Below, in pieces: positions 1 through 64,000 of a stretch of 64,000 nucleotides of DNA. The stretch is taken from contig CM059431.1 in the NCBI GenBank assembly GCA_030390025.1, positions 107,882,001 to 107,946,000 of the forward strand. The letters run 5' to 3'. Under the pieces are notes generated by a model that had not been told where the DNA came from, did not search any database, and saw only the letters and a list, made by a program, of their open reading frames with translations. Made by a program: the position numbers and the translations under genes. This DNA comes from Squalus acanthias (lineage: Eukaryota). Numbering within the stretch: the first letter of the stretch is position 1; each line of letters begins with the position of its first letter.

Positions 1-1440
1 CCCCTCTCGCTGCCCCTCTCGCTGCTCCTCTCGCGCTCCTCTCGCGCTCCTCTTGCTGCCCCTCTCGCTGCTCCTCTCGCTGCCCCTCTCGCTGCTCCTC
101 TCGCTGCCCCTCTCGCTGCTCCTCTCGCTGCCCCTCTCGCGCTCCTCTCGCTGCCCCTCTCGCTGCCCCTCTCGCTGCCCCTCTCGCTGCCCCCTCTCGC
201 TGCCCCTCTCGCTGCCCCTCTCGCTGCCCCCTCGCTGCTCCTCTCGCTGCCCCCTCTCGCTGCCCCTCTCGCTGCCCCCTCGCTGCTCCTCTCGCTGCCC
301 CTCTCGCTGCCCCTCTCGCTGCCCCTCTCGCTGCCCCTCTCGCTGCCCCCTCTCGCTGCTCCTCTCGCTGCCCCTCTCGCCGCTCCTCTCGCTGCTCCTC
401 TCGCTGCCCCTCTCGCTGCTCCTCTCGCTGCCCCTCTCGCTGCCCCTCTCGCTGCCCCTCTCGCTGCCCCTCTCGCTGCCCCCTCGCTGCTCCTCTCGCT
501 GCCCCCTCTCGCTGCCCCTCTCGCTGCCCCCTCGCTGCTCCTCTCGCTGCCCCTCTCGCTGCCCCTCTCGCTGCCCCTCTCGCTGCCCCTCTCGCTGCCC
601 CCTCTCGCTGCTCCTCTCGCTGCCCCTCTCGCCGCTCCTCTCGCTGCTCCTCTCGCTGCCCCTCTCGCTGCTCCTCTCGCTGCCCCTCTCGCTGCTCCTC
701 TCGCTGCTCCTCTCGCTGCCCCTCTCGCTGCTCCTCTCGCTGCTCCTCTCGCTGCCCCTCTCGCTGCTCCTCTCGCTGCCCCTCTCGCTGCTCCTCTCGC
801 TGCTCCTCTCGCTGCCCCTCTCGCTGCTCCTCTCGCTGCTCCTCTCGCGCTCCTCTCGCTGCCCCTCTCGCTGCTCCTCTCGCTGCTCCTCTCGCTGCCC
901 CTCTCGCTGCTCCTCTCGCTGCCCCTCTCGCTGCCCCTCTCGCTGCCCCCTCTCGCTGCCCCTCTCGCTGCCCCCTCGCTGCTCCTCTCGCTGCCCCTCT
1001 CGCTGCCCCTCTCGCTGCTCCTCTCGCTGCCCCTCTCGCTGCCCCCTCTCGCTGCCCCTCTCGCTGCCCCTCTCGCTGCTCCTCTCGCTGCCCCTCTCGC
1101 TGCCCCTCTCGCTGCTCCTCTCGCTGCCCCTCTCGCCGCCCCTCTCGCCGCCCCTCTCGCCGCTCCTCTCGCCACTGCTCTCACTGCCCCTCTCGCTGCC
1201 CCTCTCGCTGCTCCTCTCGCTGCCCCTCTCGCTGCCCCTCTCGCTGCTCCTCTCGCTGCCCCTCTCGCTGCCCCTCTCGCTGCCCCTCTCGCTGCCCCCT
1301 CTCGCTGCCCCTCTCGCTGCTCCTCTCGCTGCTCCTCTCGCTGCTCCTCTCGCTGCTCCTCTTGCCACTGCTCTCACGCTCATTATAGCGCCGCTGATCC
1401 TGCTCCACTCACTGTTCCTCTCGCCACTGCTCTCGCGCTC
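1..1440. repeat. GC-rich 12-bp minisatellite (CTCTCGCTGCCC / CTCTCGCTGCTC), runs off the window start
   Basis: Direct tandem array; degenerates near 1360-1440 into an L2-type tail. Confidence 0.97.
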
Positions 1441-1752
1441 TCCACCTCTCTCTCCTCCTTTAAGACGCTCCTTAAAACCTACCTCTTTGACCAATCTTTT
1501 AGTCACCTGTCTTAATTGGCCCAGAAATTCAGGTCGGAGGCTTCCCGCGGGTGCAAGCCCCCGACCTGCACTTACATAGCGTGCCTGCCGTTGTGCTGTG
1601 GGCCCGCGTGGGATTCCGATCCTGGGCCTCCTCCAGCTGCCGGTGTGCAGTGCTCGCATATCCCAGCGGCGCAGTTAGTTCGAAGCGTCCCCTGTGATCA
1701 CGTGGGCCATGGGGAGCCAATCGGAGCAGGGAATCGCCATTCATAGATTTGA

Positions 1753-1850
1753 CAAAAGTGAGAAGTCGCACAACACCAGGTTATAGTCCAACAGTTTTAT
1801 TTGAAATCACAAGCTTTCGGAGCGGCTGCTCCTTCGTCAGGTGAAGTGAA
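1753..1850 (-). mobile_element. Penelope-like element terminal fragment inserted in the MITE
   Basis: Minus strand reads CACCTGACGAAGGAGCAGCCGCTCCGAAAGCTTGTGATTTCAAATAAAACTGTTGGACTATAACCTGGTG; absent from the sister MITEs. Confidence 0.75.
1808..1843 (-). ncRNA. Minimal type-I hammerhead ribozyme motif
   Basis: CAC-CUGACGA-A-GGAGC/GCUCC stem II-GAAA-GCUU-GUG; intact core, palindromic AAGCUU at stem III, CAC/GUG stem I. Confidence 0.65.
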
Positions 1851-2800
1851 GAAATATTGGTAAAGTAAAATAATAAACCTGTGGAAAAAATGTTTTAATT
1901 TTACTTAATTCACCACTTACCTTGTTAAAAGCAGGCCTTGCGCCTGCTTTTTCCCCCGCGCAGCTGCTAGGGACTTACCCGCACGGAGAAACCTGTAAAA
2001 AAAGCTGAAGTTCCAGGTCTACGCGCTGCCTCTCCGGTGCACGCGTTTGACCTGTGAACCCCTTCCTTCAAGGGAACGGAAGTTCTGGTTTCCAGTACAT
2101 GCGCAGTGCATGCGCGAAACCGGCACTTTCGTTGGGCCTACGGGTGAGTACACAGCACGTACTCCACCCATGGAGACCCGAATTTCTGGCCCATTATGTG
2201 GCTCGGTGTCAAATTTTGTTTCGGTATCGTTCCTGTGAAGCAGCTATATAAATGCAAGATGTTGCTGTTATTGTTGTAGTGGACATGTCACAACACAAAT
2301 CTGCACAAAATCCACACGTTACTAACCTTTGCTTTTAATTTCCACAGTTCATGGAGTGAACAACTGTGCAAAGCACGCTGTTTGTGGCCCCGCCCCATAA
2401 GAAATTGCCCCCCCCCCATCAGAAAGTGGAGGTGGCTACAATAAAATGCCTAGCCACAAATGGGACGTATATCTCACAATTTGGAGCCTTGGCAACTAAG
2501 GCCACAAGAGGCACTTGTGCAATCCCAACAACCAGCCTCGCTAAAGGACTGAGAGGATTTAAACTTTGAAACACAAGAGTGGTCAATTGCTTTTGGAAGC
2601 AATGGCAGCAGCAATAATTGCTTTTATAGATCTTGGTCTGGCAACGCAGACGGACTTACATTGAAGTGGGGCTTCACAGCTGATTCACTGCCCCCCAGCT
2701 GAGGTAGGTGCCCACCTGCAATATGCAAAAAGCTCTGATCCTTGGATCTGGATGGGCTCAGGAGAAATTCTGTGCCACTCTAAATTGTAGACACATTGTG

Positions 2801-3620
2801 GGGGAATTTTAATCCCCCAAAACAGGTGGGTTTGGCTCGGGTCAAATGTTAAAATGTAAAAAATCTCAAACCCAAACCACCTCAAAACCACCCACTTTTG
2901 GTTTCAATGGAGGCGGGACAGGGGGGGGCGGTCAACCAACCTGCTTCCAGGAGGTGGGCCGCTCATTTAAATAATTTTATAATTTTCTTTCTTAATGAGG
3001 CTGCGTGCCTCACATTTTTGCTCCATTTTAAATTTAACTCTGGCCGGCCGGGTTTCCTGGGCCTGGGGAAATCCAGCAGCAAAAGGGAGGCAAGGACTGC
3101 TGGATCCAACAGGTAAGTGCCTTTACAGCACTGCTTGTGGGCCAGGAGGAGCAGGGGTGCTTCCCCCCGGCCCCCCAAGCTAACCTTCCACGATCGGCTG
3201 TTCCCTGCCTCGCAATCCGATCTCACCCCTGAGCCACGATGTCCACCTGAGCCATGATCTCCCTCCGACTCGGCCTTTCTGATCTCCACACCACCGCCCC
3301 ACCCTTCCCCACTCCGCTCTGCTCCGTTCTTTCCGATCCCTCCCTCTTCTGTGCTCCACGATACCGACATCCGATCTCCTCCATTCCAGCCTCCGATCTC
3401 CCCCACCTCTGGCCTCCGATCTTCCCTACCAGTCTCTGATCTCCCCAACACCGGCTTCTGATCTCCCTCTCTGGTCTCCGATCTCCCCAATCTAGCCTCC
3501 AATCTCCTCCCCTACCTTCCAGCCTCCGACCTCCCCCGACATCCCCCCACCCCCCCCACCCCCCTCCGGCCTCCAATCTCCTCTGTGGCCTCCGATCTCC
3601 CCCCTCCCGCTTCCAATGAC
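2801..3620 (+). mobile_element. Truncated MITE-like DNA element with internal CCGATCT low-complexity repeats
   Basis: GGGGAATTTTAATCCCC left end, CAGGTAAGT at ~3110, CCGATCT repeats 3200-3610; no right TIR seen. Confidence 0.5.
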
Positions 3621-4689
3621 CACAAGAAATGTCCAGATTGTTCACTTTTTATCTTATTCTGTCCCCCTCTCCCCATTATGACTTACAGCCATGCAAAATG
3701 AAAGGATCCTCACAAAAATGCCTGGACAAGAATTCTTACCTTGGTTGTCGTACTACTGATATTTATGGCCCTGTAGAATAACCAGTTTTGGAGCTAATGG
3801 GCCGAGTTGACCTTTTTTTCATTATAATTGCTTGATATTTGCTAGCCTGCGGTATTTCTGCCAATAATGGCATCACTGTAACAAACGTATCACAAGAGAT
3901 TGGTTGAAATGAAATTGAATGAATTTGGGTTGTGAATCAAATGTACTTGACACAAAATTCCATGGAGTAAGGGAAGTGTACGATCAGGAAGGAAGAGTCA
4001 AGTGGCAGAAGAATGATCAGAAAGAGATAGAGAGAGGTTCCTGGAGTTCAGAAAAATGTGAGGACACCATTAGCCACCGATAGGCAAACAATTCAGCGTA
4101 TTGTGTTTCTGTAAGAACTAAGTTCTTGACACCAGAAGTAAGGTTAGTTCTATCGAAAGAACAGACATAGGCGGGGTGGGGGGGAGAATTATGATAGCAG
4201 AATTATCACACCCATGTCAAGGAAACGAGCCCAAGCACCTCAGAGGGAGATGAGACAACCATCCCTGCTGTACTGACTTAGAAGACAAGATTGTATAATC
4301 TCCTGAATCTTTGCTCAAGATATGAGTTTACCAGCAACAAGCTGAACAAACTCAACTCTTATTATATCATAGGGTTGTTATTTAAGCCCGTTAATGTGCC
4401 AGCCATACACAAATTCTAATCTAAACTCTCCTTGCTGACATTTTGTCAATATTGACGCTGAGTATGATGTCAACTTTAATAATTGGAACCAGCTGAGGTT
4501 GTGTTATGGTGATACACTTGAAATGCCTTTTTAACCTCAGATGATAATTCTTGCGTACCATTATTGTTTAGCATTAAGATACTACTAATTGTATTATCCT
4601 AAATGTGTTAATAAAGAAATGTTAGTTCTTGATTTCCATGGTCTGACTTCCTCTTTGGCCAGAGGAGACTAACATTCACTCAGTATCTT

Positions 4690-4975
4690 AGAAACATAGA
4701 AACTTAGAAAAAATAGGAGCAGGAGTAGGCCATTTGGCCCATCGAGCCTGCTCTGCCATTCAATATGATCATGGCTGATCCTCTATCTCAATACCATATT
4801 CCCACTCTCTCCCCATATCCCTTGATGCCTTTTGTGTCTAGAAATCTATCTAGCTCCTTCTTAAATATATTCAGTGACTTGGCCTCCACAGCCTTCTTTG
4901 GTAGAGAATTCCACAGGTTCACCACCCTCTGAGTGAAGAAATTTCTCCTCATCTCAGTCCTAAATGTCCTACCCC
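4690..4975 (-). mobile_element. CR1 LINE 3' fragment
   Basis: (AGAAACAT)n tail, GGAGCAGG...CCTGCTC hairpin; near-identical to 34060-34345. Confidence 0.92.
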
Positions 4976-5287
4976 GTTGGGCCTACGGGTGAGTACACAG
5001 TGCGTACTCCACCCGTGGAGACCTGAATTTCTGGCCCATTATCTCCTTACGTGGCTCGGTGTCAAATTTTGTTTCAGAATCGTTCCTGTGAAGCAGCTAT
5101 ATAAATGCAAGATGTTGCTGTTATTGTTGTAGTGGACATGTCACAACACAAATCTGCACAAAATCCACACGTTACTAACCTTTGCTTTTAATTCCCACAG
5201 TTCATGGAGTGAACAACTGTGCAAAGCACGCTGTTTGTAGCCCCGCCCCATAAGAAATTGCCCCCCCATCAGAAAGTGGAGGTGGCT
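4976..5287 (+). repeat. Direct duplicate of 2131-2437
   Basis: Near-identical sequence spanning the MITE end, the L2 tail and unique flank. Confidence 0.93.
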
Positions 5288-5404
5288 CCCCAGTGTTTTG
5301 GCCCCAGTTTTCCTGCAGCAGAATTTCCAACGTGTGAGAGAACACTGACCTCTTCCACTGTGACCGCTAGTCATGACATTTTACCTCGGAAAGTATCGTT
5401 GAGC

Positions 5405-7125
5405 TGTAGGGGGTGGTGTTTTTGTGTCAGCTTTACCTCTGACTTCTGAGCGGTTCGAATCGCTCCCACTCCCTTGGTTCTAGACCTTGGACTTATTTGG
5501 GGGTTGTGATACAAAAGGTGCAGCAGACAACTGAGTTTTATAAAAGAACTTCAATCTTTATTAAAAGGTAAGACACAAATAATAACACTCTTATCACTCT
5601 AAAGGTGGGGATTACTTCGGTACAAGCAAGGGAAATGACAGTAGAACAATACTTCACCCCTCCCAACCCCACTTTACTAGCTAAGTTAGGTTTTGAAGGA
5701 CCAGGGATAATGCTCACCAATCCTTTGACAGTTGGGCTAAATCGCGGTTTTGGGGTTCGCTGTTTATGGCGGTTAGTGTCTGCCGTACCCCGTACGCAGT
5801 AGAGGACTTCACCTGAGTCTCTGGTCAATCTTCGCGAGTCCGCTGATGCGGTAGGATGTTGTTATGGATCTATCTGGTGAGTACCCAATTTCTTTAGTTG
5901 AGCAGTAGGGCTTAGAGTCTTTGGGGAAAATCTTACCCAGGGGTAAGTCAGGAGTAGTTTGTAGTGTGGAAACTTTGCGATTCTTCGGGTTATCTTCCCT
6001 GGAGTTGGTCTTTGTTGGTCGCGGTGGCCTGCGATTACCCGGTCAGTTGGGGGTAATGCGCGGTTGTTGGTTTCGTGAGGCCTTTGGTTTCCGCGATGGC
6101 TTTAGGCCTTGGTTGGCGTGTCGGTCGACCTCATGGAGCCGTCGGTGACTTGTTTCTGCTTGTTGCTCCGGGTGACTGTGTTGGGGCCGTTGTTGGGGGT
6201 CCATCGAGGTGGTGTCTTCGCGAGCTGGACTCAGGTGTGTCTGAGTGGTGAGCGATGCCGACTCGCTTCCAGCTCGGGCCTTCTTCTTCTTGGTCTCTCC
6301 TCCTTCTGATGACCACCGGTTGCGACTGACTGCTCGACCCAACGAACGCTGAACTGTGTTGCTTCTTTCCTCTTCTAGCTAGCTCTTCTTCCTGCCTGGT
6401 GTGTGCTTGGAGGGCCTTCAATTATACAGAATTGAAGTGGCCTTATCTACCCGCCAGATCTGTTCAGTTTATTGTCTAGTTTTGGCGGGCTCGTAAATCG
6501 GTAACGATTTATTAGCACGTTAACTGGGTTTTAACAGGCCTTCAATCTGACTCATTGAATATGGCCTTATTTACCCGCCAAATCTGTTCAGTTCATTGTC
6601 TGAATTTGGCGGGCCTACTACCAGTAACTGCTCTAAGTGTCAAATGGGTTTTTGGGATGGTTTGCATCCTGTCGATCTTCTTGGCTGATTGCTGGTGATT
6701 GGTTTTGTGTTTTGGGTTCCTAGGCTGATCTATAGCCTAGTCCTGGGTGCTCTGTATTATGCATGTTTCTTGATGGGCCCTGTAATCGGTTTGATGGGAC
6801 CTATTGTTTTGGGTGGGACTGTCTTCTCCTAGGGTCTATTGTCAAAATGTTAATGCTTGTTGGGCCTTTGAGTGAGGTCATCCTGGTTCCCCAGACAATG
6901 CAATTAACTGCAATACCCAAAACTGCTTTTACAGAGGTCGAACCCAACTTCCTTCACAGCATTTTCTCCCTTTACAGGTCCAGACATGTTTTTAAAATGC
7001 CAAAACTTGGGTTTTGGTCTTATATTCCTTAGGTTAGGCCCAAATGCATTTTTATCACTCTGAAGTAGTTCCAAAGTCCTTTTTCCTTAGGTTTTGGGGA
7101 ATCAGTAAATTTTGGAAACCTTACA
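5405..7125 (-). mobile_element. Solo LTR of an endogenous retrovirus or LTR retrotransposon (1721 bp)
   Basis: TG...CA ends (TGTAGG / CCTTACA); 4-bp TSD GAGC at 5401-5404 and 7126-7129; minus-strand TATAA (6422-6426) and AATAAA (5557-5562). Confidence 0.85.
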
Positions 7126-7736
7126 GAGCCTAATAATGGCACAGATTTTGTGCGTGACAGCTATTTAGGTGGATAGTTGCTTGCACATGACCATTTCAGA
7201 TATTTTGTGGGAATTTCCACTGCTCAACAGATAATAGGACTTTCATGAGAATCTCTCGCATTAAATATTGCTGGTAGAACCTTGTTCACAGGCAGGTTGC
7301 TTTTCCAAGGTCTATATCATCTTCGACCCTTCATCCCAGATGCTGTGGACCTTGGACACAACATTCACTTCCTCTGCTTTTTCCTGCCATGCCTGGCAAA
7401 CTAAATGTGGCTTGAGGGTATCCCTCTAACTCAAAGTTAACATTTTTGTGTGGCTATCCCCTGTCAATTGGTGCCTGTAGCACATTGTTTTAAACAAGTG
7501 CTTGTCTCACCCTCTTTCTTCTTCCCATGCTTCTTCATTCACTAATACAGCACAACCTATACCTTCAAGCTGCTATCTATGTTGTTTAAGCAGTCTGTTA
7601 CTGGCAGTTCTGGTGATTAAACGTCTAACAACAGTTGTTTGCAATCGATTGTTTAAGTCTTGTAAGACATTTAAATTCCCCCGGCCCTTTAACCCGTCCA
7701 ACAGGTTCCTAAGTTCAGACCTGTGGAAAACACAAA

Positions 7737-8610
7737 GGCTGTGATTTTATCGGCACTGAGAGGGCGGGTTTGGAGGCGGGTCAAGGGTCAAAATCATTTT
7801 GATTGACGGCGGGTTTCGATCCCACCCTCAACCCACCTCCAAACAATTTTCCCAAGTGTCGGGTCCCCGATTTGCGCATGGACCCAACACCTAGCGGCGG
7901 GAAGAGGATTAAAGCCACTTACCTGCCTGTTAACAGGTACTTGATGGTTGTTAACAGGCTCTTTTTCAATTTTGCCGCTTCTGACTCGGGGTTCCCGAAA
8001 TCCGGACACCATGCCAGGTAAGTGTGGCGTGTTGTGAGTCTGCTGTTGTGTTTCTGCATTGATGACAGCTGCAGAAGTGGGGTGAAGGATCCAACGGTGC
8101 ACTGGTGAGTTTCAGAGGTAATTAAATGTTGGGAAAATCATTTTTAATGCATTTACTCTTTTCTGCAGGTTACAAGATTTGAAATCCATGTCTAGTCCCA
8201 CCTCATTGGGAAAACCTCTCACCAGTGACAGATCGCTTCTGTCACCTCACCTGCAGCTGCCATCTGTTCCAGCCTATGGAGGGAGTCACTGGAGAGCCTG
8301 GGTGCAAGAGCTCACCTTTGTACAGTGATTGTCAGTGTTTGCAGCACCTCAATGCTGTCAAACACTGAGAAATGAGCTGTCAAAGAAAAATTGTGCGTGG
8401 GCCCTTTAAGAAAACCGGCAGATGATGCGTCATCAAATTACATCATCTGACCGGCTTCCTCTTAATTGGCCAGCAAACCCGCAGGGCAGGCTTAACAAGG
8501 TCAATCAGCGTAAAATCACATCCGTGGGCTGGATGTAGTTGGGGGCGGGACTGGAAGCCGGAAACCACCTGACCCACTCCCAACCCACATCGATTTACAA
8601 AATCGCAGCC
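7737..8610. mobile_element. Non-autonomous TIR element (Harbinger-like MITE)
   Basis: Termini GGCTGTGATTTT / AAAATCGCAGCC; TSD not clean. Confidence 0.7.
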
Positions 8611-8952
8611 TTGGATTCCAGGGAAAAGCTATTCTTTTACTTAAAAATCAACAAGAGCTCACAAGCAATTTCACATACATATATTTGTTCATTCGCCTAT
8701 TACAGGTAAGCATGCGCGTTTCTTCATCCACTTTAAACTCAAGCGATTATAAGTAAAACACATACATACTAATACCCACGAGTGGTCGGTTCAGCGGTGA
8801 CTAGTGCCTCTGTAACTGGCAACTGACCAAGTTGCCCGACTTACTGCAGCAGCCCCAAGTGTCTTTTAGCAGCACTTTTTATACCCCAAAACTTGGCAAC
8901 CCGCCCACAGCATTCATGTCCCAAACTGTGTGAATAATGGTCAGTGGTTGTT

Positions 8953-8990
<38 letters not shown>

Positions 8991-9534
8991 TTATCTGTTT
9001 TGTCAGTGAGTCAGTGGGCCACAAGGCCGGTCACTTCATTGCCTAAGGATGTTCCTGTTTTTGCAATGACTCCACAGTTCAATAGCTTGTTTCTGCAGAA
9101 CTCTCAAGGTCTGTTTTACTTCTCTGTGAAGAACAGTTGGCAGCCTTCACAGCTTGCAACCGCAACAGTATTATTTTTGCATAAAGTTCTCACAGCAACC
9201 AGTCTCTTGGCCTCGCGAAGCATGCTGGTACATAAAATGTAGTCAACTTTTAAGTTCGGTCAAGTTACAGCAGAAGTTCCAGCAAATGGCTTATTCTTAC
9301 AGTTTGCATTCATTCAAATAAATGCAAGATCCAAGACAGGAACACGCATGAATTTGGATGATGTTGTCAGTGCAAAACTTCATGTCGACAAAGAATTAAA
9401 ATAATGCTTTGAACAAGATACACATGACAAAGATTTGGGGCCCTTGTGACCTCACATAAAAGTGGAGGCATTTCAATCTGGGTGGTGATTTTGATTGATT
9501 GTTCCCAGTGTAAAACCTGTAGTCTGTTTATTGA

Positions 9535-9841
9535 TGCATTCCTAGACAGTTTCCTAGAAGTAAAGGGAATTAAGGGTTACGGGGAGCGGGCAGGAATTTG
9601 GACATGCGTCTAGGTTCGGATCGGTCATGGCCCTATGGGTAGCATAGCGGGCCCAGGGGCCGTGTAGCCTGATCCTGCTCCTATTTCGTGTGTCCAATTC
9701 TGTTAGGTTCAGGAGATGGTTCTGTGATAGTAGATTGGCGGTTAGGATCAGATCAGCCATGATCTTATTGAATGGCGGAGCAGGCTCAAGGGGCCAATTG
9801 GCCTACTCCTGCTCCTATTTCTTATGTTCTTATGTTCTTAT
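9535..9841 (+). mobile_element. CR1 3' fragment of the subfamily with a duplicated 3' terminus
   Basis: Near-identical to the reverse complement of 20405-20705; (TTCTTATG)n tail. Confidence 0.92.
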
Positions 9842-10781
9842 TGTAAGTGAACTAAACCTGTTTGTTGGTTTGAAGCCTTATCTTTATAGCCTGCTTTCCC
9901 AGTCTGTTTCCTGTATAATAAAAAGCGTACATGAGATAGAGCATGTGACACTTCGATGCCAGTATATGGAGCAAGACTTCTCTGTTATGATCCCTAGGTC
10001 GTGCTATTGCCCAACAATAGGTGCACTCCGAATTGTAGGGATCAGAAGTTCTGTTTATGGGAGACACTATCCCTGAGAGATTCCCTCGCACAAATGTTTT
10101 TTAAAAATTAGTACAACTCATGAACAAACACAGAAGAGGAGAACTTGAAGAAAGACACAGCGATAAAGGTGCAATTAATGAACCTGAACTAATTTTTGTT
10201 TTTCTTGCTTTTTAAAGCTAATTAACATGTATCTCTCTTATTGATAGAAGCTTTTCAGTACACCCTCTATAAAGACAAGAACACACATGGTGGCATATGC
10301 GATAATACAGTAGCAGATATAGGCAGAAAGGGTTCCATGTTACAAATCCCAGATCATGCTCTCATTTAACTAGAAAGTGGTGCACTCCAGATTGTAAGGG
10401 ATGTGAGGTCTACTTAAAGGAATGACTAGTTAATGTACAAACCAAGAAAATATCTAATGTAAAAACTGATCATTTGTGACAGTAATGCATACCTGAACTT
10501 CGAGAAATTGCATCCATGTCAAAATGATGCCTTCGGAACTTCATTTAAATATTAAAATTAAGTTCCCATCTATTTTGGGAGGGGGTGATTGCTTCATCTA
10601 GCAAAATCCCCACCAGAAATCCATGTGATGCATAAAAAGGGCTGTGATCTGGAACGGCTGATCCTCACCCCATTTTCCAAGTGGTGACTCCCACTTTGCA
10701 CCAGAAAATTGGGCGCAAATAATTCAAAAATCTACCCTAGAATCTCATCAACTGGATAGGAATGGTTGCCACTGAGATAAG

Positions 10782-11448
10782 GGGGGAGAAATTCAATGCA
10801 CGGCTGCCCATTTGGCACCTGAGGACAATGGACGGCCAGCAGTTGAGAATTCGAGTGGCACCCCACGGTGGTCCCTATGATGCCCAAGGCCCACCTGATG
10901 CAATATTCAGGCAGGCCTGCCGATGGACGAGCAGCCCGCCACCTGAAACAGGCCCAAGGTTGCTTAAATATGCAAACTGGCATCCTTCGCAGATTGTGGG
11001 CCTCCAACTGCCAGATTTAGCTACAAATGGGTGGAGCGTGCATCCAGACGTTGAGTGGGCTAACTAGTTGTTCTTGAAGGGAGACTGCTAAAAAAGGGAA
11101 TTCTGAAGTTTTTTTTTTAGTGAGCCCCGGAGACGCAGGAGTGCTTTTCTTGGGTCCACAGATAAACTCCGGCCCATCGCTGTCCCGTTTGAGGATCATC
11201 CCTACCCCCACCCGCAACCCCCCACGAGATTGCCTTGCCTCCCACAAGACCCAACCTGCTAGCGGGCTCAAGGTGAGAGCCGGACTATTCCCGGCCCTCC
11301 CACAGGAGGTGCCTGCAGCACATCAGCAGCACGTTAATGAGGCCTGAACTCGAATTTGGTTGGGGGCACACACTGGCTTGAACCGCCGGGCAGAGCAACC
11401 GATCCACTGACTTTTTGGCCATTATGGGTGGAATTGAATTTCTCTGTC
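10782..11448. mobile_element. Degraded MITE (Harbinger-like)
   Basis: Termini GGGGGAGAAATTCAAT / ATTGAATTTCTCTGTC; GC-rich interior. Confidence 0.6.
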
Positions 11449-12009
11449 AATACCCCAATAAACATAGAGGAGGAGTAATGATTAATCTTGCAGTCTTCTC
11501 AGATTCCAAAGCATAATTTGTTTTGCTCAAGTTCAAATGAATGACACAGTTGACTCAAGGGAATATATATATGGCCTTAATAATGATAGATCTTTATTCT
11601 GTGGCACTTAATGTCTTTTAAACTATGAGAAATGTTCCAATGATCTTAGGGGGATCTTTAATCAGGTCCAGGACCATGTCTGTGATAAATCATCTTGCAA
11701 GAGAACAGTGAACAAGGGAACTCAACAAATTAAAGATTTATTTATGGAAGGTATATTTAGCATCTCTAACAGTGGTCTCATCTGTATGGGCATTTGGACT
11801 TTTACTCAATTGCTGATTGGAATACCAATACGAGGAAGATATTTCTATGGGGTGCTTTCTACATTCATTGAAACTATGACAATGGCCAGTGACAGTCAAC
11901 AAGATTCTCAGAAAATGAATAATCACGTATATTTTCTCCAAGAATCTTGAAAAAACCTCCATCAATTACTAACTGCAGGATTGGGATGTCTGGGTGCAAG
12001 GACACAAAA

Positions 12010-12337
12010 CAGGAAAAAGTGGGGAGAGGGAAAGAACAAAAGGGAAAGGTCTGTGCTAGGGCGGAGGATCAAACACAAGAATGCAAGTAGATAGCAATGA
12101 AGCTGATCGGCCTCCACCCTATCACAGGCCTCCACCCTATCACAGGCCTTTTACTTTTGTCCTTTCCCTGCCCGCCCGGTCCTATTCCTGGCTCTGCATT
12201 TGCTTAAAAGCTGTTCATCTCTAACATCTTCCAGTTCTGACAAAAGGTCATCGATCTGAAACGTCGACTCTGTGTCTCTCTCCACAGATGCTCCTGGACC
12301 TGCTGAGCGTTTTCCAGCATTTTATGTTTTTATTTCA
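12010..12337 (+). mobile_element. Penelope-like terminal fragments (short inverted piece plus direct piece)
   Basis: TTCTGACAAAAGGTCATCGATCTGAAACG...CCACAGATGCT...TTCCAGCATTTT; similar to 48150-48345. Confidence 0.65.
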
Positions 12338-12744
12338 AATCCTATCTTCTTGACCTAGCTTTCAGTCGCCTCTCCTCACTCTTTCAGCATAGTTCGTTGT
12401 CGGTTCCTTTATTCATTTTGTCTATTATTTCTCAAGGAATAAAAGATGCTACAGAAATGCAAGTTTTTATTGTTCAATTGTGGCTTATACCTTAAATGTT
12501 TTCTTTGGCCTTGAAGTTACACCATGGGTACGAGCATACAAATGTTTGCTACATTCATATCAAATTCCATCCGAGACTATTTGAATGGAGAGGTTAACCT
12601 GTTTATTTAAAATGGGTTAATACGTTTGCTTAAATAGTGACTGATTAAATTTCATACAAAGATATTCTTGTAATGGATTTTCTGTGGTGTTGCCCACAGT
12701 AAGTAAGATGTTACATTTTTATTGCAATGACAGGTGTCATTCTA

Positions 12745-13092
12745 CCTCTGCTGCCTCCTCCAGCCCTACAACCCTCCACGATCTCTGTGCCCTTCCAATT
12801 CTGGCCTCTTGCGCATCCCCAATTTTCATCACTCCCCCATTGGTGGCCGTGCCTTCAGCTGTCTAGGCCCCTAATCTCTGAAACTCCCTCCCTAAACCTC
12901 TCCGTCTCTCTACCTCTCTCTCCTCCTTTAAGATGCTCCTTAAAACCTACCTCTTTGACCAAGCTGTTTGTCAACTGTCCTAAATAGATCCTTATGTGAC
13001 TCGGTGTCAAATTTTGCCTGATAACGCTCCTGTGAAGCGCCTTGGGAAGTTTTACTACGTTAAAGGTGCTGTATAAATGCAAACTGTTGGTG
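12745..13092 (+). mobile_element. L2-type 3' tail fragment
   Basis: CCAGCCCTACAACCC...GGTGGCCGTGCCTTCAGC...GTGAAGCGCCTTGGG...ATAAATGCAA. Confidence 0.8.
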
Positions 13093-13861
13093 TTATACCA
13101 TGTAGTACACAATGTATTATTCTGCTGCTCAGTTAGAGCTGTGTTAAATGTGGCCTATCCATTGAAGGCAACAAATTCCAATGGCTGTACATAAGCACAC
13201 ACCTGAGGTCAATTAGAGTTGAATTACTGGTAGTGAGATCCATTAGGGAAGCAGATCCAAAATTACTTATGAAATGCTTGGCATCGAAACATCAGGTAGA
13301 AGGAAAGAATAGCAACTGCCTGACCTTCTGCATTTTATTTTGGATGTTTTTAAAATTTGGATTAAAAATGGAGGTTACAACAATGTTTACATTATAATAG
13401 CTAATATTTAATCATTGTAATAAAAAACCCTGGCAGTCTGTGTCTTCTGCATAATTTTAAAATATCCTGGGCTATGAATTGTGTTGTTTTAAGATTAAAA
13501 CAAAGGTACGTTGTCAGGGTAATTTATTTCATCTGGTAAGTGCAAGCTAAGAATACTTCATTCAACACAACAATGCTTCTCTCTCCAATATTGTCACAAC
13601 TCACATTGATCAACATGCACAGAAAGATATTATGATACTGGGTAGAAAGCAGTTTCTCATTCTTATTCTCATATTCATATATAAGATGCAAGCAGATAGC
13701 ATGATAGAGAATCATTTATGTTTGACCACCTGGGCGATCCCTTAAGGTGTCGCTTAAGATTTGTCTGCAACCAGGAGTGTGTTTGCTAATGTTTTTGCAT
13801 CTTATGTACACGAGGAGCTGGCCCATCACCGTAATACAGGATATTTACTGAAACGACGCCC

Positions 13862-14114
13862 GGCCCCGATTTTAACTCCAGGTGGATTCCCCGCTCAGGC
13901 CTGGGTTAAAATTACAGTCTGGTCTCAGTGATGTCATCGGGCCACAACATGCCTATGTAAAGAAGGACACGTGTCCTTGCTGCCTGCTCGGGAGAGCAGG
14001 TTAAAATTGTGGATGTTGCCATCATGGGCTGCTTTCGGGCAGGTAAGAGCCGGAGCGAGTTTAACTGCCCGCCCGCCAGCTTTCTGCTGAGCGAGTAGGG
14101 TTAAAATCGCCCCC
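13862..14114. mobile_element. Short MITE
   Basis: Imperfect TIR GGCCCCGATTTTAAC / GTTAAAATCGCCCCC; internal GTTAAAAT repeats. Confidence 0.55.
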
Positions 14115-14679
14115 ATATCATATGACTGACAAGTGCTAAAAACATAACACATTATTAATAATGAAAGATACCTCACAGATATCATATATCACAGTTATAA
14201 TAAAGCTAATGCCATTTATCTAGCATTTCAGCAAACCTGCTTGAGATTCAAATAACTAAATTTGTCATCTATCCACAAGACGTTTTGTTTTCAGTTATTT
14301 ACATCATTCTTTATCAATGAATTAATATATTAAAAATAATATGTTAACCTTCATACACATCACACTGTAGTCATCACACTTCATTATAGTAGCAAAACAA
14401 TCTTAAAATGCTGTGTGATTCTAGTCCGGAGTCTGAAACTGACAAGTATATTCCAATTAACAAAGGTTCTTGGGGAAACAGCAATTACACTCTGAATAAC
14501 CACAGGCTGTTTTTACTTATAGCAACTAGACTTTCTGGCCAATAGAAACACAGCTCCACCTAAACAGCAGAAAAGCCCATTGTGCAATTTATAATACACC
14601 TGTCATAAAATAGTCTGCGAGCAGCTCCAGAGAATATCAGCTAATAACAGCATCATCATCATTTCGTATCCTCTCACTC

Positions 14680-15150
14680 GTGTCAGCTGTGGCTCAGTGG
14701 GTAGCACATTTGCCTCTGAGCTCAGAAGGTTGTGGGTTCAAGTCCCACTCCAAGGACTTGAGTGCAAAAATCTAGGCTGACACTCTCAGTACAGTGCAGA
14801 GGGACTGCTGCAGTGTCGGAGATGCCGTCTTTTGGATGAGACGTTAAACCGAGGCCCTGTCCGTTCTCTCAGGTGGATGTAAAAGATCCCAGGGCACTGT
14901 TTTGAAGAAGAGTAGGGGAGTTATCCCTGGTGTCCTGGCCAATATTTATCTCTCAATCAACATCACTAAAACAGATTATCTGATCATAATCACATTGCTG
15001 TTTGTGGGACCTTGCTGTGCGCAAATTGGCAGCTGCGTTTCCCACATTACAACTGTGGCTACACTTCAAAAAGTACTTCATTGGCTGTAAAGTACTTTGC
15101 GACATCTGGTGGTCATGAAAGGCGCTATATAAATGCAAGTCTTTCTTTTT
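14680..15150 (+). mobile_element. Full-length tRNA-headed DeuSINE (SacSINE1-like)
   Basis: A box TGGCTCAGTGG, B box GGTTCAAGTCC, Deu-like core GAGGCCCTGTC...GTAAAAGATCCC...GGTGTCCTGGCCAA, tail GCGCTATATAAATGCAAG; family name from recall. Confidence 0.85.
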
Positions 15151-16059
15151 TCTTCCCTTGGAGAGCAGTGTGAAGTGGTGGAAGGATTTGCAGGCTGATT
15201 AACAGTCTAACAGGCTGCACGTGAACACTCCTTTCATGGCTGTAACCATCTTTAGACCAGCTGATAGGGTGGTTAGTTCTATATAGTGGGAGGGTTTTAT
15301 GAGCTCCCACAACCCGTACAATGAAGGGGGAACCACCCACACCCACCGGACATGAGTATCCCGCTGGATGTCAACCCAGAATTCAGAACCACAGCTCCAA
15401 CTCCAATCGCCGGGACTATCTGGAGTGGGGTTCGGACCCTGCACCTTCTGGCCCAGAGGTGGGAATGCTACCACTGCGTCAAAGGCTCACTCCTATAAAC
15501 AGTATGACAGTGCACAGTTCCTTTTCTTCACACTTCAGGTATCACACGCTTCCTCGCTAATACAGGTGTGACTGTCGGGATTTATGCCCTTTCTAATTGG
15601 ATGAAATTTGAATTTACTAACAGTATCAAATCAGAACTGTATAACAACAGCAGTGACACAAATCTCCCAGTAAAAAATAAGAACCTGAATCAAACCAATT
15701 GCACAAAATATTTTTTGCATCTTTTTTGTTCTTTTACAGGTAACATTGATTTTTCTGAACCTCCTGACAGCACACACGAACAATTCCAGTTTATAAAATA
15801 CCATGTAAAATCCTAAACTACTTTTCAAAACTATTTCCGCTCACCTATAAAATGACCCAACTTCGATCAGAGTTTTGCAGTGAGGCCTAACCTTTGTCAG
15901 GAGCCTGGGGCATAGTTTGGTTGCAAGGCCACGGTCTATGCTCTGGTGCAGATGCTTTCTGGCCTCCTTTATGAATACAATTGGGGCTGGGACTAACAGC
16001 AGGCAAAGGATGGCAATGGTAATAGTATGAACAGCCAGTCTCCCAAACACCTCTCCCAA

Positions 16060-16505
16060 TGCGCTGGAGCGCTTCAGCTATGAAGAGAGACTGGACAGGC
16101 TGGGGTTGTTTTCCTTAGAGCAGAGAAGGCTGAGGGGGACCTGATTGAGGTGTACAAAATTATGAGGGGCATAGATAGGGTAGATAGAAAGGAACTTTTC
16201 CCCTTAGTAAAGGCTCAATAACCAGGGGGCATAGTTTCAATGTAAGGGGCAGGAGGTTTACACGGGATTTGAGGAAAAACTTTTTCACCCAGAGGGTGGT
16301 TGGAATCTGGAACTCACTGCCTGAAAGGGTGGTAGAGGCAGGAACCCTCACAACATTCAAGAAGCAGTTAGATGAGCACTTGAAACGCCATAGCATACAA
16401 GGCTACGGACCAAGTGCTGGAAAATGGGATTAGAATAGATAGGGCTTGATGGCCGGCGCGGACACGATGGCCCGAAGGGCTTCTTTCTGTGCTGTATAAC
16501 TCTAT
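16060..16505 (+). mobile_element. CR1 LINE 3' fragment
   Basis: Degraded SYEERLDRLGLFSLEQRRLRG...FFTQRVVGIWNSLP; 3' hairpin and tail. Confidence 0.92.
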
Positions 16506-17394
16506 GGGGGAGAAATTCAGTATCGCCCCATTTGGGGCGCAATTGTCGGCCGGGCGCAAAGATTAGCGCCTGGTGCTAATTATCGCCACCGACTGCAAAC
16601 TTGGCTTTTATCGCCCCTGGAGGTGATTGGAGTGCTAAATCAGGCGCTTCACACCTGTCTTAAGGCGCAAAGGCCGAGGAGCGAGGCGCTACCTCAGAGC
16701 GCTGGCGAAGCTCATGTGATGTCAGTCAGCAATGGAACACACACACAATGGCATGGGCCAGTTCTTAAAGGGGATCGTTGATCTTGCTTTCCATCCACAT
16801 CCTGCTCATTGCAGCCTTGAATCTTGGCCTGGAGAGACCTGCACATCAAATCTGCTGGGAAGAACAATGGAGAGTGCCAGGGAAAGAGCTCAGAGTGCAG
16901 CCCCCACAGACTCTTCTAAATCGATACAAGGAAGGGCTAATCAAAATGAACCTGCAAAGTACTGCTCAGTACCCAAAATCCTTCACACAGCGTTGAATCT
17001 CTCCAGAAGTCTCTCTCTCTCTCTCTGACTGCGTGGTTCAAAAATGGCACCAACAATAAAAGGCAGGAAGCGGTCGCCTTTAAATAGCGCTCCCCCAGTC
17101 CCTTCATGACTGCAAAATGCTCCCTCAACCTGTCGTTGCTAGCGTCAGGCGGTAAGGCAGGGGGTGCCACTCAATATCCGCTCCGGGGCGATACCGGGGC
17201 ATTGCGCACTCGACTGACGTCACGATCTGCCTGCGCAGGAGATCGTGGCGGTAGTGTTTAGCGCCGCCGCAAAATGTCTAGTTAATTTCGCGAGCGGCGC
17301 AAACATCGCCGCGCCGGGGCGCTAGATGCTTTGCGCCCCATTAGCGCCCTCTTAAGGCACTAACGGGAGGTGCGACCAACTGAATTTTTCCCCC
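16506..17394 (+). mobile_element. Non-autonomous Harbinger derivative (889 bp)
   Basis: TIR GGGGGAGAAATTCAG / CTGAATTTTTCCCCC; TSD TAT; both arms homologous to the ends of 22243-26395. Confidence 0.93.
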
Positions 17395-17409
17395 TATGCA
17401 GATCTCTTC

Positions 17410-18180
17410 CTGTGTGTGCTGCCAGATCTTATTGCCTCAATGAAGACAAACTACAGGACCTTCTCAATGCTGCCAGACCGAAAGGCCTTTCCTCCCCAGT
17501 ACTGCCAGACTGCAGTGATCCCAGATCCCAGTGATCCTCCAGTGTTTCCCAGACCATGCCCATGCACCCCCATCCCCTCCACACCCCCACACCCTCAGAT
17601 AATGCTACAAGACCCCACATTCCTCCTTAATCCCATCACAGTGCCGCCCAATCCAGGGACTGTGCCCACGGGTGTCAAACCCCTTCCAGTGCTGTCAGAT
17701 CCCAGCCCCTCCAACCTGCAGTGCTGCCAGACCCAAGGAACTCCCCCCAGTAACTCAAACCCCACATTCTACCCTCAGTTCTGACAAACCTCACATTTTT
17801 CTTCCACCGTGCTCTGAACCACCAGGATCGTCCTCGCTGCCAGTTGTCTTGCGCTGTCACGGGGTCCTTCTCAGTGCGGCCAAAGCCCAACGTCATCACT
17901 TAGATGCCACCAAATCTCAGGTCTTCCTGTCCCCCTGCTGTAAAACTTCAGGTTCTCACGCAATGCAGCCAAACCCCTGGAGAGCTTCCTCAGTGCTACC
18001 AAATCCCTCGACCCTCCTGTGCTGTTAATTCTAGGATGTCCTCTCTGTGTGGCTAAAGCTCAGACCACCCACAGAGGAACTGACAAATTTCAAGACCCCC
18101 CATCCCAGTCGTACGAAAGCTGAGAAACACCGACCCCAACACCCAAAGCGCTGGACCTCCACAGTGCTATTAAACCTCAT
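17410..18180. repeat. Diverged C-rich tandem-like repeat (CAGTGCTGCCAGACCC motif)
   Basis: Motif recurs irregularly more than 10 times. Confidence 0.55.
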
Positions 18181-18285
18181 TATGTCCCTCAGTGCTGTAA
18201 ATCATCAGATACCTTCTGCAAACTTGCTACATCTTGCGTACATGTGTTAGGAATAAGAATTTTGTAATAAAATAGACAAAAGACT

Positions 18286-19178
18286 GCAGTCCTAGGCCCA
18301 ACCATCTTCAGCTGCTTCATCAATGACCTTCCCCCCATCATAAGGTCAGAAGTAGGAATGTTCGCATGCAGCAAGATCTGGACAACATGCAGGCTTTGGC
18401 TGATAAGTGGCAAGTAACATTCGTGCCAGACAAGTGCCAGGGAATGATTATCTCCAACAAGAGAAAGTCTAACCACCTCCCCATGACATTTAATGGCATC
18501 GTCATCGTTGAATCCCCCACCATCAATATCCTGGGGTCACCATTGACCAGAAACTTAACTGGATCAACCACGTAAATACTGAGGCTATAAGAGCAGGTCA
18601 GAGGCTGGGTGTTCTGTGGTGAGTGACTCACCTCCTGACTCCCCAAAGCCTTTCCACCATCTACAAGGCACAAGTCAGGAGTGTGATGGAATACTCTCCA
18701 CTTGCCTGGATGATTGCAGCTCCAACAACACTCAAGAATCTCGACACCATCCAGGACAAAGCAGCCCACTTGATTGGCACCCCATCCACCACGTTAAACA
18801 TTCACTCCCTCCACCACCAGCGCACCGTGTACCACCGACAAGAAATACTGCAGCAAACTCGTCAAGGCTTCTTTGACACCACCTCCCAAACCCGTGACCT
18901 CTACCAGCTAGAAGGCGCATGCGAATACCATCACCTCCAAGTTCCCCTCCAAGTCACACACCATCCTGACTTGGAAGTATATCGCTGTTCCTTCATCGTC
19001 GCTGGGTCAAAATCCTGGAACTCCCTCTCTAACAGCACTGTGGGAGTACCTTCAACACATGGACTGCAGCAGTTCAAGAAGGCGGCTCACCACCACCTTC
19101 TCAAGGGCAATAAGGGCCGGGCAATAAATGTTGGCCTTGCCAGCGACACCCACATCCCAGGAATGAATTAAAAAAAAG
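18286..19178 (+). mobile_element. Non-LTR retrotransposon (CR1/L2 group) 3' portion, degraded
   Basis: LGPTIFSCFINDL, QQDLDNMQALADKWQVTF, IYKAQVRSVMEYSPLAW, SKSWNSL; A-rich tail. Confidence 0.88.
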
Positions 19179-19759
19179 AAGATACACACATTACAGTCAG
19201 CTGAATTCAACCCTGCAGAGGGCTCACTTCTTTATCTCCCAACCTATAGCTAGGATTTTACACCATTCATGGGGGGAAATTTCAGTAGGTTAGTGCCTCC
19301 CGTTAGCACCTACAGATGGTGGTAACGGGGCGCTGATGCAGTAGCGCCGGGGCAAGGCAAATCCAGCGACATATGGCAAATCCAGTCCTCCCATTGCGCC
19401 GCCAGTATGAGGTATCGCCGGGGACTTCAACGTCAGGCAGATCATGACGTCAGTGAGTGTGCAATGCTCACTGGGCACCCGATCTGCCAAATTCATTATG
19501 GACATTTACCTTTGCGCCTGGACCAGACAGTGACAGGGAAAGAAGGCACACAGCTCCAGGGACGTTATTTAAAGGTATCCTCATTAATCACTCGCAGCTG
19601 TCAGGACAGGTTGGATCCAGTGGTTTACTTGTCAGTTTCAGCCAGTGGAGCAGTTTGTATGAGTAATTTCAGGTACTTTTTTATCAGCAGTGTTCTGGCA
19701 AGTGCAAAGTGCCTACATTTATTGTTCAAAGAGTCAAACTGCTACACTTGGCAACATTA

Positions 19760-20038
19760 ATGGGAGCTGTACTGGCATGTCACCTCGCCCTCCAGGATCT
19801 GTGATGGAGGGAGCATAGGCAGCCAGAAATACGGGAACATGTGCGCATAGAGATGAGGAGGGACATCAGGGCTCTCACCAGGAGGCCTTACCCTCCGAGG
19901 GTATTCCGACAGCACCTCTCCTACATTCAGTTAAGCAAGGAGCAGCGTATTAGACAGTTCCACATCACCAAGGTGGTGGTCACAGAAGTCTGCCACCTCC
20001 TCCAAACAGACCTCCAGCCTCACACCAGGATGACTTGA
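19760..20038 (+). pseudogene. Harbinger transposase N-terminal remnant
   Basis: RRPYPPRVFRQHLSYIQLSKEQ...VVTEVCHLLQTDLQP aligns with RRAYPPRVYREQLSYIHMSEEL...VVTEL at 25654-25780. Confidence 0.85.
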
Positions 20039-22600
20039 ACCCCAGATCCCTTTTGCTCACCACATGCCCATCATACCATCTCTGTGTCATGCCATATCAC
20101 AGCATCCTTCTGGATGCAAAGGTGAAATGAGAGCAACCACAATATATTGCAAACTCCATTAATAAATTCACAATCGTTCTAATAACTAATGACCCTTGTG
20201 CCTGCCATAGTTAAATAGCTGTCATTGTGTACAAGGCATGAGATGATAGTGTGAGTGTTGGTAGGTAGAGATTGTTGGTGTGTGAGTGCTGGGGGTGTGG
20301 TGCTTTGGGCAGTGTGTGAAGCTTGTGGTACAGATGGTGGTATGTAGCATTTGTTGAAGCATTCACTCACCCTGACCATCCGACTGAGGTGGATCTTCCA
20401 TGAGCACATAAGAACATAACATAAGAAATAGGAGCAGGAGTAGGCCAATTGGCCCCTCGAGCCTGCTCCGCCATTCAATAAGATCATGGCTGATCTGATC
20501 CTAACCGCCAATCTACTATCACAGAACCATCTCCTGAACCTAACAGAATTGGACACACAAAATAGGAGCAGGATCAGGCTACACGGCCCCTGGGCCCGCT
20601 ACGCTACCCACAGGGCCATGACCGATCCGAACCTAGACTCATGTCCAAATTCCTGCCCGCTCCCCGTAACCCTTAATTCCCTTTACTTCTAGGAAACTGT
20701 CTATTTCTGTTTTAAATTTATGTAATGATGTAGCTTCTACAGCTTTTTGGGGCAGCATATTCCATGGACCTACCACCCTCTGAGTGAAATAGTTCCTTCT
20801 CATCTCAGTTTTGAAAGAGCAGCCCCTTATTCTAAGACTATGCCCCCTAGTTCTAGTTTCACCCATCATCGGGAACATCCTCCCCGCATCCACCCGATCC
20901 AACCCCTTCACAATCTTATATGTTTCAATAAGATCGCCTCTCATTCTTCTGAACTCCATCGAGTAGAGTCCCAATCTACCCAACCTCTCCTCATATGTCC
21001 ATCCCCTCATCCCCGGGATTAACCGAGTGAACCTTCTTTGTACTGACTCGAGAGCAAGTATGTCTTTTCTTAAGTATGGACACCAAAACTGTATGCAGTA
21101 TTCCAGGTGCGGTCTCACCAATACCTTGTACAACTGAAGCAATACCTCCCTATTTTTATATTCTATCCCCTTAGCAATGAAAGCCAACATTCCATTGGCC
21201 TTCTTAATCACTTGTTGCACCTGCATACTAACCTTTTGAGTTTCGTGCACCAGGACCCCCAGATCCCTTTGTACTTCAGTACTTTCCAGTTTCTTGCCAT
21301 TTAGATAATAACTTGCTCTACTATTTTTCCTGCCAAAGTGCATAACCTCACACTTTCCAGTATTGTATTCCATCTGCCAAACCTCTGCCCACTTACTTAG
21401 CCTGTCTATGTCCCCTTGCAGATTTTTTATGTCCTCCTCACTCACTACTTTCCCTCCCATCTTAGTATCATCTGCAAACTTTGATATGTTACACTCGGTC
21501 CCCTCCTCCAAATCGTTAATATAGATTGTAAAGAGTTGGGGACCCAGCACTGACCCCTGCGGAACACCACTAGTTACTGATTGCCAGTCTGAGAATGAAC
21601 CATTTATCCCAACTCTCTGCCTTCTGTTAGATAGCCAATCCTCTATCCATGCCAGAATATTACCCCCAATCCCGTGGTTTTTTTATCTTAAGCAATAATC
21701 TTTTGTGTGGCACCTGTCAAATGCCTTTTGGAAGTCTAAATACACCACATCCACTGGTTCCCCTTTATCCACCCTGTGTGTTACTTCCTCAAAGAACTCC
21801 AGAAAATTTGTCAAACATGACTTCCCCTTCATAAAACCATGCTGACTTTGTCCTATTAAATTATGATTATCCAAATGTCCCGTTACTGTCTCCTTAATAA
21901 TGGACTCCAAAATTTTACCTACCACAGATGTTAGGCTAACCGGTCTATAGTTTCCAGCCTTCTGTCTACTGCCCTTTTTAAATAAGGGTGTTACATTAGC
22001 AGTTTTCCAGTCTGCCGGGATCTTTGCTGAGTCCAGGGAGTTTTGGAAAATTATTACCAATGCATCCACAATCCCTACCGTCACTTCCCTCAAGACCCTA
22101 GGATGTAAGCCATCAGGTCCAGGTGATTTATCCGCCTTGAGTCCCATTATTTTACCGAGTACCACTTCCTTAGTGATTTTGATCGTGTTTAGCTCCTCCC
22201 CCCCCTATAGCCCCCTGTTTGTACAGTGTTGGGATATTCTTAGGGGGAAAAATTAGGTCGCGCCCCGTTTGGGGCGCAAATATCGTCTGGACGCAAAAAT
22301 TAGCACCTGGCGCTAATTATCGCCACTGACTGGAAACTTCACTTTTACCGCCCCGGGAGGTGAGTGGAGCGCTAAATCAGGCGCTGCATACCTGTCTTAA
22401 GGCGCAAAGGCCGAGCAGTGAGGCGCTAACTCAGCGCGCGAGCGCAGCGCAGGTGCTGCCAGTTAGCGTGGGAACACAGACACACTGGCGCCGGCCAGTT
22501 CTTAAAGGGGGGGGGGCAACTTGCTCCCCAGCCACACCCTGCTCATTGCAGCCTTGAATCTCGGCCTGGAGAGACCTGTGAATCCATTTTGCAGCCAAGG

Positions 22601-24486
22601 ATGGAGAGGGTGAGAGAACGAGCTCAGCGCTTCACCGAGCGGGCCTTGGATGCTCTGGTTGGCGCGGAGGAGCGCAGAAGATCTATACTCTTCCCTGAGA
22701 GTGGCAGGAGGCCTTTGCCACGCGAGTACAGAAGAGTGTGGAGGGAGGTGGCTCAGAGCGTCTCCTCCAGGAGCATGGTGCCCAGGACCCATGTTCAATT
22801 CCGCAAAAAGTTCAACGACCTCACTCGGGTCGTCAGGGTGAGTGGCTTTTTCTCAATGCCTCTCCATCCCTCCATCTCAACCTCACTCTATGGCCAGAGG
22901 GTCTTAAAACCCCAATGCACAACACTCATCCAACACCTATGGCCCTTTCATGAAACACACACACACATTCCACACTTTGCATACAGTAAGGGCTATTCAC
23001 CTATGGGAGGCACATCAGGCAAGACCATGGCTGTATACAGTAAGGGCTATTCACCTATGGGAGGCACATCAGGCAAGACCATGGCTGTATATTTACTCAG
23101 ATGCTGTCCTTTTTCTTGCAGGCCAAGCTGGCACATAATAGGAGACAGCAGCAACGGACAGGTGGAGGGCGGCCTCAGCTGCAACCCCTCAGCGATCTTG
23201 AGGAGCGCGTCCACAGGATTGTGGCAAGCCGGGTGATCGGTCCCGTCGCCACTGGAGACGCCGACCCCGTTCTGGACAGCAATGGTAAGGTCATCACCTT
23301 TTTGTCCTCTGTCCTTCCACTTGTCCCTCACAACACCAGCCTTTGACAATTTCAATCCAACTTGCTAACTCGCTGCACTTATTCCTCCCTTACTGCCACC
23401 CTGTCCTCACGCTAAAGCCACTCTTGTACCTCCCTGCTTTCAGATGGTGATTCACCAGCTGAGGAGACGGGCCCTGAAGCTGCCAGTGGGAGTGAAGCTG
23501 CAGCCGAGGAGGAAGAGGAAGCCGGAGCATCAGTGCCACCCTCTCCTGAGGAAGCCCATGCCCACACTGGGAACACGCCTTCCCTGGAAGGGAGCAGGGG
23601 GGAAGGGTCTGATGAGGGTGAAGCTCCAGGACCCAGCGGGCTGCAGCAACACCATGGGGGTAGGGAAGAACGGGGGCCTTCTCCCCAGAGGGAGAGTATG
23701 CCAGCGACTCCTACTGCAATGGACGCAGAGGAGGAGCGGCTGATCGCAGAAATGAACACCCAGGCGGTGGGCATGCACACTGAGCTCATGGGTGCAGTGG
23801 GAAGGGTGCCCGAATGCATTGAGTCACTGGCAAGGAGTGTGGAGCACTTTGCTGTAGCATTGGTGGATGCCACACTAAAGCTTAGTGCTGCAATTCAGTC
23901 ACTGACTGCCGTGATCCCATCTCTGACTGCTCTCATGCAGACTCAGATTGAGGCCACGCGAGCACTGACTGCTGCCAACCTCGATGGTTCGTTCACATGT
24001 CCCCGGGGCTCTCACCGCGCCGCAGCAGGCCAGCAATCTGTGCTCCAGCAGATTGCTCCGGATGCTGAAGTGCTGCCCCGTGGGAGTGCCAGTGTGTCGG
24101 TCGAGCAGGGAGTTGCTGTCCTCTCTCACGATGACAGCATTCCTGCTGCCAACACTGTCACTTCTCCACTGCACTTGCCACCGCCTGTAGGACAGACTGC
24201 TGCCGCCCATGCAGAGTTGGTGCAGTCTGCAGCCGGGCCCTCCAGGCCCAGAACTGGTCGAGGCCGTCCTTCAGGGGCATCTGCAGTGTCAGGGTCTGAC
24301 AATCAGCAGCCTTCCACCAGCCTTGCTGCAGCCACTGAGGTCCCATTACGGAGAGCAGTAGGGTTAGAAGGGGGGAAGTGCGCAAGGGAAGGAGATCACC
24401 CTCGAAGGGCAAAAAGTAGCAGGTGTGACAAAATGCTGGTCATTTTTTTATTAAAGGCCGAGGTTCGTGGTCCAACTTTTGTCTAG
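22601..24486 (+). CDS. Harbinger Myb/SANT-like DNA-binding protein; exons 22601-22837, 23122-23284, 23444-24486 (480 aa spliced)
   Basis: RAQRFTERALDALV...W.EVA..V....RT..Q.RKKFNDL and RTGGG motifs; GTGAGT..TTGCAG and GTAAGG..TTTCAG introns keep the frame; AATAAA at ~24597; probable late frameshift near 24352. Confidence 0.85.
22981..23088. repeat. Perfect 54-bp tandem duplication in Myb intron 1
   Basis: ATACAGTAAGGGCTATTCACCTATGGGAGGCACATCAGGCAAGACCATGGCTGT x2. Confidence 0.95.
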
Positions 24487-24731
24487 TGTTTTGGACATTA
24501 TCTCCAGGTTGTGAGAACCAGTTATGTTAATGACTGTTTTTTTGTGTTTATTTCTATGAGTTTGTCATGAGGAAATGACACACACAGAGTTTGTAAAATA
24601 AATAAGTTTTTGTATTCAAAATATACATGTTTGGTGTTTGGAATCATTGGTGCCTTGGCCGGCTTAGGGGTTGCGTGCTGGGTTCATTGATGTTGTTAGC
24701 AATGGCAGAAGCCATTTCCACAGCAGGGGCC

Positions 24732-25884
24732 CTAGAAGCGGCTTGCTATCAGCCGTTGACGGACGGCCCTTGCAGTTTCACCATTGTGGGCCGCCCTCCC
24801 GCCTTGGTGCTGCTGATGATCATCCTCCTCGTCCTCTTCCTCCTCTTCCTCCTCCTCCTCTGGTGGTGCTCCAAGGCCTGGTGGCATTGGCTGGGTCCTG
24901 ACGATTGCCATGTTATGCAACATGCAGCACTACGAAGTTGGATACTCGCTCAGGCGAGTACTGCAGGGCTCCTCCAGAATGGTCGAGACAGCGGAACCGT
25001 TGCTTCAGCACGCCGATTGTGCGCTCAATGATGTTCCTGGTAGCTTGATGGCTCTCGTTGTACCTGCAGCTCAGCAGGGGTGTTGGGCGTACGGAGCGGT
25101 GTCATCAGCCAGGTGCTCAATGGATACCCCTTGTCCCCGAGAAGCCAACCAACTGGCTGATGCGGTGCCTCGAAAAGTTCTGCCACAGTAGTCTGGCGCA
25201 GGATGAAAGCATCGTGGCAGCTGCCAGGATAGTGGGCATTGACAGCGAGTATCAGCTGTCTGTGGTCACAGACCAACTGAACATTCAAGGAATGGAACCC
25301 CTTTCTGTTCTGGAAATCCTCGGCATTCTCATGTGGAGCACGCAAAGCCACATGCGTGCAGTCAATGGTGCCCTGCACCATGGGGAAGCCCGCTATCCTC
25401 GCAAAGCCCAGAGCGCGGTCACGCTGCTTGTCTCGGGTCATGGGGAAAGAGATGAACTCTCATTTTTAAAGAGGGCATTTGTGACTTGCCGGATGCAGCA
25501 ATGCACCGCGAACTGGGAGATATTGGCGAGGTCCCCAGCAGCAGCTTGAAATGAGCCAGTAGCATAGAAGATGAGAGCCACTGTGACCTTCACTGCCACC
25601 GACAGAGACGTCCTGGACCTCAGTTGAGGCTGCAGATCTGGCTGCAGCAGGTGTCAGAGCTCAGTGACCACCTCCTTGCTGAATCGCAGCCTTCGCAAAC
25701 ACAGCTCCTCAGACATATGAATGTAGGAGAGCTGTTCACGATATACCCTGGGAGGGTAAGCTCTCCTGTACATACGCCTGTTGGCCCTCCTCCGTCTGGC
25801 CATCATTGCCACTCTCTCTCTGCGTCTCTGTGTCCTCCGATTCAGCTGGAGCAGGACGACGCCCCCAATCAGTGCAGCCCCCAT
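24732..25884 (-). pseudogene. Harbinger (HARBI1-like) DDE transposase with a stop codon and frameshifts
   Basis: [75 protein letters not shown], acidic tail; TGA at 25654. Confidence 0.95.
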
Positions 25885-27777
25885 AGTCTCTTTGCAAGCA
25901 AAGTTATGAAGGACAGCAACCAAAGTACTAGCGAAGTTAGGATCAGTAGGCAAAACTACCTCACAAAGCGTTGACTCAATGCAGAAGTCTCTCTTTCTCT
26001 CTCTCCGAATCTCTCTCTCTCTCTCAGAACGAGTGGTGCAAAAATGTCAACCACAGAAAAAGACAGGAAGAGGCCCCCTTTAAATAGCGCCCCCCCCAGC
26101 CCCACAGCGATTGATAGCGTTCCAGTCTTCCGGTCGTTGGATGCGCCAGGCGGTAAGGCAGGGGGCGCCACTCAATTTCCGCTCCGGGGCGCCACAAGGG
26201 CGTTGCACCATGGAATGACGTCACAATCTGCATGCGCAGGTGGTCGCAGCGGTAAAGTTTAGCGCCGCCGCACAATGTCTAGTTAAGTTCCCGAGCAGCG
26301 CAAACAGCGCTGCGCCCGGGAGCTAGCGGCTTTGCGCCCCATTAGCGCCCTCTTAAGGCGCTAACGGGAGGCGCAACCAACTGAATTTTTCCCCCTTTGT
26401 GTCCTCTACTGTAAAGACTGATACAAAATATTCATTCAGTGTATTTGCCATCTCCATATTTCCCACCATTAATTTCCCGGTCTCATCCTCTAAGGGACCA
26501 ACATTTACTTTAGCCACCCTTTTTCTTTTTATATAACTATAAAAACTCTTACTATCTGTTTTTATATGTTTTGCTAATTTACTTTCATAATCTATCTTCC
26601 CTTTCTTAATCAATCTTTTTGTTATTTTTTGCTGTCTTTTAAAGTTTTCCCAATCCTCTATCCTCCCACTAGATTTTGCTACCTTATAAGCCCTTGTTTT
26701 TAGTCGAATATTATCCTTAATTTCTTTACTTAGCCATGGATGACTGTCTTTTCTTTTACACCCTTTTCTTCTCAGTGGAATATATATTTTTTAGAAGTTG
26801 TAAAATAACTCCTTAAATGTACACCACTGATCATGTATCGTCTTACCCTTTAATCTATTTTCCCAATCCACTCTACTCAATTCTGCTCGCATACCTTCAT
26901 TATCTCCTTTATTCAAGCTTAGCACGCTTGTTTGAGATCCAACCTTCTCACCCTCTAATTGAATATGGAATTCAACCATGTTATGGTCACTCATTCCAAG
27001 GGGATCCTTTACTAAGACATTTTTAATTAATCCTGTCTCATTACACAGGACCAGATCTAAGGTTGCTTGCCCCCTGGTCGGTTCAGTTACATACTGCTCA
27101 AGAAACCCATCCCTAATACACTCAATGAACAAGGCAGCCCTGCCCAATTTGATTTGTCCAATTAATATGATAGTTAAAATCCCCCATAATTAAAGATGTT
27201 CCCTTATTACAAACCTCAACTATTTCCTGATTGATACTCCGTCCAACAGAGTTGCAACTGTTCGGAGGCCTATAGACTACGCCCACTAATGTTTTTTTCC
27301 CCTTATTATTCCTTATCTCCACCCAAACTGTTTCATTATCCTGATCTTTTGACCCAATATCATTTCTCTGTATTACAGTGATTCCTTCCTTTATTAACAT
27401 AGCAACCCCACCTCCCCTTCCTTCCTGCCTGTCCTTCCTGATCGTTAAATAACCTGGTATGTTTAATTCCCAGGCATTGTCACCCTGCAGCCATGTTTCT
27501 GTAATGGCCACAAGATCATACCCATATGTAGTTATTTGTGCCATTAACTCATCTATTTTGTTACGAATGCTACGTGCATTCAGATAGAGAACTTTCAAAT
27601 ATGTTTTGTGACACTTAGTTCCTGCTTTTGCCCTTTTTATTACTTTACCTTTTACTCCATACCTTCTGCCCCTTCCTGACACACTCTGGTTTTTCATTTC
27701 CCCACTGCTACCTAAGTCTATGACCTTCTCTGTTGTCATTTTTATTATTTGCTCTCTAGGAACCTCCCCCCCACTAG

Positions 27778-28731
27778 TTAGTTTAAAGCCCTCTCTACAG
27801 CCCTAGTTATATGATCCGCCAGGACTCTAGTCCCAGCACTGGCCAAGTGAAGCCCGTCCCAACGGAACAGCTCCCTCCTGCCCCAGTACTGGTGCCAGTG
27901 TCCCAGGAAGCAAAACCCATTTCTCCCACAACAGTCTTTGAGCCACTCATTTAACTCTCTAATTTTATTTGTCCTAGCCAAATTCGCTCGTGGCTCAGGT
28001 AATAATCCAGAGATTAATACCCTTGAGGTTCTGTTTTTTAATTTGACCCCTAGCTGCTCATACTCCTTTAACAGAACCTGCTTCCTTGTCCTATCTACGT
28101 CGTTTGTACCAACATGGACCACGACAACTGGATCCACCCCCTCCCACTGCAAGTTTCTTTCCAGCCCAGAGGAGATGTCCTTAACCCTGGCACCGGGCAG
28201 GCAACACAGCCTACGGGACTCTTGCTCTTGGCTGCAGAGAACTCTATCTATCCCCCTAATAATACTATCCCCTACCACTACAACATTTCTATTTACTCCC
28301 CCCTCTTGAATGGCCCCCCGTTCCACGGTGCTATGGCCAGGTTGCTCATCCTCCCTGCAGTCCCTGCTCCTGTCCCCACAGGGAGTAAGAACCTCGAACC
28401 TGTTGGACAAGAGCAAGGGCTGCGGCTCCTCCAACACTACCTCCTGGATCCCCGTACCTGCCTCACTCGTAGTCACACTGTCCTGTCCCTGACCATGGGC
28501 TACATCTGAATTAATTAACTTCATAGGTGTGACCACCTCCTGAAACACAAAGTCCAGGTACTTCTCCCCCACCCTGATGTGTCGCAGTGTCTGATGCTCA
28601 GACTCCAGCTCATCAATACGGAGCTGGAGTTCCTGTAGCAGCAGACACTTGTCACAGATGTAATCACCGTGAGCCTCAGTGGGGTCCACCGGCTCCCACA
28701 TCTCACAACAGTAACACATCACCTGCTCCAT
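27778..28731 (-). CDS. CR1 ORF1p: N-terminal Cys-rich finger, coiled coil, SGNH/GDSL esterase domain (317 aa, open)
   Basis: CxxC...CxxC, LQELQLRIDELESE, VVGDSII, PGARVKD, VHVGTND, DGLHL motifs. Confidence 0.92.
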   Translation of the reverse strand: MEQVMCYCCEMWEPVDPTEAHGDYICDKCLLLQELQLRIDELESEHQTLRHIRVGEKYLDFVFQEVVTPMKLINSDVAHGQGQDSVTTSEAGTGIQEVVLEEPQPLLLSNRFEVLTPCGDRSRDCREDEQPGHSTVERGAIQEGGVNRNVVVVGDSIIRGIDRVLCSQEQESRRLCCLPGARVKDISSGLERNLQWEGVDPVVVVHVGTNDVDRTRKQVLLKEYEQLGVKLKNRTSRVLISGLLPEPRANLARTNKIRELNEWLKDCCGRNGFCFLGHWHQYWGRRELFRWDGLHLASAGTRVLADHITRAVERALN

Positions 28732-29764
28732 TCTATGTAATTAATTTTTAAAAATTTATTGTTAGTTATGGACACTCTGCCCGATTATAGATGCTAGTAT
28801 CGCCTCTAATTAATTGGATTTAAATTAAATCAATCCCTCTAAATTACACCAGTTAAATGGTTTACCAACAGTCACTCTGCACCAGAAAGGCCTTATTAAC
28901 TATAACCCACAGAGCTTAAGTTTAAAAAGAGAGAAATACTCACCAACCAATTACTTACCTGCTTTCTGGTGACGTCACACCTCGATTATTTTTACCTCTC
29001 TCCCTCCCTCCGAGTTCAGAGACTGGTCCCGCCTTACCTGGTCTCTGGAGCCTTTTAAACCCTTTGCCGCCGCCTCGCCTCACACAGGTCCGCCGCTGCA
29101 CCAGGAAGCTGACAAAGATGGAAAAAGGAAGGCACACCTTCCTCCCCGAACTCCCTCACTCACCAAACTCGCAGCTTAGCACTCTATTCCAAATCTGCAC
29201 TCCGTGACAAACTGCACTCTAGTCTCACCTGCTTCAGTCCTCCGGCTCCTTCTCCTTGTTGTGCTTCTCCTTGCTGAGGCAGCTGCACAGCCAGCAATGC
29301 TGAAAATGAGGTGCTCCAGTATCAATGAACCTCCCCTTTAAGTACTGAGAAAAGCCAGTGGCAATAATGAGTTGAGAGTGGACTTCACACAATATTGGTC
29401 CACCCTTTGAGTGTAACGCCACTGAGCTAGGTCTTTAAGACTTGATTTAGTGCCCCAATCATTTCTTTGTGCAGTGAGACTGAATCTTGCCTGCAGTCTA
29501 AAGCATTAGCGCTGGCGCTAATTCTTAAACTGTTCCGAAGATACCGCCCATTCCTGGGCTATCATGAATTTCTAGCCCATACTGTTTTGAGCTGCACTAC
29601 TTCATAGGCACTTCCATAACCCCTTTACCCACTTTCCGTACCAGTCTCAATCTTATGGTCTTGTGTTGTACAGAAAAACATTGGTATTTTAGTGTCAGCA
29701 TGAAACATAAGGAACCATGCCCTGAGTCTCCAGTTTAGAGCAAATCATTTGCCAGCTGGCCCTT

Positions 29765-31335
29765 GAATCATAGAATCATAAAAATTTACGACAAAGAAGG
29801 AGGCCATTCGGCCCATCGTGTCTGTGCCAGCCGACAAAGAGCTATCCAGCCTGATCCCACTTTCCAGCTCTTGGTCCGTAGCCCTGTAGGTTACGGCACT
29901 TCAAGTGCATATCCAAGTACTTCTTAAATGCAATGAGGGTTTCTGCCTCTACCACCCTTTCAGGCATTGCATTCCAGACCCCCACCACCCTCTGGGTGAA
30001 AACATTTCTCCTCAACTCCCCTCTAATCGTTCTACCAATTACTTTAAATCTATGCCCCTTGGTTAGTGGCCTCGCTGCTAAGGGAAATAGGTCCTTCCTA
30101 TCCACTCTATCTAGGCCCCTCATAATTTTATACACCTCAATTAAGACTCCCCTCAGCCTCCTCTGTTCCAAAGAAAACAACCTCAGCCTATCCAATCTTT
30201 CCTCATAGCTAAAATTCTCCAGTCCTAGCAACATCTTTGTAAATCTCCTCTGTACCCTCTCTAGTGCAATCACATCTTTCCTGTAATGTGGTGACCAGAA
30301 CTGTATGCAGTACTCTAGCTGTGGCCTAACTAGTGTTTTATATAGTTCTAGCATAACCTCCCTGTTCTTATATTCTATGCCTCGGCTAATAAAGGGATGT
30401 CTTCTTAGCCACCTTATCTACCTGTCCTGCTACCTTCAGTGATCTGTGGACACGCACTCCAAGGTCCCTCTGTGCCTCTACATTTCTTAGTATCCTACCA
30501 TTTATTGTGTATTCTCTTGCCTTGTTAGCCCTCCCCAAATGCATTACCTCACACTTCTCCAGACTGAATTCCATTTGCCACTTTTCTGCCTACCTGACCA
30601 GTCCATTGATATCTTCCTGCAGTCTACAGCATTCTTCCTCACTATCAACCACATGGCCAATTTTTGTATCATCTGTAAACTTCCTAATCATGCCCCTACA
30701 TTGAAGTCTAAATCATTGACATATACCACAAAAAGCAAGGGACCTACTACTGAGCCCTGTGGAAATCCTGCTGGAAACAGCCTTCCAGTCACAAAAATAC
30801 CTGTCGACTATTACCCTTGCTTCTTGCCACTGAACCAATTTTGGATCCAACTTGCTAATTTCCCTTGGATCCCATGGGTTTTTACTTTTTTGACTACTCT
30901 GCCATGTGGGACCTTGTCAAAGGCCTTGCTAAATTCCATATAGGCTGCATCAAATGCACTACCCTCATTGACCCTCCTTGTTACCTCCTCAAAAAATTCA
31001 ATCAAGTTAGTCAGATACGACCTTCCCTTAACAAATCCATGCTGACTGTCCTTGATTAATCCGTGCCTTTCTAAATGACGATTAATACTGTCACTCAGAA
31101 TATTTTCCAATCATTTGCCCACCACCGAGGTTAGGCTGACTGGCCTGTAACTACTCAGTCTATCCCTTTCACCCTTTTTAAACAATGGCACAACGTTAGC
31201 AGTCCTCCATTCCTCTGGCACCACACCTGTAGTCAGAGAGGATTGGAAAATGATGGTCAGAGCCTTCGTTATTTCCTCTCTTGCTTCTCTTAACAGCCTG
31301 GGATACATTTCATCTGGGCCTGGCGATTTATCTAC
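29765..31335 (-). mobile_element. CR1 LINE, 5'-truncated, degraded RT
   Basis: KSPGPDEMYPRLL, SQHGFVKG, LVRPQLEYCIQFWSP; (ATCATAGA)n tail. Confidence 0.93.
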
Positions 31336-31439
31336 TTGAGAATGCATCTTGTACAGAAATTGTACCGTTAGTTGCGATTGCAGTCATTAATTCTAAGATT
31401 AAACTACAGAATATATAATAAAACCTAACATAAGTGTTC

Positions 31440-31752
31440 AACATTATGAGTGGTTTTGATAGAGTAAATAGTTTCCACTGGCAGGAGGGTCGGTAACCAG
31501 AGGACACAGATTTAAGGTAATTGGCAAAAGAACCAAAGCGGAGATGAGGAGAATTTTCTTTACGCAGCGAGTTGTTACCATCTGGAATGCACCACCTGAA
31601 AGGGTGATGGAAGCTGTCGTTCAAAAGAGAATTCGATATATACTTGCAGGGTAAAAATTTGCAGGGCTACGGGGAAAAAGCAGGGGCATGGGACTAATTG
31701 GATGGCTCATCAAAGAGCCGAATGGCCTCCTTCTGTGCTGTGTAATTCTATG
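31440..31752 (+). mobile_element. CR1 3' fragment
   Basis: GAGATGAGGAGAATTTTCTTTACGCAGCGAG...GAATGGCCTCCTTCTGTGCTG, ATTCTATG tail. Confidence 0.88.
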
Positions 31753-31794
31753 AAGTGATTCTTTCACATAAAATGGTTTCCCTTACCTTAAGAA

Positions 31795-32120
31795 GGAAAG
31801 AAAGACTTGCATTGATATAGTGCCTTTCACGACCACCGGAGGTCTCAAAGCGCTTTACAGCCAATGAAGTACTTTTTGAAGTGTAGTCACTGTTGTAATG
31901 TAGGAAACGCAGCAGCCAATTTGCGCACAGCAAGGTCCCACAAACAGCAACGTGATAATGACCAGATAATCTGTTTTTTTGTTATGTTGATTGAGGGATA
32001 AATATTGGCCCCAGGACACCGGGGAGAACTCCCCTGCTCTTCTTCGAAATAGTGCCATGGGATCTTTTCCGTCCACCTGAGAGAGCAGACGGGGCCTTGG
32101 TTTAACTTCTCATCCGAAAC
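31795..32120 (-). mobile_element. DeuSINE (SacSINE1-like), 5'-truncated
   Basis: Reverse complement of 14830-15150. Confidence 0.88.
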
Positions 32121-33074
32121 ACCAGTACATTTTTTAAAAAGTAACAGGTAAAAATTGAGTACATAGTTAAAGGAAAATTCAGCATTAATCAAGGCCACTT
32201 AATGACAGTTTTCATAGTAAAATGGACAGAATTATGGAATTGGATTCGCAAAAGACGAGGAAAAATCTGCGATAACCATGTATTAAAAAGACAACTGACT
32301 TATTCAGTCACCATAAATAAGTGGACCTGAAATTGATACATCGCGTGTTTGATGGTATTACACTCCTGTTCTTATAAAATCACTTTCAATGCTACAGAGG
32401 ATCCGTTATAATTAAAAGTCTTTCATCAAGGACGTGTGTACGGCAATACACTTGTCACACTTCACGTGTCTCATGCCCAAAGGACAACAATATCACGATT
32501 GGCTCAAATAACCACTTAGCTGTTAGCAATCAAACATTTAATTTTCAACAAATCAACGTTAGCGAAAATGAGGAATGAGTAACTAGGGGAAAGCTCACTA
32601 ACCAAACCTCTCATTTTACTTTTCGAAACTTAATTTACAAACCAGCAAATACTAGAAAAATAAATTGATCAAATTGCTCAAATCATTTCTTCACCTTGTT
32701 TTCAGCTACCATTTTTCAGCTTAATGCAGACAGCTTTAAATTACATTTATAACATAATAAACATATAAAAGATTATACAATTCTGAAAATACGTTAATAA
32801 ATATAGGCATAAAATACAAAATTGGTTATTTAATATTGGAAATGTGAGCCGAAAGTTTTGGCTATTTAAGTCGGCCCTTCTATGGAGCCTAGGGTTGAGT
32901 TGAAATTCTCACCTAGGCCTCAGAGGTTGGTTTCTACCTGCAATATGTGTGAGGGAGAAAGGAGCATCATTGGAATGATAGTTTTGACCCTGTTCCTATG
33001 AAACTACAATACCCAGAATACACTATGATGGCCTGTGTCACCTGACAATCAGACAGACAATTCACAAATGTCAG

Positions 33075-33510
33075 AGACTTGAGCACAAAAAGCTAGGCTG
33101 ACACTCCAGTGCAGTGCTGAGGGAGTGCTGCACTGTCGGAGGTGCCGTCTTTCGGATGAGACATTAAACCGAGGCCCCGTATGCTCTCTCTCAGGTGGAC
33201 GTAAAAGATCCTATGGCACTATTTCGAAGAAGAGCAGGGGAGTTCTCCCTGGTGTCCTGGGGCCAATATTTATTCCTCAACCAACATAACAAAAGCAGAT
33301 TATCCGGTCATTATCACATTGCTGTTTGTGGGAGTTTGCTGTGCGCAAATTGGCTGCCGCGTTTCCCACATTGCAACATTGACTACACTTCAAAAGTGCT
33401 TCATTGACTGTGAAGCGCTTTGGGATGTCCGGTGGTTGTGAAAGGCGCTGTATACAACAACAACAACAACAACAACAACTTGTATTTATAGAAATGCAAG
33501 TCTTTCTTTT
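33075..33510 (+). mobile_element. DeuSINE (SacSINE1-like) with a (CAA)n-containing tail
   Basis: Matches 14755-15150. Confidence 0.88.
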
Positions 33511-34059
33511 ACTTTTCACATTAGCTATTGCTGCAGTGCCAGTCAATCAATCAGGACTGGGCCACGGTGCTGGCTATTAAAACCACTAACTTTTCTTCAC
33601 TGCCGAAATGGGTTTACCAAAGATAAACCAACACTACAGGTAGTGAATAAGAAAACTGCTTCGAAAATTGGCATTTCCTCAACCAAACCACAAGTCACAG
33701 ACATATTAGATAATGTGAAAATTTATATCTAATTGACATCTATTGCAAAAATTAAAGGGCACGAGTTAATTGTAGACTCTTTCTTTAGCCAAGTTTTTCT
33801 TTCAATTCTAGTTACAGCTTCAAACAATAATCTGCCTCATAGTTCTTACTATGCGTCCTTCATGGCTGGAAGCACAACGCAGAATGTTCTCATCCAAGTT
33901 AATACAAATTATAATACCGTTCAAAGGTTAACACGGTGATAGACTGAATACATCAGCTTAAACTACAGAGCATTGGGCAAGGACCTAAAAACAAAAGCTT
34001 AAGAAAAGATTGAACTTGCACCTCTCCTTTCTTCACCAAAAATCTCTGCAACAGTACTT

Positions 34060-34723
34060 AGAAACATAGAAACATAGAAAAATAGGAGCAAGAGTAGGCC
34101 ATTCGGCCCTTCGAGCCTGCTCCGCCATTCAATATGATCATGGCTGATCCTCTATCTCAATACCATATTCCCACTCTCTCCCCATACCCCTTGATGCCTT
34201 TTGTGTCTAGAAATCTATCTATCTCCTTCTTAAATATATTCAGTGACTTGGCCTCCACAGCCTTCTGTGGTAGAGAATTCCACAGGTTCACCACCCTCTG
34301 AGTGAAGAAATTTCTCCTCATCTCAGTCCTAAATGTCCTACCCCGTATCCTGAGACTGTGACCCCTCATTCTAGACCCCCCACCCAGCCAGGTGAAACAT
34401 TCTCCCTGCATCCAGTCTGTCTAGCTCCATCAGAATTTTATACGTTTCAATGAGATCCCCTCTCATTCTTCTAAACTCTAGTGAATACAGGCCTAGTCGA
34501 CCCAATCTCTCCTCATACGACAGTCCTGCCATCCCAGGAATCAGTCTGGTGAACCTTCGCTGCACTCCCTCTATGACAAGTATATCCTTTCTTAGGTAAG
34601 GAGACCAAAACTGCACACAGTACTCCAGGTGTGGTCTCACCAAGGCCCTGTATAACTGCAGTAAGACATCCTTGCTCCTGTCCTCAAATCCTCTTGCAAT
34701 GAAGGCCAAAATACCATTTGCCT
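34060..34723 (-). mobile_element. CR1 3' fragment
   Basis: KANGILAFIARGFE...LVRPHLEYCVQFWSP...RVVNLWNSLP. Confidence 0.93.
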
Positions 34724-34734
34724 TAAAAGAAAAA

Positions 34735-36565
34735 AAGAAAGACTTGCATTTATGTAGCACCTTTCACGACCTCAGGAGGTCCCACAGCGCTTTACAAACA
34801 ATGACATACTTTTGAAGTGTAGTCAATGATCTAATGTAGGAAACGGGCCAGCCAATTTGCGCACACCAAGCTCTCACACACAGCAATGTGATAATGACCA
34901 GATAATCTCTTTTAGTGATGTTGGCTGAGGGATAAATATTCACTGTGATTATCTACAGGTACGTTTTTGCGGCCTTCTGCGCATGCGCACGTTATCTCGG
35001 AGCCCAACAGTTGTGGCCTGCTGTAGGACACGCATTCCTCAGCTCTGTAAGAAGGTCACTGGATCCGTTGGTGGCCGGGGGGGTTGGGAAGAGAGAGAAT
35101 CGAAAGGAGAGAGCGGGGGAATCAGAGGGGAAAGAGAGAGAGAAGAGGGGAAAGAGAGAGAATCGGAGGGGGAGAGAGAAAGGGAATTGGAGGGGAGAGA
35201 GAGGATGAGGGGAGAGAGGGGGAATCAGAGGGGAAAGAGAGAGAGGATTGAAGGGGGGAGAGAGAGAGGATCGAAGGGGAAAGAAAGAGAGGATCAAAGG
35301 GGAGAGAGAGAGAGGGGATCGGAGGGGGGAGAGAGAGGGAATCGGAGGGGGGGAGAGAGAGAGGGGATCGGAGGGGAGAGAGAGAGGAAATTGGAGAGGG
35401 GAGAGAGAGGGGGGATCGAAGGGGGAGAGAGAGGGAATCGGAGGGGGAAAGAGAGGGAATCGGAGGGAGAGAGAGGAGGGGAGAGAGAGAGAAAGAGGAG
35501 GAGAGAGAGGAGGAGGAAAGAGAGAGAGGAGGGGGAGAGAGGATCGGAGGGGAGGGGAAAGAAGGTCAGGAACTCGGGAGGGGGGGGGCATAAAGAACAC
35601 AGAGAGCATAATGGGGATGGGGGAAGAATGTGAGCCAGGTCCAAAGGGGGGGATGAGAGTGAGAACATAATCCAGATAGTAAGACAGATCACGTTCCAAC
35701 ACCACCCTCTTTACACCCACACCATGTTCTCCCTCTCCTCCCCCAGACCTGGTTAATATCTCAGAAAGCTCGGTGCATGTGTGGCAAGTGACTGGACAAA
35801 ATCCACAAGTCATGACACTGTCACTATTCACTTCATACCCAATAAACCTGTTAACAATCCGTGACCCACACACAATGCCCCATCTATGGGGGGTGGGGGG
35901 AGGGAAGGTCAGGAACTTGTTGGGGGAAGAAGGTCATGAACCTGGGGGGGGGGAGGAACTTGAGTGGGGCGAGAAGGTCAGGAACCCAGGGGGGTGGGGG
36001 GGAAGGTCAGGAACTTGGGCAGGGGGAGAAGGTCAGGAACTTGGTGGGGGGAGGTCAGAAACTTGTTGGAGAGGGAAAAGGTCAGAAACTCAGGGGTGTG
36101 AGGAAGGTTAGGAACTTGTTGGGGGTAAGGAACTTGTTTGGGGTGTAGGAGAAGGTCTTAACCCGCGAGGGTGAGCCCTGTCTGTTCTATGTGAGCTCTG
36201 TTCTATCTGGAACCTGACAGTCAGAATGGCTCGAATTACACTTTGCAAAGTAATTGATTACTTAGGCAGGCAGGATCTAATTACACATTCCAGATAAACT
36301 GCTGGATGTGTCTTGTTCTCCAAGGGGACCAATCAGAAATCAGGTGTTGCCTTCAAGGTGACCAATCAGAGATCTGGTGTTGGAAATAAACATGACAATA
36401 AATATTGGCCACAACACCGGGGATAACTCCTCTGCTCTTCTTCGAAATAGTGCCTTGGGATCTTTCGTGTCCACCTGAGGGAGCAGACGGGGCCTCAGTT
36501 TAACATCTCATCCGAAAGAGGGCCACTCCGACAGTGCAGCACTCCCTCAGTACTGCACTGGAGTT
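34735..36565 (-). mobile_element. DeuSINE split into 34735-34940 and 36398-36565
   Basis: SINE sequence stops at GGGATAAATATT and resumes at ATAAATATTGGCCACAACACC. Confidence 0.85.
34941..36397. mobile_element. Unclassified 1457-bp insertion with purine-rich internal repeats
   Basis: 9-bp duplication ATAAATATT at both junctions; (GAGAGAGGGAATCGGAGG)n at 35090-35560; (GAAGGTCAGGAACTTG)n at 35890-36140. Confidence 0.7.
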
Positions 36566-37638
36566 AGTGTTATCCTCAAGAGGTCCTGCTTATGTAGCAT
36601 GCTTCAATTCAAAACTTTTAAATCTAGAACTTTTCCCTCCTTAGCTGAATAAAAGTTAGATTCCTGGTGGCCCTTTGCAATGTTTCTGGCCAGGCTGATT
36701 GAGTGAGTGACTGACTTCAGCCTTAATGTCCAAGCTCAGCATCAAAGCACCTCATGACCTTCTTGGCCCCAGTGTAAATATAGCCCTACTCAGCGAAGCA
36801 TAAAAAAATCTCATCCAACACAACTCACAATTACCATTTGATTGATGGGACTGTATAAGTTGCTGAACAAAATCAAATCGTTTTACTTTTAATTTTTTTC
36901 ATGACCTGTACCTTAGCACTGCAACTTGCAAATTTTCTGCTTGGTTGCCATATGAAATGAGCCTCTGCTGGGGAAATGTCTTGAAGCGACTTTCAATATT
37001 AAATTATTAAATTTATGCACCAGTTTAATGATTTTAGTATGAATTATTTAATTTCTTAATGTGTTTTTTATGTTTTCTAAAGATTATTTGGAAGGTTGTT
37101 TATTCATTTGGGTTAGAAATCAGACGGCAACTGGAAACAGCTTGAAAGAAAATAGTAAGAAATGTGTTTGGTTCAAATTGCAATGTTTAGATTGGTTGCT
37201 TTTCAGTGGGATGTTGCCTGACCTTTATTTCAGTGATTCAGTATGGTTGTTCATTATTTGAGCGAATCAGAAATGCATGACATTTGTTTTCTTTCTTCAA
37301 TGTGACACCTCAAACCTTCAATGTATGAGCCGTCTATGCAATACTTTTTATCAACATAAATATTGCATCTGGTGCATGACTGTGTTACTTCTTATGTCAC
37401 GCTTCAAAGTGTCAAAGGCATTAAAAACAGAAAGATAGCCAACCCTTCCTGCTGGTTTTCCTAACATTGATAACTTGACCTCTCCCCAAGGGCAGGAGCA
37501 GCCATCAATCTGTAGAGAGCTCCTCAACTATTTGCCTCGAATTGGTCTCAGCTTGTGTCTGTTTAGATCACTTCCCAACAAGCAGTACCCGAGCGCGGTC
37601 AAAAAGGTACAAGGCAGGTTCAACACAGCTCCATCATT

Positions 37639-37773
37639 AGGGGGCGAGTTTCCTCGAAGCTTCTCCCACTTCACCGCAGTGACTTTGGAGGAAACCCCGT
37701 ACACTCACGTCGATGGAGTTTCTGCGGAAGTCACAGTGGCGGAGCTGGAGCAGCTCGGACTAAATTTACCCTT
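37639..37773. mobile_element. Small palindromic MITE (~135 bp)
   Basis: Fold-back: GTGACTTTGGAGGAAACCCC...GGAGTTTCTGCGGAAGTCAC. Confidence 0.55.
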
Positions 37774-37789
37774 TTGAAACCTAGAAAAA

Positions 37790-38070
37790 GAGCATTGCAT
37801 TGATATAGCGCCTTTCATGACCTCAGGACATCCCAAAGCACTGTACAGCCAATGAAGCACTTTTGAAGCGTAGTCACCATTTTAATGTAGGAAACACGGC
37901 AGCCAATTTGCGAACAGCAAGCTCCCACAAACAGCAATGTGACAATGACCAGATCATCTGTTCTTAGGTGCTGGTTTGAGGGATAAATATTAGCCAGGGC
38001 ACTGAGGCAAACTCCCCTGCTCTTCATCAAAATAGTGCCCTGGGGTCTTTCACATCTACCTGAGAGGGCA
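37790..38070 (-). mobile_element. DeuSINE fragment
   Basis: Similarity to the other copies. Confidence 0.85.
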
Positions 38071-38832
38071 ACCTTGCATCACAACTGTGCTCCAAAACCC
38101 CAGACTACTCATGACAAATACCACAGAGGTCAGATAGATAGATAGTGTAAGACATTTTAGATTGTGCTACTTTATGCCACGTTAATTTCTAACGGTAATG
38201 CTTTATTACTTAAGCTGTCTATGAAGCTATTACTTCTAATTTTGCTTTATAGTAATTACCTTGCTATAATATGAACAGTTGCAATACATATTTAATGTGG
38301 ACAGTTATTTTTACACTCCAGTGCACTTTTCTCCTGCCCTTGACTATAATTCAACTGAAATCATATCAGATAAAATATTTTTCTATAAAAAATGCAGTAA
38401 ACTAAATCTCTAATATTTACCACAGTGGTTAATCTGAAACTTGATAGTGCCAATTATTTTTTAATCCTTGCAGCACACTGACATTAATCCCCGAACAATG
38501 TATGCTTTCTGTTAAATAAAAAGAACCTTGAATGATAATTTCCACTGGAGAATGAGTAGGATTATGAAGCAGACCAATAATGAGAAAATCGTACCTCTGA
38601 TCCCCTTAGATTTGAGCAGCAGAGGATAAAGCTGAAACAGCCTTTGTAGATGATAGTTTTTATACTGCTAAACTCATAAGTACTGACGGGCGTCTATTGC
38701 CTTATGCCCTGTATGTATTAATAGCAGATATTTTTCAAAATATGCCTAGGAATATCAATAGAAGATCAGAACTCAATATTAGAATTACGGGTGTTTTTAA
38801 TAATTATTTGCATTTATACAGATTCTATTTAT

Positions 38833-39095
38833 ACATAAGAACATAAAACATAAGAGCAGGAGTAGGTCATTTGGCCCCTCGAGCCTGCCCTGCCATTCAA
38901 TAAGATCATGGCTGATCTGATCTTGGCCTCAACTCCATTTCCCTGCCCGCTCCCCATAACCCTTGACTCCCATGATCGTTCAAAAATCTGTCTATCTCCA
39001 CCTTAAATATATTCAATGACTCAGCCTCCACAGCTCTCTGGGGAAGAGAATTCCAAAGATTCATGACCCTCTGAGAGAAGAAATTCCTCCTCATA
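38833..39095 (-). mobile_element. CR1 3' fragment (single 3' hairpin type)
   Basis: MRRNFFSQRVMNLWNSLPQ; ACATAAGA tail. Confidence 0.9.
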
Positions 39096-39827
39096 TTTGG
39101 TCACGTTAACTGATACAAATGGGTTTGGTAATGTTGAGATTGATCCTATTCCTCTGTTGTGTTTAGAGGCCTTTTAAGAGAAAATCTAACAACCCCTTGC
39201 TATCTTAAATGACAACCAAGAACTTCCATGGGAGTTATGTATCACCTTGCAGGTTTAATTTCTTGCGAAATTCTGGCAGAAACAAATATGCAATCATTGA
39301 ACGAAGTTGGGAAGTGTGTGTGTGTGTGTGTGTGAACATTCATCTTTGGAGCCCTAGAGCAGCTATCCTTCTTTGGTGCCTGAATGAAGAATCAGCTATG
39401 TTACAGAACGACCATATTCAGAGTCTAAAGTTAAAGTAAAGATTAGCTGAGCCACGGAACATCCATCTTCAGGGTCTCGAGTGAGCTTTGTCTAACCATG
39501 GATGATATATAAAGGGCTTAAAGTGAGGACTTGTCAAGGGGGCCTTAAAGCATTTATCTTTGGACCGCAAGAAGAAGATTGTCAGAGCGTGTGGAGGAAT
39601 TACTTACTGAAAGAACTTACCTGTAGTGAGTTAACACATTCTAATGGTGGTACTCAATACAGTGCTAAATGTTTGTCTTAGGGCTATGAGTTATATTTTT
39701 TAAAAACTCATTATTTCTACCTCCCGGACAGGACACAAAACAAATGCTTGTTATCAGATAATTGATCTTTCTCTCACCTCTGACCTCCAACCTCTCTCTA
39801 CATTGCAGCTTTTTGTCCTCTCTACTA

Positions 39828-40190
39828 GGTGTCAGCCGTGACTCAGTGGGAGTGCTGCACTGTCGGAGGTGCCGTCTTTCAGATGAGCCGTTAAACCGAG
39901 GCCCCATCTGCCCTCTCAGGTGCATGTAAAAGATTTCATAACACTATTCAAAGAAGAGCTGGGGAGCTTTTCCCGGTGTCCTGGCTAACATTTATCCCTC
40001 AACCAAAATCACCAAAAAAAATGATCTGGTCATTATCACATTGCTGTTTGCAGGAGCTTGCTGTGCGCAAATTGGCTGCCACGTTTCATACATTACAACA
40101 GTGACTGAACTTCAAAAGGAATTCATTGGCTGTAAAGCGCTTTGGCGCATTCTGAGTATGGGAAAGGCGTTGTGTAAATGTGTTCTTTTT
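39828..40190 (+). mobile_element. DeuSINE with an internal deletion in the head
   Basis: GTCAGCCGTGACTCAGTGG joined directly to GAGTGCTGCACTGTCGG. Confidence 0.85.
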
Positions 40191-40399
40191 TCTTTTATTA
40201 ATACATGTATTGTAATTACTAATCTGAACATTCCTCAATTGTTCTTCTCAAGGTCCAGATATATACCAAAATATTGCACAGGTCAAAAAGATGTGGGTCA
40301 TAAATAAACAATAAATCAAACTGAATTAACACATTTCAAAAAAGGCCTGGAAATGAAAGCTGATACATCATTATCACTGTCGAAATATTGTGGTGAAAC

Positions 40400-40680
40400 A
40401 ATTATAAAAAAACAAATAGATTACTAGAATTTATAGCGAGGACTGTAGCGTACAAGTCTATAGAAGTTCTGCCAAGGCATTACAAAGCACTGATCAGATC
40501 ACACTTAGACTATTATGTTCAGCTTAGGTCACCATGCCACAAAATAAGATATATTTGCACTGGCAAGGGTACAGGGAAGGGCAGAAAGATTAATGAGCTA
40601 CGAGAAAAGATTAGAGACACTTAAATTTTACAGTCTAGAAATAAAGCTGTTATGGAGGAACTTCATATTTAATAGCAAAA
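40400..40680 (+). mobile_element. Highly degraded CR1 RT C-terminal fragment
   Basis: Remnant YKALIRSHLDYYVQ...LARVQGRA...SYEKRL. Confidence 0.6.
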
Positions 40681-40929
40681 TAGGCTACAAACATGCCTAC
40701 AAATGATAACGGACACCTGTATTCCATAATGATTAACGAAGAAGAAATCTCAAATAGATATAACTTATCAAAGACGTCTACAGGATTTTGTCACAGTTCT
40801 TTAAGCAACTATTAAATATTATAAACCACAGTAAGGTGCCACAGGACATACAGCTTACCGTTGGATATCAGAGATTATACTTTTGAAGTGATTGACACAA
40901 TTATGAGTTTCACATACGTGCTGTATAAT

Positions 40930-41530
40930 ATGCTCGAATGAAGTGAAAATAAACTTTCATTTCATGGAGGCATGAGCAGAGTCTGTAGGCAAGTGACAGA
41001 ATGGTACAGCACCCTATCTGATTGTTGAGAAAGTGGTTGTGCTACGACACGATTTGGGTGCAGGAAGGAATGCTCTGTTTCCACTCCACCGCATCCTCAC
41101 CGGAGCATAGCAGTGTAGTTTGCCTGTCAGGTTCAGCAGTCTGTACAGCACATTACAGCTGTCTACCATGGTCTGCACTCTTGGGAACCCCACCACTTAA
41201 GAAAATGTCTCTGCCTATTGAGCTGATAACTTCTTTCCACAGGATAAAGCTGCAAACTTGTCCCTTTCAGACGAGCCCTCTGATGCATTTGCACAGAGTT
41301 GACCGATTTGGCAAATGCCACCAGCACTGTCTTGGAAGGATCCAGAGACATGCAGAGAATACTATACTAATGACTAATGGCCTTCATGCCCATGGGAAGC
41401 GATCTCCCTGTGGCATGTGATATTAGATGTCTGAGCTTGCTTCGAGAAATGACATTGCTATGCATTGTGAAGCGGAGGCAGCAAAGACATGTCTTCTCTG
41501 ACTTACTCAGGGAAGACGATCTTGACCAGT
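40930..41530 (-). pseudogene. Ancient Harbinger transposase fossil
   Basis: Colinear remnants across frames: CLRF, SLPMGMK, SGSFQDSAGGICQIGQ, GFPRVQTMVDSCNV. Confidence 0.6.
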
Positions 41531-41572
41531 AAATATGAGTATTGGGGTAAGGATGTGTGAGAGTGAGGATGT

Positions 41573-42115
41573 GTGAACAGTTCTGGTCTCTGTATTATAA
41601 AAAGGATATAGAGGCTCTGGAGAAAGTGCAAAAAAGGATGTACTAGAATGACACCAGAACTGAGAGGTTATACCTATCAGGAAAGATTGAACAGGCTGGG
41701 GCTCTTTTCTCTAGAAAAGAGAAAACTGAGGGGTGACCTGATAGAGGTCTTCAAGATTATGAAAGGGTTTGATAGGGTAAACGTAGAGAAGATGTTTCCA
41801 CTTGCAGGCGAGACCAGAACTAGGGGCCATAAATATAAGATAGTCACTAATAAATCCAATAGGGCATTCAGGAGAAACTACTTTACCCAGAGAGTGGTGA
41901 GAATGTGGAACTCGCTACCACAAGGAGTAGTTGAGGCGAATAGCATAGATTCATTCAAGGGGAAGCTAGATAAACACATGAGGGAGAAAGGAAGAGAAGG
42001 ATATAGGGATGGGGTTAGATGAAGAGGGGTGGGAGGAGGCTCGTGTGGAGCATAAACACCGGCATGGATCTAAAGGGCCGAACGGCCCATTTCTTTGCTG
42101 TAAATACTTTGTAAT
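41573..42115 (+). mobile_element. CR1 3' fragment
   Basis: YQERLNRLGLFSLEKRKLRGDLIEVFK...RVVRMWNSLP. Confidence 0.92.
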
Positions 42116-42252
42116 ACAATATATGAAGAATAGTTGCACCTGCAAGAAATGCTATCTGTCCTCAAAATGTAGGACCACCAATTGAAACCCTAAATTAATT
42201 CCATCCTGTCTACTATATTATAACCATATATTATGCCGGTAAGATGTATTAA

Positions 42253-42525
42253 AATAATTTTATCTGTGAAACCCTTTGAAAATGTACGTGTGCCAAGGGT
42301 GTCAGTTGTATTAGCTTGGCTCATTTGACAGCACTCTTGCCTATGGGGAAGAAAGTCGCGACTTCAAGACCCACTCCAGGACTTGAACACATGTTCTGGG
42401 CTGACACATCAGTGTAGTATTGAGAATGTGCAGCATTTCAAAGGTGCTGACCTCTGCATGAGATATTAAAACGGAGACTCTATCTGCATATCCAGGTGGA
42501 TGTAGAGGATATAACGTGACACTAT
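42253..42525 (+). repeat. Degraded DeuSINE head plus flank; paralog of 43820-44817
   Basis: Shared unique flank AATAATTTTA...TGAAACCCTTTGAA and shared SINE substitutions. Confidence 0.85.
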
Positions 42526-42659
42526 TTCATAAGTGAAATTGCAGTTGGGAGCAAAACAGTTGTAAGAAATAGAAATGGAAATAAAGGGTGAATTTGAAAA
42601 TTCAGCTGGCAGCTGTGTTTAGGGAGGAGGTGGTCAGAGAATTAGTTTGAAAGTGAATT

Positions 42660-42912
42660 ACATAGAATTTACAGCACAGAAATAGACCATTCAGCCAGCA
42701 GGTCTATGCTCCATATAAGCCTCCTCCCACCTTACTTCATCTCACCCGATCAACATATCTTTCTATTCCTTTCTCCCTCATATACTTATCTAGCATTCCC
42801 TTAAATGCATCTATGCTATTCGCCTCAACTACTCCATGTGGCAGCGAGTTCCACATTCTCATCACTTTCTGAGTTAAAGAAGTTTCTCCTGAATTCTTTA
42901 ATGGATTTATTA
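42660..42912 (-). mobile_element. CR1 3' fragment
   Basis: Reverse complement similar to 41860-42115. Confidence 0.85.
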
Positions 42913-44032
42913 GTTAATCCTTAAAACTCTAGCAAAGCAACAAAAAAAAAGCAAACTTAAACAACAACTAAAAATAATGCGCCAATCAAATGCAGATAAG
43001 CAAACAAAATGTAACCTTCCAACCAACAATGAATTAGTGAAAGTCACCTTTAAGAAGCCTGCTTCTACCTGTCAGGCTAGTTACAGAGTGCTATATCTGT
43101 TTCAAATGGAACCTAATTTATCAAATATTGCTCACTTATTCTCTGGAAAGTCAATTTTAATTGAAGCAATCTCCAAGATTTAAGCAGAACATGTTGAACT
43201 GAGAAAAAAAATGAAAAGACATAAAACAGGAGCTCTAGCAATACAAAATGTCATAGTAGCCTAGGGAATAACAAGGCTTTCATATGAAGAGTATCTTGAC
43301 AGTCAATAATTCAAGCTAAATTTAAATATGGATTTAGCTTTGAAGCTCCACAAACTAGAATTTCATGCCTGAAGTGGTACAGGATGAAGGAAAGTGTGTC
43401 AGGGTGATCATCTGGTACCAGATTGCGACTGCTCACAACCAGCATTATGCTGCTAACCATATCTGCAGGCCTTGACATACTTACCTAGCAATTATGATTG
43501 GGAACTGGCTCCATGAGCTCCAGATCACTATAGGGTAGTGTGCAGATCTATGCAGCCTGCAGCCATACTGCACCATATGAACAACACTGCCAGTGGCAAT
43601 GAACGTCATGTGTTACCTCACCTGTTTGACTCTGCCTCCTCCAGGCTAGGTGACTAGGTCAGCTCGGCTACTGAATAGCAACAACAGTAGAACATGATAT
43701 TGCCACCTTGCCGCATTTAGCAAAGTAGGGGAGGGTATTAATTGTGCATATGTGGCCATCCTGCAGCCTATTACGTGTGTCAGTAAGTAACCATATATTA
43801 TGCAGGTAAAGTGGATGATAATAATTTTATATATGAAACCCTTTGAAGTTGTGAGTGTGCCAAGGGTGTCAGTTGTATTCGCTTGGCTCATTTGACAGCA
43901 CTCTTGCCTCTGGGGGTGAGAAAGTCGTTCAAGACCCACTCCAGGACTTGAATACATATTCTGGACTGACACAGCTGAGTAGTATTGAGAGCATGAAGCA
44001 CGTCAGAGGAGCTGACCTCTGCATGAGATATT

Positions 44033-44761
44033 GGCCCAAAAATTCGGCCCTTCCTGGGTGAGTACACTGTGTACTCACCCGTATTGCTTCCCGAAGTGCC
44101 GGTTTCCTGCATGCACTGCGCATGCGCGGGAAACCGGAACTTCCGGTATGGTGAAGGGGGCAGTTCCTAGGTGAACCACGTGCGCGGTAGAGGCTGCGCG
44201 CACACAGCAAACTTAGATTTTTTTTCAGGTTTCTACGCGAGGGTAAGTATTGAAGATTCTACGCTAATAAAAAGGAGGCTTAAGACCCCTTTTGAACAAG
44301 GTAAGTGGTTAATTAAGTATAATTTTAATTTTTTTTCAACAGGTTTATCTTTTTTAGATACTTTAAAGTATTTTAATTTTTTCAAAAATTTTAATTTTTG
44401 TTTAAAGTGGTTAATTTATTTAACTATAGTTATTTTATAAATGTGATGGTTTTTTAAAGATTTATTTTAAGTTTAGCTGTTCTTTTGGGGCCGATTTCAA
44501 TTCACAGATTTGACAGGTCTTCCTGTCAAATCTATGAATGAAAGATGGTCTGCTGCCATTGGCTCTCCATGGCCCATGTGATCCCAGGGGTCGCATCGCA
44601 CTAACTGCGCCCCTGGAACACGCAAGCACTGCACGCCGGCTCTTGGGAGAGGCCCAGGACCCGAAGTTCCCGTGGGCCCAAAACATAATGGCAGGCGCGG
44701 TAGGTAAGAGCGCGCGCGATCCTTACCCCCGCGGCAAGCCGGACACGCAAATTTCTGGGCC
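44033..44761 (+). mobile_element. Harbinger-type MITE, GGCCCAGAAATTC family (729 bp)
   Basis: TIR GGCCCAAAAATT / AATTTCTGGGCC; TSD ATT; empty site GAGATATTAAAACGG at ~42460-42474. Confidence 0.93.
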
Positions 44762-45814
44762 ATTAAAACGGAGACCCTAACTGCATATTCAGGTGGATGT
44801 AAAGGATAACATGACACCAGAAGAGGAGTGAGTTTTGACTCCCTATGATCTTGGTACTATGACCCTCTTATCTGAGTATGTTTCTTAATATGTCCCCATG
44901 ACAACTAGCCTTTCTGTTAAATACCATAACCATTGGGTCTATCCTCAACCTCCACAGGCATTTTCTTTTGAAAAGCCTTCAGAACATCATAATGTTAGAC
45001 CTTGTTTTAGTTTTATAATTGTCAAGCAAATTTATTCAACAGAAGATAAGCACATATAAAACAGTAAGATAATGCATACATATATTTATAGCAGCTATTA
45101 TATTAATCATCTCCATGAACAAATAAAAGATTGCGATCTATGTACTAAGCAACTAATTAACTTTTGCATAAACCGTTATTATTTTTATGGTCGTTTTTTC
45201 TAACTGTGGGAGTTTTCTAATCTAATCCAACTTTTCTCTGGATCCAGCTGATTCAACGCAGCTCAACTCCACTCATCTCAGTTTTTAGATGAGGTTCAGC
45301 TCCTTAAATACTCTTGAAAACAGATGCCGGGGCTTCCTGGAATTGAAAAACAGTCAGCCAGATTCAAAAGTACCTGCCAGTCATACACATAAATGAGCAA
45401 ACCACACAGTACGTATTTGTTTGAATGTGGTTTGGCTAACCCCATCCCCCTTCAAGCTTGGGAGACAATAAATGAAACTTGGTGACATTAATCAATATAA
45501 TTCTGACTGCAACTGGCTTTGAAACTCCTCGGACTTTGTAACTCAGTTAGGATCATCTGCCAAGCGAAAGCAAGCCAAGAAGACTTCATTTGTGCCACAC
45601 TGGGATCTTGCTGTGTGCAAATTTGCTACTGGCTTTGCCTACTTAACATTTCATAGATTTCAAAAGTAATTAATTGGATATGAAACAATTTGGGACATCC
45701 TGAGAATGGAGCAAATTCTATAGAAATAAAAATGATTTCTTTCTTGTATGTTTTGGTTTGGATATTTGCCCGGCTGGTGTATGGTGATTTATGTGAAGCA
45801 ACAAATGAGCAGAA

Positions 45815-45940
45815 AGCGTAAGCTCGAGGAACAGCACCTCATCTTTCGATTAGGCACTTTACAGCCTTCTGGACTCAACATCGACTTCAACAATTTCAGA
45901 TCATAACCTCTGCCCCTATCTTTTTTTTCCATTTTTTTGT
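45815..45940 (+). mobile_element. Penelope-like element, GIY-YIG endonuclease C-terminal fragment
   Basis: Translates as RKLEEQHLIFRLGTLQPSGLNIDFNNFRS*. Confidence 0.85.
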
Positions 45941-46609
45941 TCCTCTCGCACTTCGGGCGGTTGAGCAGGGACCGTGTAATTTTGGGCCGAACTCCAACAT
46001 TTTGTGAGGTAGCTTCAAAAGCAAAAATAGTGTATGGGATACAAAAGTGGCAACCTTCAGCATTTAATAGAAAATCTCTGAGGTTTTTAGTCCAATCTGT
46101 CCACTTGAGTTTTCTTGCAGTTTCTACGGGATTTCAAATCTCCTGCCCAACTCAAACAGGGACTGGCTAAATACAAAAGGAATGTCAAAGTTTGACCACC
46201 GTGCACCTAATTTCTTTCCGCTTTTGTTCAATTTCTCTTTAATATTAATTTCCAAAGTTTTCAATTAAGTTATATTTTCTTGTAATAAAAATGTATTTAA
46301 AAAGTCAACAGGAAATGATTAGACAAAGAATGATGTAGTCCCACCTCCCAGTGAAAGATTTTGACCACTCAAGTGCATGGGATATTTTATGGGCGTACAG
46401 CGGAACCACATTTATTGCTCCCATAATATCTAGACTACAGAGCCTGATATTTCCCGAGGTATCTGCTATTCATTTCTGCTCAATCAACCACTGTGGGGTT
46501 CATAACTTAGTTGGCGTGGAGAGGCTTGCTGCAATGGAGGAGCTCAACCTGAGCTGGGCATATGTAGAGGAATTGGATTGCCCATCATTCAGGATTGGCA
46601 GGAGTCATA

Positions 46610-47502
46610 GGGGGAAAAATTCAGTTGGTTGCGCCTCCCGTTAGCGCCTTAAGAGGGCGCTAATGGGGCGCAAAGCAGCTAGCGCCCGGGCGCGGCGAAG
46701 TTTGCGCCGCTCGCGAAATTAACTAGACATTTTGCGGCGGCGCTAAACACTACCGCCACGATCTCCTGCGCCGGCCGATCATGACGTCACTCGAGTGCGC
46801 AACGCCCCGGTATCGCCCCGGAGCGGATATTGAGTGGCGCCCCCTGCCTTACCGCCTGACGCTAGCAACGACAGGTTGAGGGGAGCGTTCTGCAGTCATG
46901 AAGGGAAAGGGGGAGCGCTATTTAAAGGTGACCGCTTCCTGCCTTTTATTGTTGGTGCCATTTTTGAACTACGCATTCTGAGAGAGAGAGGGAGAGACTT
47001 CTGGAGACATTTAACGTTGTGTGAAGGAGTTTTGGGTACTGAGCAGCACTTTGCAGGTTCATTTTGATTTGCCATTCCTTGTATCGAGTTAGCAGAGACT
47101 GTGGGGGCTGCACTCTGAGCTCTTTGCCTGATACTCTCCATTGTTCTTTCCAGCACATTTGATGTGCAGGTCTCTCCAGGCCGAGATTCAAGGCTGCAAT
47201 GAGCAGGATGTGGATGGAAAGCAAGATTAACCATCCCCTTTAAGAACTGGCCCGTGCCATTGTGTGTGTGTTCCATTGCTGACAGACATTACATGAGCTT
47301 CGCCAGCGCTCTGAGGTAGCGCCTCGCTCCTCGGCCTTTGCGCCTTAAGACAGGTGTGAAGCACCTGATTTAGCGCTGCAATCACCTCCAGGGGCGATAA
47401 AAGTCAAGTTTGCAGTCGGTGGCGATAATTAGCGCCAGGCGCTAATTTTTGCGCACGGACGATATTTGCGCCCCAAACGGGGCGCGACTGAATTTTTCCC
47501 CC
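46610..47502 (-). mobile_element. Non-autonomous Harbinger derivative (893 bp), sister of 16506-17394
   Basis: TIR GGGGGAAAAATTCAG / CTGAATTTTTCCCCC; TSD ATA; colinear reverse complement of the 16506 copy. Confidence 0.94.
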
Positions 47503-47715
47503 ATAGAGTCATACGGCACAGAAGGAGGCCATTCGGCCCATCGAGTCCGTGCCGGCTCTCTGTAGAGCAATCCAGTCAGTCCCACTCCGCCGCTCTATCC
47601 CCGTAGCCCTGCAAGTTTATTTCCCTCAAGTCCTCTTGAAAACATTGAGTGTCTCCGCTTCCATCACTTCCGTCGGCAGTGAGTTCCAGGTCCTCACCAC
47701 TCACTGCGTAAAAAC
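47503..47715 (-). mobile_element. CR1 3' fragment whose (GAGTCATA)n tail is split by the MITE
   Basis: GAGTCATA on both sides of the MITE; GAAGGAGGCCATTCGGCCC hairpin. Confidence 0.88.
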
Positions 47716-48149
47716 TGGTGGGCAAGTGGGCAAGAGCTACTGTCAGACAGAGAACGATGTGGGGATTAGTGTAAAGAGCAGGGTGTGGGAAAAGGGGAGG
47801 TTTGGGGAGAGTCAGGGACATTACGCAAATAATACAACTTATAGGAGGAAGGTGAGAAAGTCACGTTTAGTGTAAGGCTCAAGATGTGGGGTACTTGGCC
47901 CCAGTGTCCTCAATTATATAGAGATACTCTCAGTATTTTGACATTTTTAACGTTGATATAGAGACACAGCAACATACAAGACCAGAAAAGACCATTTCAG
48001 TCCATCTGGCCAATATCTATGTACTTGCTACGCTCCGATTAATACAGTGGGAAGTACAGTCAGAGCTAAAAACAGATACAGCTGAGGAAGGCGTAAGTGT
48101 TTATATTTCATAAACATAAAGTAGAAAACAGGAATAAACAGAACTTCAT

Positions 48150-48345
48150 ATTCTCCCCCTTTCCCTGCCTCTGTACTTGCTTAAAATCTGTTACATCTCT
48201 AACATTTTCCATTTCTGACGAAGGGTCATCGACCTGAAACATTAACTCTGTTTCCCTCGCCAAAGATGCTGCCTGACCTGCCGAGTATTTCCAGCATTTT
48301 CTGTATTTATTTCCGATTTCCAGCATCCTCAGTGCATTGCTTTTG
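48150..48345 (+). mobile_element. Penelope-like terminal fragment with a hammerhead-like core
   Basis: CTGACGAAGGGTCATCGACCTGAAAC at 48215-48240. Confidence 0.7.
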
Positions 48346-48821
48346 TACTTCATATTTTGAGGTGTGCAAAACAAAATATAATTTGCCTTCAGGTCTTTTC
48401 TCGATTGTCTTGAGCAAAGCTGAATTCGAGTAGATAAATTCTAAAGAAAAAAGAACGAACTTGCACTTAGCAGGAGTGTTCCTCCACGCCCAACAAGGAA
48501 ACCTTGGCTGTCCTCTGCCTTAGGTTTCTCCGCACCATCCCCTCTCCCCCCTCGACCGCAATCGTTCCGAACTTCCCCCTCCCTTAGTCACCTACCTTAC
48601 TGGGGACCGTTTTCACCGGTCGCAGCCTCCTGCCTGCTGGCCTCTATGTCATCCCTGCCTTCTTCGGGCGGGAGTCAGCGCCAGGAAATTCAAACGAGGT
48701 GTGGTAGTTAAAATCCCCTCGGGCCCCACATTGTGGGGGAATCGCACGGACCGGTCCCCGCAAGCTGAACCCCAGGTTAAAATCGGGGCTTATATTTTTA
48801 ATTGTATGTTCATTTCAATTT

Positions 48822-49045
48822 AGAACGTGGAACTCGCTATCCCTTGGAGTTGTTGAGGCGAATAGCATAGATGCCTTTAAGGGGAAGCTAGATAAGTACA
48901 TGAAGGAGAAAGGAATAGAAGGATATGTTGAGAGGGCTAGATGAGGTAGGGTGGGAGGAGGCTCCTGTGGAGCAGAAACACCGGCACGGACCAGTTGGGC
49001 CGAATGGCCTGTTTCTGTGCTATAAATTCGATGTAATTCTATGTT
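48822..49045 (+). mobile_element. CR1 3' fragment
   Basis: GTGGAACTCGCTA...GGGCCGAATGGCCTGTTTCTGTGC, ATTCTATG tail. Confidence 0.88.
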
Positions 49046-50064
49046 TCTGATGTTTGTGCATCCCGATGCAGTTAATGTGCCTAATTTTTCACTGACAAGT
49101 GCTAAGCAGTCTTTGTCTATCTTAATGGATCAAACATTGAATACATTCAGGGGCCAGGAAAAATATGTAACACTGTCTGATCATCATGGCTGGAGTCTTA
49201 CCATCATCAGGGTACAGTAGCATAGTGGTTATGTTACTGGACTAGCAATCCAGAATATCAGTAATGAAACTATTGGATTGTTCTTGTAAAAACCTATCTG
49301 GTTCACTAATGTCCTTTAGGGAAGAAAATCTGGTGTATATGTGACTCTAGGCCCACAGTAATGTGGTTGACTCTTAACTGCTCTCTGAAATGGCCTAGCA
49401 AGTCACTCAGTTGTATAAGGCGGCTCACCACCACCTTCTCAAGGGCAGTTAGGGATGGGCAATAAATGCTGGCCTTGCCAGTTGACACCCACATCATATG
49501 AACAAATAAAAAAAATGTTTTTAAATGAGATGACCTGAATGTGTTTCTACAAAAGTTTTTTTCCTCAAAAGGCTGCTTTACGTTTCCCTCATCGCCACTG
49601 ATTTTGAAAAGGAAAAACTTACTGAATGGGTGATAAAACCCCTCATCCCCTCAGTTATCCCAATCTGGACCTTACTGTAATACCGATGCCAAGTGAAAAA
49701 GGATTTTGTTGGTACACACTGCGAAACTCATCACAAAATAGGGCGGTAACATCAGCAACCACAGGGACATTCAGGCCGTGGCATTTTATGTTTCCATCTC
49801 CTTTGAGAAAACTGCATTGGAAGTGGATTCTTGGCGTGGAGTTTCCGTCAGGGGCGCAATCGGCAAATGCGCCCAGAATGCGCTGGACTGTGCCGGTTTT
49901 GCCGTTCCACTTTCCGCGCAAACTCCTTAGCCAAACATAAAATCTCCCATGAATTAGGGTTAGATGATGAGGGGTAGGCGGAGGCTTGTGTGGAGCATAA
50001 ACACCGGCATAGAGCAGTTGGGGCGAATGGCCAGTTTCTGTGCCGTAGACCTGATGGAATTCTA

Positions 50065-50455
50065 CAACAACAACAACAAATACTTGTATTTCTATAGCGC
50101 CTTTAACGTAGTAAAATGTCCCAAGGCGCTTCACAGGAGCGATTATCAAACAAAATTTAACACCGAGCCACATAAGGAAATATTAGAGCTGCTTAGTCAA
50201 AAGGGTAAGTTTTAAGGAGCGTCTTAAAGGAGGAAAGAGAGGTAGCGAGGCAGAGAGGTTTATGGAAGGAATTCCAGAGCTTACGGCCTGGGCAATGAAG
50301 GCACGGCCACCAATGGTGGGGCGATTAAAATCAGGGGTGATCAAGAGGTCAGAATTAAAGGAGCGCAGAGATCTCATAGGGTTGTGGGTTTGGAGGAGAT
50401 TACAGAGATAGGGAGGAGCGAGGCCATGGAGGGATTTGAAAACAAGGCTGAAAAT
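50065..50455 (-). mobile_element. L2-type 3' tail fragment
   Basis: Reverse complement similar to 12745-13092; (CAA)n end. Confidence 0.8.
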
Positions 50456-51102
50456 TTTTTAATTGAGGCATTGCTTAATACATAATTCTATGTATGAATC
50501 AGCGCAATTAAGCAGCGTAATCGAACGCAATCGATTCATGACTGGAACAGCATCCTCCAGCATTACAAAGAGAAATGGGATTGCCAAGAAATTAACCATT
50601 GTTCAACTTTTTAAGGTCTTGGTCTTACTTTTTAATTGGCTTGAATTGACTGATGGTCACTGCGGTCTTCAATTAACTAATTACTGTAGCAGAGCCAGAT
50701 GTACCTGTGTGGCTTCAATTGACTGATGGTCACAGTTCTTATGTAGCAAGGGCAGGTCAATGTAACGTCATTTAATGTAATTGCAGCAGCAGCAGGAGAA
50801 ACAGTCCTGGGTCAGGCATCAACTGACTGCCGGTCAGTGCAGGTAGAGGTGATTAACGCTGGAGTCATGCGACCACGGGTGCCTGTGGGCCCGAGTTTCT
50901 GGGCGCAATGTAATGAACCCTCCCGGGCGTGGCCAGTTTGGTGGGCGGGGTCTGCTTCAGGTGAGTGGACTTTTGAACCAGTGTGAAAGATACTCCAGCG
51001 TTAAGTGGGTATGGGCGCATCTCGCTTAGGCTTAAAATTCTGCGTTATTCAGCGCTGTTTCATTCGATTCCGCCCAGATTAAGCTGATATCTGGCCGGAT
51101 AT

Positions 51103-51470
51103 CATGCGGGGCTTGACAGGGTAGATGCAGAGAGGATGTTTCCCCTCGTGGGGGTATCTAGAACTAGGGGGCGTAATTTCAGAATAAGGGGGCACCCTTT
51201 TAAATCGGAAATGAGGAGGAATTTCTTCTCTCAGAGGATCGTGAATCTTTGGAATTCTCTTCCCCAGAGAGCTGTGGAGGCTGGGTCATTGAATATATTT
51301 AAGGTGGAGATAGACAGATTTTTGAATGGTAAGGGAATCAAGGGTTATGGGGAGCGGGCAGGGAAGTGGAGTTGAGGCCAATGTCAGATCAGCCATGATC
51401 TTATTGAATGGCGGAGCAGGCTCGAGGGGCCAAATGACCTACTCCTGCTCCTACGTCTTATGTTCTTATG
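51103..51470 (+). mobile_element. CR1 3' fragment
   Basis: MFPLVGVSRTRG...EMRRNFFSQRIVNLWNSLP...GKWS*. Confidence 0.92.
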
Positions 51471-52234
51471 TAAACTCCACGCCCCCTTGTATTTTCTGTT
51501 ATCAATGCATGCATTTTACCAGTTAAAATCAATACCAAACACGGTGAACCTTGAAAACAAGCATAACGTGACAATAAAACAGTCGGGCAGTAAAAGCAGT
51601 GAAGCCAGTTTACTTGTGTGATTCATGCCATATTTCACAGACTGCTCATACTATTTCTCATATATGACAATGCTGAAATATTTCCAAGGTTTTATCAAAC
51701 AAAAAAAGCTAATACAGAGAGTTCTATCAAAATGGTGCAGCTATGCATTTGCATGTTTCCTCCATTCTTATCCCTATTTAGTGCAACATTTTACAACAAC
51801 CGTATATTTCATTCCTTTAGGCAAACTTGATAGTTAATGGCTTCATGTGCAGTTTTTTTTGGTCTTCTAATACAGTGTCACCTAACGTTGACCCTTTTTT
51901 TTTACAACGCATCTGTACAATGATTTTTCAAAGTTTATATACACACACATCAGTTTGTCCCATATAGCAACTCGATGCACCTGAAACAGTGTAGAAATGA
52001 ACACTCACAATCACAGTGCACAAGTAATTTTACACAATCACAGCTTCACATTATTGGTTTCAAAGAAACATGAACAAGCAGGGAGTCAACACCATAAGCA
52101 CAAAGTATTATAAATAATGCTGTCAAGAGATCATTCTTTGTGTGCAATAATGTATAAAACAGGCAAACGAGCGAAGAAGAAAAATAAAGTGGAAATACAT
52201 GAATAGTAATTACGACTCCCTTGATGGTCCAGAA

Positions 52235-53050
52235 AGTAAATGCACTTGGCAATCCATATAGACAAATAAAGGTCCCAAGTTCAATCTCTATCCGTGCTGG
52301 GTTAGCTGTTTTCAGCTGATGGATGGGACTAGAATTGATGTAAGCAACCCTGGGCTGGGGATGGGACAAATAATCAGACAGGATTTCCCTTCCTGATGGT
52401 TATCCAGGGACTCCTGGAAATTGTGCCTGTGTGGATCATGATGGGTTTCGATAGAGTAAATAAGGAGAAACTGTTCCCACTGGCAGGAGGGTCAGTAACC
52501 AGAGCACACAGATTTAAGATAATTGGCAAAAGAACCAGAGGGGAGATGAGATTTATTTTTTTTATGCAGCGAGTTGTTGTGATCTGGAATGAACTGCCTG
52601 AAAGGGTGATGGAAGCAGATTCAATAGTAACTTTCAAAAGGGAATTGGATAAATACTTGAAAAGGAAAAATTTGCAGGGCTATGGGGAAAGAGCAGAGGA
52701 GTTGGATTAATTGGATAGTTCTTTCAATGAGCCGGTACAGGCACGATGGGCCGAATGGCCTCCTTCTGTGCTGTACGATTTTATGATTCTATAAAGAGTG
52801 ACTACTTAAGAAATGTACAGGATTTCCCTTCCTGATAGCTATCCAGGGAGTCCTGCTGGAAACTGTGCATGTGTGGTTGTCCGTTAAGAACAGGATCAGG
52901 CTAACTGTGATGTATTCCATTGTCAAATAGTCTGATGACCCACACTATTTAGGCTCACTTATGAAGAGGGACTACTGAACAGATGTACTGGGGACCTTCT
53001 GGCTCCCGTAGGTCTGTAATCTATCAAGAGAATGGAGGGAATAAAGGAAG
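52235..53050 (+). mobile_element. Old tRNA-headed SINE (LF-SINE-like) interrupted by a CR1 fragment
   Basis: B-box-like GTTCAATC; CCTGAT..TATCCAG..CCTGCTGGAAA; AGGCTCACTTATGAAGA; family assignment from recall only. Confidence 0.4.
52437..52792 (+). mobile_element. CR1 3' fragment
   Basis: GFDRVNKEKLFPL...QRVVVIWNELPE; ATTCTAT tail. Confidence 0.92.
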
Positions 53051-53435
53051 AAATTTAGGACAAAATGAAAACTTGCAAAAAGGTGAGCGAAGAATATTTA
53101 TTGCAATAACTAAATAATGTTACACTCACGATTTTTTAATTATCAAAGAACTACTAAATGACTGACTCTCTGCTTATTTGCCTTGTCTGTCATTGGGCAG
53201 AAATTAAATGAATTCATTTTAAATAAATATAATTAAGTAAATAAATACATCTATTAAGACAACTAAAACAAAATAAATAAGAGTAAAAAGTTACTATTTT
53301 TAACTATTGGATGACATGATAACTGCAAGACTGTGATCGAAGGTGCTGCTGAGCATGTATATTGCATTCCACACTAATATGTCAGAATTACAGATAACCC
53401 CCTCGTCATAAAATCTTTCCCTTTTCTTTTATATG

Positions 53436-54200
53436 GGCCCAGAAATTCGTCCGAATACGGGAGAGTACGCACTGTGTACTCACCCATATTCGGTCCCGAA
53501 GTGCCGGTTTCCTGCATGCACTGCGCATGCGCGGGAAACCGGCACTTCCGATATGGCGAAGGGGCGGTTCCTAAGTGAACCGCGTGCGCACTACAGGCTG
53601 TGCGCACGCAGCACACTTAGGTTTTTTTTCAGGTTTGAACGCGAAGGTAAGTGTTGAAGATTTTACACATGAAAAAAGCAGGCGTAAGACCTCCTTTTAA
53701 CAAGGTAAGTAGTTAATTAAGTATTATTTTAAAAAATTTTCAACAGGTTTATCTTTTTTAGAGACTTTAAAGAAAGGTAAGTTTATTTTTATAACTTTTA
53801 AAAAGAATTACATTTTTTTCAAAAATTTAAATTTTTGTTTAAAGTGGTTAATTTATTTAACTATAGTTATTTTATTAATGTGATGGGTTTTTTTTAAATT
53901 TAATTGAGGTTTAGCTGTTCTTTTGGGGGCAATTTGTATTCATAGCTTTGACAGCTCTTCCTGTCAAAACTATGAATGAAAGATGGTGTGCTGCCATTGG
54001 CTCTAACTGGCTCACGTGATCCCAGAGGTCGCATCGAACTAACTGCGCCCTCTGGGACAAGCACACACTGCGCGCCGGCACCAGGGAGAGGCCCAGGAAC
54101 TGAAGTTCGTGTGGGCCAAAACCATAAAGGCAGGCGCGAAGTGCGATATCGTGGGGGATCCTTACCCCCGCGGCAACCATCGAAGTCCAATTTCTGGGCC
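53436..54200 (+). mobile_element. Harbinger-type MITE, GGCCCAGAAATTC family
   Basis: TIR GGCCCAGAAATT / AATTTCTGGGCC; colinear with 44033-44761; TSD not preserved. Confidence 0.9.
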
Positions 54201-54829
54201 AGTCTATGGTCCATTTTGAACTTAAAATATCCACAGACACGTGAAAATAACTAGTCTGGCCAGAAGTACTCCAGGGTCAATATCTGAGAGATTCACTTGC
54301 ATTTCCTCCTAGTGCACTGAAGTGTCAGCCAGCAGTCCTGAATTATTATCATATTACCATAAGTGACAATGAGAAACTTCAATACAATGAGCCAAGTGAT
54401 TTGCAGAATGAATTATATGGATGAGCATAAGCTGAACCTATCTCTCTGGGCCACGAATAATAATATAGCTATTTTTGAGTTAGTCACTAACTAAAGTCTA
54501 AAATATTTTACTGATCCTTTATCACTATAATTATTCAAATATGCACAAATAATAATTTTTGCTCAAATATCAATCTAAAAGCTGTTTGTTGACTTGTAGG
54601 TCCAAATAGCTCTTGTTGGGTTTGATCACCAATAACTGGCATGTCAACTTGACTCATTAGGTAGAATCCTGTTACTGGGTCAGAGGTTGTGGCTTCAAGC
54701 CCCATACCAGCATTCAAGCTCACATTTTAGTTGTAGCACTGCAGGAGTGCTGCATTGTTCAAGGTGCTGTGCTGATGATATTAAACTGAGGACCTGCCTG
54801 TCTCTTCAACCAATGCCTCTAAAAAAAAT

Positions 54830-57572
54830 CATAGAAACATAGAAGATAGGAGCAGGAGTAGGCCATTCGGCCCCTCGAGCCTGTTCTGCCATTTAATGAG
54901 ATCATGGCTGATCATCCAAATTCAGTACCCTGTCCCTGCTTTCTCCCCATATCCCTTGATCCCTTTAGCCTTAAGAAATATATCTAACTCCTTCTTCAAT
55001 ATATTTAATGAATTGGCCTCAACTGTGTTGTGTGGTAGAGAATTCCACAGGTTCACCACTCTCTGGGTGAAGAAATTCCTCCTCATCTCAGTCCTAAATG
55101 GCTTACCCCTTATCCTTAGACTGTGACCCCTGATTCTGGACTCCCCCGCCATCGGGAACATCCTTCCTGCATCTAGTCTGTCTAGTCCTGTTAGAATTTT
55201 ATAAGTTTCAATGAGATCCCCTCTCATTCTTCTAAACTCTAGCGAATACAAGCCCAATCAACCCAATCTCTCTTCATACGTCATTCCTGCCATCCCAGGT
55301 ATCAGTCTGGTAAATCTTCGCTGCACTCCCTCCATGGTAAGAACATCCTTCCTCAGATAAGGTGACCAAAACTGCACACAATACTCAAGGTGTGGTCTCA
55401 CCAAGGCCCTGTACAACTGCAGCAAGACATCCTTGCTCCTGTACTCGAATCCTCTCGCTATGAAGGCCAACATACCATTTGCCTTCTTAACCGCCTGCTG
55501 CACCTGCATGCTTACCTTCAGCGACTGGTGCACAAGGACACCCAGGTCTTGTTGCACTTCCCCTTTTCCCAATCTATTGTCGTTCAGATAATAATCTGCC
55601 TTCCTGTTTTTGCCACCAAAGTGGATAACCTCGCATTTATCCACATTATACTGCATCTGCCATGCATCTGCCCAATCACCCAACCTGTCCAAATCATCCT
55701 GGAGTTTCTCTGCATCCTCCTCACAGCACACACGCCCACCCAGCTTTGTGTCGTCTGCAAACTTGGAGATATTACATCTAGTTCCCTCGTCTAGATCATT
55801 AATATATATTGTGAATACCTGGGGTCCTAGCAACAATCCCTGCGGTACCCCACTAGTCACTGCCTGCCACTCGGAAAAAGACCCGTTTATTCCAACTCTT
55901 TGCTTCCTGTCTGCCAACCAGTTATCTATCCAAGTCAGTACCTTACCCCCAATCCCATGTGCTTTAACTTTGCACGCTAATCTCTTATGCGGGACCTTAT
56001 CAAAAGCCTTCTCAAAGTCCAAATACACCACATCCATTGGTTCTCCCTTATCTATTCTACCAGTTACATCCTCAAAAAATTCCAGTAGATTAGTCAAGCA
56101 TGATTTACATTTTGTAAATCCATGTTGACTTTGTCCGATCCTGTCACTGTTTTCCAAGTGCTCTGCTATTACAACTTTTATAATGGACTCTAGCATTTTC
56201 CCCACTACCGCTGTCAGGCTTATCGGTCTATAACTCCCCGTTTTCTCTCTACCACCTTTTTTAAATAGTGGGGTTACATTAGCTACCCTCCAATCCATGG
56301 GAACTGTTCCAGAGTCTATAGAATTTTGGAAGATGACCAGCAATGCATCTACTATTTCTAGGGCCACTTCCTTAAGTACCCTAGGATGTAAATTATCAGG
56401 CCCTGGGGATTTATCGGCCTTCAATTCCGTCAATTTCCCTAACACCATTTCCCTACAAATACTGATTTCATTCAGTTCCTCCCTCTCATTAGACCCTATG
56501 TTCCCTGACATCTCTGGGAGGTTATTTGTGTCCTCCTTTGTGAAGACAGAACCAAAGTATGTATTTAATTGGTCTGCCATTTCTTTGTTCCCCATTATAA
56601 ATTCCCCTGATTCTGACTGCAAGGGACCTATGCTTGACTTCACCAATCTTTTTCTCTTCAGATATCTATAGAAGCTTTTACAGTCAGTTTTTATGTTCCC
56701 TGAAAACTTACTCTCATGCTCTATTTTCCCCCTCTTAATTAATCCCTTTGTCCTCCTTTGCTGAATCTTAAACTGCTCCCAATCTTCAGGTTTGCTGCTT
56801 TTTCTGGCCAATTTATATGTCCTCTCCTTGGATCTTATGCTATCCCTAATTTCCCTTGTTAGCCACAGTTGAGTCACCTTTTTTGTTTTATTTTTATGCC
56901 AAACAGGGATGAACAAATTCTGTAGTACATCCATGCGATCTTTAAATGTTTGCCATTGCCTATCCACCATCAACCCTTTAAGTAACGTTCCCCAATCCAT
57001 CCAACTCGTGCCTCATACCATCATAGTTTCCTTTATTTAAATTCAAGACCCTAGTCTCTGAGTCAACTACTTCACTCTCCATCTTAATGAAGAATTCTAT
57101 CATATTATGATCGCTCCTCCCCAAGGGGCCTCGCACAACACGATTGCTAATTAATCCTTTCTCATTACATAATACCCAGTCTAAGATGGCCTGGTCTCTA
57201 GTTGGTTCCTCGACATATTGATCCAGGAAACCATCCCGTATACACTCTAGGAATTCCTCTTCCACATTATTGTTACTAATTTGGTTAGCCCAATCTATAT
57301 GTAGATTAAAGTCACCCATGATAACTGCTGTGCCCTTATTGCATGTGTCTCTAAATTCCTGTTTAATGCCATCCCCAACCTCAGCATTATTGTTTGAGGG
57401 TCTGTATACAATTCCCACTAATGTTGTCTGCCCCTTGGTATTTCTCAGCTCTACTCATACAGATTCCACCTCATCAGAGCTAATATCCTTCCTTACTATT
57501 GTGTTAATCTCCTCTTTAACCAGCAATGCTATCCCACCTGCTTTTCCTTTTTGCCTGTCTTTCCTGAATATT
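54830..57572 (-). mobile_element. CR1 LINE, 5'-truncated within the endonuclease domain
   Basis: Three consecutive ORF2 fragments (56978-57418, 55258-57000, 54922-55257); (ATAGAAAC)n tail. Confidence 0.95.
55258..57000 (-). pseudogene. CR1 ORF2 reverse transcriptase, 580-aa open segment
   Basis: KSPGPD, SQHGF, YLDFEKAFDKVPH, SGVPQG, KFADDTK. Confidence 0.95.
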
Positions 57573-57609
57573 GTGGCCATTCATCTCATTGCTATTTGCT
57601 AAAGAAAGT

Positions 57610-58058
57610 AATTGCATTCATATAGCACCTTTCACAATCTCAGCACGTCTCAAAGCGCTTTAAAGGTACTTTTGAAGTGGATTCACTGTTGCAATGCAGG
57701 AAACGCGGCAGCCAATTTGCACACAGCAAGCTCCCGCAAACAGCAATGTGATGACCAGATAATCTGTTTTAGTGATGTTGGTTGAGAGATAAATATTGGC
57801 CAGGATACCAGGGAGAATTCTCCTGCTCTTCTTCGAAATAGTGCCACGGAATCTTTTATGTCCACCTGAGAGAGCAGACAGGATCTCAGTTTAACACCTC
57901 ACCCAGCTGACGCCACCTCCGACCGTGCAGCGTTCCCTCACTACTGCACTTGAAGCGTCAGCCTAGATTTTGTGCTTAAGTCGCTGGAGTAGGACTGTGA
58001 ACCCTACAAGCTTCTGACTCAGAGGCGAGAGTGCTACCCACTGAGCCAAGGCTGACAC
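57610..58058 (-). mobile_element. Full-length DeuSINE (SacSINE1-like)
   Basis: Minus strand begins GTGTCAGCCTTGGCTCAGTGGGTAGCACTCTCGCCTCTGAGTCAGAAG. Confidence 0.88.
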
Positions 58059-59061
58059 AATTTGCATCTGTGCCTCAATATAATTAATTGTACAAAGTAA
58101 TGAACTCGATGAGGCGCTGCATAAATGGAAGTGCTATAATAATAACAATGAATAAGAACAAAGATTTCAAAAGTAATCGCAATTTTACCAAAGATCTCAA
58201 GTGTAGGAAATTAAACATAGAACAGTCTGATTACAAAATAATTACTGTGGTCACATTGAGATGGCTTTTCAGAAAGTTATCCTGTGTAAAAAAAGATGAG
58301 TTGATGAAGAAAGGATGAAATAAAGAGAAACATTCCACCGTCATGAGGTTCTAATAAGTCGATAGTTTAATATTGTACACCTTGCTATACTTAATGGTCG
58401 ACATAATGGCTGCACTTCTGGGGAATATGACATGGCATATTAGTACCAAAAACACCCTCAAAGACCTCAGTCTTCTGTCTTCTAAAATTGCTGATTCAAT
58501 ATATCTATACACAGTAATCATAGAGAGACTTGCTGAAAGTTGTCATGTGTGCGCTGTCAGAATTTTTGGTTACAGGAGTCTCATTTGGAATGTTTACTAG
58601 ACAATTCTTTACACAAGTACATTTTTCATAAGGAGAGGAAACCATTCCATTTCCAAATTCCATACATTTTATTTTCTCTCTGGTGGACCAAATCCATTAA
58701 ATTCAAATACTGATTTGGCAGTTTTCTCATTAACTGCTTAAAGTGATTTACAGATGCATTGCAGGATATAGCAATCCCAAAGTCTTAATTTAAACAATAT
58801 CAATGCTGCCAAGAATTTTTAAAAAATTGTCTTGAATTTCTTCTCAGTTTGGTTTTGTGCTGATCGCTCAGATTGTTATGGAGGATTTAGGTTGATCATC
58901 GGCTGCTTCGGATTCTTTCTAACGTCCCTAGATTGTTTTAGTTGTCATCCTGATCCTTCAAAGATACTTCTTTGTCGTAAACAGACGTACAGTTGACACC
59001 TGCCTACAGGCTCCATTGACTGCTAGTGAGAATCTGTGATGAGAAAGTATGTTACAAATAC

Positions 59062-59298
59062 CAGTTCAAAGCAATAGAAGGGAGAGCTTCACGCAATGAC
59101 TGCGGCTTCACATCTTGACAACTACAACACAGGCCCCAGCTCGCCCGATGTTCAGGGATGCTGCCTGTTGGAGGAGAACCAAAAGTCAGTGCATTCACAA
59201 GACTTTGAGGAGACTGGAAACATTGTTTATACATCGCAGCTTTTCTGAGTCCCAAATCAACGTACTCTGCCCAAATATTACTGAACCAAAGAATAGAT
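59062..59298 (-). CDS. Candidate internal coding exon of an unidentified host gene (237 nt, phase 2-2)
   Basis: TGTTTTTTCAG acceptor; stop-free SILWFSNIWAEYVDLGLRKAAMYKQCF...LREALPSIALN; weak GTATTT donor; non-repetitive context. Confidence 0.3.
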
Positions 59299-62200
59299 CT
59301 GAAAAAACATTGCAAACATATTAGTCGGTAATTAGCGGCTGCTAGTTGTAAATAAAATGAAGATAGTAGTCTGGAAATTAATGTTGACTCTGTCAGCAGA
59401 TACTTAAGTCCTTTATATAACACGCCTCTGTCCACTATTTTAACACATTTAATAGAAAGTGTAAAGCCTGCATTAAAATAACAAATAGAGGCATATCATA
59501 GACAGATGTTAAGCATACGTCCTCCAATATCAGCCTCAGTGATTGTTCGCCCAACATCTTTTGAGGGAACTAAGGTCTTGAAATTGGACTCTTCAAATAT
59601 CAGCATACGATGGTTAACGTGATTGCATGAATTTCTTGTATCTGCTAGTTAAACAGCAGCATTACCTTGTGTATTTTAAATGGGTTAGCGCTTCCATTAA
59701 AATAGTGGGCAAAGGAATTCCAATATATTTGAAGAGATGTTAATTCATATGAACATGTTAAGCATTCAAATACCAACATTTTAAAAGCACAGATCAAAAG
59801 GTTACTGACTGTAATATTTATGCAACTGGTAACATTGCCAGCTTAGCACAACTGAGGCCAATGAAGGGTTTGCTCCAAAAACTAATCTATTAGACTTTTA
59901 TTTTCCCAGAGCACTAATAATATGAGAACCACGAAGAATGAAGGCATTAGGAGAAAGGTGCACTCGCTCTCTCTGCATGTCCCTCTCTAAGTTGATACAA
60001 ACTCTAAGCTCTGTATATCCATGTAACCTAAACACATTTAAAATATAGTTACTACCACTCGGAGGGTAGAATTTAAAAAAACAGTTTGCTCCTCAGCATA
60101 CTTCTCATTTGTCCTGCATTACACAACAATGACTACACTCCAAAAATACTTCATTGGCTGTAAAGTGCTTTGAGACGTCCAGTGGTCGTGAAAGGCGCTA
60201 TAGAAATGCAAGTCTTTCTTTCTTTCTTTAATCAAGACATCCCAGGGTCACTTATTTTGCACTGCAATGTGCCTGGGGAATGCTTAGTCCTTGGGTGCCA
60301 AGCAATGGAAAAAGGCATGTGAAGACCTTCAATGCTGAGTCTCCACCTCCTTTGCCTTGCCCTAGGATTCTCAAGCTTTCACCTGAGGGTTTGGGGGGGT
60401 GGGGAGGTGAGAATGGAGTTGTCACAAGCAATCTACTCCCATTCAAATGAAGCAAGAATAATTTATTGGCGCCTTCCACCTCATTTTCCTCCCATAGTCC
60501 AGGGGCAGCCAAACAGAAAGGATGTGCAGAAGATAAAATATGTTATACCTTATATCTAGCTCCACTCAGATTGGTGGATCTAGGAGTCAGTAAGTGGAAA
60601 GAGCCCAAAAATGTAAGTACCTTTTTTTTTTAACCCTCGGACACCTGAGAAGATCTTCGAGGCTGTGGGCCGGCTGGAGGACAGCAGCCCGAAGTCTCCA
60701 CAGCTGCTGGCCCTTAGCATTGCTGTAGGTCTCTCAGACAGTGAGATTTCCACTCCCAATTCTGGGCACAGGCCCCGACCAAGGAGCAGGCCCCCACCAA
60801 GGGAAGTTGGGCCCATTCAATTTACCTGAACCCAGAAATCCAGGTGGGTTCAGGTCACGTCAGGTGGAGCGCACTTCACTTATTTTGTCTTTTTCAAATG
60901 GACAAGATCACATATTTTATTCATATGAACATACAAAAATGACGGGCAGGAAAAGACCAGCTGGACCATTCAGCCTGACCCACACTCACGATGCTTTGAG
61001 CATCATTATTAGACACTTCCAACCCCCTCTAGCAGCTATGCAATCTCCTGGGAGAGGCAAAAAAACGAGAAGAAAAGGGACCAATAAGGGAAAATATTAA
61101 TTCAGGCCACTCAAGGTTCTGTGCCACAGAGAAACAAGTCGATTGCAAATTCCCTTCCAAACACCATTGTGGGACCACCACAAGGATTGTAGCAGTTCAA
61201 CAAGGAGGCTTGTTGAAGGCGATTGAAACCAGACCAGGAGATCAGCAGATAGTTTGCTCTGTCTTAAGAGATTTACTTATCTTTCCTTGCGGAAAAAGTG
61301 TAATCCACTTGATGATAAGAACCTTCAGATAATTTTTTAGATTTATCACTTGCATGAAGACAAATTCAGATTCTTCCGTCACCTTTGAATCAACTTACCA
61401 AGGTAATTTTAAGAAAATTCTCGGGTTTACTATTTATTTTTTATTTATATAAATATTTCCCCTCCCTAACATTCCCTATACTTATTATTCCTACAGAACG
61501 TGCTAACTACAAACCTTAGTTAGCCACTTAACTAATTTGCTGGTCATTCATGGGCAGTAAGGCTACATTACTCATGAACCATTGCTGTACTTGGATACTT
61601 AAATCCAAGCTGGTACTTTAGTAGCTTCCAGTCTGCACCTCATTTCTTAATTACATGGCACCTTCCAAAGTTGGTATTGGTCTAAAAGTTCAGTTGTTTC
61701 AAAATTAAAAAGGTACAACATAAATATCAAAAAAGGTTTCATTCTCCCCTTAGTATGAAGCCCCTCATGCTGCCACTTTTTGTACTGAATTTTTTTGCTG
61801 ATCAGGGCAACAGATGTTGGTGCTGAGACGTCAAGCGCTCCCAGGTCAGATATAGAATGATCAGATGCAGAGTAAAGTTTGCTTAACACTGCCGTAACGA
61901 TGCGTCCCAGGCACGCATTCAGAACAGCGACCCTTGCCGCGCCAACGTGACATTTTCGCCATTTCCCACACCAGCCATTCTATTGTTGTGTTGAGTGAGA
62001 TTGCCAATGAATGCTGAATTAAGGGGCAATTTTGTACTGTGCTCCTTTAGGATTCCCAACTTCTGCTGGGCAGGGAGGGGGTTAGGGGATCTGAATTGGG
62101 GCATTTAATCATTGAAAGTGGCAGCGAGCAAATAAATAGCAGCAATAGGTAATTAAATATCCTTCTCAGAAATAAAACAAAAACAAGCTGATTTATCAGA

Positions 62201-63108
62201 TTATCCCCATTAAGGAGCACCTCATCAACAGTGATTTAAATACATCGGGAAAAAAACCCAGCACCTGTGAATATGTGCCCATAAAGTAATGACCTCATTA
62301 TCCTTGACTCAGTAATTGACTTCAGCTAAAATAGAACAAATGACCTAATTTTTTTTGATTAAGGACTAATTGAGAGAGATTGGCTTTAAACATAAAAGTA
62401 AACATTTTTTTAAAGTACATTCTGGAAAGGATCACCTGAGGCAAATCATGTCAATATTGAAAATGATCACAGGGAGTCTCAGCAATATACTGCGCTGTTT
62501 TGTTGCAGGGAAACCCATTTTGTTCTTAAATTTCCACAAAGAAGCAAAACATTAGCGTGAAATTCTCCAAATGTAATTTAATTAGTACCCGTGATATTAT
62601 TCAACTGCCTCATATTCCAGGCAGCAACATAGGCATAAAATAAAAGTGAAAAGATATTGTATCATAGGACTGAATAATTTTTTAAATTTGTTCTCAAGGT
62701 GTGGGCAACACTGTCAAGGCCGGCGTTTATTGCCCATCCCTAGTTGCTCTGAGAAGGTGGTGGTGAGCCTCCTCGTTGAATTGCTACAGTCCTTGTGGTG
62801 GTCCCACAATGGTGTTTGGAAGGGAATTTGCAGTCAACTTGTTTATCTGTGGCACAGAACCTTGAGCCGCCTGAATTAAAATATTTCCAGTCTGTGCCTG
62901 CACGTGTGCACAGTATGTTTTTATTAATGTGAATTGCCAAAATTATTGAGTGGCCATGACTGAAATAGGACTTTCTGGTTCAAAACCAGGCATGTGTCCA
63001 ACCTGTGCCCATTATAAACTGACTTAAAACTATTCCAATGCATTTTATATGGCTCCTTTGCAGACCAAGAAGAATTTTCTCCGATCAGTCCCAGAAATGA
63101 AAGACCAA

Positions 63109-63756
63109 GGGGGAAAAGCTCGGTGGTGCCCCTTTGGGGTACTAACGTCGCCGGGGTGCTACTTTTAGCACCCTGAAAAAGTTAGTGCCCCTGTGCCGTA
63201 AATTCAGTGGTAACGCCCCAAGCAGGAGGCGGGGCACTACTGGAAGCGCTCCCCCTCCTTCTTGGGGCGCTACCAGTGAATTTTGCGGTGCTACGTGCAA
63301 CAGCGCCACCCGCGTCGGCACGTAGCACTGTGTGATTGCAGGCCTCCCTCCCCTGATTAAAGGGGAGGGGCCTAGCGCTGCGTGCACTGGGACCCTGCTG
63401 GACCACCGGGCAGCGGGGAAAATGGCCTGGCACTCAAGAGGAGTGCTGGGCTGAGCGATTGCAGCTGGCAAACCGAAGAAAAAAGGGGAAGGGGGCAGGT
63501 GCTGGCAGTCGGCTAAAAAAAAATGGCCACCCGACACCTGCCTTTTAAGTAGCGCTGCCGCGGCTGCAAAAACGCCCCCTGACCCTGTCGGACATATCGT
63601 CCGGCGATAGGTTAGGGGGAGCAAGTGGGGCGCTGCATACGGCGATGATGTCATCGCCGGCGGCGCAGCACCACGGGGCGCTACCAGCTACCGCCACTGC
63701 TAATTTTGCGGGAAGCATTGGCGGCGTCGCGCCCGGGGCTAGGTGATTTTTCCCCC
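63109..63756. mobile_element. Harbinger-type MITE (648 bp)
   Basis: TIR GGGGGAAAAG / ATTTTTCCCCC; TSD CAA; inward-facing TTAAAGGG and CCTTTTAAG motifs. Confidence 0.85.
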
Positions 63757-63819
63757 CAAAGTCTAACTCATTGAGGCATTGACCTCTCCCCACCTTTTAC
63801 AATCAGATTTAAACAATGA

Positions 63820-64000
63820 GAACTCACCAAGGCTTCTTCAACAGCACCTAAAAAACCCACAACCTCTACCACCTAGAAGGACAAAGGCAACAGATACATG
63901 GGAACACCACCACCTCTAAGTCCCCCTCCAAGTTACACACCATCCTGACTTGACATATATCGGCCGTTCCTTCATCATCGCTGGATCAAAATCCTGGAAC
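63820..64000 (+). mobile_element. Fragment of the same LINE family as 18286-19178
   Basis: Matches 18855-19022. Confidence 0.85.

Follow-up and report, generated by a model that had tools for sequence, protein, structure and literature searches.

Extended target preference is described as a trait of the PIF/Harbinger (PHIS) superfamily (PMC2836001). The zebrafish elements Harbinger3_DR and Harbinger3N_DR insert at the target AAACACCWGGTCTTT (PMC3016246, PMC2836001), with half-sites given as AAACAC-CWG-GTCTTT (PMC3016246), and the description leaves open which protein recognises the flanks and which one determines the core (PMC2836001). The NuwaII group of the same superfamily targets C-TNA-G, written C|TNA|G, and the species list given for it names no sharks (PMC4482050). 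For plant PIF, Ping/Pong and Tourist-like MITEs such as mPing, a 9-bp extended target is reported (PMC2836001).

A shark PIF/Harbinger family compared with described systems

The stretch of shark DNA analysed here, 64,000 nucleotides long (the window), contains a new family that belongs to a known class of element and whose target preference is also of a type already described. It has a DDE_Tnp_4/HARBI1-like transposase (in a broken gene), a Myb/SANT second gene, short G-initial terminal inverted repeats (TIRs), a target site duplication (TSD) of 3 bp and a target preference reaching beyond the TSD. Searches with the TIR patterns returned 0 matches in metagenome contigs and viral contigs. The full-length relative, copy F, and the CR1 that hosts it are composed as follows:

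22243-26395, plus strand: copy F, decayed two-gene Harbinger of 4153 bp, flanked by TTA and TTT; empty site GATATTC[TTW]GTGTCCT in CR1 ORF2
22601-22837, plus strand: exon 1 of the Myb/SANT-like gene; Myb_DNA-bind_5 (PF13873), E 9.5e-10, 38.7 bits against a cut-off of 21.7
24738-25884, minus strand: Harbinger transposase gene, broken; DDE_Tnp_4 (PF13359), E 1.5e-24; 68% to shark protein P0001
20408-22242, minus strand: 3' part of the CR1 hosting F; RT domain RVT_1, E 4e-10 and 1e-12; TTCTTATG-type tail at ~20408-20430
26396-28740, minus strand: 5' part of that CR1; Exo_endo_phos, E 7e-10, endonuclease region; upstream ORF

At the Myb gene, tblastn with protein P0012 gives matches at 22613-22837 and 23116-23223, and further exons would lie from ~23120 onward. 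Along the transposase gene the reading frame changes three times (tblastn frames -2, -1, -2, -3), and there is one in-frame stop. Among 234 candidates, 83 are homologues at E <= 1e-20, the best being shark "putative nuclease HARBI1" at 60-69%. ORF2 of the host CR1 encodes endonuclease (Exo_endo_phos) and RT (RVT_1), and the upstream limit of this CR1 probably lies at ~29200. The TSD of F is imperfect, its left copy being TTA and its right copy TTT (one mismatch). The initial annotation was right to place F inside CR1 ORF2. Its site ATTC[TTA]GTG can also be read with TTT, as found in the right flank and at the matching position of a CR1 homologue at 56 kb.

The two shorter copies, A and B, are ~890-bp Harbinger MITEs that are 93.5% identical to each other:

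16506-17394, plus strand: copy A, non-autonomous (MITE-like), 889 bp, with TIRs and TSD; 81-82% to both ends of F; Myb-side end at 16506
16503-16505, plus strand: left TSD of A, TAT
17395-17397, plus strand: right TSD of A, TAT, then GCAGATC with no further tail unit
46610-47502, minus strand: copy B, non-autonomous, 893 bp; Myb-side end at 47502
46602-46609, minus strand: TSD of B, TAT (46609-46607), and the tail letters GACTC continuing past B
47505-47503, minus strand: TSD of B on its other side, TAT

The TIRs of A and B are 14-16 bp long (GGGGGARAAATTCAGT), and TAT stands at each side of both copies. The ends of F are 81-83% identical to A and B and, judged by sequence, F represents a different subfamily.

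The family resembles Harbinger3_DR in its two-gene Myb plus DDE organisation, its non-autonomous derivatives, its 3-bp TSD and the presence of both half-sites, AAACAC and AAAGAC, in the shark flank consensus; it differs from the published element in that the shark TSDs are TAT, TAT and TTW (consensus TAW/TTA) rather than CWG, and in that the shark sites are loose. Like NuwaII as described in PMC4482050, it has C before and G after a T-initial 3-bp TSD (3/3 shark sites), TIRs starting with GG and two ORFs, with 4.15 kb for F against a NuwaII average of ~4.7 kb. However, the TAT of A and B is not TNA on either strand; TNA fits the left TSD copy of F and some consensus rows (TAA, TTA). With the plant elements, as far as PMC2836001 describes them, it shares a preference that reaches beyond an AT-rich TSD of 3 bp and MITEs mobilised in trans, but its flanks are longer (15-bp) and of vertebrate type, and its MITE is 890 bp.

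Independent insertions into two CR1 tails

Copies A and B each abut a CR1 fragment:

16064-16505, plus strand: CR1 truncated at its 5' end, host of A; identity with the 29.8-kb CR1 79.8%; hairpin at ~16455-16493; ACTCTAT tail unit
47503-47714, minus strand: short CR1 truncated at its 5' end, host of B; identity with the 52.7-kb CR1 81%, with the host of A 71%; hairpin; TATGACTC unit

Both hosts are short 3' fragments assigned to CR1 by similarity, and both carry an octamer microsatellite with tail units ACTCTATG after a CR1-type 3' hairpin, which lies 12 bases before the insertion (z -2.5 at A, -3.5 at B). The CR1 tail repeat has been described as ATTCTRTG (PMC8665684). Reconstruction of the empty sites gave ATAACTC[TAT]GCAGATC for A and ATGACTC[TAT]GACTCCT for B, the same as the sites ACTC[TAT]GCA and ACTC[TAT]GAC read initially. 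Both copies do lie in the terminal repeat tail and have their Myb side facing the body of the CR1, as had been claimed. Taken as a target rule, this orientation is uninformative at 2/2 (p = 0.5). A GACT duplication at the host of B was considered and dropped: that CR1 reaches 47714, with no clear TSD.

Whereas the MITEs share 93.5% identity, their host CR1s share 71% (149/209), and no long match was found between the far flanks of the two loci. Thus, A and B are independent insertions, each into the ACTCTATG tail of a separate CR1, and not, as the initial annotation had guarded against, one insertion duplicated with its flank. A single insertion copied with its flank, by segmental duplication or by retrotransposition of a composite CR1-MITE, would explain why the inverted match between A and B extends ~54 bp into the CR1 side, but that shared stretch is only 85% identical, and the divergence of the hosts together with the unrelated far flanks makes such an origin negligibly probable, and the divergence of the hosts by itself refutes it.

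At B, the tail unit GACTC runs on beyond the element and therefore the MITE came second, in agreement with the order first proposed. At A, the insertion lies in the last tail unit, and what may be an ATGC duplication of 4 bp flanking the CR1 suggests that the CR1 likewise came first. LINEs can prime on microhomology, and the reverse order at A would have the CR1 primed on TATG, i.e. the TSD of a pre-existing MITE plus its first TIR base. The tail does break off precisely where the element starts, and TAT+G fills out a tail unit. Against this order stand the tail unit running past the element at B and the junctions at A, where ...CCCAATGCG stands at the end of the CR1 5' junction and TATGCAG follows directly on the MITE; these fit an ATGC duplication made by the CR1, with the T of TAT taken from the tail (4 bp, only suggestive). 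We consider the reverse order highly improbable.

Flanks of other copies and the target motif

Flanks of other copies were derived from contigs clipped at element ends in four shark-type runs, X1, X2, X15 and X19 (of 20 listed), X1 being covered to ~55%. The loose-end rows (24 of 1850 listed) comprised nine at element termini, which were used, four element-free tails, and 11 internal ones, which were set aside. By construction, the consensus rows omit copies whose flank matches that of B, i.e. tail-oriented copies. Coded organisms G and H yield mostly a related subfamily, and the B-type end in coded organism A is the X1 row alone (68 contigs, subfamilies possibly mixed).

Adjoining the element, the consensus is AAAACAC-TAW and AAAGAC-TWW (nine rows among the 24 of 1850 listed). 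The non-Myb end reads ...AAAACACTAT in 68 contigs of X1, 319 of X15 (plus 174 with TAA) and 205 of X19, with agreement of 0.38-0.41; the Myb end in X15 (107 contigs) reads AAAAGAT-TTA. In all four runs, sister subfamily flanks are AAAGAC/AAAGTC/AAAAAC-WWW. All 9/9 rows match the better of the two Harbinger3_DR half-sites at 5-6 of 6 positions, against 1-3 of 6 for forward CR1 tail units. An extended target preference had been predicted, and a consensus beyond the 3-bp TSD is indeed present in 4/4 runs; the motif proposed for the family, AYTC-TWW-G, is not what these termini carry. The further suggestion that CR1 tails match the preference holds in part, in that the octamer spells the core A-N-N-C-[TAT]-G.

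In the window, three further relatives are present:

19271-29578, minus strand: older related Harbinger, split by the host CR1 of F; Myb-side flank AAAACAG-TAT; outside CR1 tails
63109-63756, plus strand: related MITE with GGGGGAAAA TIR; site AAAGAC[CAA]AGTCT; outside CR1 tails
10782-11449: related element; outside CR1 tails

The older element retains a transposase N-terminus at 19760-20030, and its Myb exon/intron and left end are 70-72% identical to F (score 56 against a shuffled maximum of 33). The initial annotation spoke of three available sites, A, B and F; all three exist, and with these relatives 2/6 related elements in the window lie in CR1 tails. Left flanks are AAAGAC at 63109 and AAACAG at the older element, and the site of F fits GTGT on the right. 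Individual sites are loose, matching 6-7 of 12 flank positions.

We therefore favour, as the probable explanation, a motif-driven hot spot plus some luck, in an abundant cartilaginous-fish PIF/Harbinger family that does not recognise CR1 as such. The family would consist of a two-gene element, encoding a Myb-like DNA-binding protein and a DDE transposase, and ~890-bp non-autonomous copies, inserting by cut-and-paste into a loose, near-palindromic 15-bp target, AAASAC-[TWW]-GTSTTT, of Harbinger3_DR type with an AT-rich core. The array (A[C/T]TCTATG)n would put A at -4, C at -1 and G at +1 around TAT, and T at +4 where a further unit follows; the ACTC variant would also supply C at -3, making it the best tail target. 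Since this 8-bp repeat automatically places matching bases around TAT, tails would be above-average targets, presumably without a fixed orientation or a safe-haven role shaped by selection, unlike the oriented safe-haven target first proposed. Such a model accounts for Harbinger recurrence inside short-period repeats without homing. It would also make a 15-bp target of Harbinger3_DR type common to an abundant shark family, with the duplicated core changed from CWG to TWW, so that CWG and TWW families lend themselves to asking which protein is responsible for flank recognition and which for the choice of core.

Elements that target repeats, such as Tx1L in Tx1D and Dada, concentrate most copies at a single site within the host repeat. 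True oriented homing of this kind, along the lines of the initial annotation, in which the target had evolved to the CR1 tail (AYTC-TWW-G) and most copies lay in it, Myb end facing the body of the CR1, would likewise place one mobile element inside another repeat. The sites of A and B, both ACTC[TAT]G and in the same orientation, and the ATTC left flank of F agree with it. However, hundreds of other termini in three coded organisms give AAASAC and not AYTC, in a count that leaves tail-oriented copies aside, so that the consensus of other copies, unlike in Tx1L and Dada, is not the host repeat; 15/17 tails in the window are empty; 4/6 relatives lie elsewhere than in tails; and F sits in ORF2 of an element class making up 22% of the window, its right flank fitting the general-motif GTGT. 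Summed contig depth also falls 152- to 959-fold across the non-Myb end of B, a weak point as depth is not copy number. We regard homing by the family as very unlikely, and a narrower form, in which the young ~890-bp subfamily drifted to ACTC-TAT-G and has a large share of its copies in CR1 tails in one orientation, as only slightly less so. Homing would make this a DNA transposon specialised on a LINE replication signal, the end of the dominant LINE, and each insertion would in addition inactivate the 3' recognition signal in the CR1 copy struck; no case of such specialisation was found in the open-access literature searched.

Frequency of tail insertions

CR1 tails make up 0.83% of the window. 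The octamer happens to spell A-N-N-C-[TAT]-G and tails are therefore enriched, ~4-13-fold, among candidate sites (15/316 C-TWW-G and 8/109 A-N-N-C-TWW-G sites). Under a naive null, in which tails hold 118/7613 TWW/WWA sites, the probability that at least 2 of 3 insertions fall in tails is 0.0007. Under motif nulls it is 0.0065 (C-TWW-G), 0.015 (A-N-N-C-TWW-G) and 0.03-0.07 (strictest cores), and under four weighted AAASAC models 0.0007-0.004. The motif thus absorbs the coincidence only partly (P ~0.001-0.07). A and B match 6/12 flank positions, within the top 12% of sites; with flat scoring, tails average 3.7 and other sites 3.6.

What the motif nulls leave over could reflect over-representation of the A/B subfamily in CR1 tails beyond the prediction of a short motif, as a minority of copies. 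Possible causes are DNA shape or the hairpin-forming sequence beside the tail, young CR1 ends being accessible, or a higher survival of insertions inside CR1. Both copies of the subfamily (2/2) are in tails, and copies in the tail orientation escape the contig data. On the other side, the locus was chosen post hoc, and at P of 0.0065-0.03 per window such a pair would turn up in roughly 1-4 of the genome's 147 noted windows; the four further relatives lie outside tails. On balance such an extra bias is unlikely, though less so than homing.

A depth-based ceiling for tail-oriented copies is 0.6-3.6% with a further ACTC unit and 3-18% if only G matches, and it is weak, as overlap between contigs raises the depth within the element to an unknown extent. 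Among the matches listed for the four runs, no contig piece spans the whole element and no joint skips it; CR1-tail contigs without the element at the junction of B number 250-406 per run. Among the six tail AYTC-TWW-G sites of the window, four are empty, and the occupied ones are 2/2 of the ACTC sites against 0/4 of the others (Fisher p 0.067).

Two separate insertions in CR1 tails

Copies A and B are non-autonomous Harbinger MITEs of ~890 bp that lie in CR1 tails, i.e. the octamer microsatellite following the CR1 3' hairpin; F is a decayed two-gene relative.
16506-17394 (+): copy A, TIRs GGGGGARAAATTCAGT, TAT flanking each end
46610-47502 (-): copy B, TIRs GGGGGARAAATTCAGT, TAT flanking each end
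22243-26395: F, inside CR1 ORF2, with a Myb_DNA-bind_5 exon and a DDE_Tnp_4 gene

The reconstructed empty sites, ATAACTC[TAT]GCAGATC for A and ATGACTC[TAT]GACTCCT for B, are each 12 bases past the CR1 hairpin; the initial annotation had placed both MITEs in CR1 tails at ACTC[TAT]G. A and B are 93.5% identical, while the CR1s carrying them are 71% alike (149/209) and of different subfamilies, each being ~80% identical to another CR1 within the window; the far flanks are unrelated. Thus, A and B are two independent insertion events, and a single insertion later duplicated with its flank, which the annotation had itself named as a refutation, can hardly be entertained. At B, the tail is present on both sides and the MITE therefore inserted second, as had been proposed. 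At A, a 4-bp hint makes it likely that the MITE also followed the CR1; arrival of the CR1 after the MITE is very improbable.

The two genes of F are tail to tail, and its transposase gene, the closest homologues of which are in sharks and rays, is broken by three frame changes and one stop. Its ends are 81-83% identical to those of A and B. The location of F in CR1 ORF2 stands, but the ATTC[TTA]GTG site read there is one of two readings: the target site duplication (TSD) is imperfect (TTA/TTT) and a homologous CR1 has TTT. A 48-bp direct duplication (22970-23090) lies in the first intron of the Myb-like gene.

The family is PIF/Harbinger on every feature tested. In Harbinger elements (PMC2836001), the transposase is recruited by a Myb protein bound to the ends of the element and makes a 3-bp staggered cut within an extended target, which measures 9 bp in plants but 15 bp in vertebrates. 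Copies A and B would have been mobilised in trans by an autonomous partner nearer to them than F.

Flank consensus in public sequencing runs

The element is present in twenty public runs. Four runs (coded organisms A, A, G and H) were mapped to B plus 36-bp flanks at 88% likeness, yielding 28,978, 41,931, 55,582 and 49,631 matching contigs, which indicates a very abundant family. A contig was counted as loose only where its match to B ends, and 24 of 1850 loose-end rows were covered; tail copies in the orientation of A and B match B's flank for some bases and fall outside these, while tail insertions in the opposite orientation fall within them and are not the plurality.

At the non-Myb end (the Myb end being the one beside the Myb-like gene), contigs leaving the reference exactly there gave the consensus ...AAAACACTAT in runs X1 (68 contigs), X15 (319) and X19 (205), with a further 174 ending TAA in X15; no such row was seen for X2 among the 24 of 1850 listed. 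The Myb end gave AAAAGAT-TTA in X15 (107 contigs), with no Myb-end row for X1, X2 or X19 among the same rows. Sister subfamily flanks were AAAGTC-AAT (91), AAAGAC-TAT (121), AAAAAC-TAA (248) and AAAGAC-TTA (150). Agreement among true flank rows is 0.38-0.41 over 30 letters, the flanks being AT-rich and varied apart from a conserved motif next to the element.

The target of zebrafish Harbinger3_DR is AAACACCWGGTCTTT (PMC3016246). One or other of its half-sites is matched at 5-6 of 6 positions in all 9 rows compared among those listed, and forward CR1 tail units at only 1-3 of 6. For the sister-subfamily row of X1, a reversed ACTC tail does just as well (5 of 6). The family motif is thus AAASAC-[TWW]-GTSTTT and not AYTC-TWW-G as annotated, although a consensus beyond the TSD, whose absence would have counted against any target preference, does exist. 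The flanks are like those of Harbinger3_DR, but its CWG core does not recur here. The target also resembles that of NuwaII (C|TNA|G; PMC4482050), but the TAT of A and B is not TNA, a comparison judged by target sequence. The element belongs to a known kind of transposon and the family itself is apparently new: the open-access literature covered yielded neither an earlier description of this shark family nor a report of Harbinger targeting of CR1 tails.

Each run also contains 250-406 CR1-tail contigs that have a further ATTCTATG-like unit and are empty of the element at B's junction. Across the non-Myb end, depth, which is not a copy count, falls 152- to 959-fold, arguing against a majority of copies in tails; true oriented homing to CR1 tails, as originally proposed from A and B, is accordingly improbable. 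Organisms G and H hold mostly a related subfamily, B's alleles being rare; in both, a related subfamily is without about 217 bp of B's middle (joints 47073-47083 to 47297-47300; main joint, 14 contigs in each organism).

Target motif, chance and the CR1 tails

The window is repeat-rich vertebrate DNA, probably from a cartilaginous fish to judge by the shark and ray homologues of the transposase. With four transposons removed first, CR1-like sequence makes up 12,588/57,405 bp (22%), and 17 CR1 3' ends were located by the hairpin motif, counting neither the opposite-strand match to a hairpin already scored nor two internal hairpins (9658 and 20588). Tails agree with the hairpin plus ATTCTRTG pattern described in PMC8665684.

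In an A[C/T]TCTATG repeat, each TAT is surrounded by the inner letters of the target palindrome: A at -4, C at -1, G at +1 and T at +4. The ACTC variant adds C at -3. Tails occupy 476/57,405 bp (0.83%) and hold 15/316 C-TWW-G, 8/109 A-N-N-C-TWW-G and 3/29 A-N-N-C-TWW-G-N-N-T sites, an enrichment of candidate cores of about 6- to 13-fold (3.8-fold for C-WWW-G). Both ACTC tails are occupied and none of four ATTC tails (Fisher p 0.067). We therefore consider that the insertions of A and B probably result from the target motif alone; against this, both fit the full flank at a modest 6/12 positions, and the probability of at least 2 of 3 elements in tails, a pattern chosen post hoc, remains as low as 0.0007-0.004 under weighted models, 0.0065-0.015 with short cores and 0.03-0.07 with the strictest; core values rise to 0.03-0.26 when six elements are counted. 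At 0.0065-0.03, such a pair is roughly expected in about 1-4 of the 147 annotated windows of the genome. A minority excess of copies in tails is unlikely, if less so than homing. Three further relatives are present:
19271-29578: older Harbinger, split by F's host CR1, Myb-side flank AAAACAG-TAT
63109-63756: related MITE, site AAAGAC[CAA]AGTCT
10782-11449: related element, degenerate
None of the three is in a CR1 tail; within the window, 2/6 related elements are in tails and 2/17 tails are occupied.

Other repeats of the window

The older Harbinger, ~70% identical to F, forms a three-tier nest: a CR1 of near-full length (20408 to about 29200) interrupts it in exon 1 of the Myb gene, and F in turn splits that CR1. 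A weak tblastn match to Harbinger transposases at 41140-41358 (-) (E 3e-6 to 4e-4) is probably another very old fragment. A second MITE family (1515-2195, 44030-44762 and 53431-54201; about 700-770 bp, 71-81% alike) ends in TIRs of the GGCCCAGAAATT type, and two of its copies show what look like ATT duplications; the first copy is in a SINE-like repeat, and 0/3 are in a CR1 tail.

At least four tail units coexist among the 17 CR1 3' ends: ATTCTATG, ACTCTATG, TTTCTATG/TTTCTAAG and TTCTTATG. Two ends (9543-9841 and 20408-20703) are 97% identical, and in each another hairpin-like end (at 9658 and 20588) lies internally, ~130 bp before the true tail; they would represent a composite or extended 3' end of a young CR1 subfamily. 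An open 320-codon frame at 27778-28740 (-), upstream of the CR1 endonuclease region, has a Cys-rich start and what we take to be a GDSL-like esterase motif, and is probably CR1 ORF1. Positions 1-1400 and 35080-36110 hold, respectively, a C-rich minisatellite with a 12-bp unit and a degenerate tandem array rich in GA.
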